DNA from: an uncultured Pseudomonadales bacterium | Lineage (GTDB): Bacteria; Patescibacteriota; Microgenomatia; UBA1400; PJMF01 | Assembly: GCA_964406075.1 (NCBI GenBank) | Contig: CAYOQI010000004.1 | Coordinates: forward strand, 57,718 to 121,717 | Length of the DNA stretch: 64,000 bases | Direction of reading: 5' to 3' | In this document: piece by piece, positions 1 through 64,000 of the stretch | How positions within the stretch are numbered: position 1 is the stretch's first letter | Layout: every line of letters begins with the position of its first letter | Notes under the pieces: generated by a model | The model's input: the letters and a program-made list of their open reading frames with translations, nothing else | Database searches by the model: none | Told to the model about the DNA's origin: nothing | Position numbers and translations under genes: made by a program

Positions 1-281
1 CAAAGGAATGAAAAGAAGCATACGACAGCAGAAACTACGGAATTCGATTATTAAAACGAAGAGATTTAACTCTCTGAAACTTTAATAAAAGAATGCTCGT
101 TAACAAGGTAGTTACAGAAAATTTTAGTCAAAGTTTTTGGCTAAGGATATTGTCATGTCAGCCAAAGAGGGTTCGTTCTCTAATCAACGTTCCTTCCTTG
201 GCTGGCATTACACCCGCGCAAGCGGTGCCTGGCCGAAAACCTAATCTAATCAATCGTTCACTTAAGGAGTTTGTAGAAACA

Positions 282-1352
282 ATGAAGCGTAATTTTGTCA
301 TTCTGTCTGTTATCGTCCTGGCCCTCGTGGCCAGCTTGTCGCCAGTTATGGCACAAGAAGCAACCGAGGAACCCGTTTTTACATGCATCATTTCGGTTAT
401 CGACAACGTTGTTACGCGTGGAGCATGTCCCGAAGCCGCTCTGGCCGCTACTGGTCAAGGTGGTGGATTGACACCTCTCGCAGTTCCGTTCGATTTCATG
501 TCGGAAGCCTACGCCGCCGAAGCATTTGATTTTGGTAACGGTTTCCATCGCGTGAACGCCGCCTTCAATGGCGAATACACCTCATGGTGGCATCAAGAAA
601 GCCTTACGACTAACCGAGCTGTGAAGCCCGGCGAAATCGTCGCAGAAGATGCATTACTTTGGGTGTTTGAACCTGACGACGACGATCTGACCGTTCAATT
701 TACCGTTCAACTGAGTGTCGAGGATATTTTGGATTGGCAGTCGAAAGACTTCCCCTTCCAGCCCTACGACGCGCAGCGTGGTATGTGGATTGATCGCCCG
801 GCTGATGGCGAAAATGTGGCGCTTTTCCTGCTCGGTGATGCCACTTCCTTGAGCATCAATGGATCAATTCCATTTGATGTCTCAATCGATGGTTGCACAG
901 ACTGCGACAAGCCAACATTTGTGGTTAATCCTAGCACGGTAAATATCCCGGCTGAGTGGTTCGCCACTGAAAGTACACGCAAGGTCGATCATGACGCTGC
1001 CATCACTATCCCGATGGTGAATAATGCTGCCGCAGTTCGCGCCGGTACAGAACAACTCGTTCCAGTGACGATCCAGTTTACTGTCTTGAAGGACACGCGC
1101 TTTACCGTACACGCTGGTGCATGGACAGAAGTCGAAAACGCCGAGGCACTGATCGTTGGTGACTGCACGCTGACAGCAGTACAAAACGTGAACGTGCGCA
1201 CCGAAGCGAATTTGACCGCTGCAATTGAAACCGTGCTGGTCGCCGGCGCGAGTTTGCCCGTTGAAAGCCAAGAGAACGACTTTTATGTTGTTCCCGGTGG
1301 CTACGTTTCGAAAAATGCCAACGTCACTCTCTCTGAGGGTTGCGCTGGCTGA
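282..1352 (+). CDS. secreted hypothetical protein; compositionally atypical (GC-rich) gene
   Basis: The track ORF is 93..1352. I prefer the ATG at 282, which is preceded by AAGGAG at 264-269. From that Met the protein starts MKRNFVILSVIVLALVASLSPVMAQE, a typical signal peptide. No family was recognised. Spot GC counts are 52-55% (lines 301 and 1021) versus 30-42% elsewhere. Confidence 0.6.
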   Translation: MKRNFVILSVIVLALVASLSPVMAQEATEEPVFTCIISVIDNVVTRGACPEAALAATGQGGGLTPLAVPFDFMSEAYAAEAFDFGNGFHRVNAAFNGEYTSWWHQESLTTNRAVKPGEIVAEDALLWVFEPDDDDLTVQFTVQLSVEDILDWQSKDFPFQPYDAQRGMWIDRPADGENVALFLLGDATSLSINGSIPFDVSIDGCTDCDKPTFVVNPSTVNIPAEWFATESTRKVDHDAAITIPMVNNAAAVRAGTEQLVPVTIQFTVLKDTRFTVHAGAWTEVENAEALIVGDCTLTAVQNVNVRTEANLTAAIETVLVAGASLPVESQENDFYVVPGGYVSKNANVTLSEGCAG

Positions 1353-1466
1353 ATCAATTTTCCTGTAACACCTTGGAATCCCCCGGTCACAAAACTGGGG
1401 GGCTTCACAAAGTTTATGACCTTGAGTCGTGAATTTTGAAAAGCTAAAAAATTATTAAGGAACTCT

Positions 1467-1697
1467 ATGCAAAACACATTGTCTGCTATTGCACAAATGC
1501 TTATCGCCCTGGCTATCATTGCCGTGGCTGTGGTCATGTATTTATACATGCCAAAAGTCTCACAATACCTCGAGCAGACTGCTCGACATGATTGTGCGCA
1601 AGACTACCGTCTTGCCTTCACTGACAACAACACCACAGTTTCTCGACCTGTCGATGAACTGTACGCCAAGTGTTTAAGTGAAAAAGGTATTAAATAA
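1467..1697 (+). CDS. small single-pass membrane protein (hypothetical)
   Basis: 76-aa ORF with one hydrophobic helix (IAQMLIALAIIAVAVVMYLY). A strong terminator follows it. Confidence 0.5.
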   Translation: MQNTLSAIAQMLIALAIIAVAVVMYLYMPKVSQYLEQTARHDCAQDYRLAFTDNNTTVSRPVDELYAKCLSEKGIK

Positions 1698-1722
1698 TCA
1701 ATACTCTTCAAAAATTATTAAA

Positions 1723-1753
1723 ACAGGTGAGCCACAAACTCACCTGTTTTTTT
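1723..1753 (+). terminator. rho-independent terminator
   Basis: A perfect 9-bp stem ACAGGTGAG / CTCACCTGT (1723-1731 / 1739-1747) with the 7-nt loop CCACAAA, followed by a T7 run (1747-1753). Confidence 0.75.
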
Positions 1754-1811
1754 ATGCTCCTGATGGATTTGTTCATACCACTCTTCCCTCAAGTTCGATA
1801 TAGTAGAAGTA

Positions 1812-2657
1812 ATGGGGAAAATTCTTCTCTTTGGAGCTAAAGATCTCATCATTTTGGCCGTCTTTTCAGTCGCCTGTCTTGCTGTATTTGCAGGGGTAGT
1901 TCTCCCTTTTCAGTTCCCTATTATTCCCTTCGGCCAGTATCAAGTCGGTATTTTCCCAATGGGGTTTGCTTTATACCAACACAATACCAATGGTCCGTAT
2001 TATGGCGTTTCTCCATTTAATGACTTTTATGTCACTTCTTCTGGTTTTCGAGCACCTTTACTCGAGTCGAAAGAATACCAAGACAATAGTTTTAAAACGA
2101 ATATAAATCAGCCTGCCTGGAGACAGATCGGGTTAGTCTGGTCCAATATCTTTCTGAACGCTCAACCGAGTTACATGATTGAAAATGCACGCCACAAGAC
2201 ACTCTATACTGCCAAAATCGCTGAAAATAACCTGCTCTTGCAGAGAAGTACCCAACTCAAAGATAATCAAGTTATTACAGCAGGCGGCATAACCCTTCAG
2301 TATTTTGAAAATGATCTGGTATTAGAACCTCAATCTCGTTATTACTACAATCAAATCTCACCAAAAGATCTTGAGGTGGTCGAAAAAGAAATGTATTTCA
2401 CTCCTCAATACAGAGAAATCCCTGAAGAACTTCCTGATCAGGATAACTTCTCGTGGATTGTGGAGTCGGGAAAGATCGTAGTCGTGAATCCTAATAAACC
2501 AGGAGGATTTATGATTGAAAGCCTTCCAGGTCAAAGTATCTTAGTGCATCCTGTGGCACGCCTTATTGAAGTCGTAGAACAGAACCCTGAGAAATCCTCA
2601 ACTCAGTCTATAGAAATCCGAGTAAAAAACTTTACTGATTTAGGAGATAGTATCTGA
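1812..2657 (+). CDS. N-terminally membrane-anchored hypothetical protein
   Basis: 281-aa ORF with an N-terminal hydrophobic segment (LIILAVFSVACLAVFAGVVL). Its stop overlaps the next start (TGATG at 2655-2659), which suggests translational coupling. Confidence 0.6.
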   Translation: MGKILLFGAKDLIILAVFSVACLAVFAGVVLPFQFPIIPFGQYQVGIFPMGFALYQHNTNGPYYGVSPFNDFYVTSSGFRAPLLESKEYQDNSFKTNINQPAWRQIGLVWSNIFLNAQPSYMIENARHKTLYTAKIAENNLLLQRSTQLKDNQVITAGGITLQYFENDLVLEPQSRYYYNQISPKDLEVVEKEMYFTPQYREIPEELPDQDNFSWIVESGKIVVVNPNKPGGFMIESLPGQSILVHPVARLIEVVEQNPEKSSTQSIEIRVKNFTDLGDSI

Positions 2658-4615
2658 TGATTCAAGCTTTATTTTCTAGCCTTTTTTTCTATCTCCTACC
2701 ACTAGGAACAGGGTTATTTTGTTTTTCGCTGGTTCAGCTCATTCGAGAAACTCGGAATAAAAACCAGCCACTGTATGCCAGATTTGAACATGTTGTGGAA
2801 GAGAAAATTGATCTAGTACTCCACCCACATACTTTTTCCCTAGCCTCACTGTTTTTTTACATAACTTCAGCCTTCACAACTGGAATTGTTGTACTATTTC
2901 TTCTTGCTGTCGGACTCCAATATGGAGTTGTTCAACTGTTGTCATTGCCAACATTTAGCTTTCCTCAACTCTTTTTCCCTCTAGTGTACCTATTAGCACT
3001 TAGTGGTGTTGTTCTTTCTCTGATTACTCAGAAACACTATTTTAAAAAGCTATCTAAAGCTCGATTAACGCAATTCTTACCTGTATTTCTCATCATTTTC
3101 TTGGCTATAGTCACATCTCTTCTCTGGAATTACCGCAGTCCATACTCTCTGAATTGGGATCTGTATCAACATCAATTGATGTCGAGAGTAATTATCGAGA
3201 AGCAATTTAGCCTGACTACCTCGAGCTTATCTGATACGTTTGGGTTTGATAGCTATCCTCCGACTTTCCATCTCCTGATGGCGAGTGCTCAGTGGCCTTT
3301 TGAACTGGCTCCTACTTTCATTACCAGTTTTTGGCAAATCACGGCCTTTTTTCATCTGGCATTAATAGGAATTGCATCGTATCTCCTTGCTCGATCCTTA
3401 TATCCCAATCGCTGGGTCGGGATACTTTCCATCCTGACCGGAATGTTGATATTCGATTCAGTCGTTTCTTTTACTAATATCTTTCTTCTTCCTCAAACCT
3501 TAGCTGCCTTAATTTTTACTCTAGCATTTGCCCACATCATTGCTTTTAAACCTCATTGGCTTCAGATTGCAATATATTTGGTAGCTATTTTCATGTTGCA
3601 CTATGTGGTGGGAACTCTGGCTGTCACCATCTTATTAGCCACTGCCGTAGCCTTTCGAGTAGATAGCTTTTGGTCACCGGTTACTTCTCACTTCCCTTTG
3701 CTTCCAGTTTTTTTCTTTCTTTGTCTGGTTGCCTTGATCGGAGCGCCACAATTGAATTTAAGCGGTCTTAATCAGGGTGAAGCGGCTTTATATACTTATT
3801 CCTTATCTCAAAAGTGGGAATTTGCTCTCAGAGTTTACGGCTGGTTACTGATCATTTTTCTGCCGTTATCAGCTGTCACTATCTATGAAGCCAAAAGCAA
3901 GAAATTAGCCTGGAGTTCACTTATTTTCCTCGGCTTATTAACGATAATCTCAACCCAACTTCCATACATGTTGAAGTTTTATGTTATTACCCGATTTTTC
4001 CTTCATTTCTTTTTAGCCTTGGGTATTTGGAGTATTGTGAAAACGCTTGATTTAAGAATTTCTAAAGCTATTGCCATTATTTTAGTGATTCTGACCTGTG
4101 TGGGATTGTTTGGATACAATATTTCCTTCTGGAAACATGGATTAAATTACCAGGATCAACTTACTCATCTGGATCAATCTGATCTGGATACCGCAGAATT
4201 TTTACAAAAAGTCTATGCTGATCAGGAAATACTTATGATTTCTGATCCGGCTACTCAATTTATTTTGGAAGGCTTTAGTGGGGTGAATTCGCCTGGAGGT
4301 TCATTTATGACTCCTGTAAATCGCAATCTGTTATTTCAAGCTTTATCTCAAGAAGACTCAACTCAAATAAAAAGTCGTCTCGACCAAATGACTGATAAAT
4401 TAAGTACTCAATATGACAAAAAACTCTTTGTGGTTAGCGGACGGACCTTCCTCTGGAAAACAAGTGACGAAAAGTTCAGAAACTCTTTTGATTACAACAT
4501 CTGGTCTCCTCGAGACTTATCATGGCGTGATAAAGAATTTATTGAAAAATTAGACCAGTCAGCTGACTTTTCCATTGTTTTCTCTTCTCCTGTTTATACA
4601 GTCCTAGAGTTTTAA
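2657..4615 (+). CDS. polytopic membrane protein, possibly a GT-C-type (ArnT/PMT-like) glycosyltransferase
   Basis: 652 aa. Roughly 12-14 hydrophobic helices occupy the first ~480 aa, followed by a ~170-aa soluble C-terminal domain. It sits directly upstream of GT2 and GT4 genes. The family assignment is inferred from architecture and context only. Confidence 0.5.
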   Translation: MIQALFSSLFFYLLPLGTGLFCFSLVQLIRETRNKNQPLYARFEHVVEEKIDLVLHPHTFSLASLFFYITSAFTTGIVVLFLLAVGLQYGVVQLLSLPTFSFPQLFFPLVYLLALSGVVLSLITQKHYFKKLSKARLTQFLPVFLIIFLAIVTSLLWNYRSPYSLNWDLYQHQLMSRVIIEKQFSLTTSSLSDTFGFDSYPPTFHLLMASAQWPFELAPTFITSFWQITAFFHLALIGIASYLLARSLYPNRWVGILSILTGMLIFDSVVSFTNIFLLPQTLAALIFTLAFAHIIAFKPHWLQIAIYLVAIFMLHYVVGTLAVTILLATAVAFRVDSFWSPVTSHFPLLPVFFFLCLVALIGAPQLNLSGLNQGEAALYTYSLSQKWEFALRVYGWLLIIFLPLSAVTIYEAKSKKLAWSSLIFLGLLTIISTQLPYMLKFYVITRFFLHFFLALGIWSIVKTLDLRISKAIAIILVILTCVGLFGYNISFWKHGLNYQDQLTHLDQSDLDTAEFLQKVYADQEILMISDPATQFILEGFSGVNSPGGSFMTPVNRNLLFQALSQEDSTQIKSRLDQMTDKLSTQYDKKLFVVSGRTFLWKTSDEKFRNSFDYNIWSPRDLSWRDKEFIEKLDQSADFSIVFSSPVYTVLEF

Positions 4616-4771
4616 GACTCATCCGTTTAATTATTTCCATTGAACTAGCCCAGTTAACTCATTGCCAAAATCAGTTTTATTGGTTATATTCTCACCCTTG
4701 TCCTTACAATCTTTCTCTGGATCTCTTGCACTATAATTGACATTTTCATTATTATAGGATATAATCTCCGC

Positions 4772-5560
4772 ATGATTTTAAACAAATCTATTACACTCAT
4801 CATTCCCTGTAAGAACGAGCAAGGCTCGATCCCTAAGCTTTTGCGACGTGTTCCTACATACGTTGACGAAGTGATCGTCGTCGATAACAACTCTTCAGAT
4901 AATACTTCTGAGGTTGCTCGAAAACTTGGTGCTATCGTCGTTTCTGAAAAAAGAAAAGATAAATTTGGCATTGGGTATGGATATGCTCACCAAAAAGGTA
5001 TGCGATTTGCTACCAGTGACTATATCGTTACGATGGATGGTGACCGCACTTACCCTCTCAATGAGATCAAGAACTTGGTGAAACACATGGAGAAAAACCA
5101 ACTCGACTTTGTGTCATGTACTCGATTTCCTTTAATGCGATCTCAAGCTATTACTAAAATGAGACAATTTGGTGTTTGGATTTTGAACACTGAAGTAAAA
5201 ATGTTGTATCAATATCCTATGCAAGACATATTGAGTGGTATGTGGGCTATGAATAGAAAAACCGCACGCAAACTCAAACTTATTGAAGGTGGATGGGACT
5301 TATCTCCAGAGATTAAGCTTGAAGCTTTACAAACGAAAGATTTGAAGTTTGCTGAGTATCATATTGACCATGCTCACCGAGATAATGGTGCCAGTAAGCA
5401 ACAACTCTGGACTACGGGTTTTAATCATTTAAAGTATATTGCTGTTCGTAGATTTACTCGAGATAATCCAGCTTTCCATTTTTATAAAAAGCAAGTCAAA
5501 AGCTTTCGAAAAGGCTGGGAAATGGTTCTCGAAACCTTTGCACCAAACTTAGCTGAGTAA
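4772..5560 (+). CDS. family 2 glycosyltransferase (polyprenyl-phosphate sugar synthase / Dpm1-like)
   Basis: The N-terminal GT-A signature is present: LIIPCKNEQGSI ... VIVVDNNSSDNTSEVA ... VTMDGD (DxD). The 262-aa size is typical of Dpm1/GtrB-like enzymes. Confidence 0.85.
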   Translation: MILNKSITLIIPCKNEQGSIPKLLRRVPTYVDEVIVVDNNSSDNTSEVARKLGAIVVSEKRKDKFGIGYGYAHQKGMRFATSDYIVTMDGDRTYPLNEIKNLVKHMEKNQLDFVSCTRFPLMRSQAITKMRQFGVWILNTEVKMLYQYPMQDILSGMWAMNRKTARKLKLIEGGWDLSPEIKLEALQTKDLKFAEYHIDHAHRDNGASKQQLWTTGFNHLKYIAVRRFTRDNPAFHFYKKQVKSFRKGWEMVLETFAPNLAE

Positions 5561-5587
5561 TTGAGATAAACACGCTAGAATAAACTC

Positions 5588-6715
5588 ATGCGTATTCTTG
5601 TCACAACTCCCTATTTTCACCCTCATCCTGGCGGAAGCCAACGATATATTGAGGAACTGTATCAGGAGTTGCTCAAAATTTCCCCTGAATCATCAGTCGA
5701 TGTGCTTACTTACAATACAGAACATGTCAAATTTCATGAAAGTTATCATGGAATTGATGTGTATCGTGTTCCCTGCTGGGAAGTTCTTCGAGGTCAATTT
5801 ACCATTCCTCATCCTCTCGCCTTGATTAAAACGCTTCGTTTCTTGAAAAAGAAACGTAATGGGTATGATGTTCTCAACGCCCATACTCGTTTTTTTGATA
5901 CGGCCTGGTGGGGTCCTTTAGCTTCTAAATATCTGAGTGCAAAATCAGTTTTAACTGATCATTGCGCTGCTCATCCAGTTCATCCTTCTTTTATCGTTTC
6001 TTCATTGACTGCTTTACTGGATAAAATTGTTATTCCAGTATTAACTCGAACCTTTGATGCCGTCACTGTCGTAAGTGATGCCACTGGAAAATTTCTCGAG
6101 TCTCAAGGTGGGAAATCGAATTACACGGTCATTTATGGTGGTATTTGGTTAAGAGATAAAAAGCTGACAAAAAAGACTAATAACCAGCTTGTGATTGGTT
6201 TTTTAGGTCGAATGATACCAAGCAAAGGCGCTCAAAGATTACTTACCCTTGCTCAAAAAATGAATACTCAGGAGAAAGATATAATTTTCAAATTTGCGGG
6301 TGATGGACCAATCTTGGAGGAATTAAAACACTCACAATCAAAGAATACACAATTTTTAGGTAAACTCAATCGGCCTCAAGTAAATGACTTTCTCGATCAA
6401 GTAGATATTCTTGTTCACCCATCCACTCATCATGAAGGTTTCCCAAGCGTCTTACTCGAAGCAGGAGCTCATGGTTGTGCTGTCGTAGCTACCCCACAAG
6501 GTGGTACGACTGAGTTGATTATCGATCACGAGACAGGGTTGATTTGTTCTGCAGACGAAAATGACATTCAATCTAAAGTCATTGAATTAATTGAGAACAA
6601 AGGATTAAGAGAAACACTCGGTAAAAAACTCCAACAAAAAGTAGATAAAGAATTTCAATGGCAGGATATTGCCAAAAAGTACAAAAACTTCCTTGAACTA
6701 GTCATTAATTCTTAA
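5588..6715 (+). CDS. GT-B fold glycosyltransferase (family 4 / Glycos_transf_1)
   Basis: 375 aa. The C-terminal motif HPSTHHEGFPSVLLEAGAHGCAVVATPQGGTTELI matches the EX7E-type GT4 signature. Confidence 0.85.
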   Translation: MRILVTTPYFHPHPGGSQRYIEELYQELLKISPESSVDVLTYNTEHVKFHESYHGIDVYRVPCWEVLRGQFTIPHPLALIKTLRFLKKKRNGYDVLNAHTRFFDTAWWGPLASKYLSAKSVLTDHCAAHPVHPSFIVSSLTALLDKIVIPVLTRTFDAVTVVSDATGKFLESQGGKSNYTVIYGGIWLRDKKLTKKTNNQLVIGFLGRMIPSKGAQRLLTLAQKMNTQEKDIIFKFAGDGPILEELKHSQSKNTQFLGKLNRPQVNDFLDQVDILVHPSTHHEGFPSVLLEAGAHGCAVVATPQGGTTELIIDHETGLICSADENDIQSKVIELIENKGLRETLGKKLQQKVDKEFQWQDIAKKYKNFLELVINS

Positions 6716-7961
6716 CTACCAACCTTTTCCACTCTTTCCAAGTCAAAATCATCACCACCACTCGACTGATAATTCGAGCTACAGCGGCTCCCATCAGGCC
6801 AAAAACGGGTATTAGAAGCAAATCAAATAAGATCAGCGTACCACTGAGCAACCACCCAACTCTTGAGAAATACTGCGGATACTCAATGCTGTAAAACAGT
6901 GACGAAAATGGAACAGTCATGAAGAGTAAAAATGAAGAGATGGTTAAAATACGAAACTCAGTCAATGCCATCAAATACTCTGATCCAATTGTGTATTGAA
7001 GCAACCAGGGTGCAGTGATAATGACCGCTAAACAACTTCCCACACTTAACGCTACAATTCCCCAGCTTTTCTTCATAAACGCTTGTCGGTCAGCTTTTAA
7101 TATATATCGACTAGCTCGAATATTGAGCACATTCCCCAAACTAATTGCCAGCACACTAAATAAAAATGCTACTCGAGAAATTCCACCATAAATACCCGTC
7201 AAGTACACACCGAGGAACAGCTGAACAATGAGGACGTCAAGATTATCTGCAATCGCAATCGCAATGACTTGGACGCTATTATGTCGAAGAAACTGAGTCA
7301 AACGACCAGTCAATTCTTTCTCAAAGGTAAAGGTTGGACGTAAATATTTTTTTAACAAAAATAAAAATGGAAGTAATACTAACAACGGTAAAAGGTAGTA
7401 AATGACCGTAATACTAACGGCTGATTTCACTCCGAGAAAGATCAATCCTCCGACGATAAGTAACTTCAAAGCAGATTGCGAAATAAACATCACCATGGCT
7501 GGAATAAACCGATGAAGTGATTGATACAGACTCATACAATGTTCAAACCAGATCCCAATCAAGGCAAAAATCAACGCCGCGGGATAAATCCACCAGGCCG
7601 GAAGTTGGAATGCCCAAGTCACCACCGGAGAAAGCAATAATGCTGGAATCCACAGTAAGAGTAATTTCCACCGAAGACCAGTGATATGTTGCAAAACTTG
7701 TTGCACTTCGTGCTCTGATTTTTCTCTGGCTGTCGGCACAAATTTCTGCATGGCATACAGAAAGCCAGCATCACCAAACTTGATAAATAGCGAAAAAATA
7801 GCAAACACCAGAGAAAAGATTCCGAACTCGACCGGACCTAACATTCGAGAAATCAGGATAATTGTTAAAGCAGAAATACCTGTAGCCACCAGCGTTCCAC
7901 CAAATGTGATTACGCTCTGCTGAAAACCTTGAGAAGAAATGATTTTTTTGAAATCAACCAT
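6705..7961 (-). CDS. polysaccharide/oligosaccharide flippase (MOP/Wzx-like)
   Basis: 418 aa, hydrophobic throughout with about 12 helices. It is convergent with the GT4 gene and overlaps it by 11 nt. Confidence 0.7.
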   Translation of the reverse strand: MVDFKKIISSQGFQQSVITFGGTLVATGISALTIILISRMLGPVEFGIFSLVFAIFSLFIKFGDAGFLYAMQKFVPTAREKSEHEVQQVLQHITGLRWKLLLLWIPALLLSPVVTWAFQLPAWWIYPAALIFALIGIWFEHCMSLYQSLHRFIPAMVMFISQSALKLLIVGGLIFLGVKSAVSITVIYYLLPLLVLLPFLFLLKKYLRPTFTFEKELTGRLTQFLRHNSVQVIAIAIADNLDVLIVQLFLGVYLTGIYGGISRVAFLFSVLAISLGNVLNIRASRYILKADRQAFMKKSWGIVALSVGSCLAVIITAPWLLQYTIGSEYLMALTEFRILTISSFLLFMTVPFSSLFYSIEYPQYFSRVGWLLSGTLILFDLLLIPVFGLMGAAVARIISRVVVMILTWKEWKRLVVKN

Positions 7962-8040
7962 GACTGGAAGTATAAGAGGTACAAGGCACCAGATTCAAGC
8001 AGTAAGGAAAATATGATCATCATCTGGACCTATCTGCACG

Positions 8041-8817
8041 TTAATACTCAACCCGTCGAGCATACCGGAAGTAACGAACCGGAGAGTTCAAGAATTTACA
8101 GGTGTACAAAATAATATCGGCATCATAATCAGTGATTTCTTCACCTTCTTCACCAGCATAAATCTCATACTCATATCGACGTTTATCCCAGATCACTTCA
8201 AACGTATCCCCAACTTCTAATTTATTGAGGTTAAAAAAGGAATTTTGTCGACGATAGGCGTCTGTCCACTTGAGATATCCAAAGCGGTGAGCCAATAAAA
8301 TCATCGGACCAAGACTCTCTGGAGTAGCAAACTCTGTTTCTCGCCATACACCATGGCGCAAAGAATCTTCTGGCTCCACCGATTCTCCAATTTCAGTACG
8401 AACTCCAATCTTAGGAATGACTAACCAATTTCCATCTGGCAAATTTTCATCTCGAGGAGGGAGAACGATTTCAGAGTACAAAGTTCCCTCAGAATACAGT
8501 CCTCCCAGAGGTGATTCAGGTGTCTTGGCTTCAATTTGGACTCGTTCAACGGGTACAAATTTATAAAATGTATCTGGAAATAAGAATGCTGAAGCTACAA
8601 CGATTGACCCAAACAGTCCAATGGAAGAAATCAAGGAAATCAGATGTTTCCCAATTTTTCTTGGCTGTTTCTTAGGAAGAATAGTAGTTTGCACAGCAGA
8701 CCACATGAGCCACTCTTGGACTCTCTGTTCGCGTTGTCTGGCAAAATTGATCGTTGTATATAGCATATTAACTTGATTATTATAGGATACTTTTCCCGTT
8801 TTGTCCAGATACAACAC
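8041..8817 (-). CDS. sortase-family transpeptidase (membrane anchored)
   Basis: An N-terminal TM segment (LISLISSIGLFGSIVVASAFLF) is followed by the catalytic triad context LLAHRFG (His), IILYTCKF (TLxTC-like Cys) and a downstream Arg (RYFRYARR). The exact start is uncertain because there are several in-frame Met codons. Confidence 0.7.
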   Translation of the reverse strand: MLYLDKTGKVSYNNQVNMLYTTINFARQREQRVQEWLMWSAVQTTILPKKQPRKIGKHLISLISSIGLFGSIVVASAFLFPDTFYKFVPVERVQIEAKTPESPLGGLYSEGTLYSEIVLPPRDENLPDGNWLVIPKIGVRTEIGESVEPEDSLRHGVWRETEFATPESLGPMILLAHRFGYLKWTDAYRRQNSFFNLNKLEVGDTFEVIWDKRRYEYEIYAGEEGEEITDYDADIILYTCKFLNSPVRYFRYARRVEY

Positions 8818-8867
8818 ATATAAATAGCCTTGACTTTTTTATAAAGAGCAATGAGAATGATGTCTAT

Positions 8868-9197
8868 ATGACGGAAAAACACCAGCGCTCTGCAGCAACT
8901 ATTGCAATTGAAATAGGTTCAGGCCATCCTGTAACAGAACAAGTAACAAATATTAAGGTTACTTCTGATGACATAACCAGACTTCTGTTGAGAACCTCAT
9001 CAGAAGCAGAACTGCCAAATTTTGACCTTGAAAAAACTGTAACTCAACTTACGGAACTTCAAACTGCACTTCAGCAAGAACAATTCCCAAATGGTCCAGG
9101 AGAAATTGACCCTGAACTCAATACAGCATTGCGTGAACTTTCTTCGTTTTTAAACGGCATCAAACTGATGCAAAAGTTAGCTTCTCGACCAGAATAA
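8868..9197 (+). CDS. hypothetical protein
   Basis: 109-aa ORF, acidic and helical-looking, divergent from the sortase gene and upstream of the ATPase gene. No motif was recognised. Confidence 0.4.
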   Translation: MTEKHQRSAATIAIEIGSGHPVTEQVTNIKVTSDDITRLLLRTSSEAELPNFDLEKTVTQLTELQTALQQEQFPNGPGEIDPELNTALRELSSFLNGIKLMQKLASRPE

Positions 9198-9303
9198 AAT
9201 TCTCTACTTCATTGATCATTTTTAAAAAAAACATAGATCTTTAGAATTTTTTTAGTTATTACCCACTAGTTTCGTACACGCTTTCCGCTGTTATACTACA
9301 AGT

Positions 9304-11454
9304 ATGCCCAATACCACTCTGGTCACTCTCGAGCTTCGAACAGCGCGCGATGCCACCCATACGCCAGAGGCTGCTGCGCAACTTTTTGCTTCACTTCCCA
9401 ATCCACCTCATGGTTTTTTCAATCAATTCAAATCAGCCCCCTTATGTACATTTGAAATTTTGAATCAAGGTCAGGTGACGTACTTTTTTCTAACAGTTCC
9501 CGAAGATCTGGTGACATACTTTAAAAGCCAGCTTACTTCTAATTACCCTGAAATTTTAATCAAAAACCTCGAGCATAACCCGTTTGAAGAATTATATTCA
9601 GAACTCCCCAAAGCTTTAGGTGAGCTTCGATTAAGTGCGACAAACTACTTCTCGTTAAAAACGTATCAAGAATTCAAAGATATTGATCCTTTGTCTTCGA
9701 TCCTTTCTACCTTAACCCGAGCCATGGAAGGTGATACAGCATTGATTCAATTTCAACTCCGCAAAGATCGAGAAAGATGGAAAAATCATCCTTGGTCGCT
9801 AGTGCACGATGGTATTAAAAAAGCTGATGGTACTTTCTCACCCCACCCCCAAAAATCAGAAATTGAGGCCAAGATTACTCAAACCACGCTACAAACTGGA
9901 ATTCGTATTTTGATTCAAAGTCAAAATCAAACTCAGGCTGATCAGCTCATGATGAGTCTCACTCAGTCATTCCAAAGTGTTGATTCCCAACACAATCGAC
10001 TAACATTGAAGAAACCCGCTTTTTTTAATCGAAAAAAGTTTATAAAACAAACATTAGAGAGAACTTGGGAGCCTCCCAAACAATTTTTATCGCTGTCTGA
10101 ACTGGCAACGCTATACCATCTCCCCAACGTTCAACTCTCAACTGTCAAAAATATTGCCTGGGGAAAAACATTACTCGGTGAACCGCCTGAAAATTTACCA
10201 TTTTTTGAAGTGATACCAGAAGAACAACGGACCGAAGTCAATCTTTTTGGAACTACAGAATTTAAAAATCAAAAACGTATCTTCGGTATTCGTGAACCTG
10301 ATCTACGTCGTCACATGTATGTGATTGGGAAAAGTGGAACTGGAAAATCAACGTTGCTTGCCAACATGATCATCAATGATTTAAAACATGATAAAGGTGT
10401 TGCAGTCGTCGACCCTCATGGAGATTTGATTGAGACCGTCTTGAATTACATCCCTAAGCGACGTATGAACGATGTCATCTTAATCGATCCCACTGACCCA
10501 CATGCCGTAGTGAAGTTAAATCTGTTTGAAGGTGGAACGATGATTCACCGAGAACTCATTGCTTCAGGTATCGTAGCTATTTTTCAAAAACTCTATGCAA
10601 ATTCTTGGGGACCGAGACTCGAGTATATTTTACGAAATACCCTTTTAACTCTGCTGTCTCAAAATGCCAAATTGGAAGACATCCTGAGGATGCTGACTGA
10701 CAAGCGGTATCGTCAAAGAGTGATTGAAAACATGGATGATATGGTTTTGAAAAATTTCTGGGTGGAAGAATTTGAAAAACTACAGGATAAACAACGCACC
10801 GAAGCCATCTCTCCTATTTTGAATAAAGTTGGCCAGTTTGTGACATCTCCTTTGATTCGAAATGTGGTCAATACTAATCAAAGTTCATTTAGTATCGAAG
10901 ATGCCATGAACAACGGTCAGATCATGTTGATCAACCTATCCCAAGGAAAGTTAGGTGAAGATAATACTGCCTTGCTTGGAGCGATGTTGATTACCAAAAT
11001 TCAATTGGCTGCCATGAATCGTGTCTATATTCCTGAAGAAGAGCGTCGAGATTTTCACCTCTATATCGATGAGTTCCAAAACTTTGCTACCTCTAGTTTT
11101 ATCAAAATTTTATCTGAAGCCCGCAAGTATCGATTGAGTTTAATTTTAGCCAACCAATACATCGATCAAATTCCGGATGAAATTAAGGCTGCTATTTTTG
11201 GAAACGTCGGAAGTATGGCCAGTTTCATTCTAGGAGCTCAAGATGCGGAGTGGATGATGAAAGAATTTGGGAATAAATACACCCAAGAAGATTTGGTTTC
11301 TCTTGGACGTTATCAGATCATCGTCAAGCTCATGATTGATAATCACATGAGCCACCCATTTCCAGCAGAAACACTCGGCCTGGCATCATCATTTAATCAG
11401 AACAAGGAAAAGGTTATTCGTGTATCACGAGAACGCTACGCAAGAAAACGGTAG
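9304..11454 (+). CDS. P-loop NTPase of the FtsK/HerA/TraD-VirD4 (type IV coupling protein-like) superfamily
   Basis: 716 aa with Walker A (IGKSGTGKST), VAVVDPHGDL, and a Walker B-like FHLYIDEFQNF followed by LILANQY. The N-terminal ~330 aa matched nothing I recognise. Confidence 0.8.
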   Translation: MPNTTLVTLELRTARDATHTPEAAAQLFASLPNPPHGFFNQFKSAPLCTFEILNQGQVTYFFLTVPEDLVTYFKSQLTSNYPEILIKNLEHNPFEELYSELPKALGELRLSATNYFSLKTYQEFKDIDPLSSILSTLTRAMEGDTALIQFQLRKDRERWKNHPWSLVHDGIKKADGTFSPHPQKSEIEAKITQTTLQTGIRILIQSQNQTQADQLMMSLTQSFQSVDSQHNRLTLKKPAFFNRKKFIKQTLERTWEPPKQFLSLSELATLYHLPNVQLSTVKNIAWGKTLLGEPPENLPFFEVIPEEQRTEVNLFGTTEFKNQKRIFGIREPDLRRHMYVIGKSGTGKSTLLANMIINDLKHDKGVAVVDPHGDLIETVLNYIPKRRMNDVILIDPTDPHAVVKLNLFEGGTMIHRELIASGIVAIFQKLYANSWGPRLEYILRNTLLTLLSQNAKLEDILRMLTDKRYRQRVIENMDDMVLKNFWVEEFEKLQDKQRTEAISPILNKVGQFVTSPLIRNVVNTNQSSFSIEDAMNNGQIMLINLSQGKLGEDNTALLGAMLITKIQLAAMNRVYIPEEERRDFHLYIDEFQNFATSSFIKILSEARKYRLSLILANQYIDQIPDEIKAAIFGNVGSMASFILGAQDAEWMMKEFGNKYTQEDLVSLGRYQIIVKLMIDNHMSHPFPAETLGLASSFNQNKEKVIRVSRERYARKR

Positions 11455-12564
11455 TTAATTCGGTAGGGGTTCAACTTCTTGGAAACGATATGATTCTCGC
11501 TTGAGTGTATTTACTTGCTGACCAATACCTTCAAAAATCTCCTGCAGATCATTGGCATTCGTGGTTTCATACACTTTTGCAGGATCCGCAATCATTTCTC
11601 CCAATATTTTACTTCCCAACTCAAGCTGGGCTGAATTTAAAAATGATGTATTTCTATAAAATACTCCGAATAATTCATATCCGGCTTCACGCTGGTTTGT
11701 AGCAATCGTAATCGCATTATCTGAACACTCAGTGCCTGCACCCTCAGGGGCATAATTATCTAGTGACGCATAATCAAGTACTTCTCTGCTACACCCAAAA
11801 ATTGTTCCATTCGAACGAACTCCTCGATTCGCGACACCATCTGTAAAAAAGACAATGATATTTTTACGTGGAATAGGTGGTGGATCAGCTTTATCTAATT
11901 CTTCTGATGCTGATAGCATCCCAGCTCCAATATTGGTCAACTGTGTACCTCGTAAAATCTCAACTTCACCCACCCTATTAATAATCGATATTTTATCTGT
12001 ACTTAATTCATGATCAATTCTACCCTCGTTGGCATAACTAATGATGCTGATTCGATCATCTGGACCAAGTTCAATCTCATTTACCATATTTTGAATTGCA
12101 GTTTTTAAGGTATCAATGGTTGAATGCATACTACCTGAACGGTCAATCACAATTGCAATATCTAAAGGTAAATCTGCTGTGGAAGTTTCTTCGGTCACTT
12201 GGTACTGAGCTGTAAAACGCCGCTTGGCATCCCGAAAATTTGATCCGATATCAATATCGTATGTTTCAGATCCAGCATCATAGGTTAAATTTCTGGTAAC
12301 TCTAGTGTCACCAATCATGATTTCATCGGAATATGGATTTTCAGCCGGCCAACCAGGATACGTTCGTAATATTTGAAATGTGTCATACAAACCACCCTCA
12401 ACAGCATAGTACGCTTTTCTGGAATACTGCCCACTCAACGATCGTTCCGATCCAACTCTTGCTAGAAGCAACATACTAAAAAAAGCCAGTTCTAATAACA
12501 ACGCAATCACTAAAACGAGTAGTAGTGTTGACAAGCCTGATTGGTGTGAGAGTTTTTTTTTCAT
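11455..12564 (-). CDS. von Willebrand factor A (vWA) domain protein with an N-terminal hydrophobic, pilin/TadG-like anchor
   Basis: The MIDAS motif DIAIVIDRSGSM (DxSxS) is present, with downstream T (GTQLTNIG) and D (FFTDGVAN). The N-terminus is QSGLSTLLLVLVIALLLELAFF. Its stop codon abuts the stop of the convergent ATPase gene (TAG 11452-11454 / TTA 11455-11457). Confidence 0.8.
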   Translation of the reverse strand: MKKKLSHQSGLSTLLLVLVIALLLELAFFSMLLLARVGSERSLSGQYSRKAYYAVEGGLYDTFQILRTYPGWPAENPYSDEIMIGDTRVTRNLTYDAGSETYDIDIGSNFRDAKRRFTAQYQVTEETSTADLPLDIAIVIDRSGSMHSTIDTLKTAIQNMVNEIELGPDDRISIISYANEGRIDHELSTDKISIINRVGEVEILRGTQLTNIGAGMLSASEELDKADPPPIPRKNIIVFFTDGVANRGVRSNGTIFGCSREVLDYASLDNYAPEGAGTECSDNAITIATNQREAGYELFGVFYRNTSFLNSAQLELGSKILGEMIADPAKVYETTNANDLQEIFEGIGQQVNTLKRESYRFQEVEPLPN

Positions 12565-12576
12565 TTGATTTTAAAT

Positions 12577-13104
12577 CTATAAAACGATCTGGTTCCTCAT
12601 CGAGACCACGATCACTTTTTCAATTCTTTCCGGATTTCCTATCGCCATTTCCAATCCAATCCGAATTCTTAAGAGCGACAAAGTTCCTTCATCTTGAAGA
12701 TTCTCAATATCAAAATCTGTCACTCGAATGTTCGATGACAGTAATGTCTTCTCATTTTTCAAAAGTACTCCGTCTTCTACTCTATAGATCGTCGTAATGA
12801 GGACACCTGGTGTCTCTTCTTTTACTACTTCTAAGCTGTCTTCAACTCCCATGTCTGTCACAATTGCCGACTCCCCCCATTGAATTTCTTGGGTTAAATC
12901 ATTGGCTAAAGAAATCATCGAGCTTTGAATAACTTCTTGCCGATCTCCGGTTCTCTGAGAACGAAAGATGTCTGTCACAATCGCTAAAATGGAAGTTATC
13001 AGCACCACAATAATTAGGAGGAAAATAATCAACTCAAACAAGGTAAACCCCGCCTCAAGATCATGGTTCTTTTTATTGTTAACTGTTAACTGGTCGACTG
13101 ACAT
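12577..13104 (-). CDS. prepilin-type N-terminal cleavage/methylation domain protein (minor pilin / pseudopilin)
   Basis: The class III signal EAG|FTLFELIIFLLIIVVL is present, with Glu at +5. Confidence 0.8.
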   Translation of the reverse strand: MSVDQLTVNNKKNHDLEAGFTLFELIIFLLIIVVLITSILAIVTDIFRSQRTGDRQEVIQSSMISLANDLTQEIQWGESAIVTDMGVEDSLEVVKEETPGVLITTIYRVEDGVLLKNEKTLLSSNIRVTDFDIENLQDEGTLSLLRIRIGLEMAIGNPERIEKVIVVSMRNQIVL

Positions 13105-13634
13105 TATTCTTCCCCTTTCTTAATCACATACATTTCATACTCAACCTCTTGGGGAATACCATTAATATTCCAGCTCACTCGTGTAATAAGTCTTAAAGTA
13201 TCGGGATCATCGATAGCATCACTGACACTTTCATCCACAACTTGAAACGTAACCGGATCTCGAACAATGTTTTGAACAAATATTTCGCGAGTGAATTTAT
13301 CTTCCAACACCTCTGTTCCATTCAGTAACTGTAAAAATGGTGAATACTCAGGGTGATATGGCTCATCAGCATCAAAACTGGTACTAAACAACTCCCAATC
13401 GGTGGTAGAACTTGCCAAGTTGTACGCAATTTCCATCCCCTCTTGAGCATGTAAACCTGCTTCTACTCTTTCCCAAGAAGTACGTTGGGAAGAAAATACA
13501 TGTTGAAAAGAGATTATGAAAAAAACAATTAAAGAGATAAAAATCCCCATAGAAATGACAGCTTCCAGCAAGAGATATCCTTGCTCAGAGTGACGCTTAG
13601 AGTGGTTGTGGTACGGTTGTGTCAAGAACGCCAT
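13104..13634 (-). CDS. prepilin-type pseudopilin
   Basis: The N-terminus SEQG|YLLLEAVISMGIFISLIVFFII has Gly followed by Glu at +5. It overlaps the neighbouring pilin genes at both ends. Confidence 0.7.
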   Translation of the reverse strand: MAFLTQPYHNHSKRHSEQGYLLLEAVISMGIFISLIVFFIISFQHVFSSQRTSWERVEAGLHAQEGMEIAYNLASSTTDWELFSTSFDADEPYHPEYSPFLQLLNGTEVLEDKFTREIFVQNIVRDPVTFQVVDESVSDAIDDPDTLRLITRVSWNINGIPQEVEYEMYVIKKGEE

Positions 13635-14076
13635 AAGAATTTATACGAATCTGAGTGGTAAAACGGTTTGATTGTAGTTCAAGAGTTAAATCACTTCCCG
13701 GTGGATTTGTTTCTTGCGGGGACAATTCTAGTTGCCCCGTCAATTTCCGAAAAAAAACAAGGTCTGCGGTTGAATTTAATTGAATACCATATTGATAAGA
13801 AATTTGTTTATTTTCAGGCAAAAGCAAGTAGAATCCTGGAGAAACGAATGAGATACCATAACTCTCCCCGTTTTGAGCCACACGTGATTTTTGTTGTGCT
13901 TGCTTGAGCTCAGCCACGATTTTGTCGCGTTCCTTGGTCAATCGTTGGCGCTCTAAAGTTCCAAGTAAATATGGGGTGCTCGCACCAACCACCAACGCAA
14001 TAATTGTCATCACCACAATCAACTCCACTAAAGTGAAACCAGATGAATTCTGATGTTGGGCAGAACGAAAAAACAT
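13597..14076 (-). CDS. prepilin-type pseudopilin
   Basis: The N-terminus is NSSG|FTLVELIVVMTIIALVV, a canonical prepilin cleavage and methylation motif. Confidence 0.8.
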   Translation of the reverse strand: MFFRSAQHQNSSGFTLVELIVVMTIIALVVGASTPYLLGTLERQRLTKERDKIVAELKQAQQKSRVAQNGESYGISFVSPGFYLLLPENKQISYQYGIQLNSTADLVFFRKLTGQLELSPQETNPPGSDLTLELQSNRFTTQIRINSYGVLDTTVPQPL

Positions 14077-14122
14077 GTACGTATTTAGTGTACATGAGGA
14101 CTGTGAGGAAGAAAAGAAAGTG

Positions 14123-14189
14123 TGCCCCCACCGGGAACCTGCCTGCCGGCAGGCAGGTCGAAATTTGGATTTAGGGTTTAGGAAATTAG
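14123..14189 (-). other. tRNA-Arg 3'-half-like segment interrupted by a 20-nt palindromic insert
   Basis: The minus strand reads CTAATTTCCTAAACCCTAAATCCAAATTTCGAC[CTGCCTGCCGGCAGGCAGGT]TCCCGGTGGGGGCA. Outside the bracket it aligns with the 3' 44 nt of the adjacent tRNA-Arg (TTTCCTAAACC, TAAATCCA, TTCGAC and TCCCGGT are all shared). Confidence 0.6.
14133..14162 (-). repeat. conserved 30-nt GC-rich palindromic element, copy 1
   Basis: The plus strand reads GGGAACCTGCCTGCCGGCAGGCAGGTCGAA, a 9-bp stem ACCTGCCTG / CAGGCAGGT with a 4-nt loop. It is 29/30 identical to 62367..62396. Confidence 0.85.
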
Positions 14190-14261
14190 TGCCGATACCG
14201 GGAGTCGAACCTGGATTTAAGGTTTAGGAAACCTCCGTTCTATCCATTGAACTATATCGGC
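14190..14261 (-). tRNA. tRNA-Arg (anticodon CCT)
   Basis: Hand-folded cloverleaf: GCCGATA TA GTTC-AATGGAT-A-GAAC G GAGGT TTCCTAA ACCTT ... TTCGACT ... TATCGGC A. The acceptor strands are complementary. There is one A-C mismatch in the T stem and no encoded CCA. Confidence 0.8.
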
Positions 14262-14343
14262 TATGAGTATAAAAAATTGTCATCCATAGGCTGCCTGCCC
14301 GCCTTTGGAGGGATCGCCTTTGGCGGAAACTATGGGAGCAGTG
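14262..14343 (-). other. GC-rich structured spacer between tRNA-Pro and tRNA-Arg that begins with a tRNA-5'-end-like GCTCCCATAG
   Basis: The minus strand reads CACT GCTCCCA TAG TTTCCGCCAAAGGCGATCCCTCCAAAGGCGGGCAGGCAGCCTATGG ATGACAATTTTTTATACTCATA. It contains an outer stem CCATAG/CTATGG, the direct repeat CC(G/T)CCAAAGGCG twice, and a GGCAGGCAG motif shared with the palindromic element. Confidence 0.4.
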
Positions 14344-14415
14344 TCGGGGTGGAGGGAATTGAACCCTCTGCCTCTCGGTCCCGAACCGAGCGCTCTACCG
14401 ATGAGCCACACCCCG
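14344..14415 (-). tRNA. tRNA-Pro (anticodon CGG)
   Basis: Hand-folded: CGGGGTG TG GCTC-ATCGGTA-GAGC G CTCGG TTCGGGA CCGAG AGGCA GAGGG TTCAATT CCCTC CACCCCG A. All stems are perfectly paired. Length is 72 nt with no encoded CCA. Confidence 0.9.
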
Positions 14416-14482
14416 TATAAAAACTCTTACCAATTTCTCCACACAGGTGAAGATAATCCTTAGAATTTTACCACCCTGATCC

Positions 14483-14519
14483 AAAAACGGACGGATGAGT
14501 TCCGCCCGTTTCTTTTTTA
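14483..14519 (-). terminator. rho-independent (bidirectional-looking) terminator downstream of ndk
   Basis: A 10-bp stem AAACGGACGG / CCGCCCGTTT (one mismatch) with loop ATGAGTT. It is flanked by an A5 run on the plus strand (T5 on the minus strand) and by TCTTTTTT on the other side. It lies 13 nt after the ndk stop. Confidence 0.65.
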
Positions 14520-14531
14520 TTTAAAAAAAAG

Positions 14532-14999
14532 TTACTTCTTCATTTCGTAATCAGCGTAAATAACGCACTCCATAGCAGATGAGTAATCAAATAATTCATC
14601 TTTTCCGAAAACGATTTTAATTTCTCGCTCTGCATCTTCAGCAATGGCTGAAGCATGAATAAGATTGAATTGTTGACTCATTCCAAAATCACCTCGAATA
14701 GAACCAGCCTCTGCTTCACGTCCTAACGTCGTTCCAACCAATTTGCGAACAACTGGAACCGCATCAATACCTTGCCATGCCATTGCGACAATTGGCATCT
14801 GCCCCATGAATGATTTTAAATCGCCAAAGAAACTCTTATCTTTGTGCTCGGCATACCAATCAGACAACATCTCATCAGTCATGAGCACCATCTTAATTCC
14901 GACTAACTTGAGGCCTTTTCGTTCAAATCGAGAAATGATCTCTCCGATCAAACCTCGTTGCAAACCATCTGGTTTGACTAATACTGCTGTGCGTTGCAT
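14532..14999 (-). CDS. ndk: nucleoside diphosphate kinase
   Basis: The protein begins MQRTAVLVKPDGLQRGLIGEIISRFERKGLKLVG and contains RGDFG and NLIHAS (active-site His context). The 155-aa length is typical. Confidence 0.9.
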   Translation of the reverse strand: MQRTAVLVKPDGLQRGLIGEIISRFERKGLKLVGIKMVLMTDEMLSDWYAEHKDKSFFGDLKSFMGQMPIVAMAWQGIDAVPVVRKLVGTTLGREAEAGSIRGDFGMSQQFNLIHASAIAEDAEREIKIVFGKDELFDYSSAMECVIYADYEMKK

Positions 15000-15197
15000 A
15001 AAATATCCCTTTCTTTAAAACTTTGTAGATCTGGAAGAATTGTATGATAAAAAGAAAAAAATGCTAGCTTAAAGTCGAATGCTCATTTTTGAGCTCTTAT
15101 AAAATCCTTACTATTAGTATAGTATCCAAAAAAAATCATCTGTACTCATTTGGCTATTACACTAAAACAAATCGTGTTCAACTTATCATAAATTAGT

Positions 15198-15824
15198 ATG
15201 CTGAAAAAAACTCAGATAATTAATCATTTTAAAACTTCTGATCCGATCATTTTCCAGTATTTGAGCACCTTTAATTTTGAAGAAAAAATAAATTCTAGAC
15301 CCGAAGAAACATACTACACTCATCTAGTGGAAAATATCATCGGCCAGCAACTTTCAACCAAAGTGGCTGATATCATCATTAAACGCTTTCAAAACTTGTT
15401 TGAACATGGATCTTTTACCCCACAACAAATAATTACCATAGAAACTGAGACTTTACGAGGCATTGGTATGTCCTACGCCAAGATAAAATATGTCAAAGAC
15501 TTATCCGAGCGTACCAAAGATAATTTGATTCAGTACTCAGATTTTAAAAATATGGTGGATGAAGACGTCATTCTTCAGCTTACCCAAGTCAAAGGAATCG
15601 GTCGGTGGACAGCAGAAATGTTTCTGATGTTTTCGTTGGGACGAGAAAATGTCTTTTCTTACGGCGATGGTGGACTTCGAAGAGCCATGACCAATTTGTA
15701 CGGTTTGGAAAAAAAAGCCGATTTTGAAGAAATTGGTGCTATCGTTGAAACTTGGAGCCCCTACAAAAGTTATGCGTCATTAGCGTTGTGGCATAGTTTA
15801 GATAATGTCTCACGACTAGATTAA
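15198..15824 (+). CDS. HhH-GPD superfamily DNA glycosylase (AlkA-like 3-methyladenine glycosylase II)
   Basis: It has the helix-hairpin-helix LTQVKGIGRWTAEMFLMFSLGRENVFSYGDGGLRRAM, including the catalytic Asp context. Confidence 0.8.
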   Translation: MLKKTQIINHFKTSDPIIFQYLSTFNFEEKINSRPEETYYTHLVENIIGQQLSTKVADIIIKRFQNLFEHGSFTPQQIITIETETLRGIGMSYAKIKYVKDLSERTKDNLIQYSDFKNMVDEDVILQLTQVKGIGRWTAEMFLMFSLGRENVFSYGDGGLRRAMTNLYGLEKKADFEEIGAIVETWSPYKSYASLALWHSLDNVSRLD

Positions 15825-15834
15825 AATCAACTCA

Positions 15835-17127
15835 TTACTTTAATAACTTTTTAAATCTCTCTTCATCTTCAAATGGGCCGATCATGGCAAACCGGACTTC
15901 TCCAGGCTGAACCAGACGTGAGACTATTCTCTCAATATCTTCTGCATTCACTGCTTGTATCTTTGCAATGATCTCATCAAGAGTTCGGATTTTCCCTTCA
16001 AGAAGTAATTTAATCCCGTACGATAAAGCCACATTTTGACTATCTTCCATTCCAAGGATTAAATTCCCCACTGTAAAGTCCTTAGCCCGCTGAATTTCAG
16101 CTTCTTTAATTCGATTTGAACTCTCTAGCAGTTGAGTAAATTGGGATAGTGTTACTTGCACAGCTTCATCTATTCGCTTGGGATCCACGCCTGCAGCAGC
16201 CCCAAAGAAACCTGCTTCAGCATATGAATCAGCTTCACTATGAACGTAGTAACACAGTCCTCGTTTTTCTCGAACTTCCGTAAAGAGACGAGAGCTCATG
16301 TTTCCGCCAAGTGCAGTACTCAAGACTGACAAAGCGTATCTGTCTGGATCCATACGTTTTATGCCTGGAAATCCAATCACAAAATGAGCTTGTTCCGTTT
16401 TCTTATACTCCACCTTTACTCGAGATTCTTGACCAATTGGATTCTTAGTCACATCGAGAGATGCCGGCTTACTTCTTTTCAGTACTTCACCTTTACTAAA
16501 CATCTGGCTCACTTGATCAAGTAAGTCTGCTTTTTCAACTACTTCAGCATCCCCTACCACCATGACTACGATATTGTGCAGACCGTACCATTTATGTAAG
16601 TGATCTTGGAAATTTTGAATGGTCATGGATTTAACAGTTTCTCGAGTTCCAATCACCTCTCTACCAAGTGGAGATCCCGCATAAAACATTTGCTCAAACA
16701 CATCCCCAATATGTCTCATCGGTGTGTCTTCATACATGCTGATTTCTTCCAGAATAACTCCCTTTTCTCTCTCAAGATCATCTACTCGAAGCTTTGGCGT
16801 CAGCAACATATCAGAAACCACATCGAGTGCGACTGAGATATCTTTGCTTGCGGATTTGACGTAGTAGCCGGTATATTCCTTACTGGTAAAAGCGTTGTAC
16901 TCAGCTCCAATCGCATCAACTGTCATCGAGACATCTTGAGCTGTTGGATACTTCTCTGTTCCTTTAAATACCATGTGCTCAAGAAAGTGCGAGATCCCAC
17001 CGAGTTCAGCAGATTCATATCGAGATCCAACTTTGACTAAAGCCAAGACTGTCACACTCTTCACACTCTGGATCGGCACTCGCACGACTTGTAAACCAGA
17101 ATCCAAAACTGTTTTGTTGTATTGCAT
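15835..17127 (-). CDS. M16 family (pitrilysin/insulinase-like) zinc peptidase
   Basis: The inverted zinc motif HFLEHMVFKGT (HxxEH) is present, and the 430-aa two-domain length fits the family. Confidence 0.85.
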   Translation of the reverse strand: MQYNKTVLDSGLQVVRVPIQSVKSVTVLALVKVGSRYESAELGGISHFLEHMVFKGTEKYPTAQDVSMTVDAIGAEYNAFTSKEYTGYYVKSASKDISVALDVVSDMLLTPKLRVDDLEREKGVILEEISMYEDTPMRHIGDVFEQMFYAGSPLGREVIGTRETVKSMTIQNFQDHLHKWYGLHNIVVMVVGDAEVVEKADLLDQVSQMFSKGEVLKRSKPASLDVTKNPIGQESRVKVEYKKTEQAHFVIGFPGIKRMDPDRYALSVLSTALGGNMSSRLFTEVREKRGLCYYVHSEADSYAEAGFFGAAAGVDPKRIDEAVQVTLSQFTQLLESSNRIKEAEIQRAKDFTVGNLILGMEDSQNVALSYGIKLLLEGKIRTLDEIIAKIQAVNAEDIERIVSRLVQPGEVRFAMIGPFEDEERFKKLLK

Positions 17128-17337
17128 ACTGTTCCTCTTTGTCTCACTCGAAGTGAGACAACCTAGTTAGGTAAAAACGGTTATTTATAACTTCACTCTC
17201 CACTTGTTCGCTGAGAAGCGTTTACATCCTAATTCGAATGCATCTCCTAAACAAGCTGGAAACCAATAACACCACCTACTAGCTGTATTAGTCTTATAAC
17301 TTAATTCGAAATACTATATCAAAACATATCATAATAC

Positions 17338-17364
17338 ATCTTAATATAAAGAATGTGATCAAAC
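17338..17364. repeat. 27-bp perfect direct repeat, copy 1
   Basis: ATCTTAATATAAAGAATGTGATCAAAC is identical to 17388..17414. The upstream context ATATCAAAA(C/G)ATATC is also duplicated. Confidence 0.85.
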
Positions 17365-17387
17365 TACCTGTTTATATATCAAAAGAT

Positions 17388-17414
17388 ATCTTAATATAAA
17401 GAATGTGATCAAAC
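17388..17414. repeat. 27-bp perfect direct repeat, copy 2
   Basis: Identical to 17338..17364. It ends 22 nt upstream of the GTG start at 17436. Confidence 0.85.
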
Positions 17415-17435
17415 CGCATCAGCTACAATAGCTGG

Positions 17436-18788
17436 GTGCTAAAGTACCAAAATCTTGCTTTTTTTTCTTACATTGGAAAATATTCTAAAAAATGGGACTA
17501 TGTCTCATTCATTCTGCTTGCAACTTGCCTGTTTCTAGCTCCTAGTAACCTTTTTCTCAAGTTGCTTCCAAACACCGGCTACGTAAACAATCTGCAAATC
17601 GATTATTTGATCCCAAAACTGCATCTCTCTTTCCTTTTCCTCTTACTTTTTGTAATCACAAGACTACCAGTTATACTATTTAAATTTAACAAATCTTCTC
17701 AAGTATTTAAAAAAAATAAGTATTGGCTATTAGGACTGACGACACTTTTCATTCACCAATGCTTTGCCGTCTTCCCTATGGTTGCATTGTGGACCTTTAT
17801 TAGCCTGGTCATTTTTCTGTTATTTTATCGAACTGCTACTCTTTTTTTGGATACACTTTCTGACGCAAAAAAACAGCTCTTTATCTGGGTGCTGTACATT
17901 ACTCTGTTCTTTCAAGCAGGACTCGGAACATTTCAGTTTGTAACCCAACGATCACTTGGAGGATTTTTATTCTTAGGAGAAACAACATTACGCAACCAAC
18001 CGTATTTAGCCCGAGGAGATTTTTACTTCATTGATTCAATTGTAGGAACTAGTTTTGGGCAACGAGTACTCCCTTACGGCACATTACCTCATCCCAATGT
18101 CTTGGCAGGATTTTTGGCTGTAGGAATGGTTGTGCTTTTTTATCGATTAACAATAAATAACTGGCTCAAAAGTTTGTTGATGCTCCCACTACTGGTGACG
18201 TTATTCTTAACACTCTCTATCTCAGCTTGGATGACACTCTTACTCGGTTTGCTATCTCTATATTTCAAAAAAACGGCTCTTTTTCAGAGCAAATCTATCT
18301 GGTTCGCTATTTTAGGAGTCTTTTTTCTGATTCCAGTACTTCTTGGAATTTCTCAGCCAAAGGCTGATCAGCCTTTGGCTGAGAATTTATTTCTGAGGTC
18401 TTGGTCATCTAATACTTCAATCACTCGTCGAGTTATTTTAAATGAAGTTGCTCTTAAAGAACTCGCTTTCCAACCAGTATTTGGAGTGGGATTTAATCAC
18501 TTCACAGTCTTTGTAGAAAGATTCCAACCATCTTCAGAAGTCGTCGCTTTTGTCCAACCAGCGCATCACGTGGGACTCTTGATGTTGGCAGAACTTGGAA
18601 TTCTTGGTACAGGATTAATCTTGAGGTTAATGAAAAAGATAATGAAGCTGGATCGCCAATCAGTCTTGTTTCTGGCTATTTTGTTCTTACCCATTGCTTC
18701 GCTTGATCACTATCTCTTCACCTTAATTCAAGGGTGGTGGCTGGTAGTAATTGCTTGTTTATTTCTCAGTTCTGAGAAGAAAACTTAA
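17436..18788 (+). CDS. O-antigen ligase/polymerase-like (Wzy_C family) polytopic membrane protein
   Basis: 450 aa with about 10-12 helices. The loop LPYGTLPHPNVLAGFLAVG and the FGVGFNHF motif are typical of WaaL/Wzy_C-type proteins. The start is GTG. Confidence 0.65.
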   Translation: MLKYQNLAFFSYIGKYSKKWDYVSFILLATCLFLAPSNLFLKLLPNTGYVNNLQIDYLIPKLHLSFLFLLLFVITRLPVILFKFNKSSQVFKKNKYWLLGLTTLFIHQCFAVFPMVALWTFISLVIFLLFYRTATLFLDTLSDAKKQLFIWVLYITLFFQAGLGTFQFVTQRSLGGFLFLGETTLRNQPYLARGDFYFIDSIVGTSFGQRVLPYGTLPHPNVLAGFLAVGMVVLFYRLTINNWLKSLLMLPLLVTLFLTLSISAWMTLLLGLLSLYFKKTALFQSKSIWFAILGVFFLIPVLLGISQPKADQPLAENLFLRSWSSNTSITRRVILNEVALKELAFQPVFGVGFNHFTVFVERFQPSSEVVAFVQPAHHVGLLMLAELGILGTGLILRLMKKIMKLDRQSVLFLAILFLPIASLDHYLFTLIQGWWLVVIACLFLSSEKKT

Positions 18789-18791
18789 ACT

Positions 18792-20627
18792 CTACATCTC
18801 CTCAACAGTTTGAATTCCGAGTAAGCGTAACCCTTCACCAATCACTTCTTTCGTGGCTCGAACGATATTTAGACGCAACCAGGTTTGAGGAGTGAGTTCT
18901 TTTTTATCTAACGCTTCTCCCAAAATCGTGTGCTTGTTGTAGAAGGTATTGAAAAGCTGAGCTGTTTGATAAAGATACGTGCAGAGATGATGTGGTTCGT
19001 ACAGATCAGCTGATTGTTCGACTACCTCTCCAAACTGACTTAGTTTTTGAAGTAACTCGATTTCTTCCGGTTGAAGTAACTTTGCTACTTCACGCTCACT
19101 AGAAAAATCATTCAAATCATCAAACCAAGCTTGATTAAGAGATTTTTCTAACTCGATGAATTTCTTGAGCACGCTAATCGTTCGGACATAGACATACTGC
19201 AGATATGGACCGGAGTTGCCTTCCATACTTAAGATTTCATCCCAATCAAATACCACATCGAGATGTGAAGCTCGCTTCAAGTCATTCCATTTTAATGCTC
19301 CAATTGCCACTGCCTGGACTGAGGCATGATTAACTTTTGAACTCTTCTCACTTGAACCTTGAACCTTAAACCTTTCCCCTGCCCTCTTCTTCGCTTCTTC
19401 AATCACATCATTTAGCCAAATTACATTGCCTTTTCGAGTCGACATCTTTACATCTTTAAAACGAAACATGCCATGTTTGACGTGCACTCTCTGCCCTGGC
19501 TTATACCAACCGAGCAACTCTTCAATTTTATACAGTTGTCGAAAATAAAACTCTTGCTCAGCTCCTACTTCATTGATGACCAATACATCCTCACCATACT
19601 GTTTCAATCGGAACTTATCAGTCGCCAAATCACGAGTGGCATAGAGGGTTGAGCCATCTTTTTTGAGAATCATGAGCGGAGCCAACTCTTCGTTAGGGAA
19701 AAAGAATAATTGAGCACCTTCTTTTCCATCCTTGAGGAATTTTGAAGATTTTAACTCAGATACTACCTCTGACATTTTGTCCTCAAAGTATGATTCACCG
19801 TACCCTTTTCCATTATTCTCGGTAAAATGTACATTCAATTGGGCATAGATCCGATCGAACTCTTTCCAAGACCAATCGATGCATTTTTGCCACAATTCTC
19901 GTGCTTCTATATCACCATCTTCCAGCTTTTTAAACCATGCTCGCCCTTCGTCTTCGAATTCAGGATTTTTTTCAGCTTCATCATGAAATTTGATATATAA
20001 ATCAACCAAGTCTTTGACCGGGTTTTCTGATTTTTCTATGGCCTCTAAGTCTCCCCATTTTTTGATTGCCACGATTAACTTCCCAAACTGTGTTCCCCAG
20101 TCACCCAGATGATTGTCTCGAAACACTTGATAACCTGTAGCATCTAATACATTTGCAACCGCATCACCGATGATAGTTGAACGTAGGTGACCAATAGTAA
20201 ATGGCTTAGCAATGTTGGGTGAGGAAAACTCTACGATGACTTTTTTGCCAGCATTTTTCTTTCTCGTCACCTTTCCTTCTTTTTGAATCAACTCGCCCAT
20301 TTCTGCCACATAAAAATCTTTAGACACAAAAAAATTAATGAACCCGGGTCCGGCTACTTGAATATCTGAGATTAGTGATTGGAGGTGGGAACTTTGAATC
20401 TCTTTTTTTAGTTCAACAACTAAAGCTTCAGCAAGTTGTCGTGGATTTTGAAACCTGTTCTCTGATCTCTGATCTTTGATTCCTTGTAGTGCTAAATTTG
20501 TGGTCCAATCTCCAAACCCACTTCGAGTAGGTCGATCAAGTTGAATTTCTAGTTTTTCTGAAAAGCCGAGCGCCGACAAACTGTTTTTAAGTGAGTGAAT
20601 GATGTGGTCTTGAGTTGCAGTAGACAT
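18792..20627 (-). CDS. argS: arginyl-tRNA synthetase
   Basis: It carries SSPNIAKPFTIGHLRSTIIGD (class I HIGH region of ArgRS), MSTRKG (a KMSKS variant) and a C-terminal anticodon-binding region ending in M. Length is 611 aa. Confidence 0.9.
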   Translation of the reverse strand: MSTATQDHIIHSLKNSLSALGFSEKLEIQLDRPTRSGFGDWTTNLALQGIKDQRSENRFQNPRQLAEALVVELKKEIQSSHLQSLISDIQVAGPGFINFFVSKDFYVAEMGELIQKEGKVTRKKNAGKKVIVEFSSPNIAKPFTIGHLRSTIIGDAVANVLDATGYQVFRDNHLGDWGTQFGKLIVAIKKWGDLEAIEKSENPVKDLVDLYIKFHDEAEKNPEFEDEGRAWFKKLEDGDIEARELWQKCIDWSWKEFDRIYAQLNVHFTENNGKGYGESYFEDKMSEVVSELKSSKFLKDGKEGAQLFFFPNEELAPLMILKKDGSTLYATRDLATDKFRLKQYGEDVLVINEVGAEQEFYFRQLYKIEELLGWYKPGQRVHVKHGMFRFKDVKMSTRKGNVIWLNDVIEEAKKRAGERFKVQGSSEKSSKVNHASVQAVAIGALKWNDLKRASHLDVVFDWDEILSMEGNSGPYLQYVYVRTISVLKKFIELEKSLNQAWFDDLNDFSSEREVAKLLQPEEIELLQKLSQFGEVVEQSADLYEPHHLCTYLYQTAQLFNTFYNKHTILGEALDKKELTPQTWLRLNIVRATKEVIGEGLRLLGIQTVEEM

Positions 20628-21834
20628 ATGCTTGAGTAAATTAAATTAGTTGTATTGTATACCACCATAGGTTTCTCTTCATCTCAGTAACTTTCTATAT
20701 AAAAACTTGGAAGTTATCACTACTGTAGTTTGTTAACAAATGAGATGAACAAACACTGTTCGCTTTTTATTCGTTCTTTTCACTTATTTACTCTACCCCT
20801 ACTTTTTACTTGAACAGAGCGATTTCTTTTTGTTTCCATTTGATTTTTAATTTCTTTTTAACTAATTATTATTTTAATTAAATAGTAATTTTAAATTGAT
20901 ATTTCCACTCTTTTTAATACAATAAAATGTATTCAATAATTTAAATTAGAAAATATATTCGTGTTTAGTTTGGAGAATGAAAAAAATGACAATTTTGGAG
21001 TTTTTTTTATTATTGAATCTTCACGAAAGTATTTCTCACCGAAAAAACTTCGATGTCCGATTATTTTCAACAAACACAACCAGTGTTTTCTTCACTCGCC
21101 AGGCAATTATCATTTCTCATTGAATATTCTCTCCAGGCGTAAAGTTCTCCACGAGCTACACGCTGAATTCGTTTTAGATTGATTGATCAATGCAATATTG
21201 TTTCTGTATTCTTCGGTTTATTTAACCATCAATTTACAGCAACTTGATCAAGAGAGGACTGATCCAGCAATCTTTTTTACCACACATTTAGTTAGCACTC
21301 GGTAAGAATACTGCTAGTTTTAGCCATTGTGATTTCTCCTCAAGAGGATTGATGTCTACACGTTTCAATATCTTTAAATATTTCAGTGTTTATCATCATA
21401 GAACTCGAGATAATTAGAACTCGAACGATATAACCTTCAAAAATATTCTGAATTAGATGTACATAGTGACATGATCTGTTTATTCAGAGACAAAATCAGG
21501 AAATTAATCTCACAATACTCTCCTGTTTACTCAAGTTCACCTATGTTTGATGTGATCTCTGTTTTCACTACAGATTTCTTAAGTTGTAACTACCATTGCA
21601 GTTGAGAATAAGCTTCATGTTTCCCTCAAGAAAAACCTCTAAGTTCCATTTCATATTACGTCTACTCGAGGGGAAATCTAAAATGAGGAGTGCTACATGT
21701 GCTGACCAACTCATAAAGATGCCGAAATTGGGCAAATGACAGGGTTGGTATCTCTGCACATTTCATAAAAAATTATTGAGGAAGAATGCATTCCAGTGAG
21801 GATTTAAAATCAGTGATGAATGATCTACTTTTTC

Positions 21835-22746
21835 TTACTTTTCTCGAGAAGGTTTGACTTCATACCCTCTTCCATCACTGATAATTTCAATGTGTCCATG
21901 TTGGCTTGTTGTGTATATTTTGATATTTCTATATCGAAGTATATCAATTACTCGAGTGTGAGGATGCCCAAAACTATTGTTTTTGCCCACTCCCATCAAT
22001 GCAGTTTCGGGTCTGGATGCCATGATGAATTCCTCATGTGTTGAGTTTTTAGAGCCGTGGTGGGATACTTTTATTACATCGATGTCCTTTATCACATGCT
22101 CTCTTGTTAGTGATAACTCAATCTCACTACTGATGTCACCAGCAGACAGCATCCTGAACTCCCCATATCCCACATAGCCAGATACAGAAAGGTCATTATC
22201 ATTTTTTTTACCTTTGTTTTTTACCATTCGATTTGGGTCTTGTTCTTGTTCGGTCTTTTTAAAAACAGAAATATCTTCTACCTCTGGCCAGATACTTAGA
22301 AAAGTCACGTCCGTTTCTCCATTTTCAATGGTTATTTTCTTTCCTTGAGTAAGTGTATGAGTCTCTATCTGGTATTTTTTTATTATTTCTTCAATTGCTT
22401 TACTGAGTTCTGTGGGCTCCCATGGTGGATTGCGAAAAATAACACCAACTTTATATGAAGTAACTATCGATTTAATCCCCGCAGCATGATCTGCATCATC
22501 ATGCGTTAATACTATTACTTCAATATTCCTGTCCCAAAATGGCATGAATTCCCCAAGACAGTCCAATACAGCGTCACTTGGTCCGGTATCAATCAATAGT
22601 TGATGAAAATGCAGATTGATAAGTATCGCATCTCCTTGGCCGACATCACACATGACCACATGAAGTTTATCATCAGGCCACTTCCACCAAATTAAAAAAA
22701 ACAGAAGTATTAATCCAATCAATAGTACATACAGAGCCTTTTTCAT
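21835..22746 (-). CDS. metallo-beta-lactamase fold protein corresponding to the ComEC C-terminal domain (split ComEC)
   Basis: An N-terminal TM segment is followed by VMCDVGQGDAILI, LTHDDADHAAG (HxHxDH-like) and VSHHGSKNS. Its start overlaps the stop of the comEC core gene by 4 nt. Confidence 0.8.
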   Translation of the reverse strand: MKKALYVLLIGLILLFFLIWWKWPDDKLHVVMCDVGQGDAILINLHFHQLLIDTGPSDAVLDCLGEFMPFWDRNIEVIVLTHDDADHAAGIKSIVTSYKVGVIFRNPPWEPTELSKAIEEIIKKYQIETHTLTQGKKITIENGETDVTFLSIWPEVEDISVFKKTEQEQDPNRMVKNKGKKNDNDLSVSGYVGYGEFRMLSAGDISSEIELSLTREHVIKDIDVIKVSHHGSKNSTHEEFIMASRPETALMGVGKNNSFGHPHTRVIDILRYRNIKIYTTSQHGHIEIISDGRGYEVKPSREK

Positions 22747-24254
22747 TTTGGTCTTTTATTAAATTGACGATGAAAGTAGAAAATTGAGAAAATTATTAAT
22801 CCATACACAATCACCATTTGCCTCCCAGTTACTGTAAACACCACACTTGCCCATTTTGGACTGCTAAAAATTTCCACCAACTCAAAAAATACAAATAATA
22901 TTGAATCACAGACCAAACCTAGTGCTTTAGCTAAAAAAGGATGGATAAGCCAAGATCCAACGATGATCACGCCAAAAGCCATCAAAATCGGTATAAATAG
23001 TAGTAAGACTGAGTTAGCTACAACTGAAATGAGGCTTAACCGCTCAAAGTGATACACAATTAAAGGAGTGGTGAGTAGTAATGCTGAAATGGTTGCAAAA
23101 AGATTTTCTTTGATGGAGTCAAAAAGGAACTTGCCATTCAATGACGTTGTTTTAAAGTTGAACTTCGCAAAAAATGTTTCAATGAGTGGTGAGATCCAAA
23201 TTAAACCGGCTGTTGCTAAAACTGAAAGTTGAAACGAGATTTCAAAAAGGAACCATGGATTCCATAATAAGAGTATCAAAATGGTTAACCAGAATGCCCA
23301 ACTCGTTTTTTGTTGACGTCCATATAGTTGTGATATGAGAACCACACTAATCATTAATGTCGCTCTGACAATCGGAGCTGTGAGTCCTCCAATAAATGCA
23401 TAGATCCAAATGAAAATGAGTGCAACAATTCTCCGCATTCTAAAACTGAGAAATAACTGAGTAAGCGAAAGAAGACTTGTGCTTACCACCATGACGTTGT
23501 ATCCTGATGCAACCAAAATATGAGTCATACCTACTATTTGGAATTGATCAGCACGATTTTGAGGCAAATTATCGTCGCCTCCAAAAACGACACCATAAAT
23601 AAAAGCTGCATGGGTCGGTAAAAGACTTTCGTTAAAAATTTTTCGTAACCACGTCTTGTTTTTCTCTCTCCAGGCTAAAAAGTGCCCTTCAACATATAAA
23701 CCCGAATCAGCGGAGTGATTTTTAACTTCAATTTCCTTTGAAATCAATCTAATTTGACACACAAATTTTTCTATCATTTGAGGACTATTACTGCCATCCT
23801 CCAACTCAGTATTTGTACTATTCTTACTACCCATTTTTAGCCTGGTACTATCACTACTGGTTGACGTTATTTCACTTGAGCTAATTGAGTGAAATACATT
23901 CTTTTTTTCTTCTACTTGAACTGTAATCAAGAGATCACTCAAAACTGTTGGATTTTCTAAGTCTTCAGAACTTTGTATCTGATACTGAGGAATTGTAAGG
24001 AACATCGCTCCTTTTCTTACGTAATACCCACCATGCTTACTCTGTTTTAGTTCCGAAGTATTTGCAGTAATCACAAAAGTGCTTCCGATTTCCTTTTCAC
24101 GACAGTATTCAGTTAACTGAATTAGGTGCAATAATATAAAAGATGTAATAAGCATCAATATGGATCTAAATGCATACTTTCGTAACGTGCTTCGTCGTCG
24201 TAATTCGTCCGTGAAATGAGTAACTTCTGGAGTTAATTGCCTTGAATGGCTCAT
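22743..24254 (-). CDS. comEC: ComEC/Rec2 DNA-uptake channel (N-terminal and Competence domains only)
   Basis: 503 aa. The polytopic C-terminal half carries GMTHILVASGYNVMVV, the competence-domain signature. It overlaps comEA by 4 nt. Confidence 0.8.
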   Translation of the reverse strand: MSHSRQLTPEVTHFTDELRRRSTLRKYAFRSILMLITSFILLHLIQLTEYCREKEIGSTFVITANTSELKQSKHGGYYVRKGAMFLTIPQYQIQSSEDLENPTVLSDLLITVQVEEKKNVFHSISSSEITSTSSDSTRLKMGSKNSTNTELEDGSNSPQMIEKFVCQIRLISKEIEVKNHSADSGLYVEGHFLAWREKNKTWLRKIFNESLLPTHAAFIYGVVFGGDDNLPQNRADQFQIVGMTHILVASGYNVMVVSTSLLSLTQLFLSFRMRRIVALIFIWIYAFIGGLTAPIVRATLMISVVLISQLYGRQQKTSWAFWLTILILLLWNPWFLFEISFQLSVLATAGLIWISPLIETFFAKFNFKTTSLNGKFLFDSIKENLFATISALLLTTPLIVYHFERLSLISVVANSVLLLFIPILMAFGVIIVGSWLIHPFLAKALGLVCDSILFVFFELVEIFSSPKWASVVFTVTGRQMVIVYGLIIFSIFYFHRQFNKRPK

Positions 24255-24865
24255 AAAGAAATCTGGTCTTTAATTTTTTGAAAAATACTTTCAGACAGAA
24301 CTTTCTTAGAAACTAACTCTTCAATCGAAGAATATGGGCGGTTTTCGATAATATTATTCGCTCTCGACTCACCAACACCTTCCAATGTATCAAGTTCCCC
24401 TAGTGTTGCAGAGTTAATACTAATTTTGGAAGAGTTTTTTTGAATAGAGCTCTGACGAGCTGACTCGGAGGAAGATGGAATATAAATTTTCTGTTGATCT
24501 TGAATGACTTCAGCCAAATTGATTTGCTGGGCAATATAAACAGCATCTGCATGAGAATTCCACCCACCAGCAAGTGCAATTGCATCTTTTACTCGACTAC
24601 CTTCAGACAAAGTATATACTCCTGGTTTTTGGACTGCGCCACTTATATCCACTGTTATTTTACTTGTGACTTGAGTGCTTATTTCCTCTTTCACATCTGT
24701 ATCAGTAACAGTAATACTGTCATTCGTTGATCCAACAGCCCTGAGTTGTACAAAACCGAATCCAAATCCGCCTAAGCCAAGCAGGATGAGCAAAAGAGAC
24801 CAGATCGGAGGGAGGGTTGAAAAGAATGAAGAGGACGGATGAACAGAATCACCAGAATCTTCCAT
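24251..24865 (-). CDS. comEA: ComEA DNA receptor (TM + SLBB + helix-hairpin-helix)
   Basis: A TM anchor is followed by VQKPGVYTLSEGSRVKDAIALAGG (SLBB-like) and a C-terminal INSATLGELDTLEGVGESRANNIIENRPYSSIEEL (HhH_3). Confidence 0.8.
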   Translation of the reverse strand: MEDSGDSVHPSSSFFSTLPPIWSLLLILLGLGGFGFGFVQLRAVGSTNDSITVTDTDVKEEISTQVTSKITVDISGAVQKPGVYTLSEGSRVKDAIALAGGWNSHADAVYIAQQINLAEVIQDQQKIYIPSSSESARQSSIQKNSSKISINSATLGELDTLEGVGESRANNIIENRPYSSIEELVSKKVLSESIFQKIKDQISL

Positions 24866-24903
24866 TCATTCATGAAACAGAATTTACTTACAAAAGTCAA
24901 ACA

Positions 24904-27366
24904 TTAATTCACAACAATGCTTAAGATCTTATTGGGAATATAGATAATTTTTTGAATATCACCTTCCAGCCACTTTACTAACTTGTCATCACCTTTTGCT
25001 TTCTCCAAGATCAATTCTTGAGTCAAAGACTCACTGGTATTGATCTCTAAAGCGCCACGAATTTTCCCGTTTATTTGAACTGCTACTCTAGCCGTATCTA
25101 ATGAAAGTAAACCCTGGTCAGCTTGTGGCCAAACACCTAAGTGAATTGAGCTCGATGCTGGATTGACAGTACGCCAAAGTTCTTCAGCCATAAATGGCGC
25201 GAAGGGTGCCAGCAGTTTTAAAAACATGTTTATCTCGTTTTTAGAGAGTGAGTTTGGGGCTTTTTCCCACTCATTGACGCACTCCATCATCATCGCAATT
25301 GCAGTATTAAATTTGAGCTCTGTAATGTCTTTGGAGACTTTTGCCACTGTTTGATGAAGCTTCCGTACAACCAATTTCTCAGAAGTTTTATCGCTATCTT
25401 CTTGAGAAAGTGTCCAATTTTTAACCAATGAATAGATACGATGGAGAAAACGATATATACCAACCACTGAGCTCGTACTCCATGGTTTATCGGCCTCGAT
25501 TGGCCCCATAAACATCTCATACACCCGTAAAGTATCTGCTCCATACTTCTCGATAATCTCGTCTGGATTGATAACATTTCCTTTACTCTTACTCATCTTC
25601 TTTCCATCTGGACCTAAGATCATTCCTTGATGTCGCATCTTCATAAATGGTTCATCAAACTCTAGGTATCCTTCATCTCTGAGGAACTTGGTAAAAAATC
25701 TCGAGTAGAGTAAGTGAAGCACGATATGCTCTGGGCCAATCATGTAGAGATCAACTGGCAACCACTTTTTAATTTGATCAGAAGAAGAAAATTCTTGAGT
25801 ATTTCGTGAATCGACATACCTCAAGAAGTACCAAGATGAATCCACAAAAGTGTCCATCGTGTCGTACTCTGGTCTCCACCCTTTTCCATAGAGTTTTTCA
25901 GTTCTTTCAATAAATTCCTTCGAGTACGTTAATGGCGACTCCCCGGTTGGTTTAAACTCAACATCTGTGGGTAATAACCACGGTAAATGTTCTTCTTTGA
26001 CTGGATGTGGATTCCCCTCAGGGTCATAAACGACTGGGATTGGAGCACCCCAGTATCGCTGTCGAGAGATCAGCCAATCACGAAGTTTGTAAGTTGTTTG
26101 CCAAGAAGCATAACCGCTTGAAATCATCCACTCGGCCATTTCCTGCTTCCCTTCTTTCCATGCACTCTTCCCATCAAATTGAGCTGAGTTGATTAGTGTT
26201 CCTTCTCCCTCTGCAGACTTCTCTCCACTCGAGATCGCCTGATTGAGTTCTTTATCGTCATATGCAACAACTTGGAGAATATCGAGTTCATATTTTTTTG
26301 CAAATTCAAAATCTCGGCCATCATGGGCAGGTACACCCATAACGATAGCTGTTCCAACTCCCATTAAGACATAATCCGCAATAAACAAAGGGACGACTTT
26401 CCCATTCACTGGATTCACGACAGTTAAGCCAGTATCTACTCCAGATTTATCTTTATTTATTTTTCGTTCTTCCTCAGTTTTTTTCTTACTTTGACTTAAA
26501 TACTTCAGCACTGATGCTTTCCGTTGAGGCTTAACTTGATCCAACAGGCTCATCTGCTCAAACTGCTCTGGAGCAATAACAAGAAAGGTCACACCAAATA
26601 TAGTTTCCCAAAATTTAGTCCAAACCGTTAACTTCTCTTTTTCAGGCGTGTTTAATTGAAAATCGATGGCTAACCCCTTTGATTTACCAATCCAATTTAA
26701 TTGTTGCATTTTTGTTGCATTCGGCCAATCTACTTGATCAAGTCCGGAAATCAATTCATCTTGATACTTAGTAATCTTAAAAAACCATTGCTTCATGTCC
26801 TTCTGAATCACTTGACTTCCACATCGCTCACAATTGCCATTGACTACCTGCTCATTAGCCAAGACGGTTTGGCAAGAGGGACACCAATTTACCATCCCAG
26901 TTCCTTGATAGGCTAAGTCTTTTTTATACATTTGTAAAAATAACCATTGAGTCCACTTATAATACTCGGGGTGATTCGTGGCGAGTTCATTCGCCCAGTC
27001 GTAAGAAATTCCAATTCTTTTAATCTGTCGACGAAAAGTATTTATCGCATCCTTTGTGGTTTTTACCGGAGGGATTCCAGTTTTTATCGCATAGTTTTCC
27101 GCTGGCAAACCAAAGGCATCCCAGCCCACAGGGAAAAATACATCCTTCCCATTCATCCGATAATACCTCGCAAGAATGTCTAAAGCTGTTTTTGACTCAA
27201 CGTGACCGACATGTAAACCGGCTCCTGATGGATACGCAAATGCAAAAAGCAAATAGATCTTGTCTTTTATGGATGGCTTGGCTGAGTCTTGAAAGAAACC
27301 TTCTTTTTCCCAAGATTTCTGCCATTTTTCTTCTATCCTGATGTGATCATACATTGGTCGTGTCAT
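24904..27366 (-). CDS. leuS: leucyl-tRNA synthetase
   Basis: It has YPSGAGLHVGHV (HIGH), a CP1 editing domain and KMSKSKGN. Length is 820 aa. Confidence 0.95.
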   Translation of the reverse strand: MTRPMYDHIRIEEKWQKSWEKEGFFQDSAKPSIKDKIYLLFAFAYPSGAGLHVGHVESKTALDILARYYRMNGKDVFFPVGWDAFGLPAENYAIKTGIPPVKTTKDAINTFRRQIKRIGISYDWANELATNHPEYYKWTQWLFLQMYKKDLAYQGTGMVNWCPSCQTVLANEQVVNGNCERCGSQVIQKDMKQWFFKITKYQDELISGLDQVDWPNATKMQQLNWIGKSKGLAIDFQLNTPEKEKLTVWTKFWETIFGVTFLVIAPEQFEQMSLLDQVKPQRKASVLKYLSQSKKKTEEERKINKDKSGVDTGLTVVNPVNGKVVPLFIADYVLMGVGTAIVMGVPAHDGRDFEFAKKYELDILQVVAYDDKELNQAISSGEKSAEGEGTLINSAQFDGKSAWKEGKQEMAEWMISSGYASWQTTYKLRDWLISRQRYWGAPIPVVYDPEGNPHPVKEEHLPWLLPTDVEFKPTGESPLTYSKEFIERTEKLYGKGWRPEYDTMDTFVDSSWYFLRYVDSRNTQEFSSSDQIKKWLPVDLYMIGPEHIVLHLLYSRFFTKFLRDEGYLEFDEPFMKMRHQGMILGPDGKKMSKSKGNVINPDEIIEKYGADTLRVYEMFMGPIEADKPWSTSSVVGIYRFLHRIYSLVKNWTLSQEDSDKTSEKLVVRKLHQTVAKVSKDITELKFNTAIAMMMECVNEWEKAPNSLSKNEINMFLKLLAPFAPFMAEELWRTVNPASSSIHLGVWPQADQGLLSLDTARVAVQINGKIRGALEINTSESLTQELILEKAKGDDKLVKWLEGDIQKIIYIPNKILSIVVN

Positions 27367-27382
27367 ATGTTGCCTTTATAAA

Positions 27383-27426
27383 CAAAAAATCCCTCTAAGG
27401 GGATCTTTAAACATCTACTTATCCCC
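27383..27426 (-). promoter_or_regulatory. possible terminator/antiterminator (attenuator-like) element in the leuS leader
   Basis: The minus strand reads GGGGAT-aagtagatgtttaaag-ATCCCC-ttaga-GGGAT-TTTTTT, then GTTTATAAAGGCAACAT-ATG. ATCCC/GGGAT forms a terminator-like hairpin followed by T6 just before the RBS. The upstream GGGGAT could pair alternatively with ATCCCC. The stems are short (5-6 bp). Confidence 0.3.
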
Positions 27427-27948
27427 TGTTCTTAATTGTTAGGAAGAAGAAGCTGTTGATAAGAATGAATCATATTCATAACTTTGAGAAGTATATCACA
27501 TGCACAATAGGACATAGTAACCTTAATCTGAGATAAAAACCTTTTCACCAGAGTATTTTCCGAACCATATATAAATTACAGAGATATTAACTCACATTCA
27601 CCGCATAATTACCTCATAGCCTGTATAACTATCAACGCAGTACTCTTATTTTTACTATAAAGATCTCTTAGTACTACTATATATAGCTATATGCTCGTGT
27701 TCACATACTTTCACCAAGTGCCTGAGAAGATTCTTGCTAATTTTTTCACGAATAGATCGCGTCAATCGAAAATGATGCTGTTTTATACATATTGATATAC
27801 TTAGATGCATTTAGTTTTGATACGAAAATGACGCGACATTATCGCTCTGCAGTCAAGTTACCAGACAAGAAATTGTTTTCACTTCGAGATCGAAGTCATT
27901 GAATACCGCAAAATACAAAAGAATGTTAGGCAATTGAGGAGGATTTGG

Positions 27949-27974
27949 AAAAAATAAAGGTTTTATAAAAACCC
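27949..27974 (-). terminator. weak candidate terminator of the atp operon
   Basis: The minus strand reads GGTTTT-tat-AAAACC followed by TTTATTTTTT, about 107 nt downstream of the atpC stop. The stem is AT-rich and only 6 bp. Confidence 0.3.
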
Positions 27975-28080
27975 GTAACTGTAGAAGCCTAAATAGTTAA
28001 AAAGGATTGATCAATAAATATAATTTTGATATGTAAAAAATATAGCAGAACGAGTAAAGTACCGATCGAACTTGAGGGAA

Positions 28081-29789
<1,709 letters not shown>

Positions 29790-30668
29790 TTATCCGACAT
29801 TCATTAAGATACCAGATAATGAGTCTAACTGTTTGCGGTCCGACTGACGATGAGATGCCGCATGACGAGCTAAAATATAGCCAGTCCGTTGGTCTTTGAT
29901 CCGATCCATGGCTTGATCCATTGCCAGGATACGCGAGGCAAATTTTGCCAACTGTGACTCACGAACACTTTGCTCAAAAAGAGACGCAAATATTTCTTTT
30001 TCAAAGAATTGTAAAATTTTCTCTAAATTCGGTTCAAACAGGTACTGTCGTTTTGATTTAATTTCTTGAGGTTTTGAAAAGTCTAACTCAGCAGCTAAGG
30101 TAAAGACCACCGGCTTTTGCACTAAGACATTTTCAAACTGGCCAAAGAAAAGTTGGATCTGACTATATTGGACGATATGTTGCATGATCTTGAGAATAGC
30201 GTCTTGATTCAAACCATAGTCCGGCAATTCAAAAAAAGTGTATGGCTGATCAGGAGCATAAAATTCAAATAAAGCGGTTCCCTGTCTGCCAATAATTGTA
30301 ATCTCACTGTTTTTCTTTTTTGCTTCTTCTAGAAATACACGGAAGGTACGATGTACAATATCTCCATACAATCCTGAATTCGATGACAGTAAAACTGCAA
30401 CTGACTTTCCATTATGTGAAAGCAAGGTCAGCCCTTTATTGGTTCGCCGAGAACTCTGTTTCAGCAACTTGGTTATTTCTTTGGCATAGTTGGCTCGGAC
30501 CTCTTCAAAAACGTCTTGAATTGCACTTAAAAATTCTCGAGCTGATAAGACTGACGTGCGAGTCGACTTCATTCGAATCGATGCAATTTCTCCATAGGTC
30601 TGAACAACGCTCTGAAGCACATCTAGCTCGGTTAAAATTCCAGTAATTTTTTTCTTGTCCATTATCAT
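29790..30668 (-). CDS. atpG: F1 ATPase gamma subunit
   Basis: 292 aa, positioned between the alpha and beta genes. It has the N- and C-terminal helices typical of gamma (IASIRMKS..., ...LAKFASRILAMDQAMDRI). Confidence 0.8.
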   Translation of the reverse strand: MIMDKKKITGILTELDVLQSVVQTYGEIASIRMKSTRTSVLSAREFLSAIQDVFEEVRANYAKEITKLLKQSSRRTNKGLTLLSHNGKSVAVLLSSNSGLYGDIVHRTFRVFLEEAKKKNSEITIIGRQGTALFEFYAPDQPYTFFELPDYGLNQDAILKIMQHIVQYSQIQLFFGQFENVLVQKPVVFTLAAELDFSKPQEIKSKRQYLFEPNLEKILQFFEKEIFASLFEQSVRESQLAKFASRILAMDQAMDRIKDQRTGYILARHAASHRQSDRKQLDSLSGILMNVG

Positions 30669-32113
30669 GCTTGTACGGAGCCTTTCATTTTTTCAACTAG
30701 CTCAGCAAAACTCTGAGCTGTACTCAAGAGTTGATCAACTTGGGATCGGAAATTGGCATCCTGATCATATTGTTTTCGATAGTTCATGATCTCACTCTTC
30801 ACAGTTTGTGGATCTTGATCTTTCCATTGCCCATTCCAGAGTAAGCCTAATACATACACACTAATCGAGACAGATACGATTTCGTCAGGGCTTTGATCGA
30901 GTAAAACAAAAATTCTTTCTCCTAGGTTCAATTGATCTCGAACACTTTGGCTGACTTCAGAACCAAAGTGACTGTACTGCTTAATTTTTTCATAATTCAC
31001 CAGATAACTCGTGAGTTGCCTGGAGACATCTTTAATCAAAGGAAGCTGCACTCCTCTTCCCACACGAGTAACTGATAAAAAGGGATTCACCGCAGGGCGT
31101 CGCCCTTGATCAAAAAGTTCTGTGTCAAAAAATATATGCCCGTCAGTCATCGACATGATATTGGTCGTAATATACGCCGAGAGGTCACCGAGGATGGACT
31201 GAACCACCGGAAAACAAGTGATCGGGACATTTCCTTTCTTTGTGACAAAATTACCGCCGCGTTCCATCAAGCGTGAATGCGTATAAAAAATATCACTTGG
31301 ATACGCGCTTCTTCCTGGGAAACGTCGAGCCAACAAAGTAATTTGTCGATAAAACTGCGCATGAGTTGTCAGATCATCAAAAACAACAATCGTTTCTTTT
31401 CCTTGATCTCGAAAGTACTCAGCAATGGTCATGGCAACATATGGATTGAGAAAGATAAGTCCAGCAGGATCTGATGCTCCAGTAGCGACAATCACCGTAT
31501 TCTGAGTCACACCTTGTTTCTCAAAAAATTCTTGAAGCTGCTGAATTTCTAACTGTTTCTTTCCGATCAGTGCGAAGATACAGATGACTCCTTGACGGGC
31601 TTGACGCAGTACAGTCTGGAGAAGAAAAAGGGTTTTCCCTGTTTTACGATCACCAATAATGAGCTGACGTTGGCCTTTTGCCAGAGGAACAATCAAGTCC
31701 ACTGAAGTCACACCACTCTCGAGTGGGTCTACTATGGGAGCTCGAGCAAAAATACCTGGAGGTTTCGTATCAATCTGTCTGTATTCAACCTCCCCTAAAA
31801 TGGGTTCTGACAATGGATGTCTTCCTAATGGATCGATTCTTTTTCCTAAGATCCCAGGTCCAACTCCAATCGTGAGTCGCTCTCCGGTTCGGGCTACTCG
31901 AGTACCAATTTCCAAAACGTTTCTATCAAACAGAAGAATTTCTACACCAGATTCAAGTAAACCGATGACTTGACCTTTTTCGCCAGATTCAAAAAATACT
32001 AATTCGAACAAACGTACACCTGGAAGTCCGTTCACAACAACGAGACTCTGTTTGAGCTCTTGAACAGTTCCGACTTCTTGAGTGGAGGTAAGGTATTCTT
32101 GAAAAGATTTCAT
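30665..32113 (-). CDS. atpA: F1 ATPase alpha subunit
   Basis: It has Walker A GDRKTGKT, plus VVFDDLTTHAQFYRQITLLARRFPGRSAYPSDIFYTHSRLMERG. Length is 482 aa. Confidence 0.95.
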   Translation of the reverse strand: MKSFQEYLTSTQEVGTVQELKQSLVVVNGLPGVRLFELVFFESGEKGQVIGLLESGVEILLFDRNVLEIGTRVARTGERLTIGVGPGILGKRIDPLGRHPLSEPILGEVEYRQIDTKPPGIFARAPIVDPLESGVTSVDLIVPLAKGQRQLIIGDRKTGKTLFLLQTVLRQARQGVICIFALIGKKQLEIQQLQEFFEKQGVTQNTVIVATGASDPAGLIFLNPYVAMTIAEYFRDQGKETIVVFDDLTTHAQFYRQITLLARRFPGRSAYPSDIFYTHSRLMERGGNFVTKKGNVPITCFPVVQSILGDLSAYITTNIMSMTDGHIFFDTELFDQGRRPAVNPFLSVTRVGRGVQLPLIKDVSRQLTSYLVNYEKIKQYSHFGSEVSQSVRDQLNLGERIFVLLDQSPDEIVSVSISVYVLGLLWNGQWKDQDPQTVKSEIMNYRKQYDQDANFRSQVDQLLSTAQSFAELVEKMKGSVQA

Positions 32114-32128
32114 GGGCAGTCTGTTTTC

Positions 32129-32605
32129 CTATGGTGCAAATAACACTTGACGAATTTTGTCTGAATTATGTAAAAAATACTCTTGGACTTTTCGATGTAA
32201 TGAGTAATCAAAAAACTTTCCGTTGAGAGTAAAGTGAACTCCTCCCATGAGCTGAGGCACCGATTTCAAACTCAGTATCGCATTACCGGACTCGGGGCTT
32301 TGTCTGATAAGCCGAATGATCTCCGCAATAAAATTCGGCTTTACTGGGAACGCCAGTGAGAGTTCTATGACTGGTAAGTTCTGAACTTCTTTTTTCCAGA
32401 CCTGCCAGTCCTGAGGTGTCAGAGTATTTTTTTCTAAAAATTCAGTCCAAATCTGTAGACTCTGTGGACGAACCGTATTATTCAAAGTTTCTTTTTTCTT
32501 GTCAGGATCAGTAAAAAAAGCAATCTGGGATAATAACGACATCTCTTCCAACAAAGCGTTTCTATCTTCAAGGGTGAGTAGTATTGGTTGAAACTCAGAG
32601 TACAT
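32129..32605 (-). CDS. atpH: F1 ATPase delta (OSCP) subunit, divergent
   Basis: 158 aa in the canonical position. The C-terminal segment PQLMGGVHFTLNGKFFDYSLHRKVQ resembles the delta consensus (IGG...G....D.S...). Confidence 0.6.
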   Translation of the reverse strand: MYSEFQPILLTLEDRNALLEEMSLLSQIAFFTDPDKKKETLNNTVRPQSLQIWTEFLEKNTLTPQDWQVWKKEVQNLPVIELSLAFPVKPNFIAEIIRLIRQSPESGNAILSLKSVPQLMGGVHFTLNGKFFDYSLHRKVQEYFLHNSDKIRQVLFAP

Positions 32606-33203
32606 GATCTTGTTTGGCTTTTTGTAATGCTTCTAAAATAAGTTGCTCGTGTTGTTCTTGACTAAGTAATTTTCCGGAAACGTCTTCAAGCACTGATTGG
32701 ACTATTTTGAAAATATGTTCTTCTAGTTTGGAATTTAACTCAGTTTTTCTCTCCTGAATATATTTTTCCAACTCGGCCTGCACTGATTCAGTTTTCTTCT
32801 CTAAAACTTGTTCATTCTTTTTTGTTTCTTCAAGCAGCTTCGTACTAAAACTATGTAATTGCTTGACGGATTCGGACGTAATCTTTTTTTGAATCTGATC
32901 CATGGTTTTTTGATACTCTTCAGCTTCTTTTTGTTCTGCTTCTACTAATGCTTCTCGAACATGTTGCTTCATATCAGAAGAAATGAATTCGGAATCTTCA
33001 ATGATCTTTAACGCATGACGATGCGCTTTCTTGATCATGGCTTCTGAATGAAGAAGCACTCTCTCCCACAGCTTGTCATACTCAGTTTCTAACTCAGTGA
33101 AAGATCGCCGTTGGCGAAGATACACCATGATCATTGCGACAGTGGTGACAATGCCAATGCTGGCACTTGAGGCTAGTAGGAAGAAAAGAAAAAAGTCATT
33201 CAT
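32595..33203 (-). CDS. atpF: Fo ATPase b subunit
   Basis: 202 aa. One N-terminal TM helix is followed by a long charged coiled-coil region. It is in the canonical position upstream of atpH and overlaps it by 11 nt. Confidence 0.6.
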   Translation of the reverse strand: MNDFFLFFLLASSASIGIVTTVAMIMVYLRQRRSFTELETEYDKLWERVLLHSEAMIKKAHRHALKIIEDSEFISSDMKQHVREALVEAEQKEAEEYQKTMDQIQKKITSESVKQLHSFSTKLLEETKKNEQVLEKKTESVQAELEKYIQERKTELNSKLEEHIFKIVQSVLEDVSGKLLSQEQHEQLILEALQKAKQDHVL

Positions 33204-33204
33204 A

Positions 33205-34890
33205 TTATTTTTGTTCCAATAAATTATTTCCGGTCATCTCTTTGGGTACAGGTAAATTCATCATGCCTAACATCGTTGGAGCGACATCACTTAATGCCCC
33301 TGGTCGTAGCTGAATTGCTGGATTATTTTTAAATGCTGGATTCATGATAACAAATGGAACGGGGTTATTTGAATGCTCTGTATTTACCGTCCCTGGACTA
33401 CTGGTAAAAAAGAAGCTCGATTGATCATAAGTCAGCAATTCTTCTACATTTCCATGATCTGCTGTGATACACAAAGTACCTTGTCTTTCGATTAATACAT
33501 CGACAATTTCTCCCACCGCTCGATCTACAATTTCACACGCTTTGATCGAGGCTGATAAATTTCCACTGTGCGCAACCATGTCCGGATTCGCAAAATTCAT
33601 GACGATAAAATGATACACATCTTTCTCTAAAGCCAGATGAAATTCTCGCATGATCTCAGACAGAGACATTTCAGGTTTACGATCATATGTCCCTACTTTG
33701 GAAGAAGGCACAATCATAATGTCTTCACCTGAAAATGGCTCAAGTCGCATGCCATCAAAATAATACGTCACCATTTTCTCCTTCTCACTTTCCGCTAGGT
33801 GAAATTGACGAAGGTTTTGTTGAGCCAATACCTCTGAAAGTGTATGCTCAACATCAATTTTGGGATATGCGACTGCGGACACAGGTAAATTATGCTGATA
33901 CTCAGTCATGGTCACAAAACATAAGTTTTTTAAAATAACTGGTCTCTCAAAGGTGCTCACTCTTTTTTGTTCTGTTGAATTCTTAGAGCTCTCGACCAAG
34001 ATTCCCTGTTCAAAATCTGGAAGCACAAATACTTGACTCAACTGCCTGGCACGATCTACACGAAAGTTAAAATAAATCATCGCATCGCCATCTTTGATAA
34101 AGACTGGAGGTTTTCCTGGTTGATTGATAAGAGTTGGGATGACAAATTCATCAGTTAAATTTTGCTCATATGAACTTTTTATAGCCTCAGAAGCACTCGT
34201 TGCCGTTGCTCCTTCTCCAAGCGTCATGACTCGATATACTTTTTCAGTCCTTTCCCATCTGGCATCTCTGTCCATAGCGTAGTAACGACCAGCTACTGAA
34301 ACAATTTGACCAAGTTGAAGCTCAACGAGTCGTTTCTCAATGGTTTCCATCACCCCTGCCCCATCCTGAGGAGGAGCATCTCTTCCATCGGTGAATAAGT
34401 GTAAATACACTCGAGTGAAGGATTGGCGTTTACACAATTCCAACAACGCAAATAAATGTTCGGTCGAAGAATGAACATTCCCTGAGCCAATTAATCCACA
34501 CACATGCAGATTGGTATTATTCTCTCTAGCATAACTAATTGCTTTGAGTAGTGCTCGGTTTGAATAAAAATCTCCAGTTTCAATTGCTTTATTTATTCGT
34601 GGCAAACTTTCCAACACAGTCCTTCCAACCCCCATCGTGAGGTGACCTACCTCAGAATTCCCTACTTCATTGGCTGGCAAACCGACAGATTCACCGGAAG
34701 CAATCAGCTTGGTATTTGGATACTCTGAAATGAGCTGATCCCATCTTGGTAACCGAGCCTGAGACATTGCATTTCCCGCTGAAGGCGGAGCGATTCCCCA
34801 CCCATCCAGCACCAATAAAACCATTGGCCGTATGTTGTACGTCTTGGGAGTAGAAGAAGCGTTGAATAAAGTATCAAGCCAGGAAGACAT
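33205..34890 (-). CDS. gpmI: 2,3-bisphosphoglycerate-independent phosphoglycerate mutase
   Basis: Motifs present are LLVLDGWGI, GNSEVGHLTMGVGR, YYAMDRDARWER and ITADHGN. Its stop lies 1 nt from the atpF start codon. Confidence 0.9.
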   Translation of the reverse strand: MSSWLDTLFNASSTPKTYNIRPMVLLVLDGWGIAPPSAGNAMSQARLPRWDQLISEYPNTKLIASGESVGLPANEVGNSEVGHLTMGVGRTVLESLPRINKAIETGDFYSNRALLKAISYARENNTNLHVCGLIGSGNVHSSTEHLFALLELCKRQSFTRVYLHLFTDGRDAPPQDGAGVMETIEKRLVELQLGQIVSVAGRYYAMDRDARWERTEKVYRVMTLGEGATATSASEAIKSSYEQNLTDEFVIPTLINQPGKPPVFIKDGDAMIYFNFRVDRARQLSQVFVLPDFEQGILVESSKNSTEQKRVSTFERPVILKNLCFVTMTEYQHNLPVSAVAYPKIDVEHTLSEVLAQQNLRQFHLAESEKEKMVTYYFDGMRLEPFSGEDIMIVPSSKVGTYDRKPEMSLSEIMREFHLALEKDVYHFIVMNFANPDMVAHSGNLSASIKACEIVDRAVGEIVDVLIERQGTLCITADHGNVEELLTYDQSSFFFTSSPGTVNTEHSNNPVPFVIMNPAFKNNPAIQLRPGALSDVAPTMLGMMNLPVPKEMTGNNLLEQK

Positions 34891-34902
34891 AGAAATAAAA
34901 AT

Positions 34903-35838
<936 letters not shown>

Positions 35839-36676
35839 TTATTAAGAATTTTCTCAATAAATGTCCAACCTTTGAACGATGTGTCTAAGTTTAAAATTTA
35901 AGAAATCATTAATTATTTCATTCACATTTTAAACTTTCTCAATGCAAATATTTTTAATATCACAAGGATTTTAAAATCAGCCTTTCTGTTATCATCCGTC
36001 ATTTTTTTGAATCACTTTTACGATGATCCTATATCATTCAGTGCTCAATGAGACGATAACAATTCTTATTGATTCCAATTTAGGCTTCAAATAACTACGA
36101 CTGAGTCCAACACTCTTCTTTTTTAATTTTCTCAAACAGAAAAGGAAATGAGTTTAAAATTACTTCATTTATATTTTTATATAAAAACAAAATTCTTTTT
36201 GAAAACAAGTTGATTGATTTTCATATATTCAAAAAATAATGATTGAGTTTGGTTTAGCAACTTCATCATTTGCTTCCACTCTTAGGTGATTTCTTTATCA
36301 CATAACACAAACGCATGCGTTAATAAACTATATTTGCATTGATAAATATTTTTTCTATCTTAGATTATATTTTTAACGATTACTGTTCTTGCGATATTAA
36401 TTGTTGCGTCTTCGGCTGAAATAATCTTGTGCTATTTTCAAAGAGTCTTCATTCCGCATTCATCACATAAACACCCACTGAAAGATTTTAACGATTTTAA
36501 AAAGACTTTGTATCAATTGATCAAGCAACTTGAGCGAAAATAATTTACAGAATCAAATGAGAGAAAATATTACCAGCAGGCTAAATATGTGAATAAAAAT
36601 GTGTTCGTTGTGAACTTTTATTTGTATTTTATTCGGTAATAATTAAACATGATTATTACGAAACACAGTACACCTC

Positions 36677-36706
36677 TTGACACCATCAGGTAAAAAATGC
36701 CTTAAT
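36677..36706 (+). promoter_or_regulatory. candidate sigma70-type promoter for the giant gene
   Basis: A consensus -35 TTGACA (36677-36682) is followed by an 18-nt spacer and CTTAAT (36701-36706), about 65 nt upstream of the ATG at 36772. The -10 match is only 4/6. Confidence 0.25.
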
Positions 36707-36771
36707 GAAGTTGGACAAAAAATGTGACAATTGCTCTTAAAATGTCCCACATTTCGTAAGAACGTAAAAAA

Positions 36772-39700
36772 ATGATTCCCAGTGATCTGCCCCCACTAGT
36801 CTCCATTCATGAAGCTGCAAAGTTTCTTAAAGTTTCGACAAAAACTTTACGTCGTTGGGAAGATCGACACATTTTGTTACCAGCTCGAACTTCTGGCGGA
36901 CACCGAAGATATGATCTCAACGAGATCAAGGCCTTCAAAAAACAAAAGTATTCCAGTGGCTCAGTCGTTCATCAAACAGTACTCCCACTTGCAACAGTTA
37001 AACCACTTGAATCAAAAGTGGTTGACCAAACAGATATTCTTCAAGTTTCCAAACCACTCATCATCAAACCCATTGATCATTTTCCGTTAAAAACACCGAA
37101 AGTAACTGCATACAAGCCATTCCCAGAGACAATTACGAAAGTAAAAAAAACATTTGAGTTTCCTTCATTCCAAGTTAGAAACAACATTCCTCCTCAGGTC
37201 GAAATTCCCACAGAGAAAATAACGGATTTCCCTATTCCAACCACTCCACCTTCTTGGGTGTCTGTCTCAATCGTGTTGGCTTTTTTCTTTATTTCAGCTG
37301 CAGCATTCAGTATTCAAGGTTTCTTCAAGCCTCTAGTTGCAAAACATCCAGTCCTAAGTGAAATTGCGTATTCCCTCGAAAAGAGATTGGCAATAAATGT
37401 TTTTCCTAAAAAAGAAGTGATGATTGTTCAGGCTAACGATAGCAAAGTCTTGGGAGAACACTCCAGCTTAGATTTTTTAAAATTTAATATTAATGTCGAG
37501 TCTTCTTTTCGCGAGTTTGCGAACTTCCTCTCAGATGTCAATGTCGAAGGAAATGCCACGGTCAGTGGAATTTTAAGTGTGAACTCCGGCTCACTTCAAA
37601 CAACTTCTGAAACAGCTCAAGTTTTTGAAAACGCTTCTACTCTCTCAATTGCTGCGAACACTGGCACCACAACAGTGAACAACTCACTAAACGTGGGTGG
37701 AAATTTAACAGTAATTGGTTTGATAAATGATATTGCCGGTACTCTCAATCTTTCCGGTAATACTTTGACTTCAACTGGTGATCTAGTTATTGATCCTGGC
37801 GGAGGTGGTGTTTCGATTGGAGATGCCACTCCAGGAATTATAGATATGACAGATGGAGATTTTTTTGTTTCAGGCGATGTAGAAATTGACGGCATTTTAT
37901 ACGCACCAACTGCAAATATATCAGGCACTGCGAGTATCGGCACTGTCTTGGTGAATTCCGACAGTATCAATGACTTTACTGGAACAGGCTTGACTGTCTC
38001 TGATGGAGCTCTTCAAACCACAATTGGCACATCGGTTTCTTCCTCTGAAATTGAGAATGACACAATTTTGGAAGAAGATCTTAAAGTCTCAAATGATGCG
38101 GTAAATGGTTATGCTCTTACCTATGATAATTCGACCGGCGGATTCACTTGGACAGATATTGCATCCAGTCAAGTTTGGATCGATGGTGGCTCAGTCTACT
38201 ATCAAGCCACGACCACCGATGATGTGGTGATTGGAGGTACTTCCAGCTTGGGTAAACTCTCGGTCGATGGGGATAGTGATGAAATCCAACTCGTAGTTCA
38301 AGGCAATGGGACGCAAACATCAAACATCTTCGTAGTTGAAGACTCCAGTGGGACAGATCTTTTTGTGGTGAACAATACTGGAAGCATCACCATTGCGTCT
38401 GGCCAAGATCTCACCATTGGGTCGATTGGATTGAATGATGTCGGAACAGATAATGTCACTTCTGGAGCATCACTTATCGGAGTGTTTGATGAATTCACTA
38501 ACTCCTCAGCTACGACACTACAAGATGTCCTCGATGATTTTGACGCTGCTATTGGTGGTGGAGCTTCAAAGTGGGCTCAAGATACTGGCTTTGTTTACCT
38601 AGCAAGTACGACTGACGACATCGTTGTCGGTGGTGACACAATAGCTAATGGTTCTTTGTATTTTGATGAATCTGCGGGAAGTCTGTATCTCGGAACTAAT
38701 GAGGCTTTGAACGGCTCACTTACTCTCTACTCTTCAGGAGCAGGGATAACTGACCCTACGATTACCGCAGATGCTACAGGAAATGCGAATATCACTACCT
38801 CTGCCACAGCCTTAGTAAATATATTAGCGGGTAATTTGAAAGTGGGTAATGGCGCGCCCACTCAGACCTTAAATGGTGAAGATGCCTATGTCGAAGGCAC
38901 GCTTGAAGTTGATGGGATACTCTACGCTGGTTCTGCCACTACAGCCTTAACCGTAGCAAGCGGACTGATCGATGCTGATGCAATTGCTTTAACTCCAACC
39001 ACTGAGGGATTAAGTGGTATCTCATCAGGCTCAGGTTTAGCGGTATACAGCGACACACTTTCTCTTCTCCAAGGTTGTGGTGATGGTCAAGTTTTGAAGT
39101 GGAACGAAACAAATGATTCATGGGAATGTGCAAATGATACCGGCGCTTCTTTTGCCGTGGTAAACATTGAGAACAATGATGTTGCAGTCGGGAGCAATGT
39201 CGATTCCATTGATTTCTCTACTGATTTCTTAGTCACTGCTTCCCCATCAAACGAAGCCAATGTTGCAATCGCCGATGACATTTTAAACTTCACAGAATTC
39301 TCTGATGCCCTTACCTTAGATGCCGCTACCACCATCACCAATTCTTTAGCCGGCAACTTGACAATCGACCTCACTTCAACCGGTGATTTCGTCATTGCAG
39401 ATGGTGGAGTTGCCTTCTTTACCTTTACTGATGGTGGTGCTTTAACTCAGGCTGGAAGCGGTCAAATAACCTTGACTGGAAACGTTGATGCTACAAATGG
39501 TCTTGATATAACAGGCGCTTCCCTAACGGTTGGTGGTGCAAATGCCACGATCACCACAGGTGGAGCGTTAACATTGGCATCAACAATTACAGCAGCGACC
39601 GACGAGACCATTAACGGCGTTGATATCAATGCCGGTACCGTTTCAGATGTTGTGAATTTAACTATTAATTCAGGTGGTGACTTAACCATTGGTTCAATCG

Positions 39701-42700
39701 GTTTGAATGATGTGGGTTCAGACAACATCACTTCCGGTGCTTCCTTAGTGGGAGTGTTTGATGAATTCACCAATTCAAGTGCAACAACTGTTCAAGACGT
39801 CTTAGATGATCTCGATGCAGCAATTGGTGCTGGTGCAAGTAAATGGACTGACTCTGGTACTGTTACCTACCTTACTGACACGACTGACAGTATTACGATT
39901 GGGAGTTCAACCGAACTTGGTAAACTTGCAGTCGATGGAGATGCTGATGAAGTTCAGTTATTAGTTCAAGGTAATGGAACCCAGACCAATGCCCTTGCAA
40001 TTTTTGAAGATTCAACAGGTGCTGACCAATTTAGCATTAGTAATACTGGAAACGTGACGTTAGCTGGAGATTTAACAATCAGTGGTGGAAATATTACCTC
40101 TGCAACTACCTTTGATTCCACCGCAACCGTAACAGGAACATTAACAGCAAATGGCACTTTAGATGCCAATGGGATCTTCACACTTGGTGACAATGGCGAA
40201 ACCGGTGCAATTGATACTTCTGATTGGGATATTTCTGCCACCGGTGTACTCACTGGAGTGAGTGGTATTACCACTGATGGTGGATACACTCAATCAGGCG
40301 CGACCGGAAATACATTTTCAGGCAATGTCGATGCAACTTCTGGCCTTGATGTCACAGGTGCTTCTCTGACTGTCGGTGGTGCAAATGCCACGATCACTAC
40401 AGGTGGAGCGTTAACTTTAGCCTCCACAATTACAGCCAACACAGATGAAACAGTGAACGGAGTTGATATTAATGCAGGGACTGTTTCTGATGTGGTGAAT
40501 TTAACAATCAATTCTGGTGGTGACTTAACTATCGGGTCAATCGGACTCAACGATATTGGTTCAGACAACATCACTTCCGGTGCTTCTTTAGTTGGAGTCT
40601 TCGATGAGTTTACTAATTCAGATGGTCTTAATGTACAAGATGTCCTTGATGACTTTGATGCTGCTATTGGTGCAGGTTCTAGTAAATGGACAGACTCTGG
40701 TACTGTTACCTACTTAACTTCTACTACTGATGACTTAGCCGTGGGAGGATCCACTGTCCTGGCTTCCATGTTTGGCATTGATGAATCGGCAGGAAATTTC
40801 TACTTTGGCTATGACAACTCAGTTTCCCCTACCTTCAACTTTGAAGCCTCTGATGGTGATGCTGGTGAATTTGGATTTAATACCAATGACACATTCTTCT
40901 TCTCCAATGCACGAGTGGGTGTCGGAACGACCAATCCTTCAAGGTTATTACATGTAAGTGATTCTTCAGGGTCGCCCGCCATTAGAGTTACTGGTTCAGC
41001 CAGTGGTTCACCGTTTATTGAGTTCGAACAGTCAGGAAATGTTAGAGGTGTTTTTGGTTATGATAATACAACTTCGACCTTGCAACTTGCATATGGAGCG
41101 AATTTTAGTACTACCTTCCTATCACTAAATAGTTCTGGTTCTATGGGTCTTGGAACCTCTGCACCTGACGCCGCATTAGAAATCAATCATGCTACGGGTG
41201 ATAGTTTACGACTTACATACAATGACTCAAATGGTTCCGCTACCAGCTACACAGACTTCTCTCTCGCCTCTGATGGAGATTTAACAATTGATAGTGCTGG
41301 TGGTGCCATAAACCTTGGTGCAAATGATGACCTCAATATCACTGCTTCTACTGACTTAATCTTTGGAGGATCAACCTCTCTTGGTGAATCTACAGGAGCG
41401 GCTGATTCAGGAGCTTTCTTAACTGGTATTTTTGATGAATTTGATAACTCTGCTTCCTCTACAGTACAAGATGTGATTGATGATATTGATGCAGCTATTG
41501 GAAATAGAACATACACTGCTGATAACTACGTGACTGATGGTCAAACTCTGACAGCTTCCATCAATGCCCTTGATATTGCACTTGCCTCTGTTTCAGGCGG
41601 TGCGTACACAGGATGGAGTATTGACGTGGATGATGACGGAGCTGATCCAATTGCAAGTGGAGCTACGCTGAATGTTGATGCTGGAAGTAATGTGTCATTG
41701 ACCTACACAGCTGGTACCAATACGCTTTTAATTGCTGCTACTGATACAAATACTACCTACACAGCTGGGAATGATCTTGATCTTACCGGAACGGTCTTCA
41801 GCCTAGAAACCACCCTCGATTTTGTCGACACAATTAATTTAGCTGGGACAGGAACTCTCAACGGTCTTGATGCCGTTGATGCTACTGGAGAAAATACTAT
41901 TGAGGCCCTGATCTTTGATACAGATGCTGAAAGTATTACCGGAGTCTGGACGGTAGCTGACTCGACCAACTTCAGAATTGGTACCGGTGGTGACTTAACC
42001 TTCGCTCATGATGGTTCAAACTCTACTATTACTAGTACGACGGGTGACTTACTTATCGACAATACAAATGCCACCGGTTCAACCATTTTTGACCTGGGCA
42101 CAGATACTTCAGCCACTGATTTCCTTATTAGGAATGATTCTGGCACTCAACTCTTAAGCTTGAACGGTGCCGGGGCACTTCAGCTTGGAAGCAATGGTCA
42201 AGATGGTCAGTTCATCCTCTACAACGAACTAGGTGTAACAGATTACACAAACACAATTAACCCAAGTGGTTCTCAGTCCCAAAACATCACCTATACCCTA
42301 CCTCCTGATGATGGTGGCGCTGATAATTACGTTCTCACCACGGATGGAAATGGCGTATTGCAATGGGAATCCGTCACTGGTGCCGGTGGAGGAAGTGGAG
42401 ATCTGACAGATATCATTGCTGGGAACTACATTGATGTTCAAAACGCTGGTGGTCCGAGTCCTACTGTAGACTTTGATCCAACCGAACTTGAAGGAGTGAC
42501 TTGGGGTGCCTCATCTGGCGCCAGTGAACCTTTTACCTGGACGTATGATGTGACGAACTCCGGAACTGATCCTTCCATCACTTTCGCGGACAATGCCATC
42601 ACTCTCACAGCAGCAACTCTTACAGCTAGTGGTGATTTAACAATTCAAGGTGGAGACGCAACGCTTGGAATGGCTGGAACCGATGGTTCGCTCACTTTTT

Positions 42701-45700
42701 ACAATGAACTCGGAGCCACAGATAGAAGTGTTATCTTTAACGTCTCGGGATCGCAGTCAGAAGATATTGTCTACACTCTTCCTCCTGATAATGGAGCTGC
42801 TGACAACTATGTTCTTACCACTGATGGGTCAGGTGTGTTGCAGTGGGAATCAGTTTCCGGAGCTGGTGGCGGAACAGGTGATGTTACCGATATCGTTGCT
42901 GGCAACTACATTGATGTTCAAAATGCTGGTGGCCCAAGCCCAACCGTGGACTTTGATCCAACTGAACTTGAAAGTGTGACCTGGGGAGCACAAACTGGTG
43001 CTTCATTTACCTGGACGTTTAATGCTTCATCTGGCACTGATACCAGTATCGCCTTTGCGGATGGCAGTATCTCCCCCACACTCGCTGCAACTGGACTATT
43101 CAATGTCTTAACTGGAAATTTGAAGGTCGGAAATGGAACACCTGGACTTTCGCTCGATGGTGAAGATGCATATATTGAAGGCACTTTTGAAGTGGACGGC
43201 GCATCTCAATTTGATGGTGCTTTGACAACTAATGGAACGTTAACCGCAAACGGCCAGTTCACACTCGGAGATAATGGTGATACTGGGGCTATTAATACCT
43301 CAGATTGGGATATTTCTACTACTGGTAGTCTCACAGGAATTTCTGGAATTGCGAATGACGGAAGCTATACCCAAACCGGATCAAGTGCAAATGCATTTAC
43401 AGGTGTAACAACATTTAACACTGATGTTGATTTCACCTTCGCTGATACTGAAAATATTGCCATTACTAATACCGTAACAGGCACAAACGGTCTCGATCTT
43501 ATTTCTGCTATTATCACAAATCAAACTTCCTCTGGAACTCAAAGAGGTATTGTTATTTCTAATGCGAACGATGCTGCCAACGCCTCAACTGAGTCATTAA
43601 TCTTCTTAGACAATGCCGAAACTACCGCTTCTACCCTTACAGACGCAATACTCATTACTTCATCTGGTGCTGATGGTGGCATTGTCGATGCCATTGATGT
43701 TTCAGCTGGCAACATCACCAATGCGCTCAATGTCGGTGGGAATAATATCATCGGAACAACAGCAGTCATAAACTTTGATAACTTTGACATTGATGGTTCA
43801 GGAAACCTCGTAACTGCTGGAACATTAACAGCTGCCACGAATGAAACAATTAATGGGGTTGATATCAATGCTGGAACTGTTTCAGATGTGGTGAATTTAA
43901 CAATCAATTCTGGTGGTGACTTAACTATTGGTTCAATCGGTCTCAATGATGTCGGATCAGACAACATCACCTCTGGGGCTTCCCTAGTTGGCATGTTTGA
44001 TGAGTTTGATAACTCTGCGTCCACCACAGTTCAAGATGTTATTGATGACATTGATGCAGCTATCGGGAATCGAACCTACACTGCTGATAACTATGTGACT
44101 GACGGTCAGAGTTTAACCGCTTCGATTGATGCCCTTGATGTTGCTCTTGCTGCTGTCTCCGGTGGTGCGTACACGGGCTGGGATTTAGATGGTGATTCCG
44201 GAACCGCCGAAACCATTGCTAATGGCAATACGGTCAATATCCTCGGTGGCACCAATGGAATTGATACCGTCGTAAGTGCGACTGATACTTTAACTATTAA
44301 TTTAGATACTACGGAAATTGGTACAAGCACTTTTGGATCTGGATCAGGTTTTACTTGGACTTTTGACGCCGGTGCTACTGATCCCACACTTGCCTTTGCA
44401 AGTAACGCCATTACTATCGGGGGTGCTGCTACACTCAACTTTGGCGGTACTCTTGACCTCGGAACAAACACTCTCAGTGATGGCAACTTTAATGGTAACT
44501 GGGCATTTAATAGTGGAAATCTCTCCGGGATTGGAACCATCGGTGCTTCTGGTGCGATTACTGCTGCAACCGATGAGACCATTAACGGCGTTGATATTAA
44601 TGCAGGGACTGTTTCTGATGTGGTGAATTTAACAATCAATTCTGGTGGTGACTTAACTATCGGGTCAATCGGACTCAACGATATTGGTTCAGACAACATC
44701 ACTTCCGGTGCTTCTTTAGTTGGAGTCTTCGATGAGTTTACTAATTCAGATGGTCTTAATGTACAAGATGTCCTTGATGACTTTGATGCTGCTATTGGTG
44801 CAGGTTCTAGTAAATGGACAGACTCTGGTACTGTTACCTACTTAACTTCTACTACTGATGACTTAGCCGTGGGAGGATCCACTGTCCTGGCTTCCATGTT
44901 TGGCATTGATGAATCGGCAGGAAATTTCTACTTTGGCTATGACAACTCAGTTTCCCCTACCTTCAACTTTGAAGCCTCTGATGGTGATGCCGGAGAGTTT
45001 GGTTTTAATACCAGTGATTCCTTCTTCTTTAGTAACGCCTTAGTTGGTATTGGAACTGCAAGTCCAAGCGAACAGCTAGAAGTTGGAGGAAATATCGAGC
45101 TAACTGCTGCAGTTCCTCGTCTTGCGTTTGACAATACGAACGGTGATAACGATTGGTATATACAAGCTTCAGCCACTGGCTTTCAGTTTAGAAACTCATC
45201 TGATAACGTCAACTACCTTTTGATCAATCAAACAGGTCTTGTAAGCATTGGTGGAGATGATTCCCCTGATTATCTGCTAGAACTTTATGATGCCACAGCC
45301 ACTCCTACATTTGCCTTATCTGATGATGATGTTACACACGGACTCACAACACTTGCTCAGACAGATGTGTTTTCTCATCTAACATCACTCTCAACCACAG
45401 CCGGAGGTGCAGAACTTACCACAATCAGTGACACAGATGCTCAAGCACTATCGATCCGAGGCGTGATTGGTTCTACTGACCCGACCGATACGACTCCAGC
45501 AGTTAAGCTTGTAGGTGCAAAGAGTAATGGAACAACCGGTATGGCAGATCTTGGTGCAGCAGAAACAGTATTCCAAGTTGCAAACAATGATGACGCTTCA
45601 GCATTAACAATACTTGGGAATGGAAATGTTGGGATCGGTGATACAACGCCAGCTGCACTTCTGACCGTTGGAACATCAGATGCATTACAAATTGATGCTT

Positions 45701-48700
45701 CTGGAAATGTTGTGACGACTGGAACAGTAACTGCAGCTACGAATGAAACAATTAATGGAGTTGATATTTCAGCAGGAACGGTTTCCGATGTGGTGAATTT
45801 AACAATTAACTCAGGTGGTGACTTAACTATTGGTTCAATTGGTTTGAATGATGTTGGAAGTGACAACATCACTTCTGGAGCATCGCTCGTTGGTGTGTTT
45901 GATGAGTTCACCAACTCAAGCGCAACAACAGTTCAAGATGTCTTAGATGATCTCGATGCAGCAATTGGTGCTGGGGCAAGTAAATGGACTGATGGTGGAG
46001 CTATTACCTACTTAACAGCAACAACAGATGACCTCGCTGTCGGTGCTTCCAACACTCTCACTGCTCCTTTCTCTGTCGATGTCTCTGCCAACTTAGTCAG
46101 AATCGGTACTGGTTCAACAGCCAATGCTCAACTTGACATGTATGCTTCAGATGGCGACACAGGAAGTCTTATTTACAATACTTCAGATCAATTTAACTTC
46201 ACCGGTGGTGATGTCTTGATTGGTCAGGCATTAACAGTAACTGGAACAACTACCGCCAATGGTGCCTTTGATGCCAATGGTCAGTTCGATCTTGGAGATG
46301 GTGGCGATGCTGGAACAATTTCTGCAACTACGCTAGACATTGATGCCACAGGTGCTCTTCAAATTAACTCCTCAGGTGGAGCTATTGGGATTGGTAATGA
46401 TGCTGTTGCTCAAGCAATTAACATTGGCACTGGTGCTGCAGCTCGAACCATCACTATGGGAAACAATACCGGTGCTTCAGCGCTCCAACTTACCTCAGGA
46501 ACTGGCGACATTACTTTGACATCAACTGACGATATCTTATTCACTCCTACTGACGATATGCTCGCAACCTTTGCCGCAGGCTCAGCATTTACTATAGATG
46601 CTGCAACCACTGATACGACAGTAACCGGCGGAGTTCTTGCCCTTGATGTCGATGCTGGAAATGCGGCTGTGATTGGAATTGATTTAGATTTTTCTCAATC
46701 AAGTGGAGCAACGACAGGGACAGATGCTATTGGTCAAAACATCGCTGTTTCAGCCAATGATGCAGATGGTGATGTATTTGGACTTTCAATCCGATCAAAT
46801 GCCACAGCCAATGCTGGAGTGGGTTCTTATGAGGCATTAATTCGACTAATTAATGCTGAAGATACCGCCTCGGCTGTAACAGACGCTATTTTAATTGACT
46901 CAACTTCAGGCGTAGACGGTGACATCATTGATGCGATCGATGTTTCTGATGCAAATATCACCAACGCTTTGAATGTTGGCGCCAACAATATTATTGGTAC
47001 TTCAGCTGTTATCAATTTCTCAAGCTTTGATGTAGATGCTTCAGGAAATACGATAATTGGTGGAACACTCGACGTCACTGGAATTTCAACTCTAGTTGGC
47101 AACTTGAACGCAAACGGTGGTCTTGATGTCGATAACGCATTCGTTGTAGCGGATGGTGGAGTGTTAACCACCTCTCAAACTGCTAACTTTGATGGCACAG
47201 CTGACTTTGATGGTGCTGCCGACTTCTCCGCTGGAGTTACAAACTCTGCAGGTGAATTCTTAGTTTCAGGTGGAAACCTCCAGCTCAATGACAATATTAA
47301 TTTGACGGTTGGAACTGGTGATGACTTAACTATCGTTCACAATGGAACCAACACACTTCTCACTTCCGTAACGGGTGACTTAATCTTTGATAATACTTTA
47401 GTAACTGGTTCTACTATCTTTGATCTTGGAACCGATACCTCTGCAACTGACTTCTTAATTCGAAACAATTCTGGAACTCAACTTCTCAGCATGAACGGTG
47501 CTGGTGCATTCCAACTTGGATCAAATGGTCAAGATGGCCAGTTCATTCTCTATAACGAACTGGGTGGAACTGACTACACAAATACAATTAACCCAAGTGG
47601 TTCTCAATCTCAAAATATTACCTATACCCTCCCTCCAGACGACGGCGGACTAAACTACGTTCTTACCTCAGATGGTAGTGGTGTACTCACCTGGCAGTCT
47701 GTCGGTGGAATCGGAGCTGGTGGAGATTTAACTGACATTGTTGCCGGAAACTACATTGATGTCCAAAATGCTACCGGGCCAAGTCCTACAATAGATTTCG
47801 ATCCAACCGAACTCGAAACCGTGACCTGGGGTGCCCAAGCTGGATCTTCCTTTGCTTGGACATTTAACGCGTCAAGTGGCACTGATCCTGTCATGACATT
47901 TGCCGATAATGCCATCACTCTTACAGCTGCTACCACTACTCTCTCTGGAGATCTTGCGATCAATGGTGGAAATGTCACAACCGCGACCACCTTTGACTCA
48001 ACACTGACAGCAACAGGGACACTTACAGCAAATGGAGCCCTTGATGCTAATGGTCAGTTCGATCTTGGAGATGGTGGCGATGCTGGAACAATTTCTGCAA
48101 CTACGCTAGACATTGATGCCACAGGTGCTCTTCAAATTAACTCCTCAGGTGGAGCTATTGGGATTGGTAATGATGCTGTTGCTCAAGCAATTAACATTGG
48201 CACTGGTGCTGCAGCCAGAACAATCACAGTGGGAAACAATACCGGTGCCTCCGCACTCCAACTCACCTCAGGAACCGGAGACATCAACTTGAATTCTGCC
48301 GATGATATTTTCCTGAGTCCAAGTGATGACCTTACGGCCTTCATCACCGCCGTTGGTCAATTTACTATTGATGCGGCAACAATTGATAGTCAGAATACCC
48401 TCGGCGCATTTAGACTTGATATTGATAGCTCTACATCAGGGACTATTGGATTCTTGACCAACTTTAGAGCTATTGATGATGACGCAGCCGACATTCTCTA
48501 CGCCAATCGTACTGATGTCACAATTCAAGATGATACCACTGCTTCTGACACCGTCTATGGAAATTATATTAGTCTCATTCAGAATGACACCACACCAGCA
48601 ACAACATATGGCTTAGCGGTAGTAGCAGAAGATGCTGGTACTTCCCCTGTCTCTACTGGAATCTTAATTGAAAACTTACAAGCAACTGATATTGATCTCA

Positions 48701-51700
48701 CCGATGGTCTGTTGATCAGAGCAACAACAGATGGTTCATTAGTAGATGCTATTGATGCGTCAGATGCAGAAATTACCAATGCCTTAAATATTGGGGCAAA
48801 CACAATCTTAGGAACAACTGGGGTTATCGATTTCACTAACTTTGATGTTGCAGCTACAGGTGCGCTCTCACTCTCTACCGCCGGAAATACCTCAGCCTCC
48901 TTCACCAGAACATCTGCTGGTCAATGGATGGCATTCAACGATGGCACCGATACTTGGGGTATTTACAACACCGCTGGTAGTCCTGAAGCATCGTTGACCG
49001 CAAATACTGGAGCCCTCGCAATGGATACAACCAATGGAACTCTCTATGTCAAAACTGATGATGGCGATAACACAGGGTGGGTAAACCTCGCTTCCGGTGC
49101 TTCTTCACCTTGGACTGATTCAGGGACGACTTCCTACTTAACCGATACTACAGATGAAGTAGTGATTGGTGGAGCTTCCCCACTTTCCAGTGCCAAATTT
49201 TCAATCGATGGAGATGCGGATCAAACTCAACTACTTGTCCAAGGCAATGCAACTCAAACCACAGACCTCGCAATCTTTGAGAACTCAGCGGGAGCAGATC
49301 AATTCAACTTCAGTAATACTGGAAACTTGATTGCAGCTGGAGACATTACTGCCACTGGTGGAACATTCAACGGTGCATCTGGAGAAAGTATTGACCTCGG
49401 AGTCGCAAGCTCAGATGTCCTCACCTTCACGACTGGAGCCTCAACTGAACTACTCCTTTCCACAACTAACTTAACAGCTGGAACAGCTGAAGGAAACTCA
49501 CTTGGATCTGCAACAGTAGAATGGGAACAACTCTTCCTTGGTGATAACAATGGAATTTCCTTTGGTCTCGATCAAGATTGGTCATTTGGTTATGATGAAG
49601 CTACAGATGATCGACTTGAATTAATCACAGCAGGAACGTCTGGAATGTTAATCCAATCCGCAACGGCTACTGGCAACGGATTAGCACTTACTTTTGATTC
49701 ACTCTCAACCGGTGAAGGACTCTACTTGTCTTCTACTTCAACAGCATTAACATCAGGTGGACATCTTGGTCTCTTCGAGTGGAATCCTGGAAGTGCCAGT
49801 TCGACCACCGCAGATCTGTTTAGTATCAATATTGGAAGTAACGCCACTGTGCTGGGAGATATCTTTAATGTTCAAGATAACGGCTCTGATCTTTTCTCCG
49901 TTGGAGAAGCTCAAATTACCTCTGCTCTTCCCCACTCATTTACCGCAGCCGGCGATGTATCAGTGGCCTACGATCTCCAATTTACCAATCAAACTGCTAG
50001 TTATTTGAAAACATACGGCCCACTTCAGATCGAAGCTGGTGAATCGTTTGAATCAAATAACTTAACGATAAAAACATATAACTCAGGTGACGTCGTCATT
50101 GATCTACCAGCCACCGGCCAAATGATCGTACAAGGTGCGTTCTCAATTGGAGATCAGCAAACACTTCCTGCCGGAACCACACCTTCCGTAGCCGGTGGTT
50201 CACACTACATTGGAAACGCGAATGGATTGATCACCAACTTCACCAGTGGAACTGCAGGTCAGATCCTAGTACTTGAGTTCGATGGAACTTCGACTGACCT
50301 CGACTGTAGCACTGCCGGACCGATTCGTTGTGGAAGTACAGATATCACTACCCAACAAGCAGCCGGTGACATCATTACCTTCATTTATGACGGAACAAAC
50401 TGGAACATGATCGAGTATGTAGCACTGGACGCAGACTCTACAGCTGGAGCTGACCTTGCCGAGTACTACCCCGCTTCTGAACACTTAGAGCCAGGTGACA
50501 TCGTCAGTATTGATTCAACTCAGCCAGTGATGGTGGAAAAATCTCACGAGTCTCATCGTCAACGAATAATGGGTATCGTATCAAGTGATCCAGGATTATT
50601 ACTTGGTGAAGAAGCGGATAATTCTTACCCCATCGCCTTGGCAGGGCGTGTGCATGTAAAAATGTCAGAATCATCTGAAGCTATTCAACCCGGCGACTTA
50701 GTTGGAGTTTCTCAGGAAACCGGAAAAGCCAAAAAAGTAAACTCTGGATATACAGTTGGCCGTGCTCTTGAATCATGGGATCCAAACTCTGGCGATCGAG
50801 ATGTGGTGGTATTTGTGAACTTATCATATATTCCCGTAGATTTAGCTTTAAATAATGATGGTCAAGTCAGCTCAAGCTACTCACTTATTACGACGGATTC
50901 TCTTGAGTACGCGATTCGCGATCTGAACAATGGACAGGATATTCAACAAACCTTAGTCTTGGCCGAATCATTGATTGGACGACTGGAAACCGGAAGTATA
51001 GTTACTCGAGAATTACAAGCTCAAAGTATCGAAACTGAAGACTTCCTCACGAATAACGCCACAGTATCTGGACAACTCAATGCCAACTCTGCAGAAATTA
51101 ACTCATTGAGATTTGAAACCGCCACAGTGGCGGGTCAACTTTTCTTATCAGATGGACGAAGTGTCGGCTCATTACTGGATGAAAATGATGCCTACTTAGC
51201 TTCCCTCTCAGCTCAGACCCAACAACTCGCACAATCATTTAGTGAGCAAACTGTCCCAGGCACATCCACAGCCTTTGATGAATTCCTCGCTCAACTGACA
51301 GGTACAGAAGACGCTTCTCTCTCAGCTGCCTTAGCAGCAATTCAGAATCAAGAAGATATTGAACTCGATGCAGAAAGCATGGTCCTGGCACCAGACGCAG
51401 TCTTTGTCAAAGAATACTTGAATGTCACCGGCTTCACTCAATTAACTACGGCCAGCATTTCTCAATCACTTACTGTGGGAGATGGTTTACTCTTAACTCA
51501 AGATACGATCGCCACAGCAGAGGAAACACTCTATATCCAACCAACTGCCGGATCACTGAACTTACTCGCCGGTTTGATGACACTCACTCCAGATGGAAAC
51601 GTCACGATTAACGGTGATCTGACTGTTACTGGAATCGCTTCCATTACTGATGGAGTGAAAACTAGTCAGCTCTCTCCAAATGACTTTACGCAAGATTTGA

Positions 51701-52173
51701 CAGTCAAACTTGCATCAGAATCAGCCTCAGTCTTGGGCACAACTGATAGCTCAGAGTTCCAGATTTTGAACGCCAGTAACTCAGCAGTGGCCAGTATCGA
51801 TGCATCTGGATCCGCCAAGTTCTCTAGCATTTCAACTGAAGGCTTAGTCTTGAAACAACCTCAGTCAGAGGCATCATCCTCTGCTCAACGACAAGCTGAA
51901 ATTGCTCGCAAACAAACAGCGGGACAATTAACTCTTGAGGCTGGTGAAGTCACAATGGAAATTGAGAATGATAATGTTGAAGACGACAGCTTGATTTATC
52001 TCACTGCAACTTCAGATACTCAAAACCAAGTCATGTATGTTGGAGAGAAAGAAACCTGTGCATTTGCTGGCCCAACCTGTCAAACCAGCTTCACCGTAAA
52101 AATTAATCAACCGATTGCTACAGACATTAAGTTCAACTTCTGGATTGTAAATGTCTCAAAACAACAGCCGTAA
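36772..52173 (+). CDS. giant (5133 aa) surface repeat protein: N-terminal MerR/excisionase-type HTH, single TM anchor, Thr/Gly/Asp/Asn-rich repetitive ectodomain
   Basis: An uninterrupted 15.4-kb ORF. Residues 10-57 (SIHEAAKFLKVSTKTLRRWEDRHILLPARTSGGHRRYDLNEIKAF) match the MerR/HTH_17 pattern. Residues ~161-185 (WVSVSIVLAFFFISAAAFSIQGFF) form the only TM segment. At least 7 copies of a TINSGGDLTIGSIGLNDVGSDNITSGASLVGVFDEFTNS..VQDVLDD.DAAIG module lie between ~38400 and 45980. Three copies of a GSTIFDLGTDTSATDFLIRN...ITYTLPPDDG..YVLT.DG.GVL.W module also occur. There is almost no Cys. Confidence 0.9.
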   Translation: MIPSDLPPLVSIHEAAKFLKVSTKTLRRWEDRHILLPARTSGGHRRYDLNEIKAFKKQKYSSGSVVHQTVLPLATVKPLESKVVDQTDILQVSKPLIIKPIDHFPLKTPKVTAYKPFPETITKVKKTFEFPSFQVRNNIPPQVEIPTEKITDFPIPTTPPSWVSVSIVLAFFFISAAAFSIQGFFKPLVAKHPVLSEIAYSLEKRLAINVFPKKEVMIVQANDSKVLGEHSSLDFLKFNINVESSFREFANFLSDVNVEGNATVSGILSVNSGSLQTTSETAQVFENASTLSIAANTGTTTVNNSLNVGGNLTVIGLINDIAGTLNLSGNTLTSTGDLVIDPGGGGVSIGDATPGIIDMTDGDFFVSGDVEIDGILYAPTANISGTASIGTVLVNSDSINDFTGTGLTVSDGALQTTIGTSVSSSEIENDTILEEDLKVSNDAVNGYALTYDNSTGGFTWTDIASSQVWIDGGSVYYQATTTDDVVIGGTSSLGKLSVDGDSDEIQLVVQGNGTQTSNIFVVEDSSGTDLFVVNNTGSITIASGQDLTIGSIGLNDVGTDNVTSGASLIGVFDEFTNSSATTLQDVLDDFDAAIGGGASKWAQDTGFVYLASTTDDIVVGGDTIANGSLYFDESAGSLYLGTNEALNGSLTLYSSGAGITDPTITADATGNANITTSATALVNILAGNLKVGNGAPTQTLNGEDAYVEGTLEVDGILYAGSATTALTVASGLIDADAIALTPTTEGLSGISSGSGLAVYSDTLSLLQGCGDGQVLKWNETNDSWECANDTGASFAVVNIENNDVAVGSNVDSIDFSTDFLVTASPSNEANVAIADDILNFTEFSDALTLDAATTITNSLAGNLTIDLTSTGDFVIADGGVAFFTFTDGGALTQAGSGQITLTGNVDATNGLDITGASLTVGGANATITTGGALTLASTITAATDETINGVDINAGTVSDVVNLTINSGGDLTIGSIGLNDVGSDNITSGASLVGVFDEFTNSSATTVQDVLDDLDAAIGAGASKWTDSGTVTYLTDTTDSITIGSSTELGKLAVDGDADEVQLLVQGNGTQTNALAIFEDSTGADQFSISNTGNVTLAGDLTISGGNITSATTFDSTATVTGTLTANGTLDANGIFTLGDNGETGAIDTSDWDISATGVLTGVSGITTDGGYTQSGATGNTFSGNVDATSGLDVTGASLTVGGANATITTGGALTLASTITANTDETVNGVDINAGTVSDVVNLTINSGGDLTIGSIGLNDIGSDNITSGASLVGVFDEFTNSDGLNVQDVLDDFDAAIGAGSSKWTDSGTVTYLTSTTDDLAVGGSTVLASMFGIDESAGNFYFGYDNSVSPTFNFEASDGDAGEFGFNTNDTFFFSNARVGVGTTNPSRLLHVSDSSGSPAIRVTGSASGSPFIEFEQSGNVRGVFGYDNTTSTLQLAYGANFSTTFLSLNSSGSMGLGTSAPDAALEINHATGDSLRLTYNDSNGSATSYTDFSLASDGDLTIDSAGGAINLGANDDLNITASTDLIFGGSTSLGESTGAADSGAFLTGIFDEFDNSASSTVQDVIDDIDAAIGNRTYTADNYVTDGQTLTASINALDIALASVSGGAYTGWSIDVDDDGADPIASGATLNVDAGSNVSLTYTAGTNTLLIAATDTNTTYTAGNDLDLTGTVFSLETTLDFVDTINLAGTGTLNGLDAVDATGENTIEALIFDTDAESITGVWTVADSTNFRIGTGGDLTFAHDGSNSTITSTTGDLLIDNTNATGSTIFDLGTDTSATDFLIRNDSGTQLLSLNGAGALQLGSNGQDGQFILYNELGVTDYTNTINPSGSQSQNITYTLPPDDGGADNYVLTTDGNGVLQWESVTGAGGGSGDLTDIIAGNYIDVQNAGGPSPTVDFDPTELEGVTWGASSGASEPFTWTYDVTNSGTDPSITFADNAITLTAATLTASGDLTIQGGDATLGMAGTDGSLTFYNELGATDRSVIFNVSGSQSEDIVYTLPPDNGAADNYVLTTDGSGVLQWESVSGAGGGTGDVTDIVAGNYIDVQNAGGPSPTVDFDPTELESVTWGAQTGASFTWTFNASSGTDTSIAFADGSISPTLAATGLFNVLTGNLKVGNGTPGLSLDGEDAYIEGTFEVDGASQFDGALTTNGTLTANGQFTLGDNGDTGAINTSDWDISTTGSLTGISGIANDGSYTQTGSSANAFTGVTTFNTDVDFTFADTENIAITNTVTGTNGLDLISAIITNQTSSGTQRGIVISNANDAANASTESLIFLDNAETTASTLTDAILITSSGADGGIVDAIDVSAGNITNALNVGGNNIIGTTAVINFDNFDIDGSGNLVTAGTLTAATNETINGVDINAGTVSDVVNLTINSGGDLTIGSIGLNDVGSDNITSGASLVGMFDEFDNSASTTVQDVIDDIDAAIGNRTYTADNYVTDGQSLTASIDALDVALAAVSGGAYTGWDLDGDSGTAETIANGNTVNILGGTNGIDTVVSATDTLTINLDTTEIGTSTFGSGSGFTWTFDAGATDPTLAFASNAITIGGAATLNFGGTLDLGTNTLSDGNFNGNWAFNSGNLSGIGTIGASGAITAATDETINGVDINAGTVSDVVNLTINSGGDLTIGSIGLNDIGSDNITSGASLVGVFDEFTNSDGLNVQDVLDDFDAAIGAGSSKWTDSGTVTYLTSTTDDLAVGGSTVLASMFGIDESAGNFYFGYDNSVSPTFNFEASDGDAGEFGFNTSDSFFFSNALVGIGTASPSEQLEVGGNIELTAAVPRLAFDNTNGDNDWYIQASATGFQFRNSSDNVNYLLINQTGLVSIGGDDSPDYLLELYDATATPTFALSDDDVTHGLTTLAQTDVFSHLTSLSTTAGGAELTTISDTDAQALSIRGVIGSTDPTDTTPAVKLVGAKSNGTTGMADLGAAETVFQVANNDDASALTILGNGNVGIGDTTPAALLTVGTSDALQIDASGNVVTTGTVTAATNETINGVDISAGTVSDVVNLTINSGGDLTIGSIGLNDVGSDNITSGASLVGVFDEFTNSSATTVQDVLDDLDAAIGAGASKWTDGGAITYLTATTDDLAVGASNTLTAPFSVDVSANLVRIGTGSTANAQLDMYASDGDTGSLIYNTSDQFNFTGGDVLIGQALTVTGTTTANGAFDANGQFDLGDGGDAGTISATTLDIDATGALQINSSGGAIGIGNDAVAQAINIGTGAAARTITMGNNTGASALQLTSGTGDITLTSTDDILFTPTDDMLATFAAGSAFTIDAATTDTTVTGGVLALDVDAGNAAVIGIDLDFSQSSGATTGTDAIGQNIAVSANDADGDVFGLSIRSNATANAGVGSYEALIRLINAEDTASAVTDAILIDSTSGVDGDIIDAIDVSDANITNALNVGANNIIGTSAVINFSSFDVDASGNTIIGGTLDVTGISTLVGNLNANGGLDVDNAFVVADGGVLTTSQTANFDGTADFDGAADFSAGVTNSAGEFLVSGGNLQLNDNINLTVGTGDDLTIVHNGTNTLLTSVTGDLIFDNTLVTGSTIFDLGTDTSATDFLIRNNSGTQLLSMNGAGAFQLGSNGQDGQFILYNELGGTDYTNTINPSGSQSQNITYTLPPDDGGLNYVLTSDGSGVLTWQSVGGIGAGGDLTDIVAGNYIDVQNATGPSPTIDFDPTELETVTWGAQAGSSFAWTFNASSGTDPVMTFADNAITLTAATTTLSGDLAINGGNVTTATTFDSTLTATGTLTANGALDANGQFDLGDGGDAGTISATTLDIDATGALQINSSGGAIGIGNDAVAQAINIGTGAAARTITVGNNTGASALQLTSGTGDINLNSADDIFLSPSDDLTAFITAVGQFTIDAATIDSQNTLGAFRLDIDSSTSGTIGFLTNFRAIDDDAADILYANRTDVTIQDDTTASDTVYGNYISLIQNDTTPATTYGLAVVAEDAGTSPVSTGILIENLQATDIDLTDGLLIRATTDGSLVDAIDASDAEITNALNIGANTILGTTGVIDFTNFDVAATGALSLSTAGNTSASFTRTSAGQWMAFNDGTDTWGIYNTAGSPEASLTANTGALAMDTTNGTLYVKTDDGDNTGWVNLASGASSPWTDSGTTSYLTDTTDEVVIGGASPLSSAKFSIDGDADQTQLLVQGNATQTTDLAIFENSAGADQFNFSNTGNLIAAGDITATGGTFNGASGESIDLGVASSDVLTFTTGASTELLLSTTNLTAGTAEGNSLGSATVEWEQLFLGDNNGISFGLDQDWSFGYDEATDDRLELITAGTSGMLIQSATATGNGLALTFDSLSTGEGLYLSSTSTALTSGGHLGLFEWNPGSASSTTADLFSINIGSNATVLGDIFNVQDNGSDLFSVGEAQITSALPHSFTAAGDVSVAYDLQFTNQTASYLKTYGPLQIEAGESFESNNLTIKTYNSGDVVIDLPATGQMIVQGAFSIGDQQTLPAGTTPSVAGGSHYIGNANGLITNFTSGTAGQILVLEFDGTSTDLDCSTAGPIRCGSTDITTQQAAGDIITFIYDGTNWNMIEYVALDADSTAGADLAEYYPASEHLEPGDIVSIDSTQPVMVEKSHESHRQRIMGIVSSDPGLLLGEEADNSYPIALAGRVHVKMSESSEAIQPGDLVGVSQETGKAKKVNSGYTVGRALESWDPNSGDRDVVVFVNLSYIPVDLALNNDGQVSSSYSLITTDSLEYAIRDLNNGQDIQQTLVLAESLIGRLETGSIVTRELQAQSIETEDFLTNNATVSGQLNANSAEINSLRFETATVAGQLFLSDGRSVGSLLDENDAYLASLSAQTQQLAQSFSEQTVPGTSTAFDEFLAQLTGTEDASLSAALAAIQNQEDIELDAESMVLAPDAVFVKEYLNVTGFTQLTTASISQSLTVGDGLLLTQDTIATAEETLYIQPTAGSLNLLAGLMTLTPDGNVTINGDLTVTGIASITDGVKTSQLSPNDFTQDLTVKLASESASVLGTTDSSEFQILNASNSAVASIDASGSAKFSSISTEGLVLKQPQSEASSSAQRQAEIARKQTAGQLTLEAGEVTMEIENDNVEDDSLIYLTATSDTQNQVMYVGEKETCAFAGPTCQTSFTVKINQPIATDIKFNFWIVNVSKQQP
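40462..40862 (+). repeat. 401-bp perfect intragenic repeat, copy A
   Basis: By eye it is identical base for base to 44590..44990 (offset 4128 bp). Identity stops abruptly at both ends. Confidence 0.85.
44590..44990 (+). repeat. 401-bp perfect intragenic repeat, copy B
   Basis: See copy A. The flanking sequence is only about 70-85% similar. Confidence 0.85.
46276..46442 (+). repeat. 167-bp perfect intragenic repeat, copy A
   Basis: Identical to 48049..48215 (offset 1773 bp). The following ~100 nt are about 85% similar. Confidence 0.85.
48049..48215 (+). repeat. 167-bp perfect intragenic repeat, copy B
   Basis: See copy A. Confidence 0.85.
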
Positions 52174-52424
52174 AACACTTGCCGAACTGAATTCATTTTT
52201 GCAATTTCTTCATGAATACTCTTACTTTTCAGATTGAATTGGTATTTTTTGAACTCTGAGATCGAATATGAATATTTTTTATACTCAAAAAAGGGTTGAT
52301 CAATAAACATTTACTACTTTTTAGAAAAATAAGAATACAAACTCTCTTCAGTTTTTTCTCCACAAATTTCTTAATTCTCCTCTGGTATTTCTCAATAATA
52401 AAAGCAGATTAAGTCGGAGATTTT

Positions 52425-52433
52425 TGGTATTAT
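52425..52433 (+). promoter_or_regulatory. candidate extended -10 promoter element for the LamG-array gene
   Basis: TGgTATTAT (TG at 52425-52426, TATTAT at 52428-52433) lies 15 nt upstream of the ATG at 52448, implying a very short leader. No good -35 is present. Confidence 0.25.
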
Positions 52434-52447
52434 GTAGATAGAAATTC

Positions 52448-55400
52448 ATGTTCTCATTTCGTCGTCGCCCACTATCTTCCGTATCTAGAAAACGCTCACC
52501 GAAGGTAGTTGTTCTCTTATTGTTGTTAACACTGCTTTTACTCCCAATCGTCTACAGCCTCATTACACGTCCCAATCAAGGAACAGCTGCACCACTCAAC
52601 GCGACTGAAGATTCTACTTCCATCACAATTACATCCCCAGGAAAATATCGAGCAGTGATCCAAAAAGGCGATACCACAGATTACATTCTTTTTTATGATC
52701 TAGCTGAAGATGCCGGTAACCCTGATCCGACACATGAGTTTAAGGGCCCGTGTGTTTTGGAAACAAACACGTATTGCCTGCGAGATGATAGTAACCGAAT
52801 GACAACACTGATTGAGGTGACAGACACCGTTGTGAAAGTTCGGGTCATGGGCAGATTCAATAACGAAGCCAGTACTGATTATCTTGATGATGATACGCCA
52901 CTCTATTTCCCTGAAGTGATCGAAAACTATGCGTTCACTCGTGATGGAGTAAGTGTCATGAACCGTACGGACTTCGCTACGGGAACTGGTGTCACTTTTG
53001 ATGCAGATTCTGGGCACAACGGATATGACTGGCTCGGTGTGTACTCAGATGTCACCGATGGTGCATACGATGACACCGCCAATAATAACTATGGTGATGG
53101 TGCGACTGAGGCTCAAATATCCGCCGATGGAGAGTTTTCTAATACCAATAGTTACTTTCACATGCCTGGAACTGGGAGCTCTACCTACCAAGACGCCTTT
53201 GTCGGTATACATCGAGATGGTTGGTATAGCGATTTAAACTCCAGTGGTGTCCATGAGTGGAATTGGGATGAGGCTGAATCAGGTACGCAGGATTTAATCA
53301 CAGCACAAGAGCAAAACTACAACTCCAGCAGACGTCATGAGGCCAAATGGTATTTCCTCCTGAAAAGTGAATCAGATCTTGATACTGAAGCCGAACGAGA
53401 AGCTTTGAACAATGAAATGATCAATGCCGATATACTCTCCTACACCGTAGGTGAAACGTCCTACGAGATGCCGGTGACTGCAACTGCAATCAATTTTGAT
53501 GCGGATACTGATTACGTCAACGTGCCTGACAACTCAGCCTATGATTTTGGTGATACAGCAGACTACTCTGTTGAAGCGTGGATGATGAGAAATGGAAACC
53601 CTATTTCAGGTGATAACCCCATTGTCTCAAAACGGCTCTGTTGTGGTGCTTCCGGCTGGGAATTCCAGATTCGACTTTCAAGCGCACGAATGCGTTTGCA
53701 AATGACTGATGGAACAGATACGTATGATCTTGAAGGCAGTACGGTTCTTAGTGACCAAACTTGGTACCACGTTGCAGCCGTGTTTGATCAAGACAACGCC
53801 AGCAATAGCATTATCTATATAAACGGTGTTGCAGAAACGATGACTCGGACAGGGACTATTGGAAATTTGGGCAGTATGGCAAGTACCGCTGGACTCGGTT
53901 TTGGTGTTGGTGAGCCTGGTATTGGGAACTATAACAGTTTTTCCGGCCGAATAGCTGAAGTACGAATCTGGGATGATGTGCGAACAGCAGCTGAAATTCG
54001 CGAAAACATGTTTCGACAAATTGACCCCGCATCAGCAAACCTAGTGGGATACTGGAAACTGGATGAAGGGACCGGAACTGCAGTACATGATTCCAGTGCA
54101 ACCGGTGCGAATGGAACAATTGTTGGAGGTGCCACTTGGGACTCAGTCAATGAACGTAAGGCCGATCACTTCAATGAATTTGAATTTGCCCACACACTTC
54201 AGTCAACAGCCCAAAATGCGCAGTACGATATTGATGCTGGAGCATCAAATGTCTCAACAACAGCCAATGGTGCTATTTCCGATAACGCGACCACAGTCAC
54301 AGTTACCTCCACGACAGGCTTTGCCTCTTCGGGAATTGCCTACATTGATGGAGATAAGTTTAGCTACACTGGAACCACTGCCACGACATTTACCGGTGTT
54401 CCCTCTTCTGGTGAACACAGCGTAATTGCTCATGTCACAGGAAGTGTGGTCGCTCAGTTCACGCGAAGTAACACCAACTTTAAGGTTGGTGGCTACCAAT
54501 CCACTGAGAAACCTGCGCAAATTACCAAAGAAGGTATCTCGCAAAAAGAAGGGGTCGATTTCTCAGCTTCTGTAAAGCCAGTAACGGATGGCTACTTTGC
54601 CCAAGACTTAAGTTTTTATGCAGACTTTGCAAGTACGACAGTTGACGTTGGTTCAAACTTGACCAATAGCGGATGTACCCTGACACAAGGTGGCAATGAC
54701 TACACTTTAGGATTTATCACCGTATGTGATGGTGGCTCCGATGACATGACATTTACCTCAACAGGCAATATCGACTATGCCAAAGGAGCCCTTGAGTTTT
54801 CGATCGCGGCATTCAGTACCAGTGCTGACAGTACCGAACGTACATACTTTCGCATAACCGATGGCACCGATGAGTTTCGATTTCGCAAAACATCAGGCAA
54901 TACTTTAGAGTTTTTAATTGATGAAGGCGCTTCCACCTATACAGAATCTATCTCAAGTGCAAACTACAGTTGGGGGTTTTTGGACACTGTTCACATTCGA
55001 CTGGAATGGGATGACAGTGCCTCTACCACAGAAGATGAAATGAAAATTTACATCAATGGAAGATTACCGACCTCCACAGATGCGAGTGGTTTTACCGGTG
55101 CAAATGTGTCTCCTGGTACCACCTTCCGTTTAGGAAATAGTGCAGACTCTGGAGGTACGCACTGTAACTGCTTGATCGATGAATTCAAAATCTATGACTT
55201 CAACGGCAGTGGTGATCAAGTTGGACTGGCCAAGGTTGGAGCCGGTGGTGGAGGTGGTGATTATTTCTATAACCCAAATAATAATCTGACGCTTTCTTTT
55301 GCTCCGGTGGACGCTGGTAATCGAGGTGAGTATCTCTACTTAGGCGCTGATGCCAAAGTCAATGGATATAACTTTGATCTTGCTACCAATGGTGTTGGAA

Positions 55401-58400
55401 GTTCCTTAAATCTTGATTGGGAATACTGGAATGGTGTCGCTTGGACAAGCTTAGAATCCATTGTTGGCTTTACAGATACGACAAGTAACTTAACCCAAAG
55501 TGGCACCGTGTATTGGACTGCTCCACCGACCAACTGGAGACCATATGCGATGAACAGCAAAAATGAGTTCTACTATATTCGAGCTTCCTTAAATGCAGCA
55601 TCTGGTACGTACACCACAAGTCCTGTCGAAAATAGAATCACCACAACAACTCTCTACATTCGAAGCGACACGACACTTAATCTTGAAGATCAAACGTTTG
55701 TCATTCCCACCCAATTCCAACCATCTGTTTTCTGGAAAATGGATGAAGGTCAAGGAACAGCAATCAATGATAGTACTGGGAATAAAAACGACGGAACACG
55801 CCTCAATGCGGTGTGGCAAACGGAAGATATGTGTGTTTCAGGAAAGTGTCTCTATTTTGATGGGAGTGGCAGTCCAAGAGACTATCTGTATAGATTAAAT
55901 GATGACAGTTTCAACTTTACAGCCAGCGAAAGTTTCTCAATAAGTATTTGGATAAAACGTGAACCAATATCTACAGACCCGAATGTGATTCTTGCAAAAC
56001 ATAACTCAAGCGGTGGTGGATATAAAATTCGAATGGAAAATGATGGTGATATCAGTTGTGGAATTGATGATGACAGTACGTACACCCCTGATGCTGAGGC
56101 AATTAGTACGCTCGCCACCTATGATGATAATCAATGGCACCACATCGAGTGTGTCAAAGATGGTACTTCAAGTTTGTCGCTCTATATCGATGGAATACTT
56201 ATTAATACCAACTCCTCTATCTCTGGAGTAGGAAGTCTTGTAAACACGCAACCGTTTTACCTTGGAAATGGCGGTGACGGTTTATCAGATGCATTTAAAG
56301 GCTTCATGGATGAATTCAAAATGTATCCCTATGCTCGAACTGCAGATGAAGTAAAAGCCGACGCTATTGCAGGCGCTGGAAATCGTGGCTCCTCCGCTGT
56401 ACTCGGAGCACAGGACACCGCATTTCTAAATGACGGCTTAGCCGGTTATTGGTCACTCGATGAAGGAACCGCTAACTCTTGTAGTGGAGGAACAAACGAT
56501 AGCTGTGATAAATCTGGCAACAATAATGATGGTGCTTGGCAGGATAATGCCACAAGTACGCGTGGTAAGTTTAGTCGTGGCACAATTTATGATGGAACCA
56601 ATGACAATGTCACCATAACTGATCCAACGTCTGGGACATTAGATTTTGGGACAGGTGATTTTACCGTGTCAACCTGGGTGAACTTCAGTGCTATCGCGAA
56701 TGGAAGTACCCTGCTTGGGAAAAACTTCACTGGTTCGGGAGCCGGGTATGGTATGCGTATACAAACCACTTCCCCGACGATATGGGTGGGAGATGGTGCT
56801 ACTACGGCTGAGCTTGCCCACACGGCAGTACTTTCAAACTCTGCCTGGTATCATGTTGTTGGTGTCAGGAAAAACGGCACATTATATATATACGTGAATG
56901 GTGTACAAGGCTCATCCACTGCATCTTTTACTGGGAATGTGAGTACCACAGGAAATCTGTATTTGGGGGCCAGAGGAACGGGAGCAACAGCAAATATGGC
57001 TGGAAGTTTAGATGAGGTGAGAATATATAATCGGGCCCTTGCTCCTGCAGAAATAACTACTTTATATAACTGGGCACCCGGACCGGTAGGATATTGGAAG
57101 CTGGATGAAAATACGGGTATCAGTGCATATGATTCATCAGGTAATGCTAGCACTGGCACTCTCACAAATAGTCCAACCTGGACACCAGGAAAATTTGGTT
57201 CTGGAGTCAATTTAGGAGGAAATAGTTCCAATCATTATGTGAGCATTGCCGATAATGATCTCTACTCTCCTTCACTCTTTGCAGGAGCTACTATCCAGGC
57301 CTGGTTCAATCAAGACACCGCAACTGCAGCCCGAGACTGGATTGTGGCGAAGGGAAACACAAGTAACTTCGAGTGGGGTCTCGCCGTAAGCAATGGTGTT
57401 CTCTATTGTGAGATCTGGGATTCATCTGGTAGTAGTCAAGCCCAAGTCGTTGCAGGCGTGGTATCCACTGGAGCATGGCACTTCGCCTCTTGCACCATGG
57501 ATAATACCAATGGTGTTTATCTCTATCTTGATGGAGTGTTGCAGGGATCTTCCCCAGGACTTACTGGTGGAATGAGTAATACTACCTCTGCTGTACAAAT
57601 TGGTAATCGTGCCGATGGTGGAGACAATAATTTTGACGGAACTATCGATGAAGTAAAAATCTACAACTATGTTCGTACTCCCGGCCAGATGCTTGAAGAC
57701 ATGAATGGTACTCACCCGGTTGGAGGCTCCCCGGTGGGTTCTCAAATACTTAATTGGAAATTTGATGAGGGCAATGGAACCACAGCAAATAACGAAATAA
57801 CTGGTGGAACAAACGGCACCCTTACCAGTATGGCCACTGCCCCATCGACTTCTTCTTCAGGGTGGACTGCCTCAGGAAAATTTAATAAAGCCTTAGTTTT
57901 TGATGGGACAGACGACAAAGTCGTCATTGACACTGCAAGCGACGCAAATGTGGACTTCAATGCAAGTGAACAGTTTTCTTTGTCGGCCTGGGTGTACTCC
58001 ACCACTGTTCCCACTACTGCAACCGACGAGGATTTAATTATAGGAAAATGGGACGAAACAAGTTCTCAACGTGCATACAGAGTGTTCCTCGAAAATGATG
58101 ATACTGATTCAACAGGTCACATCCGAGTTGAAGTCATGGATGAATCCACCGGAGGAAATGAAATTCTCTCAGCAGTTACGAGTAATGACACTATCTCACA
58201 AAACACTTGGTATCACGTCACCATGACATTTAATGGAACGATCACTGGAGCTGCAAATAGTCTGAAGGTATATCTAGATGGCAAGCAACTTGGTACCAAC
58301 GCAGCGAATGCAAGTTTCGTAGGTATTGATGACGTCACCTCTGATTTCACGGTAGGTGATTATGATGCCACAGACAGTGACGGAGATCTTGATGGCTTTA

Positions 58401-59968
58401 CTGGTCGAATAGATACTGTGCAAGTGTATGGTGCAGAGCTTACAGCAGATCAAGTAAAAATTGTCATGAATGCGAACTCCGGTGTCAACTTCTCTACGGG
58501 TAGAGTTGAAACTGATCAGTCTATTGATGGAACACCATCAAACATAGCTGGATATTGGAATCTGAACGAGAACACAGGGACAACAGTGAATGATACATCT
58601 GGTAATGCAAACGCATTAACGATGAGTGGTGTGTCTGCTAGCTCTTGGGTACCTGCCAAATACGGATCAGGCTTGTACTTCGATGGAGCTGATGATTATC
58701 TCTCTATTGCTGATGATGCTGATTTTGATTTTGCTGCAGTTGATAGTTTTACTATTTCTGCCTGGGCAAAAAACTCTGGCTCACTTGCTTCAAGTCAACA
58801 TATTTTCGTCAAAGGTGACACCACTGATGGGGGCTGGAAACTCTACTTAAATACTGCCGGAAATTACTGTGTCCATTTTGCAGACAACATTAATAATGCC
58901 CCGACTGACTCAGCGTGTTCTTCATCAGGAGGATATGACTACAATGACAATCAATGGCATCACATTACTGCAGTGAAAGTAGCTAACTCTGAACTGCATC
59001 TCTATATTGATGGTGTGCTGGTAGCCTCTGATACAGCATTTTCATACTCCGGAACACTTGCAAACACTGGATCCTTATTGGTGGGCATAGGACAAAGTAC
59101 TACTACAGAAGAATTCACAGGTATCTTGGATGAATTAAAAATTTCGAGAACACCACTTACTGCCTCCCAAGTAGCTTTTGAATACAATCGTGGCCGTTCA
59201 CTAGCCTGGTGGAAATTTGATGACTGTACTGGAACTACTGCATACAATGCTGCCCAAAACGGTAACGGCGATGCGATTGGAAGTAATGGCACCATTACCA
59301 TAGGTGCAACCGGTTCCAACACATCCGCAGGTTCTTGTAATGTCGTGAACACCGCCACAGCTTGGTACAACGGGTTGGTCGGTAAATTTAATAACTCCAT
59401 TGATTTCGATGGCACTGATGATTATGTTTCTGTCGCAGATACAGAGATACTTCGACCAGAGGCAGGTAGCTGGTCCGTATCCTTGTGGGCAAACCCTGCA
59501 AATATCAATCAAAATTCTCCACTTATTACCAAGCGCCTAAACAGTGGGAATTTTGAACAATGGTCACTCTATATCTGTGGAAACATTGGATGTAGTACCG
59601 ATGGACAGCAAGTGCGCTTTGCTTTTGTTGAGGCCGATGGAACTACTGATCGCAAAGCACTCAGCACTCTAGACGTTGTTGATGGCAACTGGCATCATTA
59701 CGTGGGCATAGCCAGTAAAGACGATGACTCCATTATTTTATACAGGGACACAATAGAGCTAACTTCAACTTCTACAACAAATGGTTCCTGGCCTACTGTC
59801 AATAATACTGATCCTGTCCGCATCGCAAACGACAATGGAAGTGTTTACTATAATGGTCAAATTGATGATGTGCAGGTTTTTAACTATACTTTGTCTCAGG
59901 AACAAGTTAAAAAATTGTATAATGAAGGCTCTAGTGCTCGGTTTGGACCAGAAAGTGGAACTCCTTAA
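52448..59968 (+). CDS. giant (2506 aa) membrane-anchored protein with about 9 tandem LamG/concanavalin-A-like lectin modules
   Basis: An N-terminal signal anchor (KVVVLLLLLTLLLLPIVYSLI) is followed by a repeated module signature: (G)YWKLDEGTGT..DSSGN.N.GT ... F(D/T)G.DDYV ... F(T/S)(I/V)SAW(V/I) ... W(Y/H)H(V/I) ... L.LY(I/V)DG ... G.(I/L)DE(V/F)(R/K)IY. Seven W-x-(L/F/M)-(D/N)-E-type module starts can be counted, plus two or more degenerate ones. Confidence 0.9.
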   Translation: MFSFRRRPLSSVSRKRSPKVVVLLLLLTLLLLPIVYSLITRPNQGTAAPLNATEDSTSITITSPGKYRAVIQKGDTTDYILFYDLAEDAGNPDPTHEFKGPCVLETNTYCLRDDSNRMTTLIEVTDTVVKVRVMGRFNNEASTDYLDDDTPLYFPEVIENYAFTRDGVSVMNRTDFATGTGVTFDADSGHNGYDWLGVYSDVTDGAYDDTANNNYGDGATEAQISADGEFSNTNSYFHMPGTGSSTYQDAFVGIHRDGWYSDLNSSGVHEWNWDEAESGTQDLITAQEQNYNSSRRHEAKWYFLLKSESDLDTEAEREALNNEMINADILSYTVGETSYEMPVTATAINFDADTDYVNVPDNSAYDFGDTADYSVEAWMMRNGNPISGDNPIVSKRLCCGASGWEFQIRLSSARMRLQMTDGTDTYDLEGSTVLSDQTWYHVAAVFDQDNASNSIIYINGVAETMTRTGTIGNLGSMASTAGLGFGVGEPGIGNYNSFSGRIAEVRIWDDVRTAAEIRENMFRQIDPASANLVGYWKLDEGTGTAVHDSSATGANGTIVGGATWDSVNERKADHFNEFEFAHTLQSTAQNAQYDIDAGASNVSTTANGAISDNATTVTVTSTTGFASSGIAYIDGDKFSYTGTTATTFTGVPSSGEHSVIAHVTGSVVAQFTRSNTNFKVGGYQSTEKPAQITKEGISQKEGVDFSASVKPVTDGYFAQDLSFYADFASTTVDVGSNLTNSGCTLTQGGNDYTLGFITVCDGGSDDMTFTSTGNIDYAKGALEFSIAAFSTSADSTERTYFRITDGTDEFRFRKTSGNTLEFLIDEGASTYTESISSANYSWGFLDTVHIRLEWDDSASTTEDEMKIYINGRLPTSTDASGFTGANVSPGTTFRLGNSADSGGTHCNCLIDEFKIYDFNGSGDQVGLAKVGAGGGGGDYFYNPNNNLTLSFAPVDAGNRGEYLYLGADAKVNGYNFDLATNGVGSSLNLDWEYWNGVAWTSLESIVGFTDTTSNLTQSGTVYWTAPPTNWRPYAMNSKNEFYYIRASLNAASGTYTTSPVENRITTTTLYIRSDTTLNLEDQTFVIPTQFQPSVFWKMDEGQGTAINDSTGNKNDGTRLNAVWQTEDMCVSGKCLYFDGSGSPRDYLYRLNDDSFNFTASESFSISIWIKREPISTDPNVILAKHNSSGGGYKIRMENDGDISCGIDDDSTYTPDAEAISTLATYDDNQWHHIECVKDGTSSLSLYIDGILINTNSSISGVGSLVNTQPFYLGNGGDGLSDAFKGFMDEFKMYPYARTADEVKADAIAGAGNRGSSAVLGAQDTAFLNDGLAGYWSLDEGTANSCSGGTNDSCDKSGNNNDGAWQDNATSTRGKFSRGTIYDGTNDNVTITDPTSGTLDFGTGDFTVSTWVNFSAIANGSTLLGKNFTGSGAGYGMRIQTTSPTIWVGDGATTAELAHTAVLSNSAWYHVVGVRKNGTLYIYVNGVQGSSTASFTGNVSTTGNLYLGARGTGATANMAGSLDEVRIYNRALAPAEITTLYNWAPGPVGYWKLDENTGISAYDSSGNASTGTLTNSPTWTPGKFGSGVNLGGNSSNHYVSIADNDLYSPSLFAGATIQAWFNQDTATAARDWIVAKGNTSNFEWGLAVSNGVLYCEIWDSSGSSQAQVVAGVVSTGAWHFASCTMDNTNGVYLYLDGVLQGSSPGLTGGMSNTTSAVQIGNRADGGDNNFDGTIDEVKIYNYVRTPGQMLEDMNGTHPVGGSPVGSQILNWKFDEGNGTTANNEITGGTNGTLTSMATAPSTSSSGWTASGKFNKALVFDGTDDKVVIDTASDANVDFNASEQFSLSAWVYSTTVPTTATDEDLIIGKWDETSSQRAYRVFLENDDTDSTGHIRVEVMDESTGGNEILSAVTSNDTISQNTWYHVTMTFNGTITGAANSLKVYLDGKQLGTNAANASFVGIDDVTSDFTVGDYDATDSDGDLDGFTGRIDTVQVYGAELTADQVKIVMNANSGVNFSTGRVETDQSIDGTPSNIAGYWNLNENTGTTVNDTSGNANALTMSGVSASSWVPAKYGSGLYFDGADDYLSIADDADFDFAAVDSFTISAWAKNSGSLASSQHIFVKGDTTDGGWKLYLNTAGNYCVHFADNINNAPTDSACSSSGGYDYNDNQWHHITAVKVANSELHLYIDGVLVASDTAFSYSGTLANTGSLLVGIGQSTTTEEFTGILDELKISRTPLTASQVAFEYNRGRSLAWWKFDDCTGTTAYNAAQNGNGDAIGSNGTITIGATGSNTSAGSCNVVNTATAWYNGLVGKFNNSIDFDGTDDYVSVADTEILRPEAGSWSVSLWANPANINQNSPLITKRLNSGNFEQWSLYICGNIGCSTDGQQVRFAFVEADGTTDRKALSTLDVVDGNWHHYVGIASKDDDSIILYRDTIELTSTSTTNGSWPTVNNTDPVRIANDNGSVYYNGQIDDVQVFNYTLSQEQVKKLYNEGSSARFGPESGTP

Positions 59969-60142
59969 GCTTCTCTTCTTACGATCATTCAAGAAAGAAA
60001 CTCATTCAGTAAAACTTCAGTTTCCCTCTTACATTTTTCTCTCTATAAACAAGCTTTTTTTTATGAATTTTCTACTTGTATCTCATTGCAAAATACCGGT
60101 ACAATGACTACTTAATATAGTGAAGGTAACTTAATACGCACC

Positions 60143-62296
60143 ATGGCACAACCGTCCACTCGCCCACAATCACTTGATCTCATCATTCCCAAGCTCGTTG
60201 AATATATGCTGTATGGAGCAGTGATTTTAACTCCATTATTCTTTTTACCGTTTCTGCAAAATATTTTTGATACATCAAAGTATGCCCTGCTCTTGATAGT
60301 CACATTGATTTCACTTGGACTTTGGACGGTAAATACGTTGAGACATAAAGTATTACGATTTACTTTTCATCCTTTTACCTTTCCATTAATTCTTTTATCG
60401 TTCAGTATTTTAGTTTCTTCAGTATTGTCACCGGTGTATTTTCTTGAAGATTTTGCGGGAATTTTTGGACTCATCTTTTTCTTAAACTTACTTATTCTGT
60501 TTGGTTCAAGTTTAGTAAAAGTCAAACAAAGTAAAACATTTATTGATATGGCAAGTATTGGGGCCATTTTATTGAGCATCGTTTCTCTTCTCCAGCTCGC
60601 TGGAGTTGGACCAACAGTTGCATTAAATTCTTTACTGACCTTACAGTTTCCAAATACTTTTGCATTCTCTCCCGCTGGATCTCCATTGATTGGTTTATCT
60701 GCATTAGTAACCATCTTGGTACCAATGGTTGTGATGTTGGTTACTAATAAAGCATGGAAAGAAAAAATTCCGACAATGGTAGCTACTGCTATCGTCGCGA
60801 TCGGAGTACTTCTTCATGTCGGAGTAATGGTTGCAAAGCCTGAATTTCGACCTAACCTGCTTCCTTTATCAGCAAACTGGTTAATCTCCGTAGAAATTTT
60901 GAAGAACCTCCCCAGAGCCCTTTTTGGAGTTGGTCCTCAAAATTTTATGGATGCGTATGCTCAATTTCGACCAGTGAGCTTAAACAGTAATGACACATGG
61001 CAACTACTCTATCAATCAGGATCAAACACTCCATTCTTTATTTGGGTCAGTGTCGGGACTGTGGGATTGATTGCTTGGATCTTACTTTTTATTCAAAGTT
61101 TACTATTGCTCAAATCATCTCCAATATCCGCTCGCCCAGTTGGAATCATGGTCGTCACTGCTTTTATTATCGAGTTATTTATTCCGTTTAATATTGTCCT
61201 TGTCGCTCTACAAGCACTGGGTATGTTGTTCTGGATCGCGACACTCAGAGCTGAGCATCATCCCAAAAGTTCAGATATTGTCGTTAGCTTAAATGCCTTA
61301 AAAGTTACTCGCCCTGAAGACTACCCAACAGAAAAGAGAATGGGATCTTTGACATACATCACCACATTTTTTGTTCTGGTTGTAATCGCAGTCAGTACGT
61401 ACGGTCTCTTTAGAGTTATGGCCGGAGAGTTTTTCTTCTTCCAATCACTCCAAGCTGCTCAAGCTAGCGATGTCAAAAAACTGTATGAGATTCAACAAAA
61501 AGCCATTCAATACAATCCATATCGAGATATTTATCGCAGAACCTATGCCCAAACCAACTTTGCAGTGGCATTAAATTTGGCTCAAAAAGAAGGTATTACC
61601 GAAGAAGAAAAAGCCACACTTTCTAAATTACTTCAGCAAGCAATTCGAGAGGCTCGTATTGCCGCAAGTTTGAACCCTGCTCGCTCAGTCAATTGGAGAG
61701 TTTTAGGTGATATTTATCGAGGATTAATTGGTTCAACCAAGAATGCCGAACAGTGGTCAGTCGCATCATATGTCCAAGCCGTTCAAACTCATCCCAATGA
61801 CCCAACGTTGCGTGTTGATCTAGGTGGAATTTTCTTGAGAACCAAAAACCCTGATCAAGCAGCTCAATTGTTCCAACAAGCAGCACAGCTCAAACCAGAT
61901 TACGCCAATGCCTACTACAACTGGGCCCAAGCATTAATTTTACTCAATCGACCAGATACAGCTGTCTTAGCGTATGAGAAAGTTCTCACCTTACTTAAAC
62001 CTGATTCAGCCGATTACGTCAAAACTCAAAAGGAGTTAGTGGATTTGAGAGAAAAAGCCAAGGCCGCTGCAGCTGCTCAACCAAAACCACCTGCTACTCA
62101 AACCGCAACTGGATCAGCTACGACACCCACACCTCAACCAACACCAAGTAATACTCAACCTGAGGAAGCTGCCTTACCTGAGTCAGTCAAGCCATCACCA
62201 GGTTTGTTAGATCAAGAACCTGAAAATGTCCAGCTCGATCCTAATCAAGCCAGTCAATCAGCCACTCCCCAACCCAATCCAACTGCTGCTCCGTAA
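60143..62296 (+). CDS. Wzy_C (O-antigen ligase-like) polytopic membrane protein fused to C-terminal TPR repeats and a Pro/Thr/Gln-rich tail
   Basis: 717 aa. About 12 helices occupy the first ~440 aa, including FGVGPQNFMDAY (compare FGVGFNHF in the 17436 paralogue). TPR-like repeats follow (YRRTYAQTNFAVAL, WRVLGDIYRG, AQLFQQAAQLKPDYANAYYNWAQALI). The tail is AAQPKPPATQTATGSATTPTPQPTPSNTQPEE. Confidence 0.7.
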   Translation: MAQPSTRPQSLDLIIPKLVEYMLYGAVILTPLFFLPFLQNIFDTSKYALLLIVTLISLGLWTVNTLRHKVLRFTFHPFTFPLILLSFSILVSSVLSPVYFLEDFAGIFGLIFFLNLLILFGSSLVKVKQSKTFIDMASIGAILLSIVSLLQLAGVGPTVALNSLLTLQFPNTFAFSPAGSPLIGLSALVTILVPMVVMLVTNKAWKEKIPTMVATAIVAIGVLLHVGVMVAKPEFRPNLLPLSANWLISVEILKNLPRALFGVGPQNFMDAYAQFRPVSLNSNDTWQLLYQSGSNTPFFIWVSVGTVGLIAWILLFIQSLLLLKSSPISARPVGIMVVTAFIIELFIPFNIVLVALQALGMLFWIATLRAEHHPKSSDIVVSLNALKVTRPEDYPTEKRMGSLTYITTFFVLVVIAVSTYGLFRVMAGEFFFFQSLQAAQASDVKKLYEIQQKAIQYNPYRDIYRRTYAQTNFAVALNLAQKEGITEEEKATLSKLLQQAIREARIAASLNPARSVNWRVLGDIYRGLIGSTKNAEQWSVASYVQAVQTHPNDPTLRVDLGGIFLRTKNPDQAAQLFQQAAQLKPDYANAYYNWAQALILLNRPDTAVLAYEKVLTLLKPDSADYVKTQKELVDLREKAKAAAAAQPKPPATQTATGSATTPTPQPTPSNTQPEEAALPESVKPSPGLLDQEPENVQLDPNQASQSATPQPNPTAAP

Positions 62297-62322
62297 AGAA
62301 AGAATAAATTAAAAATTGAAAC

Positions 62323-62352
62323 AAAAAAGCTGACTAAAAGTCAGCTTTTTTT
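62323..62352. terminator. bidirectional rho-independent terminator
   Basis: The stem AGCTGAC (62328-62334) / GTCAGCT (62340-62346) has loop TAAAA and is flanked by A6 upstream and T7 downstream. It can therefore terminate both the plus-strand Wzy_C-TPR gene and the minus-strand tRNA transcription unit. Confidence 0.8.
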
Positions 62353-62353
62353 A

Positions 62354-62405
62354 TGGTGGACCGTGGGGGAACCTGCCTGCCGTCAGGCAGGTCGAACTCT
62401 CACTG
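62354..62405 (-). other. tRNA 3'-half-like segment (T-arm region with palindromic insert + acceptor strand + encoded CCA)
   Basis: The minus strand reads CAGTGAGAG TTCGAC[CTGCCTGACGGCAGGCAGGT]TCCCCC ACGGTCC A CCA. It lies directly 3' of tRNA-Ala(CGC) and directly 5' of the terminator. Confidence 0.55.
62367..62396 (-). repeat. conserved 30-nt GC-rich palindromic element, copy 2
   Basis: The plus strand reads GGGAACCTGCCTGCCGTCAGGCAGGTCGAA, which is 29/30 identical to 14133..14162. The single difference is in the loop. Confidence 0.85.
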
Positions 62406-62476
62406 TGGACTCACGGGGAATTGAACCCCGAACTATGCAATGCGAATGCATCGGTATACCGTTTACCTATGAGCCC
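62406..62476 (-). tRNA. tRNA-Ala (anticodon CGC)
   Basis: Hand-folded: GGGCTCA TA GGTA-AACGGTA-TACC G ATGCA TTCGCAT TGCAT AGTT CGGGG TTCAATT CCCCG TGAGTCC A. The G3:U70 identity pair is present. Length is 71 nt with no encoded CCA. Confidence 0.85.
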
Positions 62477-62509
62477 GAATGCTATGTACTACCACTATAC
62501 GAACGGCCC
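62477..62509 (-). other. tRNA 5'-half-like segment (acceptor strand + D-arm + 5' anticodon stem)
   Basis: The minus strand reads GGGCCGT TC GTAT-AGTGGTA-GTAC A TAGCA TTC and abuts the 5' end of tRNA-Ala(CGC). GGGCCGT is complementary to ACGGTCC in 62354..62405, with a G3:U70 pair. Confidence 0.5.
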
Positions 62510-62518
62510 TCATTTCAA

Positions 62519-62755
62519 TTAAATCAGTCGCTTATTTCTAAAAGCAAATCCTGCTCCCGTTTTTAAATACTTTTCAAATTCTATTGCGAGTTTTTCTGAA
62601 GCAAAAGCGGAGTAGAAAATTAGTTTACATGGGAGAAAGTTTTTTGTTGCCTTAACTCTTCCCGAGCTATGCTCTTTCAAACGAGTTTTCAAATCAGAAG
62701 AATAACCAGTATATATTGTGTTATTTATTAGCTGAAGAAGATATGTGTAATACAC
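62519..62755 (-). CDS. stand-alone GIY-YIG (URI domain, UPF0213/YhbQ-like) nuclease family protein
   Basis: 78 aa. YYTYLLQLINNTIYTGYSSDLKTRLKEHSSG matches the GIY-(10-11)-YIG pattern with the downstream R..H and E residues. Confidence 0.75.
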   Translation of the reverse strand: MYYTYLLQLINNTIYTGYSSDLKTRLKEHSSGRVKATKNFLPCKLIFYSAFASEKLAIEFEKYLKTGAGFAFRNKRLI

Positions 62756-62878
62756 TTGAACCTTAAAGTCCTACTTCGCTAAAGCTACGCGGGACACACT
62801 TCGCATGACTTAAAATATCTCTTACTATAAAAAGTGGCCTGCCACACGAAGCTCTGAGTGATAACGAAGAGCGAAGTG

Positions 62879-62949
62879 TGGACCCGAGGGGAATCGAACC
62901 CCTTTCTATTCCATGCCATGGAAGTATACTACCGGTGTACTACGGGCCC
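62879..62949 (-). tRNA. tRNA-Ala (anticodon GGC)
   Basis: Hand-folded: GGGCCCG TA GTAC-ACCGGTA-GTAT A CTTCC ATGGCAT GGAAT AGAA AGGGG TTCGATT CCCCT CGGGTCC A. G3:U70 is present. There is one C-U mismatch at the top of the anticodon stem and no encoded CCA. Confidence 0.75.
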
Positions 62950-63070
62950 CTAAAATAACTTTTCAACTTCTCCTCCCTGATGTATCGGGGAGAAAGCTGA
63001 GTTCTGTCATAACAGAACCAGCAGGTGGGGGTTTCAATTAAATCAATCTCAGAATTTTAACATACGCTTC

Positions 63071-64000
63071 TCAAGTTGAAAGGATTTGTTCCAAGCCTTG
63101 TTTGACTTGTTCAATTCCCTGTTGAGTGGCACCACTCCAAAATACAAGATTTTTCTTTTCTTTTTTAAATTTTGCCTCGACTTTTTTCTGAAGATCAGGT
63201 GAGTACAAATCAATTTTATTGATACTGATCAAAGACGGTAGGTTAACTAGATCTGGATTGTAATTCTTCAGTTCATCGAGCAACTTGTGATAATCATCAA
63301 AAATCTGTTGAGCCTGATCAGCTACTGATGCATCGAGATCTTGAACGAACAGGACATATAACAACACTCTACAACGCTCAACGTGACGAAGGAATTGAAT
63401 TCCTAATCCCTTGCCTTCACTTGCTCCTTCAATCAAGCCTGGAATATCTGCGATCACTACTTCTTTCCCATATAAAGAAAGCACACCTAAATTAGGAGAT
63501 AGGGTTGTAAAAGGATAATTCGCTATTTTTGGATTAGCTCGAGTGACAAGAGAAAGAAAAGTTGATTTCCCGGCATTGGGAAATCCAACTAAACCAACAT
63601 CAGCTAGAAGTTTTAACTCGAAATATACTTCGAGACTTTTACCTGGAGTACCTTTTTGAGCATACATTGGTGTAGTGTTGGTAGAGCTTTTGAAACGATC
63701 ATTCCCTTTTCCGCCATGCCCACCTTTAGCAACTAACTCTTCTTGACCATCAGCTAAAATTTCGACCACTTTTGTCTTTTGAATATCTTTGAGTCGAATA
63801 TCTTTCAGTTCTTTCTGGCGGGAAATAAACACTTCTTCAATATCATCCACTTCATCCTGCTTTAAATTTGCTTGAACTTTCTTTTTTGAATCCGAAACTT
63901 CGGATTGCATCTCCCAGACTACAGTACCAATTGGTACATCAATATACAGATCTTCACCTTTTTTTCCAAAGCTTTTATCTTTCCCACCCACTTGGCCATT
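63071..64000 (-). CDS. obg: Obg/CgtA GTPase (5' end runs off the window)
   Basis: Motifs present are AKGGHGGKGNDRF (Obg-fold Gly-rich repeats) and LKLLADVGLVGFPNAGKSTFLS (G1), plus DIPGLIEGA (G3) and NKID (G4). The reading frame stays open to position 64000, and the track start at 63991 is an internal GTG. Confidence 0.9.
   Translation of the reverse strand, partial: NGQVGGKDKSFGKKGEDLYIDVPIGTVVWEMQSEVSDSKKKVQANLKQDEVDDIEEVFISRQKELKDIRLKDIQKTKVVEILADGQEELVAKGGHGGKGNDRFKSSTNTTPMYAQKGTPGKSLEVYFELKLLADVGLVGFPNAGKSTFLSLVTRANPKIANYPFTTLSPNLGVLSLYGKEVVIADIPGLIEGASEGKGLGIQFLRHVERCRVLLYVLFVQDLDASVADQAQQIFDDYHKLLDELKNYNPDLVNLPSLISINKIDLYSPDLQKKVEAKFKKEKKNLVFWSGATQQGIEQVKQGLEQILST

Follow-up and report, generated by a model that had tools for sequence, protein, structure and literature searches.

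A 5133-aa surface-fibre protein encoded in the 64-kb stretch of DNA analyzed here (the window) begins with a DNA-binding domain predicted to lie at the inner face of the membrane. The kind of protein is already known. Transmembrane transcription regulators (TTRs) are defined as having a DNA-binding domain and at least one transmembrane (TM) segment in one polypeptide, and are reported to form a widespread class of which 56% are single-pass (PMC10269533). The giant protein has this architecture and is a probable variant of the TTR; what is new here is a conserved candidate operator, centered on the motif TTGGACA, at the predicted promoter of its own gene. Patescibacteria (CPR) make up a large share of the diversity of bacteria, and their way of life is attachment to other cells. 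To our knowledge they have very few recognizable regulators, and the control of their surface structures is almost unstudied. In the protein described here, a vertically inherited core gene of the Microgenomatia joins a DNA-binding domain and a giant surface fibre in one polypeptide. The searched literature contained no description of a giant CPR protein anchored to a helix-turn-helix (HTH) domain, nor did any phage fibre or CPR surface protein described there have a cytoplasmic HTH.

A BldC-like domain at the N-terminus of a giant protein

The giant gene, its parts and its divergent neighbor are as follows:

36772..52173, + strand: giant gene, 5133 aa, an uninterrupted open reading frame
36796..36954, + strand: BldC-like winged HTH (wHTH), aa 9-61 (Pfam, PDB, AF2, Foldseek, codon entropy)
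36955..37251, + strand: disordered Pro/Lys/Thr-rich linker, predicted cytoplasmic, aa 62-160 (composition, AF2)
37252..37320, + strand: single TM helix, aa ~161-183 (Kyte-Doolittle; AF2 helix 163-180)
37321..52170, + strand: acidic repetitive ectodomain (fibre) of ~4950 aa (repeats, composition)
37441..37557, + strand: conserved juxtamembrane start of the ectodomain, ..VLG/A..F.[IV]NV..F.. (family alignment)
50446..50838, + strand: conserved beta domain of the C-terminal region, GADLAE.Y...GD.V..., aa ~4559-4689 (AF2, Foldseek, Pfam)
34903..35682, - strand: divergent neighbor heading the ATP-synthase operon (signal peptide, extracellular domain, ATP-synthase-c-like hairpin)

The initial annotation had placed a MerR/HTH_17 pattern at residues 10-57, and HMM searches bore this out: residues 10-59 matched three Pfam models above their cutoffs, MerR (PF00376, 41 bits, cutoff 28.2), MerR_1 (PF13411, 38.9 bits, cutoff 21.6) and HTH_17 (35.2, cutoff 27). 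The AF2 model of aa 9-61 is a beta-alpha-alpha-beta-beta-alpha winged HTH (pLDDT 94-96) whose top PDB match in Foldseek is DNA-bound BldC (TM 0.75-0.81, rmsd 1.6 Å, 41% identity over ~51 residues). A sequence search of the PDB with the HTH (phmmer) likewise returned BldC (6amk/6ama, E 3e-7), and the best solved relatives are the BldC-DNA complexes, RacA-DNA and CarH-DNA. Scores for the more specific models fell below their cutoffs (NCBIfam BldC model NF033787, 34.9 bits, cutoff 77; excisionase model TIGR01764, 22.7, cutoff 28.8, in contrast to Pfam HTH_17). Neither a coiled coil nor an effector domain was found after the HTH, where AF2 gives a disordered linker and Pfam no further domain; an OmpR/PhoB-type wHTH (Trans_reg_C) had no Pfam match in the giant protein, the HTH being MerR-type. 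The domain is therefore a BldC-like, wHTH-only, effector-less member of the MerR superfamily. Its earlier description as ‘MerR/excisionase-type’ holds for the superfamily and its wHTH, as judged by Pfam, but not for a classical MerR regulator, which was rejected for lack of a coiled coil and effector domain, nor for an excisionase of a mobile element, which was rejected since no integrase accompanies it and the neighbors are ATP synthase, iPGM, LeuRS and Obg, in an order kept at most orthologous loci (see below).

BldC of Streptomyces (PDB 6AMA, 6AMK), the founding effector-less MerR-like wHTH, is the closest kin of this domain in both sequence and fold. Both consist of the wHTH only and share the residues that contact bases, phosphate and minor groove, but BldC is a free cytoplasmic protein of 68 aa whereas the HTH described here forms the N-terminal end of a membrane protein of 5133 aa. 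In BldC, K26 and R30 contact bases and T27 a phosphate, W31 makes the kink, and H46/R47/R48 lie in the minor groove (PMC5859096); these align with K24, R28, T25, W29 and H44/R45/R46 of the giant protein. The contact positions are invariant or nearly invariant columns of the family alignment, an invariance that for the recognition helix is partly ascertainment, because orthologous loci were gathered by the peptide pattern VSTKTLRRW; H44 is replaced by Q in about half of the orthologues. The two proteins differ at the head-to-tail interface, where L43 of BldC packs with F21 and W31 in multimers on direct repeats. The giant protein has Ser41 at this position, which is variable in relatives, and many of its family's candidate sites are inverted pairs.

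Pro, Lys and Thr account for 16%, 11% and 12% of residues 61-160, and AF2 predicts no secondary structure in aa 62-160 (pLDDT 43-57), in agreement with the Pro/Lys-rich linker of ~100 residues described previously; among relatives the linker is 20 to 146 aa long (median 67). The TM segment is the only one, as also claimed: with 19-aa windows, the sole Kyte-Doolittle value above 2 in 5133 aa is at aa 163-181 (2.37), the runner-up being 1.35. The charge of the 15 residues on either side of this helix (about -1 before, +1 after) does not follow the positive-inside rule, whereas the family average does (+2.05 before, +1.10 after). We infer from hydropathy and charge an N-in/C-out topology, with the HTH inside because export of a folded basic domain of 60 aa (13 K+R) without a signal is implausible. 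Beyond the membrane, V226 and L227 of the juxtamembrane motif are nearly invariant in alignment A1, and a profile running from the HTH to this motif aligned with the N-termini of most among the best 150 matches over almost its full length and without a break.

The flank charges bear on the view that the HTH has no role on DNA and is instead a protein-protein adaptor or a basic plug fixing the N-in orientation. RodZ has a similar layout of cytoplasmic N-terminal HTH, one TM helix and a small outer domain, and its XRE-type HTH binds MreB rather than DNA; with flanks that are not strongly positive-inside, a basic N-terminal domain could also aid orientation in the giant protein. However, all BldC DNA-contact residues are kept, and a topology plug needs no invariant recognition helix. 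The adjoining second giant surface protein (2506 aa, Laminin_G_3) has an ordinary signal anchor and no HTH. Since this neighbor is exported without an HTH and a second copy of the HTH was not found within the window, the domain is not a generic export device. We regard the adaptor or plug as very unlikely.

The frame of the giant gene is open only from 36760, so that ATG 36772 is the earliest possible start, and the translation is identical to a protein in a public collection (P0020). An artefact, in which a regulator gene and a giant gene are joined by a sequencing or assembly error, or in which translation starts downstream of the HTH, has two observations in its favor: a Shine-Dalgarno-like sequence is not obvious before ATG 36772, and one relative (L001/L002) has an in-frame TAA, yet after the TM helix and not between HTH and TM. 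From the HTH to the TM helix, other in-frame starts are limited to TTG at codon 35, itself within the HTH, and GTG at codon 83; the next in-frame ATG, at codon 217, lies past the TM helix. The layout of at least one HTH, one TM and a long continuous reading frame recurs at ~65 of 80 independent loci, each from a different species, and in 58 of the 71 representative proteins of at least 700 aa (largest 7954 aa); recurrence in related genomes was a check proposed in the initial annotation. Across 68 loci, and with the nine VSTKTLRRW codons left out, the entropy of HTH codons was 0.94, 0.62 and 1.70 bits at positions 1, 2 and 3, and third positions were saturated while the peptide VSTKTLRRW, also the pattern by which the loci were gathered, was conserved. 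By these codon statistics the HTH is translated and under purifying selection; its fusion to the fibre is ancient. Codon-level selection across the HTH excludes a downstream start and the identical fusion in dozens of species excludes a hidden stop, so that the artefact is, on sequence grounds, effectively refuted and has a negligible chance of being correct.

The giant gene is divergent from, and syntenic with, the ATP-synthase operon in 62 of 68 loci. The first gene of that operon belongs to a family of 446 members of ~255 aa, from Woesebacteria and other Microgenomates, and its product matches ATP-synt_C weakly along its full length (E 0.009). Small members that carry two HTHs, and one that carries eight, also belong to the family of the giant protein. 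In the relative L001, the in-frame stop splits a 258-aa HTH-TM stub from the remaining fibre.

Candidate operator sites at the giant gene’s predicted promoter

The intergenic region between the two divergent genes contains the following elements:

36677..36682, + strand: -35-like hexamer TTGACA of the giant-gene promoter (read from the sequence; kept in most orthologous loci)
36698..36706, + strand: extended -10-like element TGcCTTAAT, 18 nt past the -35 (cross-species alignment)
36707..36720, + strand: candidate motif site 1, GAAGTTGGACAAAA, with the core TTGGACA at 36711-36717 (exact heptamer; PWM 14.9 bits)
36740..36753, - strand: candidate motif site 2, an imperfect inverted copy (TGTCCCA on the + strand, 36743-36749; PWM 11.4 bits)
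35859..35892, - strand: two further candidate sites with 20-bp spacing in front of the divergent gene, AAACTTAGACACAT and AAGGTTGGACATTT (PWM 14.4 and 15.1 bits)

The promoter was placed by cross-species alignment. In most orthologous loci TTGACA precedes the motif sites by a comparable distance, and TGnCTTAAT or TGnCGTAAT occurs at the aligned position of the -10-like element in L004, L005, L006, L007, L020, L033, L039 and L190. Scanning the intergenic region for generic sigma-70 promoters and terminators gave no more calls than shuffled sequence, and TTGACA at 36677 was not among them.

When all 7-mers upstream of 68 orthologues (-120..+12) were counted, TTGGACA/TGTCCAA was the most enriched (47-fold, 90 observed vs 1.93 expected) and was present in 57 of the loci. 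This k-mer count is the unbiased test of the motif. Half of the PWM matches in 994 kb fall in the 170 nt preceding the start codon, a figure to be read in light of a PWM that was trained and scored on the same regions. Inverted pairs are mostly spaced 18-20 bp (30 of 40), direct repeats at 10 bp occur in 17 cases, and ~11 loci have direct repeats only, a geometry that would fit protein binding along one face of the DNA. BldC itself recognizes a 9-bp AATTxxxx(C) repeat (PMC5859096), which the candidate sites resemble in including 10-bp direct-repeat arrays and in having an A-rich tract followed by a G/C-containing core.

The motif sites start directly after, or within ~20 nt of, the conserved TTGACA-N17-19-TGnCTTAAT promoter, and so appear to occupy a repressor-type position relative to it. 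They lie downstream of the -10-like element of a promoter with a 17-19 nt spacer, and are not a classical MerR dyad within a 19-20 bp spacer. In the window, site 1 abuts the -10-like element and covers the expected transcription start, and a degenerate direct copy, TGTGACA, is found at 36723-36729. Sites 1 and 2 are spaced 32 bp apart vs the 18-20 bp usual in relatives. With one perfect heptamer, an imperfect inverted copy and this atypical spacing, the window’s own candidate operator looks weaker than those of its relatives. At the two sites before the divergent gene, TTGGAC is followed at 16 nt by a CTTAAT hexamer, and a site is also present near the start of the divergent neighbor in 22 of 65 loci.

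The layout of the sites varies with the wing residue of the protein (the equivalent of BldC H46). Direct repeats 9-12 bp apart were found in none of 35 H-type but in 22 of 33 Q-type loci (Fisher 4.8e-10 with kinship ignored, so that the association may reflect only two clades); arrays at 10 bp are confined to the upstream regions of Q-type orthologues, and inverted pairs are found for H-type orthologues, among them the giant gene described here. The recognition helix is invariant across loci with the motif variants TTGGACA and TTAGACA, as the way of gathering the loci entails. Neither the motif arrays nor this co-variation of wing residue and layout would be explained by an HTH serving as a topology plug.

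An RNA stem was rejected as the main explanation of the inverted repeat. Deviations between half-sites comprise eight mismatch types vs one Watson-Crick and one GU, so they are uncompensated, which argues against a stem, and many loci have direct repeats only. An Rfam scan of 35600-36900 had no match. A metagenome scan with TTGGACAN{11,13}TGTCCAANTTT returned at least 120 loci; among the matches listed, one (L190) has an HTH-TM-giant gene and the remaining are chance or unrelated hairpins and recombinase leaders.

Possible functions of the tethered HTH

Three ideas had been put forward in the initial annotation: a one-component regulator at the membrane, with a conjectural relay of contact or tension on the fibre to DNA, release of the HTH by regulated proteolysis, and tethering of the chromosome to an attachment organelle, of which no evidence was seen. 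The membrane-bound regulator as such has most support, because the HTH retains the BldC DNA-contact residues and the motif is conserved at the gene’s own promoter. We lean, with modest confidence, towards the giant protein being a transmembrane, BldC-like regulator with its own promoter as the target of repression. In such a type-II membrane protein, the first 61 residues would be a cytoplasmic wHTH connected by a flexible tether of ~100 aa and one TM to the ~4950-aa surface fibre. The tethered HTH would bind AAAnTTGGACAWTT sites at or just after the -10 of its own promoter and, in about a third of species, this one included, sites at the divergent promoter of the ATP-synthase operon as well. 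By auto-repression, the membrane anchors already present would set the amount of a very costly fibre. That the HTH itself, and not another protein, binds the TTGGACA motif is suggested by its contact residues and the location of the sites, and repression as the effect of binding by their position on the promoter; the link between HTH and motif is circumstantial, and the sites could instead be bound by a soluble paralogue that shares the recognition helix.

A related alternative is that the tethered HTH binds DNA, with the TTGGACA sites serving another, soluble regulator. Its role would then be architectural and not transcriptional, either as a RacA-like nucleoid or locus anchor at the base of the fibre or by holding its own gene at the membrane during co-translational insertion. 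One of the closest structural matches is RacA, a chromosome anchor that shares this fold and has weak NCBIfam matches; it has a MerR-like wHTH in which the equivalent Arg makes YpG contacts (PMC5859096). In Bacillus subtilis its task is to fasten DNA to the cell envelope. There are small soluble proteins in which the HTH is present twice or more, and an HTH on a ~100-aa tether reaches only DNA near the membrane. On the other hand, RacA is soluble, forms a coiled-coil dimer, reaches the membrane via DivIVA and binds GC-rich sites around the origin, whereas the giant protein is anchored by its TM, scores only 18 bits against the RacA model (cutoff 170) and has neither an evident coiled coil nor a DivIVA-type partner. 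In addition, no strongly conserved DNA feature other than the motif array at the gene’s own promoter was found nearby, and the layout of this array co-varies with the wing residue of the giant protein. An architectural role thus seems rather doubtful to us.

Regulated proteolysis, in the manner of anti-sigma factors or CadC, would have damage, shedding or engagement of the fibre lead to cleavage near or in the TM, by which the HTH is released or destroyed and its target promoters switch. In geometry, the long disordered linker followed by a single TM resembles the substrates of known site-1/site-2 systems, the 258-aa stub of L001 shows that the N-terminal module can exist separately, and CadC offers a precedent, proteolytic activation of this membrane regulator being established (PMC11484849). 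A conserved cleavage motif was not identified in the family, however, and there is no syntenic protease gene, the conserved neighbors being ATP-synthase genes; the window encodes an M16 peptidase but no site-2 protease. We consider this route unlikely. Proteolysis of this type is compatible with the HTH binding the same TTGGACA motif.

Autorepression could also take a more local form, in which the fibre counts itself in cis: the nascent chain would hold its own gene at the membrane while the HTH blocks the operator. The HTH would be first out of the ribosome, the TM would be inserted while RNA polymerase still transcribes the other ~15 kb, and the HTH would grip the TTGGACA operator, which is a few hundred base pairs away. 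Re-initiation would be blocked during synthesis of one copy and for as long as the anchor persists; once the anchor is lost or processed, the promoter would reopen and, where the divergent promoter has sites (a third of species), the ATP-synthase operon would reopen too. We offer this as a speculation that is probably wrong; if true, the energy metabolism of an episymbiont would be coupled to the state of its surface fibre and possibly to its attachment to a host.

Several consequences would follow if the giant protein is the transmembrane regulator that we favor. ToxR, TcpP, CadC and VtrA resemble it in having a cytoplasmic N-terminal DNA-binding domain, one TM and an extracytoplasmic C-terminal part. 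However, theirs is an OmpR-type wHTH with a periplasmic sensor of 100-300 aa, whereas the giant protein combines a MerR/BldC-type domain with a phage-fibre-like outer part of ~4950 aa, and is further set apart by the candidate operator at its own promoter. It would be an extreme TTR, with an outer part about twenty times that of ToxR or CadC, and would extend the BldC family to membrane-tethered forms. If the HTH-motif link holds, motif, domain and promoter would define a compact regulatory circuit, open to direct testing, in a phylum that is uncultivated, and the giant protein would provide a way to ask about the physical coupling of transcription, translation and membrane insertion.

The fibre

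The ectodomain is strongly acidic (611 D+E vs 71 K+R). Thr, Gly, Ala and Ser are abundant in it, and its Cys are limited to six, arranged as three close pairs. It contains seven copies of a ~70-aa module ending in DV[LI]DD[LFI]DAAIG. Pfam gave no confident domain in the ectodomain, and the C-terminal 883 aa of the giant protein had no match when searched against PDB sequences; a PHROG tail-fibre family matched weakly (E 4.5e-4). The fibre is probably oligomeric and presumably serves as an adhesin on a Microgenomatia (Woesebacteria-like) cell that lives as an episymbiont. Preferential targeting to the surface has been reported for the very large proteins of Patescibacteria, with a proposed role in host interaction (PMC13059738).

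The conserved beta domain of the C-terminal region was modeled by AF2 with pLDDT 87-95. Foldseek matched it to phage capsid decoration/cement proteins and to the C-termini of tailspikes (E 1e-3 to 0.1, TM to target 0.45-0.6), and Pfam weakly to Phage_depo_C, Phage_cement_2 and Peptidase_G2, the last with E 0.013 and 15.4 bits, below the cutoff of 25. The Peptidase_S74 intramolecular chaperone had no Pfam match in the giant protein. The likeness to phage tail fibres, tailspikes and decoration proteins is thus one of weak fold and profile similarity in this domain, and unlike phage fibres the giant gene is chromosomal and syntenic with housekeeping genes. The domain is common to other CPR proteins, and the extracellular domain of the divergent neighbor is homologous to it (BLASTP E 4e-8).

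Architecture and recurrence of the fusion protein

The gene for the giant protein is unbroken in the window:

36772..52173, forward strand, giant ORF, 5133 aa

Its frame opens only at 36760, four codons before the ATG at 36772, which is thus the earliest possible start. The initial annotation had described a MerR/excisionase-type helix-turn-helix (HTH) joined through a Pro/Lys-rich linker and a single transmembrane (TM) helix to an outer fibre, and Pfam, hydropathy, AlphaFold2, Foldseek and PDB sequence results showed this structural description to be right in every particular. Residues 10-59 scored above the curated Pfam cutoffs for MerR (41 bits), MerR_1 (38.9) and HTH_17 (35.2); the nearest NCBIfam models (BldC, HspR, CarH, excisionase and RacA) each fell under their cutoffs. 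The linker (residues 61-160) contains 16% Pro, 11% Lys and 12% Thr, and a whole-protein Kyte-Doolittle scan gave one peak above 2 (aa 163-181, 2.37; runner-up 1.35). The AlphaFold2 model of the N-terminal part, based on an 11-sequence alignment, has a winged HTH at aa 9-61 (pLDDT 94-96), disorder up to ~aa 160 and a helix at 163-180. Foldseek searches of the PDB with the HTH placed DNA complexes of BldC, an effector-less MerR-like regulator of Streptomyces, at the top (TM-score to target 0.75-0.81, rmsd 1.6 A, 41% identity), followed by RacA-DNA (RacA being the Bacillus chromosome anchor), CarH-DNA and classical MerR proteins, in agreement with a PDB sequence search (6amk and 6ama, E 3e-7).

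A word-indexed search with aa 1-290 recovered short proteins, chiefly from short contigs, in which the order of parts is HTH, variable linker, TM helix and a conserved motif (..VLA/G..F.VNV..F..) opening the fibre. A profile of the whole N-terminal module, run against 1.84 billion representative proteins, gave 145 matches below 1e-30, and the majority of the top 150 covered the whole profile in a single N-terminal stretch. Among the 71 matches of at least 700 aa, the longest of which reach 7954, 7646, 7408 and 6172 aa, 58 have at least one HTH followed by exactly one strong TM segment. Scanning one genome per GTDB species yielded 80 loci; about 65 of these have the HTH at aa ~15-50 and one TM segment at aa ~75-206, and their ORFs then extend by anything from hundreds of residues to over 3600, usually up to the end of the locus or contig. 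The architecture therefore recurs in related genomes, as the initial annotation had proposed to check, and the same counts rule out its concern that a sequencing error hides a stop between a small regulator gene and the fibre. Its other concern, a true start downstream of the HTH, is ruled out by the entropy at HTH codon positions 1/2/3 (0.94/0.62/1.70 bits, 68 loci) and by the few alternative starts: in-frame candidates between HTH and TM helix are limited to codon 35 (TTG, within the HTH) and codon 83 (GTG). All synonymous codons are used within the retained peptide VSTKTLRRW in the 68 loci, this peptide also being the pattern by which they were gathered. Judged by codon-position entropy and synonymous-codon use, the HTH is translated and under purifying selection as a protein, and the chance that the fusion is an artefact is negligible.

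Several variants were observed. Two or three tandem HTH copies precede the TM helix in the giants P0021, P0022 and P0027 and at the related locus L024, one 623-aa protein has eight copies, and small proteins of 117-190 aa have two (tandem or small HTH proteins of the profile search: P0019, P0030, P0031, P0032, P0036 and P0080). In a relative's gene (10001-15895 of L001, also in L002), a single in-frame TAA after codon 258 cuts off an HTH-TM stub, and over 1600 aa of fibre follow in the same frame. Two assemblies carry the stop, which could mean that the gene is decayed (a pseudogene), truly split or read through. The L001 gene upstream of this stub (5547-9653, 1368 aa) has Phage_int_SAM-type N-terminal matches and a weak Peptidase_S74 match, and its product could likewise be a fibre headed by a DNA-binding-like part.

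Ectodomain and genomic setting

The ectodomain (~4950 aa) is very acidic (611 D+E vs 71 K+R) and abundant in Thr, Gly, Ala and Ser, and Pfam found no confident domain within it. A ~70-aa module ending in DV[LI]DD[LFI]DAAIG occurs seven times in it, and its cysteines number only six, as three close pairs; no LPXTG-type C-terminal sorting signal was found in the giant protein. Very large Patescibacteria proteins are reported to be mostly surface-targeted, with a suggested role in host interaction (PMC13059738). We infer that the ectodomain is extracellular, since the basic folded N-domain would not be exportable without a signal, there is a single TM helix, the composition is typical for extracellular proteins and the family-average charges flanking the TM helix are +2.05 before and +1.10 after; those of the giant protein itself (about -1 before, +1 after) are unhelpful for topology. 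Near the C-terminus lies a conserved beta domain (aa ~4559-4689, GADLAE.Y..., pLDDT 87-95) with a weak likeness to phage capsid decoration/cement proteins and to tailspike or depolymerase C-termini (Foldseek E 1e-3 to 0.1), and weak profile matches were also phage-like (Phage_depo_C, Phage_cement_2, Peptidase_G2 and a PHROG tail-fibre family). Phage decoration/cement and tailspike proteins are trimeric, and by analogy it is reasonable to suppose that the fibre would be a trimer.

The setting of the giant gene includes:

34903-35682, reverse strand, divergent neighbour and first gene of the ATP-synthase operon, a ~255-aa fusion of signal peptide, beta domain and two-helix hairpin
52448-59968, forward strand, second giant gene, directly downstream, 2506 aa, eight Laminin_G_3 (concanavalin-like) domains
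8041-14076 and 21835-24865, surface and competence genes: sortase, VirD4/TrwB-like ATPase, VWA protein, pseudopilin, ComEC and ComEA

The surface and competence set, whose pseudopilin carries an N-methylation motif, is the usual CPR toolkit. Genes around the giant are chromosomal housekeeping and envelope genes (ATP synthase, iPGM, LeuRS, ArgRS, Obg, ComEC/ComEA, pseudopilins, sortase and glycosyltransferases). Clustering of upstream ORFs showed that the giant and one and the same ~255-aa gene point away from each other in 62 of 68 loci, with ATP-synthase alpha, gamma and beta following the latter; given this strong synteny, it is a vertically inherited core gene and not a mobile element. The neighbour's extracellular beta domain is homologous to that of the giant's C-terminal region (BLASTP E 4e-8), and its C-terminal hairpin gave a weak full-length match to ATP synthase subunit c (E 0.009). 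Some of the 446 homologues of this neighbour in Microgenomatia, labelled Woesebacteria, Microgenomates and Gottesmanbacteria, are called F0F1 subunit c by JGI; an outer domain on a c-subunit would be unusual.

By record title, carriers of the giant belong to Woesebacteria, Levy(i)bacteria, Amesbacteria, Shapirobacteria and Microgenomatus; a single record is from Saccharimonadales. Going by these names and those of the neighbour's homologues, the window derives from a Microgenomatia (CPR/Patescibacteria) genome. The Microgenomatia-specific synteny of giant HTH gene, c-like fusion and ATP synthase operon is also present in dozens of TPA MAG records under the title 'uncultured Gammaproteobacteria bacterium' (L003, L005, L008-L010 and many others), and these labels look like placeholders or errors.

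A conserved motif at the giant gene's promoter

Among the orthologues, TTGGACA/TGTCCAA recurs within 70 nt ahead of the start codon. When every 7-mer in -120..+12 was counted without bias against the remainder of ~1 Mb of loci, this heptamer came first (90 observed vs 1.93 expected, 47-fold, 57/68 loci); the variant TTAGACA was 38-fold enriched, and the extended consensus is AAAnTTGGACAWTT. A PWM placed 136 of its 274 matches in 994 kb within the 170 nt before the start codon, having been trained on those regions, so the k-mer count serves as the independent test. Of 40 convergent pairs, 30 have their starts 18-20 bp apart, and direct repeats are spaced by 10 bp (17 cases), 12 bp (5) or 21 bp (5), with about 11 loci having direct repeats only. 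Alignment anchored on the sites showed that a promoter of the form TTGACA-N17-19-TGnCTTAAT (or TGnCGTAAT) is conserved, and that the first site begins directly after its -10 element or ~20 nt beyond. The conserved motif on the giant gene's own promoter is new. The corresponding features of the window are:

36677-36682, -35 hexamer
36698-36706, TGcCTTAAT
36711-36717, motif site 1
36723-36729, degenerate direct copy of the motif
36743-36749, imperfect inverted copy of the motif
35859-35892, reverse strand, two top PWM sites ahead of the divergent ATP-synthase-operon gene

This array is weaker than those of most relatives, which makes the operator argument a comparative one. Four of the five best PWM matches in the 64 kb, including the two ahead of the neighbour, sit in the intergenic region between giant and neighbour, and in 22 of 65 loci a site falls close to where the neighbour starts.

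Since the predicted 5' leader holds the inverted pairs, an RNA stem-loop was a serious alternative. This reading is disfavoured: many loci have direct repeats alone, the stem sequence is conserved and not co-varying, deviations among distinct combinations of half-sites break pairing in eight types against one compensated and one G-U, and Rfam had no match in the region of the sites. These four observations argue that the sites behave as independent half-sites for a sequence-specific protein on one DNA face.

A second conserved element, CTGCC(C), was present in 59 of the 68 loci, at a distance of 49-60 nt ahead of the codon for V in VSTKTLRRW (36787-36792 in the window; orthologous loci L003-L082). 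It occurs in all three frames (31/17/11) over a background of 0.14 per 130 nt, and is therefore conserved as nucleotides and not as Leu-Pro codons. An unrelated hairpin, TTGGACAGACTTTTGAGCCTGTCCAATTTT, near-identical in many gut and other metagenome contigs, was a chance match to the search pattern (L085, L107, L112, L119, L122, L132, L134, L137, L155, L177, L186 and L199).

Candidate autoregulation by the tethered HTH

In BldC, K26 and R30 make major-groove base contacts, R30 reading a YpG step, T27 and T29 touch phosphates, W31 kinks the DNA, and H46, R47 and R48 lie in the AT-rich minor groove; each protomer occupies AATTxxxx(C) in 9-bp direct repeats (PMC5859096). The giant's counterparts of K26, R30, T27, W31 and H46/R47/R48 (K24, R28, T25, W29 and H44/R45/R46) all fall in invariant or nearly invariant family columns, and the HTH very probably binds DNA as such. 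A role as protein-protein adaptor or topology plug is accordingly hard to credit and would be very unlikely. The adjacent 2506-aa surface protein, which has Toxin_R_bind_N-like matches, starts with an ordinary signal anchor and lacks an HTH, so carrying an HTH is no general means of export; the 274 nt upstream of its gene hold no TTGGACA site.

In the motif, an A-rich tract precedes a core containing TpG steps, an arrangement at least compatible with the BldC recognition mode. At the H46 equivalent, about half of the orthologues have His and the others Gln; direct repeats spaced by 9-12 bp are found in 0 of 35 H-type vs 22 of 33 Q-type loci (Fisher 4.8e-10) and convergent pairs in 26 of 35 vs 13 of 33 (p 0.0065), both values ignoring kinship. 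Such tracking of site layout by a wing residue would look like protein-operator co-evolution, and could also reflect two clades only. The link between HTH and motif is circumstantial, and the BldC interface residue L43, which is not conserved in the giant, counts against it, as do soluble proteins with two to eight HTH copies, which could bind the motif too; the 64-kb window encodes no second copy of the giant's HTH. TTGGACA is probably the operator of the giant's HTH. That another protein binds the motif, the HTH being architectural or a tether, seems unlikely.

As a DNA-binding domain with a TM segment, the giant belongs by definition to the transmembrane transcription regulators (PMC10269533), and it would act as a one-component system bound to the membrane. 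It does not count as a classical MerR protein, since coiled coil and effector domain are absent and the candidate operator is outside the spacer, nor, in its context, as an excisionase. BldC is its closest relative by sequence, fold and contact residues, yet the giant scores under the NCBIfam BldC cutoff. We favour, with moderate confidence, a BldC-like transmembrane regulator that represses its own gene. Tethered HTHs, perhaps three to each fibre in the case of a trimer, would bind the TTGGACA arrays at the gene's transcription start, flexible linkers of 20-146 aa permitting both orientations; the bound HTHs would repress the giant gene, to judge only from site position, and in some species would also act on the divergent ATP-synthase promoter. 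A switch in which proteolysis releases the HTH is compatible with the same operator and is considered quite improbable. In the literature searched we found no account of an HTH-anchored giant protein in CPR; pipelines have met the domain, as 7408-aa proteins are automatically annotated 'excisionase family DNA binding protein'. The striking architecture is conserved and comes with a concrete operator hypothesis, in a phylum whose regulation is almost unknown.

Strong TTGGACA sites were also seen inside the coding region, in the linker before the TM helix in L036 (~10369-10403) and past it, just ahead of the conserved VLAxE motif, in L039 (10550-10574) and L064 (10388-10436); these could be an internal promoter/operator or a coincidence of Lys-Val-Leu-Gly/Ala codons. 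In L082, an identical direct-site pair, AAACTTAGACAAAG and AAAGTTGGACAAAC, occurs at both 5664-5687 and 9950-9973, the former ~160 nt upstream of the gene for a 727-aa envelope protein (5834-8017), a duplication which hints that the regulon may take in other surface proteins.

Follow-up and report, generated by a model that had tools for sequence, protein, structure and literature searches.

What does an ultra-small bacterium do with a single gene of 15.4 kb? The locus described here comes from an uncultured Patescibacteria (CPR) organism of the Microgenomates type and, to our knowledge, how Patescibacteria find and hold their hosts is largely obscure beyond the type IV pili of a few cultured Saccharibacteria. 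An earlier note on the window (the whole 64,000-nt stretch of DNA analysed) had pointed to an ORF of 5133 aa that takes up about a quarter of it. We recovered this ORF at 36772..52173 (+), with an ATG start and a lone stop codon at its end, covering 24% of the window. We read its product as a giant, membrane-anchored and probably trimeric adhesin of Microgenomates, similar to phage tail fibres and provided with a cytoplasmic helix-turn-helix (HTH), and give this reading a probability of about 60%. The modular, fibre-like surface protein proposed in the note agrees with an N-terminal transmembrane (TM) helix, an acidic, Thr/Gly/Ser-rich, all-beta ectodomain of ~4950 aa, the fibre and lectin domains of relatives and a phi29-type chaperone; what that proposal had missed was the cytoplasmic MerR HTH, the C-terminal chaperone cassette and the conserved operon partners.

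The gene and its repetitive shaft

The ORF is a genuine gene and not a product of chance, because its repeat copies differ mainly at synonymous sites (dN/dS 0.05-0.10, with dS of 0.9-2.1 in most pairs, a pattern of purifying selection) and dozens of species hold relatives of 2000-8000 aa. An identical 5133-aa sequence was already on record in a public collection of proteins, sourced from NCBI and lying on a contig of 135 kb. An Rfam scan returned four tRNAs and nothing else, and scanning the flanks for sigma-70 promoters and terminators was uninformative.

Internal repetition ran from aa ~250 to ~4360, so that only the first 250 aa and the last ~770 aa are unique sequence, and the mosaic shaft of several interleaved module families was delimited to aa ~250-4284 (37519..49623, +). 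All repeat families previously listed were found again. Module 1 (..GASL.G.FDEF[TD]NS....QDV[LI]DD.DAAIG), said to occur at least seven times between about 38400 and 45980, was present in seven copies (nt 38413-45990) starting at aa 565/572, 989, 1270, 1547, 2402, 2646 and 3036, and located on the + strand at 38413..38577, 39685..39849, 40528..40692, 41359..41523, 43924..44088, 44656..44820 and 45826..45990. The fourth copy (GAFLTGIFDEFDNS) is divergent; it was found with a regular expression, and its limits were set by keeping it in the register of the other six. Module 2, defined by a YTLPPD[DN]G core, occurred three times as claimed (aa 1841, 2001 and 3618; all +), twice in full length (41978..42617, with GSTIFDLGTDTS...YTLPPDDG..., and 47309..47933) and once as a partial copy (42748..43024). 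Homologues of this module were also found in proteins of 400-700 aa with Peptidase_S74 at their end. Two shorter motifs recurred three times each, DGD[AS]D..QL.VQGN at aa 499, 1055 and 4146 and TANG..DANG..F.LGD.G at aa 1125, 3161 and 3752. The computed composition likewise reproduced the reported bias, with T (13.3%), G (11.8%), A (10.2%), S (9.7%), D (9.3%) and N (6.9%) enriched and Cys (n=6, 0.12%), Trp (0.74%), K+R (2.0%) and His (0.4%) scarce.

Module copies shared 73-97% DNA identity over 150-640 nt. Within a 461-nt repeat of 97% identity there was an exact direct repeat of 401 nt (40462..40862 and 44590..44990, both +), the copies of which are spaced 4128 nt apart and keep the reading frame. 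The closest relative (P0050) carried four module-1 copies compared to seven here, and a different C-terminal unit, which demonstrates turnover of modules. The shaft is a mosaic of duplicated and shuffled modules whose number varies even among close relatives.

Predicting the structure of single modules, as the note had advised, produced an all-beta AlphaFold monomer for module 2, with a low confidence (pLDDT 63) and without significant hits in the fold search. A beta-helical shaft is plausible, and the low confidence of the monomer models counts against our best reading. The shaft matched nothing in Pfam, NCBIfam, PHROG or the PDB sequences. Phmmer searches of the PDB using the shaft halves and the C-terminus as single sequences gave no significant result, and the whole protein, divided into four pieces, retrieved from Pfam, NCBIfam and PHROG only the HTH and a weak tail-fibre PHROG (E 6e-4). 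Giant-adhesin families (YadA anchor/Hep_Hag/HIM, RTX, cadherin, Big and VCBS) were absent from the whole protein at E<=0.01 in Pfam and NCBIfam. Self-BLAST without composition correction was too noisy to produce a clean module map.

The two ends of the protein

Pfam identified a MerR/HTH_17-type helix-turn-helix at aa 10-59 (36799..36948, +), which scored 38.6 bits for MerR (PF00376, cut-off 28.2, E 9.4e-10), 36.0 for MerR_1 (PF13411, cut-off 21.6) and 32.2 for HTH_17 (PF12728, cut-off 27). In the translation, it is followed by a Pro/Lys-rich linker of ~100 aa (aa 60-161; 36949..37254, +) and then by the sole TM helix, a predicted signal-anchor (aa ~162-186; 37255..37329, +) that was the single 19-residue Kyte-Doolittle window above 1.6 across the 5133 aa. 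Because HTH, linker and sole TM helix come in that order, the protein is predicted to be anchored N-in with the HTH in the cytoplasm. The N-terminal side of the helix carries 25 K+R against 15 D+E and therefore fits a positive-inside topology. The product would be a giant type-II protein (N-in, C-out) anchored in the cytoplasmic membrane by its single TM helix, with ~4950 acidic, Thr/Gly/Ser/Asp/Asn-rich residues exported and a MerR/BldC-like HTH that stays membrane-tethered through a flexible linker.

The HTH was the most conserved part of the N-terminus (53-68% identity to relatives) and kept the typical MerR/excisionase DNA-contact motifs. It resembles the minimal MerR domains of the BldC/excisionase type, yet its match to the NCBIfam BldC-type HTH (E 4.8e-8) remained below the cut-off (32.7 vs 77 bits), and the NCBIfam equivalogs CueR, HspR and BldC were all far under theirs. 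The layout departs from that of canonical MerR regulators, since neither a coiled-coil dimerisation helix nor an effector-binding domain follows the HTH; the MerR_1 alignment covers only profile positions 1-47 of 69 and then gives way to the linker and the TM helix.

Among those related genome loci (retrieved with a 5-sequence alignment) whose 5′ end is intact, 12 showed the HTH-TM-fibre layout, which recurred as well in 24 of the 59 representative homologues of at least 2000 aa and in every N-terminal fragment found. Homologues bearing the HTH had a TM helix at the equivalent position (about aa 80-180). In some relatives a plain N-terminal TM helix or another small N-terminal domain replaced the HTH, and others had two tandem HTHs. 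A search with the N-terminal 260 aa yielded the HTH only, plus short N-terminal fragments of the same family. An integrase-SAM-like assignment of the N-termini at two loci (L057 and L049) was dropped, as Pfam gave it no support.

At the other end, the C-terminal ~850 aa form a conserved cassette that was kept in 78 genome loci, mostly from Woese-, Ames-, Gottesman- and Chisholmbacteria and WWE3. Its part A (aa 4285-4560; 49624..50451, +), with the motif ALPHxFTAAGDVSxAYDLxFTNQTAS...AGESFESNNLT, showed 37-63% identity to relatives in these loci. The following domain (aa 4561-4700; 50452..50871, +) is, as judged from sequence comparison, homologous to the self-cleaving intramolecular chaperone of phi29 gp12 (PDB 3GQH and 3SUC; MEROPS G2, PF11962). 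The family profile matched PDB 3gqh at E 2.5e-4, aligning from chain residue 1 (DFAEYFES with DLAEYYPAS), and the tailspike chaperone 28nb at E 0.025. The 3gqh chain is the separately crystallised C-terminal domain of gp12, and its first residue coincides with the domain start here, both beta-barrels beginning with D-[FL]-A-E-Y-[FY]. The D-x-A-E cleavage motif is conserved, with D4561 present in at least 90% of 32 family sequences, and the predicted cleavage falls between A4560 and D4561 (DLAEYY). AlphaFold modelled the domain at pLDDT >90 (aa ~4560-4690), and Foldseek aligned it with BFVD models named 'Preneck appendage protein' (TM 0.65-0.66, rmsd 2.3-2.9 Å, E 1e-10 to 2e-9). Peptidase_G2 (PF11962; 16.2 bits vs a gathering threshold of 25, E 0.0072) and Phage_cement_2 (E 0.0021) were both sub-threshold matches in the 5133-aa protein, while the homologue P0012 reached 26.0 bits for PF11962.

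Part C (aa 4701-5133; 50872..52170, +), conserved in P0001, P0004, P0007, P0011 and P0015, combines a coiled-coil-like helical segment with beta-rich repeats and ends in a beta-sandwich; its model places the helices at aa ~4799-4861 and reaches a pLDDT >83 over the final ~80 aa. In Foldseek it matched K1 lyase and the Pam1 tailspike, in both cases their C-terminal domains, and homologues carry K1-lyase_C at their C-terminus. All fold matches of the cassette in the PDB and BFVD were phage structural proteins.

The phage protein gp12, the pre-neck appendage or tailspike of phi29, is an 854-aa virion component that folds in the cytoplasm and has its chaperone as the last 163 residues. Here the domain would be extracellular, on a membrane-anchored cellular protein, and because 433 residues (aa 4701-5133) lie beyond it, unlike in gp12, the domain may stay uncleaved or its cleavage may have a different role. 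The cleavage of gp12 needs ATP, which is unavailable outside the cell, and this also counts against cleavage here. The cassette may nucleate folding from the C-terminus, with the G2-type chaperone as its core, and this chaperone would probably cut itself off before Asp4561. Neither the S74 chaperone (PF13884) nor its SD.R.K motif was found in the 5133-aa protein, whereas S74 occupied the equivalent position in relatives P0022, P0023, P0160 and P0200. Tail fibres and tailspikes with S74 chaperones, such as K1F endosialidase and T5 pb1 (PMC4690869), follow the same logic, in which a C-terminal chaperone enforces the folding of a trimeric beta-helix. The distal cassette is conserved and not variable, unlike a typical receptor-binding tip, which counts against our best reading.

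Family, genomic locus and competing explanations

The fibre is a member of a large undescribed family with 2497 representative homologues at E<=1e-3, many of them of 2000-8000 aa; our literature search found no description of it, and no paper joining Peptidase_G2 or the pre-neck appendage with CPR. Relatives carry collagen triple-helix repeats, Peptidase_S74, BppL_N, H-type lectin (H_lectin) and K1-lyase_C domains, a repertoire that indicates the nature of a trimeric phage fibre. The exported residues would probably fold as a homotrimeric fibre of the phage-tail-fibre type, which could reach ~0.2 µm, comparable to the cell diameter, by our own estimate from the length per residue of phage long tail fibres.

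The gene has conserved neighbours. Next to it lies a gene for a 2506-aa partner (52448..59968, +) with an N-terminal TM helix and eight Laminin_G_3 domains (Pfam E 6e-159). Of 54 related loci, 40 had such a LamG-repeat giant as the very next gene downstream in the same orientation, and it frequently overlapped the stop codon of the fibre gene. A TafC match of the LamG protein was below the cut-off and reflected only the shared LamG domain. Upstream, a divergent gene (34903..35829, -; start probably at the Met at ~35682) encodes a small protein with a signal peptide, a TM hairpin at its C-terminus and a beta domain that is paralogous to the chaperone domain (BLASTP against fibre aa 4541-4726, E 5e-8); this gene was also present directly upstream, on the opposite strand, in L019, L047, L007, L042, L015, L023 and L013. 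Located 3′ of the LamG gene is a gene for a 717-aa protein (60143..62296, +) with a hydrophobic N-terminal part of ~480 aa, seen in the translation, and C-terminal TPR repeats that match TPR families; a homologue of it followed the LamG gene in nine loci. Together with the co-transcribed LamG-lectin giant, the fibre would most likely serve to make contact with host or partner cells and keep hold of them, in line with an epibiotic lifestyle.

On the best reading, the nearest cellular analogue is the MAT (mosaic adhesive trimer) fibre of Bdellovibrio bacteriovorus, exemplified by Bd3182, Bd2133 and Bd2439 (PMC10769870). Both are cell-encoded mosaics similar to phage tail fibres, on bacteria that live on other bacteria, and both combine modular shafts with interchangeable C-terminal units that include self-cleaving chaperones and, in some members, lectin-type tips. 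They differ in anchor, chaperone type and size: MAT proteins have ~600-1400 aa, a cleaved signal peptide followed by a conserved beta-rich N-terminal domain of ~130 aa, and an S74 chaperone or none (PMC10769870), whereas the fibre here has 5133 aa, an HTH and TM signal-anchor, and a G2-type chaperone short of the very end. The N-terminus here consists of HTH, linker and TM helix, with neither the MAT signal peptide nor the ~130-aa domain, and the MAT structures 8ojn (E 0.3 by sequence) and 8ond (E 0.4 by fold) were matched only at non-significant levels. The MAT shaft is a homotrimeric beta-helix with capping loops; the shaft model here is an all-beta monomer (pLDDT 63).

Other natures of the protein were weighed against this membrane-anchored adhesin. 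HTH, linker and TM helix could form a very long cleavable signal sequence, so that signal peptidase, cutting between ..ISAAA and FS.., frees the fibre into an S-layer, sheath or matrix and leaves an HTH-TM stub of ~180 aa as a membrane regulator that reports export. We regard this as distinctly unlikely: the Ala-rich AAA motif at the outer end of the TM helix, a composition like that of S-layer or matrix proteins and an ectodomain without a recognisable wall-anchoring motif are in line with release, but there is no C-terminal LPXTG or other retention signal to hold a freed fibre on the cell, the juxtamembrane segment past the TM helix is conserved family-wide, as if it belonged to the mature protein, and no SLH or S-layer family was matched in Pfam or NCBIfam. 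A domesticated prophage, tailocin or contractile-injection tail fibre, in place of a cellular appendage, would account for the chaperone domain and for several domains of phage receptor-binding-protein type in relatives, and is nevertheless very improbable. The locus neighbours are housekeeping genes (ATP synthase, iPGM, LeuRS, ArgRS and Obg) with no phage structural genes, the order iPGM-small protein-fibre-LamG-TPR is conserved across species down to ~50% housekeeping identity, and an N-terminal TM anchor is incompatible with baseplate attachment. In addition, IMG/VR viral contigs contained no cassette relatives and tblastn against cultured phages gave nothing for module 2 and one weak cassette match, to the Agrobacterium jumbo phage Atu_ph07 (E 2e-4, 29% of query). 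Because phage searches were nearly empty, the link to phages is remote and rests on the C-terminal cassette and the domains of relatives.

The scenario that the note had named as its refutation, in which misassembly collapsed or expanded the repeats and so created the 15.4-kb ORF, is extremely improbable. The only stretch that could be ambiguous for short-read assembly, as to its copy number, is the 401-nt exact repeat within the 461-nt pair; the other repeat pairs are just 73-85% identical in DNA, with saturated synonymous divergence. Unique sequence flanks the exact repeat at each of its two positions, the sole alternative being an in-frame deletion of 4128 nt that leaves a 3757-aa fibre, and independent assemblies hold relatives of 2000-8000 aa with the same architecture.

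The locus defines a conserved gene set that is widespread in Microgenomates and WWE3 and costs about 23 kb of a ~1-Mb genome. Its members are the small membrane protein with the chaperone-type domain, the HTH-bearing giant fibre, the LamG giant and, putatively, the TPR membrane protein. The reuse of phage receptor-binding architecture by cellular predators and epibionts, an idea that came from Bdellovibrio, would be extended by this fibre to another phylum, anchor and chaperone type. The tip cassette and the LamG partner are concrete targets for predicting host range and labelling CPR-host contacts.

The tethered HTH and the leader boxes

A DNA-binding domain fused to the cytoplasmic end of the fibre, together with a matching conserved motif in the leader, leads to a directly testable hypothesis of surface-to-genome signalling. 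The fibre-gene leader (36677..36771, +) begins with a conserved TTGACA hexamer (36677-36682) and contains three candidate operator boxes, TTGGACAA at 36711-36718, TGTGACAA at 36723-36730 and ATGTCCCA (reverse complement TGGGACAT) at 36742-36749. Within the 120 nt that precede each of 13 HTH-fibre genes, the motif TTRGACAW was counted 15 times in all, compared to 0.133 times per kb elsewhere in the same sequences, an enrichment of ~70-fold in leaders for a motif derived post hoc from those same related sequences. It was absent upstream of HTH-less relatives. The conserved pair of TTRGACAW boxes hints that the gene may be autoregulated through its tethered HTH, which would most plausibly bind this pair and so provide autoregulation or surface-to-DNA signalling.

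Known regulators offer partial parallels. Regulators of the ToxR/CadC type have the same layout as the protein here, with an N-terminal cytoplasmic DNA-binding domain, one TM helix and an extracytoplasmic domain; their DNA-binding domain is an OmpR/PhoB winged helix, whereas here it is a MerR-type HTH and the 'sensor' is a fibre of ~4950 aa. The myelin regulatory factor MYRF (reference 15 in PMC10769870) is a transcription factor bound to the membrane, and its ICA (S74-like) domain is of phage origin. Like the fibre, it unites in one polypeptide a TM helix, a DNA-binding domain and a trimerising chaperone of the self-cleaving phage type. In MYRF the ICA domain is placed between the DNA-binding domain and the TM helix, so that the transcription factor is set free by cleavage. 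The chaperone of the fibre is at the far extracellular end, where a cut cannot liberate the HTH.

A more ambitious and, in our opinion, doubtful proposal is that the fibre is a contact-sensing, membrane-tethered transcription factor in which three MerR/BldC-like HTHs gathered by the trimer bind the paired TTRGACAW boxes of the fibre gene's own leader and possibly other sites. If so, fibre folding, tension or host engagement would be read out directly at the DNA, one polypeptide would link host attachment to gene expression or nucleoid positioning in ultra-small episymbionts, and it would have arisen when a receptor-binding fibre of phage origin was fused to a DNA-binding domain. It is also possible, though on the unlikely side, that the same fibre carries a non-regulatory HTH, acting as a rapidly folding plug in the cytoplasm or a topogenic domain, either of which would keep the signal-anchor in its N-in orientation, or as a docking site for another protein, while the boxes belong to another regulator or to the promoter. 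The HTH core stands alone, with no MerR dimerisation helix or effector domain, it is exchanged for a plain TM helix or another small domain in some relatives, and the exact box is missing at the independent HTH locus L079, which has only a variant of TTRGACAW. Against a non-regulatory role, the HTH is the most conserved part of the N-terminus (53-68% identity) and has retained its DNA-contact motifs, some relatives have HTHs in tandem pairs, and the type of leader element co-varies with the type of HTH, the double-HTH subfamily having another leader element that is common to its members.

The giant fibre gene and its repeats

The earlier note had claimed a 5133-aa open reading frame at 36772-52173 (+) built from four repeat families. 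The frame proved intact, with an ATG start, 5133 codons and a single terminal stop, and all four families were recovered in it. Module 1 (FDEF[TD]NS...QDV[LI]DD.DAAIG) occurs in 7 copies from nt 38413 to 45990 and module 2 (YTLPPD[DN]G) in 3, two full-length and one partial, while the motifs DGD[AS]D..QL.VQGN and TANG..DANG..F.LGD.G are each present 3 times. The proposed compositional bias was also borne out: 61% of the residues are T, G, A, S, D or N, 2% are K or R, and there are 6 Cys. Internal repeats span aa ~250-4360, leaving 250 residues at the N terminus and ~770 at the C terminus non-repeated. An exhaustive HMMER search with aa 930-2100 retrieved 2497 cluster representatives at E<=1e-3, of which 119 reached E<=1e-30, and many of these homologues are 2000-7954 aa long.

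The repeat copies show 86-94% identity in protein, dN/dS values of 0.05-0.10 and dS values of 0.9-2.1 (Nei-Gojobori). Such low dN/dS combined with high dS indicates old duplications whose modules are under strong purifying selection. The exception is a 461-nt pair, 97% identical, containing a 401-nt exact direct repeat (40462-40862 and 44590-44990, + strand, 4128 nt apart and in frame) surrounded by diverged sequence. This repeat could reflect recent gene conversion or duplication, and it is also the sole spot in the gene where short-read assembly might err. To that extent it speaks for the ORF being an assembly artefact, but this explanation is poorly supported, since the other copies are just 73-85% identical at the DNA level and both 401-nt copies have unique flanks, the sole alternative being an in-frame deletion that leaves a 3757-aa protein. 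An identical 5133-aa protein was already present in the public NCBI collection, on a 135-kb contig.

The modules of the repetitive shaft (aa ~250-4284) gave no matches among curated families or solved structures. Relatives of module 2, the sole shaft module tried, were not detected in cultured phages; the IMG/VR scan was queried with the distal C-terminal cassette rather than with shaft modules. Module-2-type segments were found in proteins of 400-700 aa ending in S74 chaperones. The monomer model of module 2 was all-beta and of low confidence, and its best fold matches, which were non-significant, were a Bdellovibrio fibre and T4 gp34.

The C-terminal chaperone cassette

The last ~850 aa constitute a cassette conserved in 78 species-representative genome loci, mostly from Woese-, Ames-, Gottesman- and Chisholmbacteria, WWE3 and MAGs labelled 'Patescibacteria group'. 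It comprises part A (aa 4285-4560, with the motif FTAAGDVSxAYDLxFTNQTAS...AGESFESNNLT), part B (aa 4561-4700, a phi29-gp12-type chaperone domain) and part C (aa 4701-5133). Part A was also observed in bins labelled Micrarchaeia archaeon (L049), Bdellovibrionales (L074) and Anaerolineaceae (L073), in one locus each; either binning contamination or horizontal transfer among episymbiont or predator lineages could account for this.

The family profile matched the C-terminal domain of the phi29 pre-neck appendage (tailspike gp12, PDB 3gqh, E 2.5e-4) as well as the chaperone domain of tailspike Dpo31. The very first residue of 3gqh opens the alignment (DFAEYFES vs DLAEYYPAS); the crystallised chain starts with D692, which gp12 self-cleavage exposes. 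Asp4561 is kept in at least 90% of the family. AlphaFold2 modelled part B with pLDDT above 90, and Foldseek aligned the model with viral 'Preneck appendage protein' models (TM 0.65, rmsd 2.3-2.9 Å, E 1e-10); further fold matches in the PDB were phage cement and decoration proteins and tailspike C-terminal domains. Direct Pfam scores of the window protein were sub-threshold (Peptidase_G2, E 0.0072; Phage_cement_2, E 0.0021). Part B is a distant member of the phi29 gp12/G2 kind, and its self-cleavage is predicted from homology. In contrast to gp12, the chaperone-like domain of the fibre is followed by 433 more residues and must work extracellularly. Relatives carry Peptidase_S74 in place of B, or added K1-lyase_C, collagen triple-helix, H-type lectin or BppL_N domains, all of them characteristic of trimeric phage receptor-binding proteins.

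The closest relative of the fibre is the 4167-aa protein P0050 (locus L022), whose LamG-repeat neighbour is 67% identical. It contains 4 copies of module 1 compared to 7 in the fibre, 1 ITNALN module compared to 3, and a different B unit, and therefore module gain, loss and cassette swapping are ongoing. At aa ~3350-3560, P0050 is without the D-x-A-E motif and part B is replaced by the unit …SFNAFTGSHYAWLDG…GDYLISTD…, indicating that the folding/cleavage unit is exchangeable between near relatives.

The N-terminal HTH, membrane helix and leader boxes

The earlier description as a repeat-built surface protein proved sound but overlooked the N terminus, which consists of an HTH, a linker and a membrane helix. 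Residues 10-59 match MerR, MerR_1 and HTH_17, all exceeding Pfam cut-offs, and the closest NCBIfam model is a minimal BldC-type HTH, with a score below cut-off. A Pro/Lys-rich linker of ~100 aa leads to the sole hydrophobic helix of the entire fibre (aa ~162-186). Because this lone helix has a net positive N-terminal side (25 K+R vs 15 D+E) and a strongly acidic remainder on the other, a type-II membrane topology is predicted for the fibre, placing a DNA-binding domain in the cytoplasm and ~4950 aa outside the cell. The same HTH, followed by a TM helix at aa ~80-180, begins 12 cassette-bearing ORFs with an intact 5' end from related genome loci, 2 of them with tandem HTHs. Among 59 representative homologues reaching 2000 aa or more, 24 likewise had an HTH-TM start. 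All short N-terminal fragments recovered showed the HTH-linker-TM arrangement and then the same juxtamembrane shaft motif. In loci L049 and L057, another small, unmatched N-terminal domain replaces the HTH ahead of the TM helix.

The leaders of HTH-fibre genes, encoding relatives that begin with the HTH and TM helix, contain a TTRGACAW box. It occurs 15 times in the 120 nt upstream of 13 such genes vs 0.133 per kb elsewhere in the same sequences, a ~70-fold enrichment of a motif that was defined post hoc from the very sequences scored, in species related to one another; only 2% of AT-rich control windows hold at least one. The boxes lie downstream of a conserved TTGACA and are usually paired; L004, L015 and L042 have inverted pairs, and L016, L019, L007 and L023 direct ones. 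In the window, the leader (36677-36771) has candidate boxes at 36711-36718, 36723-36730 and 36742-36749. No box was found within 200 nt of the fibre gene in 4 HTH-less relatives. The double-HTH, collagen-type loci (L014, L056 and L080) share a different element of ~30 nt, AAAyCCATGCAAACnnTAnTCATTTnAG, and L079, an independent single-HTH locus, has only a variant of TTRGACAW. This leader pattern is compatible with, though no proof of, autoregulation by the tethered HTH.

Gene neighbourhood and interpretation

The window is chromosomal and CPR-like, encoding F-type ATP synthase, iPGM, LeuRS, ArgRS and Obg together with ComEA/ComEC, a sortase, a VirD4-like ATPase and glycosyltransferases. Next after the fibre gene lies a gene for a 2506-aa LamG giant (52448-59968, +) with an N-terminal TM helix, 8 Laminin_G_3 domains and a sub-threshold NCBIfam TafC match. 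In 40 of 54 related loci, the gene directly 3' of the fibre gene and in the same orientation encodes a LamG-repeat giant and often overlaps the fibre stop; the two therefore represent a conserved gene pair. Upstream and divergent, at 34903-35829 (-), lies a gene whose small membrane-protein product combines a signal peptide and a C-terminal TM hairpin with a beta domain that is a paralogue of the fibre chaperone domain (BLASTP E 5e-8); at least 7 loci have this gene in the corresponding place. The hairpin loop of the protein, GIEAIGRNP, is weakly like ATP synthase subunit c (Pfam E 0.009), but acidic residues are absent from helix 2. The iPGM gene adjoins this gene and lies between it and the ATP synthase genes. 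Downstream, at 60143-62296 (+), a 717-aa membrane protein has a hydrophobic N-terminal region of ~480 aa (read from the translation), for which no Pfam match was found, and C-terminal TPR repeats; homologues lie 3' of the LamG gene in 9 loci. Any part it might play in glycosylating the Ser/Thr-rich fibre is purely speculative. Woesebacteria with only ~52% iPGM identity still retain the order iPGM-small protein-fibre-LamG-TPR.

Altogether, the best-supported interpretation is that of a giant, probably homotrimeric, phage-tail-fibre-like surface fibre. An N-terminal signal-anchor would hold it in the membrane, the gp12-type C-terminal cassette would assist its folding, and the fibre and the LamG lectin giant would be deployed jointly to contact host or partner cells, with the cytoplasmic HTH probably binding the leader of its own gene. 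A purely topogenic or docking role for the HTH is a tentative alternative, rather unlikely in our view. A contact-sensing transcription factor is a doubtful reading. We regard as improbable that signal peptidase cuts after the TM helix and that the released fibre joins an S-layer or matrix. The phage-like domains could suggest a domesticated prophage or tailocin fibre, but this origin is poorly supported, as no phage genes occur within the window. Among known cellular systems, the Bdellovibrio MAT fibre family (PMC10769870) comes nearest; it differs from the fibre in N-terminus, chaperone type and size, and no significant sequence or fold similarity was found between them. Eukaryotic MYRF likewise unites a DNA-binding domain, a TM helix and a phage-type chaperone, but arranges them in another order, and therefore chaperone cleavage cannot free the HTH in the fibre. 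No description of the fibre family was found in the searchable literature.

Elsewhere in the window, a ~1.2-kb stretch at 20628-21834 has the lowest GC content (0.346), with neither ORFs of at least 80 aa nor Rfam matches. Beside it, at 21835-24865 (-), three adjacent genes match ComEA-like (SLBB and HHH_3), ComEC (Competence) and metallo-beta-lactamase-fold families, adjoining LeuRS; the same com/LeuRS arrangement lies directly upstream of the HTH-fibre gene in L080. The genes at 8041-12564, for a sortase, a VirD4/TrwB-like coupling ATPase (716 aa), a VWA-domain protein and unannotated small ORFs, may belong to the machinery for type IV secretion or pili in Patescibacteria. Many loci labelled 'uncultured Gammaproteobacteria' or 'Pseudomonadales' (L001-L003, L007, L009, L011, L013, L014, L021, L022 and others) carry the Patescibacteria-type locus, and these labels look like mislabelled placeholders.

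What the first reader, a model, noticed from the sequence alone, without database searches (positions are those of the whole stretch)
36772..62296. Candidate three-gene surface attachment locus: HTH-anchored giant fibre + LamG lectin array + Wzy_C-TPR protein (25.5 kb, 40% of the window)
The three co-directional genes encode 5133-aa, 2506-aa and 717-aa proteins. They are bounded upstream by a 1.1-kb promoter region and downstream by a strong bidirectional terminator (62323-62352). The third protein combines a Wzy_C/O-antigen-ligase-type membrane domain with periplasm- or exterior-facing TPR repeats. This is the fold family that includes the PglL/PilO O-oligosaccharyltransferases, which glycosylate pilins and other surface proteins. 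The working hypothesis, which is inference, is a self-contained system. The fibre and lectin array would mediate contact with another cell or substrate. The Wzy_C-TPR enzyme would modify or anchor these Ser/Thr-rich proteins. The cytoplasmic HTH of the fibre would couple surface state to gene expression. I am not aware of a characterised system with this composition.
Basis: inference. Interest (0 to 1): 0.8.

Follow-up and report, generated by a model that had tools for sequence, protein, structure and literature searches.

The report
Membrane-anchored giant fibre surface locus
A tiny, probably host-dependent bacterium (Patescibacteria) carries a conserved gene neighbourhood for a 5133-residue phage-tail-fibre-like surface fibre with a DNA-binding domain on its cytoplasmic end, a sugar-binding-type domain array and a WaaL-fold membrane protein. 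The fibre belongs to a very large family that I could not find described in the literature I searched.

Summary

New findings:
- **Assembly module.** The fibre's last ~580 residues mark a huge family (1,523 representatives at E<=1e-30). The module opens with a phage phi29 gp12-type autochaperone domain. Its invariant Asp aligns with the first residue of gp12's C-terminal fragment.
- **Cytoplasmic head.** Of 66 family representatives of at least 2000 aa, 47 start with an integrase SAM-like domain and 4 with a MerR HTH, nearly all followed by a predicted TM helix.
- **Synteny.** A C homolog lies downstream of the giant in 5 of 5 informative look-ups. A giant lies within 10 kb of C in 17 of 26 fully flanked loci. 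The A-B-C order recurs in two further genomes. Elsewhere a type IV pilin triplet takes the place of B.

Glycosylation by C and signalling by the HTH remain untested, and the C family has no conserved histidine in its membrane domain. Verdict: a real, conserved surface locus, a new variant of known kinds.

The parts
34903..35829 (-). Candidate accessory gene 'u308'. It has a signal peptide (from Met51), an external beta-tulip domain (ORF residues 86-214, nt 35188-35574) paralogous to the fibre's autochaperone domain, and a C-terminal two-helix membrane hairpin.
   Evidence: hmmsearch with the beta-tulip profile A6 gives E 7e-25, without the DxAEY motif. Homologs sit in the same divergent position upstream of MerR-type giants in L089 (56% identity). 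A 255-aa gene occupies that position in the JGI contig, but its homology could not be tested because no DNA was available. No Pfam family at E<=0.001.
35830..36771 (.). Long AT-rich intergenic region between the divergent u308 and A genes (942 nt, or 1,092 nt if u308 starts at Met51). It presumably holds the promoter.
   Evidence: Only short ORFs are present. Promoter-like matches are at chance level. No Rfam family. Repeats are unremarkable. No motif is shared with upstream regions of two other MerR-type giants.
36772..52173 (+). Gene A: 5133-aa giant fibre protein (P0104), a type II membrane protein.
   Evidence: ORF. It is a member of a family defined by the C-terminal module. No PHROG hit apart from the N-terminal HTH, and no PADLOC hit apart from a generic HTH match.
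36802..36939 (+). A residues 11-56: cytoplasmic MerR/excisionase-type helix-turn-helix (HTH only, with no MerR dimerisation or effector region).
   Evidence: Pfam MerR E 2.2e-9, MerR_1 E 1.6e-8, HTH_17 E 3.2e-7. NCBIfam HTH_BldC E 1.2e-7, below its cut-off. The same fusion occurs in P0195, P0167 and P0206.
37258..37326 (+). A residues ~163-185: single transmembrane anchor. It follows a ~100-residue Pro/Lys-rich linker.
   Evidence: Hydropathy analysis. There is no N-terminal signal peptide and the N-terminal region is basic, so N-in orientation is inferred.
37327..50424 (+). A residues ~186-4551: extracellular body built from several kinds of repeated modules (copies 40-98% identical), rich in Thr, Gly, Ala, Ser and Asp.
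   Evidence: Chunk-wise self-BLAST, composition, no significant Pfam family. The stretch between about residues 560 and 4290 gave no BLAST alignment to the homologous giant of L089.
50425..50871 (+). A residues 4552-4700: phi29 gp12 D4-type beta-tulip autochaperone domain. The predicted autocleavage site is Ala4560|Asp4561 (Asp codon at 50452-50454) in the motif GADLAEYY.
50434..52170 (+). A residues 4555-5133: the whole conserved C-terminal module. It comprises the beta-tulip domain, a low-confidence helical and beta-rich middle, and a terminal beta-sandwich (about residues 5044-5129, nt 51901-52158).
52448..59968 (+). Gene B: 2506-aa protein with an N-terminal hydrophobic anchor (residues ~20-40, nt 52505-52567) and eight LamG / concanavalin-A-like domains (residues 353-2494, nt 53504-59929).
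   Evidence: Pfam Laminin_G_3 E 6.4e-159 with 8 stretches. Domain boundaries. Homologs lie directly downstream of all four MerR-type giants. It is fast-evolving: 31% identity in the relative whose C is 66% identical.
60143..62296 (+). Gene C: 717-aa polytopic membrane protein. It has a WaaL-fold core (residues ~11-370, nt 60173-61252), an extra TM helix (residues 405-427, nt 61355-61423), an outward-facing TPR domain (residues 444-645, nt 61472-62077) and a disordered Pro/Thr/Gln-rich tail (residues 646-717, nt 62078-62293).
62323..62351 (.). Perfect 13-bp hairpin flanked by an A-run and a T-run: a bidirectional intrinsic-terminator-like site closing the locus.
   Evidence: Terminator scan. 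It lies between the stop of C (62296) and a minus-strand tRNA-Ala at 62405-62476.

Best explanation
The locus encodes surface-attachment hardware of a Patescibacteria (Microgenomates-type) cell.

A is a type II membrane protein. It has a small MerR-type HTH in the cytoplasm and one TM helix. About 4,400 residues of repeated modules lie outside the cell. A ~580-residue C-terminal assembly module follows. That module starts with a phi29 gp12-type beta-tulip autochaperone. By analogy with gp12, the module nucleates trimerisation of the fibre and is then cut off at Ala4560|Asp4561. The mature product would be a phage-tail-fibre-like trimer rooted in the membrane by its N-termini (inferred).

B is an anchored or released array of eight LamG lectin-type domains. 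It diverges quickly, as expected for a contact or specificity protein (inferred).

C has the fold of the O-antigen ligase WaaL plus an outward-facing TPR domain. That is the architecture of the protein O-oligosaccharyltransferases WsfB and PglL. It most likely uses the TPR to dock a surface-protein substrate (the fibre, the lectin array or pilins). It would then transfer a lipid-linked glycan made by the GT2, GT4, Wzx-like and Wzy_C genes found elsewhere in the window (inferred, not shown).

The cytoplasmic DNA-binding head is a general feature of the family, but its role is unknown. Membrane-tethered gene regulation is one option.

Shown here: domain content, folds, family size, the N-terminal architecture and the conserved gene neighbourhood. 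Inferred: trimerisation, cleavage, glycan transfer and adhesion.
For: Domains and folds.

Family: 1,523 representatives at E<=1e-30. Of 66 members of at least 2000 aa, 47 have an integrase SAM-like head and 4 a MerR head, nearly all followed by a predicted TM helix.

Synteny:
- 17 of 26 fully flanked C loci have a giant within 10 kb.
- 5 of 5 informative giant-centred look-ups have a full-length C homolog downstream.
- The A-B-C order is seen in the JGI contig and in L091.
- A and B overlap or abut in the JGI contig and in L090.

C: WaaL fold, outward TPR, and the Wzy_C+TPR architecture in WsfB and PglL (PMC2943079). pglL genes sit next to their pilin substrates in 21 of 31 cases (PMC3643930). 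Glycan-assembly genes are present in the window.
Against: - There is no direct evidence for glycosylation, cleavage, trimerisation, surface exposure or co-transcription.
- C itself fails the Pfam Wzy_C threshold. Its family has no column with His at 30% or more in the membrane domain, whereas WaaL H338 and PglL H349 are functionally important (PMC3643930).
- In many relatives the giant and C are separated by oppositely oriented pilin genes, or by ComM and DprA, so this is not a conserved operon. 9 of 26 C loci have no giant within 10 kb.
- C is flanked by Obg in most loci and is far more conserved than A or B. That fits a housekeeping envelope enzyme.
- Many of the related loci come from one class, so shared ancestry inflates the synteny counts.
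- The middle of the A C-terminal model is low confidence.
Confidence: 0.5

Rival explanations
1. The neighbourhood reflects shared descent only. C is a core envelope enzyme, for example a TacL-, Wzy- or WaaL-like ligase or polymerase that acts on a glycopolymer or glycolipid. It sits in a conserved housekeeping block (LeuRS ... C - Obg - LysM/M23 - Rho). The variable surface genes (giants, LamG arrays, pilins) accumulate next to it without any enzymatic relationship.
For: Obg lies directly downstream of C in most loci. One group of loci has LeuRS, a ~225-aa gene and C with no giant nearby. 9 of 26 fully flanked loci lack a giant. C is 66% identical in the closest relative while B is only 31%. 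Basic residues in the external loop are conserved but no histidine is, which looks more like Wzy than like PglL. TacL as a Wzy_C-type lipoteichoic acid ligase is from my own knowledge.
Against: The linkage survives rearrangement. Arrangements seen include tandem-adjacent (gaps of 4 and 37 nt in L078 and L025), tandem with intervening genes, and convergent in the Shapirobacteria-type loci. All 5 informative giant-centred look-ups find C downstream, including with integrase-SAM-type giants. A second, TPR-less and bona fide Wzy_C gene at 17436-18788 could serve the polymerase or ligase role.
Confidence: 0.28
2. C is a pilin-directed O-oligosaccharyltransferase or pilus-associated factor, analogous to PglL-ComP or TfpO-PilA. 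Its real partners are the type IV or competence-type pilin triplets. In this genome the pilins have moved away, and A and B are only neighbours.
Against: In the window the pilin triplet is at 12577-14076, 46 kb from C. The four MerR-type loci show LamG rather than pilins next to the giant. The pilins are mostly on the opposite strand to C. No PglL_A hit was found, and the family has no conserved histidine in its membrane domain.
Confidence: 0.12
3. The fibre is chiefly a transmembrane signalling device. Contact or tension on the giant ectodomain would change the DNA binding of its cytoplasmic HTH, either while tethered (as with ToxR and CadC) or after intramembrane proteolysis (as with Notch). 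Adhesion would be secondary. This can also be an add-on to the best explanation.
For: DNA-binding-type domains of two unrelated folds recur at the same cytoplasmic position: 47 integrase SAM-like and 4 MerR among 66 large members. The first ~540 residues are as conserved as the C-terminal module (35% against 33% with L089). A stand-alone 258-aa gene with a MerR HTH lies just upstream of a giant ORF in L086.
Against: No operator-like motif is shared upstream of three MerR-type giants. The region matches only the HTH core of MerR, with no dimerisation helix. No protease partner or target genes were identified. The domains could serve another role, such as tethering to the nucleoid or protein-protein contacts.
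Confidence: 0.1

Closest known systems
Bacteriophage phi29 gp12 pre-neck appendage (tailspike) with its C-terminal D4 autochaperone (MEROPS/Pfam Peptidase_G2 IMC domain)
   Different: A is a chromosomal, membrane-anchored cellular protein about six times longer than gp12. Its C-terminal module is ~580 residues, against ~160 in gp12, and it ends in a K1-lyase_C-like beta-sandwich. The Pfam Peptidase_G2 gathering score is not reached. Cleavage is not shown.
Protein O-oligosaccharyltransferases with Wzy_C plus C-terminal TPR: WsfB (Paenibacillus alvei S-layer glycosylation) and PglL (Neisseria)
   Same: A polytopic Wzy_C/WaaL-fold membrane domain followed by a TPR. WsfB also comes from a bacterium without an outer membrane. 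C is encoded beside candidate surface-protein substrates, as pglL genes usually are.
   Different: C fails the Pfam Wzy_C threshold and shows no PglL_A match. The family has no conserved histidine to correspond to WaaL H338 / PglL H349. An extra TM helix precedes the TPR. No activity has been shown.
WaaL O-antigen ligase (Cupriavidus metallidurans, PDB 7tpj)
   Different: Identity is only 11%. A profile of the C family finds no WaaL by sequence. No lipid A-core acceptor is expected in this lineage, going by general knowledge of Patescibacteria envelopes. C also has an added TPR domain.
Membrane-tethered one-component regulators (ToxR, TcpP, CadC)
   Same: An N-terminal cytoplasmic DNA-binding domain, a single TM helix and an extracytoplasmic sensing part.
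   Different: Those proteins have winged-helix OmpR-type domains and small periplasmic domains. A has a MerR/excisionase-type HTH (an integrase SAM-like domain in most relatives) and a ~4,900-residue ectodomain. DNA binding was not tested.
Giant surface proteins and concanavalin-type lectins of ultra-small bacteria (Omnitrophota giant genes; Patescibacteria 'concanavalins')
   Same: They are very large, repeat-rich, predicted extracellular proteins of putative episymbionts or predators. LamG/concanavalin-type proteins are already proposed to mediate attachment in Patescibacteria (PMC12911398).
   Different: The Omnitrophota giants have many TM regions and SecA-type domains (bioRxiv 10.1101/2023.11.21.568195). 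They do not show the head-TM-fibre-autochaperone layout found here.

Membership tests
MerR-family transcription regulators | N-terminal MerR-type winged HTH | tested here: met
   Pfam MerR 37.4 bits (cut-off 28.2), MerR_1 34.9 (21.6) and HTH_17 31.0 (27), at residues 10-59.
MerR-family transcription regulators | Dimerisation coiled coil and C-terminal effector-binding region following the HTH | tested here: not met
   Only positions 2-47 of the 69-position MerR_1 model are matched. The HTH is followed by a Pro/Lys-rich linker and a TM helix. NCBIfam hits (BldC, HspR, CarH) are all far below their cut-offs.
phi29 gp12-type intramolecular chaperone (Pfam Peptidase_G2, IMC autoproteolytic cleavage domain) | Beta-tulip fold of the gp12 C-terminal D4 fragment | tested here: met
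phi29 gp12-type intramolecular chaperone (Pfam Peptidase_G2, IMC autoproteolytic cleavage domain) | Sequence match to the family model at the curated threshold | tested here: not met
   Pfam Peptidase_G2 scores E 0.11 and 12.4 bits against a 25-bit cut-off. A profile of 24 family domains does find gp12 as its best PDB hits (E 0.0026 and 0.013).
phi29 gp12-type intramolecular chaperone (Pfam Peptidase_G2, IMC autoproteolytic cleavage domain) | Conserved Asp (and Glu) at the autocleavage site | tested here: met
   The Asp is invariant, and the Ala and Glu are at least 90% conserved, in the 'D-x-A-E' motif of 24 sequences. The Asp aligns with residue 1 of the gp12 C-fragment 'DFAEYF', which is gp12 residue 692. 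That this is the catalytic or cleavage position rests on my memory of Xiang et al. 2009.
phi29 gp12-type intramolecular chaperone (Pfam Peptidase_G2, IMC autoproteolytic cleavage domain) | Actual trimer-dependent autocleavage and release of the C-terminal domain | not testable with these tools
   This needs expression of a fragment of A and mass spectrometry.
LamG / concanavalin A-like lectin-glucanase superfamily (Pfam Laminin_G_3) | Match to the domain model above threshold | tested here: met
   523.5 bits against a 27.6-bit cut-off, with 8 stretches. Eight domains were delimited. NCBIfam TafC scores 254 bits against a 410-bit cut-off, so B is not a TafC member.
Wzy_C / O-antigen ligase superfamily (WaaL, Wzy, PglL, PilO) | Pfam PF04932 match at the gathering score | tested here: not met
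   No hit for C at E<=0.01 or for its N-terminal 450 aa at E<=5. 9 of 34 family members do hit (best E 2.8e-15), so homology is transitive.
Wzy_C / O-antigen ligase superfamily (WaaL, Wzy, PglL, PilO) | WaaL-type polytopic fold with a large external loop | tested here: met
WaaL ligases and PglL-type O-oligosaccharyltransferases | Functionally important His (E. coli WaaL H338 / PglL H349) in the external loop | tested here: not met
   No alignment column in the membrane domain has His at 30% or more among 34 family members. A motif-level alignment places 'GSN' of C opposite 'AHH' of the window's bona fide Wzy_C protein, but at low hhalign probability. The residues are taken from PMC3643930.
WaaL ligases and PglL-type O-oligosaccharyltransferases | Two conserved Arg residues in external loops (WaaL R215 and R288 / PglL R224 and R298) | tested here: inconclusive
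   K/R254 (97%) and K/R276 (100%) are conserved in the large external loop. No residue-level structural superposition was available to equate them with the WaaL arginines.
PglL-type O-oligosaccharyltransferases | PglL_A motif (Pfam PF15864) | tested here: not met
   PF15864 is not among the Pfam families hit by C, not among the 25 families most often hit by its 34 homologs, and not in the precomputed Pfam lists for its homologs.
TPR repeat proteins | TPR matches above threshold and a helical repeat fold | tested here: met
Conserved three-gene unit (giant fibre, LamG array, WaaL-fold/TPR protein) | Same gene order in other genomes | tested here: met
   The JGI 3300078620 contig has a MerR giant (3679 aa), a LamG protein (2436 aa) and a TPR protein (696 aa). 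L091 has an integrase-SAM giant (5631 aa), a LamG protein (1951 aa) and a C homolog (653 aa). A-B is seen in L089 and L090, and B-C in L088. The order is not universal, because many loci carry pilins in place of LamG.

The most novel reading that the evidence does not exclude
The giant fibres of Patescibacteria would be a widespread class of single-pass 'surface-to-chromosome' transducers. A phage-fibre-like ectodomain thousands of residues long would sense contact with a host cell. It would control a DNA-binding head (integrase SAM-like, or MerR/excisionase-type as here) on the cytoplasmic side, either while tethered or after release by proteolysis. Attachment would then directly reprogramme the episymbiont. 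The conserved WaaL-fold/TPR neighbour would mature or glycosylate the fibre.
Probability: 0.12. Interest if true: 0.9.

Novelty: new variant of a known kind. Interest (0 to 1): 0.66.

Why it matters
Patescibacteria are thought to make up a large share of bacterial diversity, and many appear to live attached to other cells. How they attach, and how they sense attachment, is largely unknown.

This locus is one example of a very large and apparently undescribed protein family: 1,523 clusters at 50% identity with E<=1e-30. The layout is consistent across the family. It has a cytoplasmic DNA-binding-type head, one TM helix, a hypervariable giant ectodomain and a conserved phage-gp12-type assembly module. 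It also has a conserved WaaL-fold/TPR neighbour.

If the model is right, it gives concrete and testable handles:
- a predicted autocleavage site;
- a candidate glycan transferase with candidate substrates beside it;
- a candidate route from the cell surface to DNA.

It would also show that phage fibre assembly modules have been co-opted on a large scale for cellular surface structures.

Tried and rejected
**Searches that gave nothing useful**
- A profile of the C membrane domain against PDB sequences gave no WaaL hit.
- The whole-module profile A3 and the single beta-tulip sequence gave no PDB sequence hit. Only a 24-sequence domain profile reached gp12.
- PHROGs gave nothing beyond the HTH.
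- PADLOC gave only a generic HTH match (mad1), so this is not a known defence system.

**Prophage or tail-fibre remnant: rejected.** The context is housekeeping genes (ATP synthase, iPGM, LeuRS, Obg, tRNAs), the protein has an N-terminal TM anchor, and there are no phage genes.

**No result**
- A scan of IMG/VR for close relatives of the C-terminal module found none.

**Upstream region of A**
- No Rfam family was found.
- No repeat stood out from an AT-rich background.
- Promoter-like matches were at chance level.
- No motif is shared with the upstream regions of two other MerR-type giants.

**Other**
- TafC fimbrial membership of B was rejected. The score is below the cut-off and reflects LamG similarity only.
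- Literature searches for this family or for a Wzy_C-TPR protein in CPR bacteria found nothing specific.

Full report
**1. Observation**

The three co-directional ORFs are exactly as reported: A 36772-52173 (5133 aa), B 52448-59968 (2506 aa) and C 60143-62296 (717 aa). Together they span 25,525 nt, 39.9% of the window.

The flanks are housekeeping genes. Upstream on the minus strand lie an ATP synthase operon, iPGM, LeuRS and ComEA/ComEC. Downstream on the minus strand lie two tRNA-Ala genes and Obg. This is a chromosomal locus, not a prophage.

Homologs of C come from Pacebacteria, Woesebacteria, Amesbacteria, Shapirobacteria and other Microgenomates-type Patescibacteria. That identifies the kind of organism. 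Many of those records are titled 'uncultured Pseudomonadales', which looks like a labelling error.

The hairpin at 62323-62351 is a perfect 13-bp stem between an A-run and a T-run. No terminator-like site lies in the A-B or B-C gaps. The upstream gap is 942 nt, or 1,092 nt if the upstream gene starts at its signal-peptide methionine. Promoter-like matches there are no more frequent than chance.

**2. Protein A**

Residues 11-56 match MerR, MerR_1 and HTH_17 above Pfam thresholds. Only the HTH core is matched. A Pro/Lys-rich linker and one hydrophobic helix (~163-185) follow. The HTH should therefore be cytoplasmic and the remaining ~4,950 residues outside the cell.

The body has no significant Pfam or PHROG match. 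It is a mosaic of several repeated modules whose copies are 40-98% identical.

Across relatives only the two ends are conserved: roughly the first 540 residues and the last 570-840 residues.

**3. The C-terminal module of A**

A profile of the last ~580 residues was searched against 1.84 billion cluster representatives. It found 19,913 proteins at E<=1e-3, 8,024 at E<=1e-10 and 1,523 at E<=1e-30. Among the 150 best hits the module is at the extreme C-terminus in almost all, and the proteins range from under 300 to 7,697 residues.

The AlphaFold model is confident (pLDDT >90) for the first ~135 and last ~85 residues of the module and poor in between.

- A profile of 24 family copies of this domain finds gp12 as its best two PDB sequence hits (E 0.0026 and 0.013).
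- In that alignment the family's invariant Asp, in 'GADLAEYY' (A Asp4561), falls on the first residue of the gp12 C-fragment 'DFAEYF', which is gp12 residue 692.
- Some homologs also hit Peptidase_S74 and K1-lyase_C.

gp12's D4 region is a tandem beta-tulip autochaperone required for trimer assembly, and its similarity to some bacterial adhesins has been noted (bioRxiv 10.1101/216911). From memory of Xiang et al. 2009, gp12 is cleaved just before that Asp.

I therefore infer that A assembles as a phage-fibre-like trimer nucleated from its C-terminus, and that it is probably cleaved at Ala4560|Asp4561. The Pfam Peptidase_G2 threshold is not met, and cleavage is not shown.

**4. The cytoplasmic head is a family trait**

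I examined the 66 best-scoring family representatives of at least 2000 residues.

| N-terminal class | Count |
|---|---|
| Integrase SAM-like domain | 47 (44 of them followed by a TM helix) |
| MerR-type HTH plus TM (A, P0195, P0167, P0206) | 4 |
| TM helix only | 3 |
| Neither (probably truncated) | 12 |

Pfam confirmed Phage_int_SAM_1 in 10 of 10 N-termini tested (E 5.8e-25 to 7e-3) and MerR in P0195 and P0206.

In L086 a stand-alone 258-aa gene with a MerR HTH, homologous to A's N-terminal region, sits just upstream of a giant ORF.

NCBI labels one member only as 'phage integrase SAM-like domain-containing protein'. I found no paper describing the family.

**5. Protein B**

B has an N-terminal hydrophobic anchor and eight LamG / concanavalin-A-like domains. 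Such proteins are already regarded as typical attachment candidates in Patescibacteria (PMC12911398).

B evolves quickly. In the relative whose C is 66% identical, the upstream LamG array is only ~31% identical to B.

**6. Protein C**

The positive-inside rule and the helix count give a ten-helix core with both ends in the cytoplasm. An eleventh helix (405-427) then carries the TPR domain (444-645) and a Pro/Thr/Gln-rich tail to the outside.

Wzy_C plus a C-terminal TPR is the reported architecture of the S-layer O-oligosaccharyltransferase WsfB and of PglL (PMC2943079).

Against a canonical mechanism, no alignment column of the membrane domain has His at 30% or more. WaaL H338 / PglL H349 is functionally important (PMC3643930). 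Conserved K46, D/E251, K/R254, K/R276, N281 and W286 line the external loops. A motif-level alignment puts 'GSN' of C where the window's bona fide Wzy_C protein has 'AHH' (low probability).

The window also encodes a GT2, a GT4, a Wzx-type flippase and that second Wzy_C protein. Lipid-linked glycan donors are therefore plausible.

**7. Synteny**

*Around 80 C homologs from different species (10-kb flanks):*
- 28 loci have a giant ORF ending in the A module.
- 22 have two or more type IV pilin-like genes within 4 kb.
- 8 have a LamG protein.
- Among the 26 loci with at least 8 kb on both sides, 17 have a giant within 10 kb (mostly 1.3-3.7 kb away), 10 have the pilin cluster and 5 have LamG.

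Arrangements differ. Some loci have giant and C in tandem and almost abutting. Others have a giant, three minus-strand pilins, C and Obg. Others have C and the giant convergent.

*Starting from giants:*
- All five look-ups with enough downstream sequence show a C-family protein downstream.
- Four of these are full-length or contig-cut homologs at 25-34% identity (L083/84, L085, L091, L092).
- In the JGI contig it is a 696-aa TPR protein, recognised from Pfam hits only because no DNA was available.
- The exact A-B-C order recurs with a MerR-type giant (3679 aa, then 2436-aa LamG, then 696-aa TPR). It also recurs with an integrase-SAM-type giant (5631 aa, then 1951-aa LamG, then 653-aa C homolog).
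- All four MerR-type giants have a LamG array directly downstream, overlapping or abutting in two cases.
- The upstream ATP synthase, iPGM and u308 block is also shared.

Relatedness among the genomes also inflates the counts.

**8. A possible fourth component**

The divergent upstream gene (34903-35829, minus strand) encodes a signal peptide, a beta-tulip domain paralogous to A's (E 7e-25, without the cleavage motif) and a two-helix membrane hairpin. It keeps this position in L089 (56% identity). A 255-aa gene occupies the same position in the JGI contig.

**9. Interpretation**

The best-supported reading (confidence about 0.5) has three parts:
- A is a membrane-rooted fibre assembled like a phage tail fibre.
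- B is a fast-evolving lectin-type array.
- C is a WaaL-fold/TPR partner that docks and probably glycosylates surface proteins.

The system would serve attachment. Domains, folds, family size, architecture and neighbourhood are shown. Trimerisation, cleavage, glycan transfer and adhesion are inferred.

The rivals are:
- C as a housekeeping envelope enzyme linked only by descent (0.28).
- C as a pilin-directed enzyme (0.12).
- The fibre as primarily a signalling device (0.10). This last one can also be an add-on to the main reading.

The components are all of known kinds. The head-TM-giant-autochaperone layout and its conserved WaaL-fold/TPR neighbour appear undescribed. I therefore rate the finding a new variant of a known kind, of considerable interest but entirely computational.

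Noticed in passing
window 34903-35829 (-): The small protein upstream of A combines an external beta-tulip domain with a C-terminal two-helix hairpin ('GIEAIGRNP...'). The hairpin looks like an F-type ATP synthase c subunit (Pfam ATP-synt_C covers model positions 3-60 of 60, but only at E 3.1) and lacks an obvious carboxylate. The gene heads the strand that carries iPGM and the ATP synthase genes. No other a or c subunit gene was identified among the window ORFs of at least 150 aa.
   Followed up: partly
window 4772-7961 and 17436-18788: Glycan-assembly genes: a GT2 (4772-5560), a GT4/GT1 (5588-6715), a Wzx-type Polysacc_synt flippase (6705-7961, minus strand) and a second, TPR-less protein that passes the Pfam Wzy_C threshold (17436-18788). 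They could supply lipid-linked glycan donors.
   Followed up: partly
window 8041-14076: A surface and secretion cluster: a sortase (8041-8817, minus), a VirD4/TraG-like coupling ATPase (9304-11454), a VWA-domain protein (11455-12564, minus) and three small genes at 12577-14076 (minus). One of the three has an N_methyl pilin motif. In many relatives the equivalent pilin triplet lies directly beside the C homolog.
   Followed up: partly
window 22743-24865 (-); L083 12471-14938; L085 12997-16460: DNA-uptake genes recur around these loci. ComEC and ComEA are in the window. ComM (Mg-chelatase-like) and DprA lie between the giant and the pilins in relatives, and one pilin there has a faint ComGE hit. 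It is not known whether the giants' DNA-binding heads relate to DNA uptake.
   Followed up: no
L085 2217-12814; L091 10001-26896: Giant-family genes in relatives carry intein signatures (Intein_splicing, Hint). In L085 the giant appears to be split into two parts by a PDDEXK-type gene and two small ORFs.
   Followed up: no
L083 12076-12432; L088 9074-9436; L091 2518-2898 and 7233-7625: Small four-helix 23S_rRNA_IVP / bAvd-type genes lie near the giant or C genes in several relatives. bAvd is the accessory protein of diversity-generating retroelements. No reverse transcriptase was seen in the stretches read, and none of these genes is in the window.
   Followed up: no
window 38001-60000: G+C content is 43-46% across A and B, against about 35-41% in most of the rest of the window. 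This probably reflects the Gly/Ala/Thr/Asp-rich composition, but foreign origin was not excluded.
   Followed up: no
window 62519-62755 (-): A 78-aa ORF with a GIY-YIG-like N-terminus ('YYTYLLQ...TIYTGYSSDLKTRLKEH') lies between the two tRNA-Ala genes. The GIY-YIG assignment is by eye only.
   Followed up: no
window ~40372-40821 and ~44557-44949 (A residues 1201-1350 and 2596-2726): Two copies of one repeat module in A are 98% identical at the protein level. Repeats this similar can be collapsed or mis-joined in short-read assemblies, so the exact length of A should be checked with long reads.
   Followed up: no
L003, L006, L009 and many other loci (record titles): Dozens of TPA metagenome-assembled genomes with typical Patescibacteria gene content are titled 'uncultured Pseudomonadales' or 'uncultured Gammaproteobacteria', and one each 'Clostridia' and 'Bathyarchaeia'. 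These are probably taxonomy labelling errors in the public records.
   Followed up: no
L086 5547-15895: Two giant-family genes lie in tandem: a 1368-aa integrase-SAM-type protein with a weak Peptidase_S74 hit, then a separate 258-aa gene with a MerR HTH, then another giant ORF of at least 1639 aa. This suggests that heads and fibres can be split or recombined.
   Followed up: no
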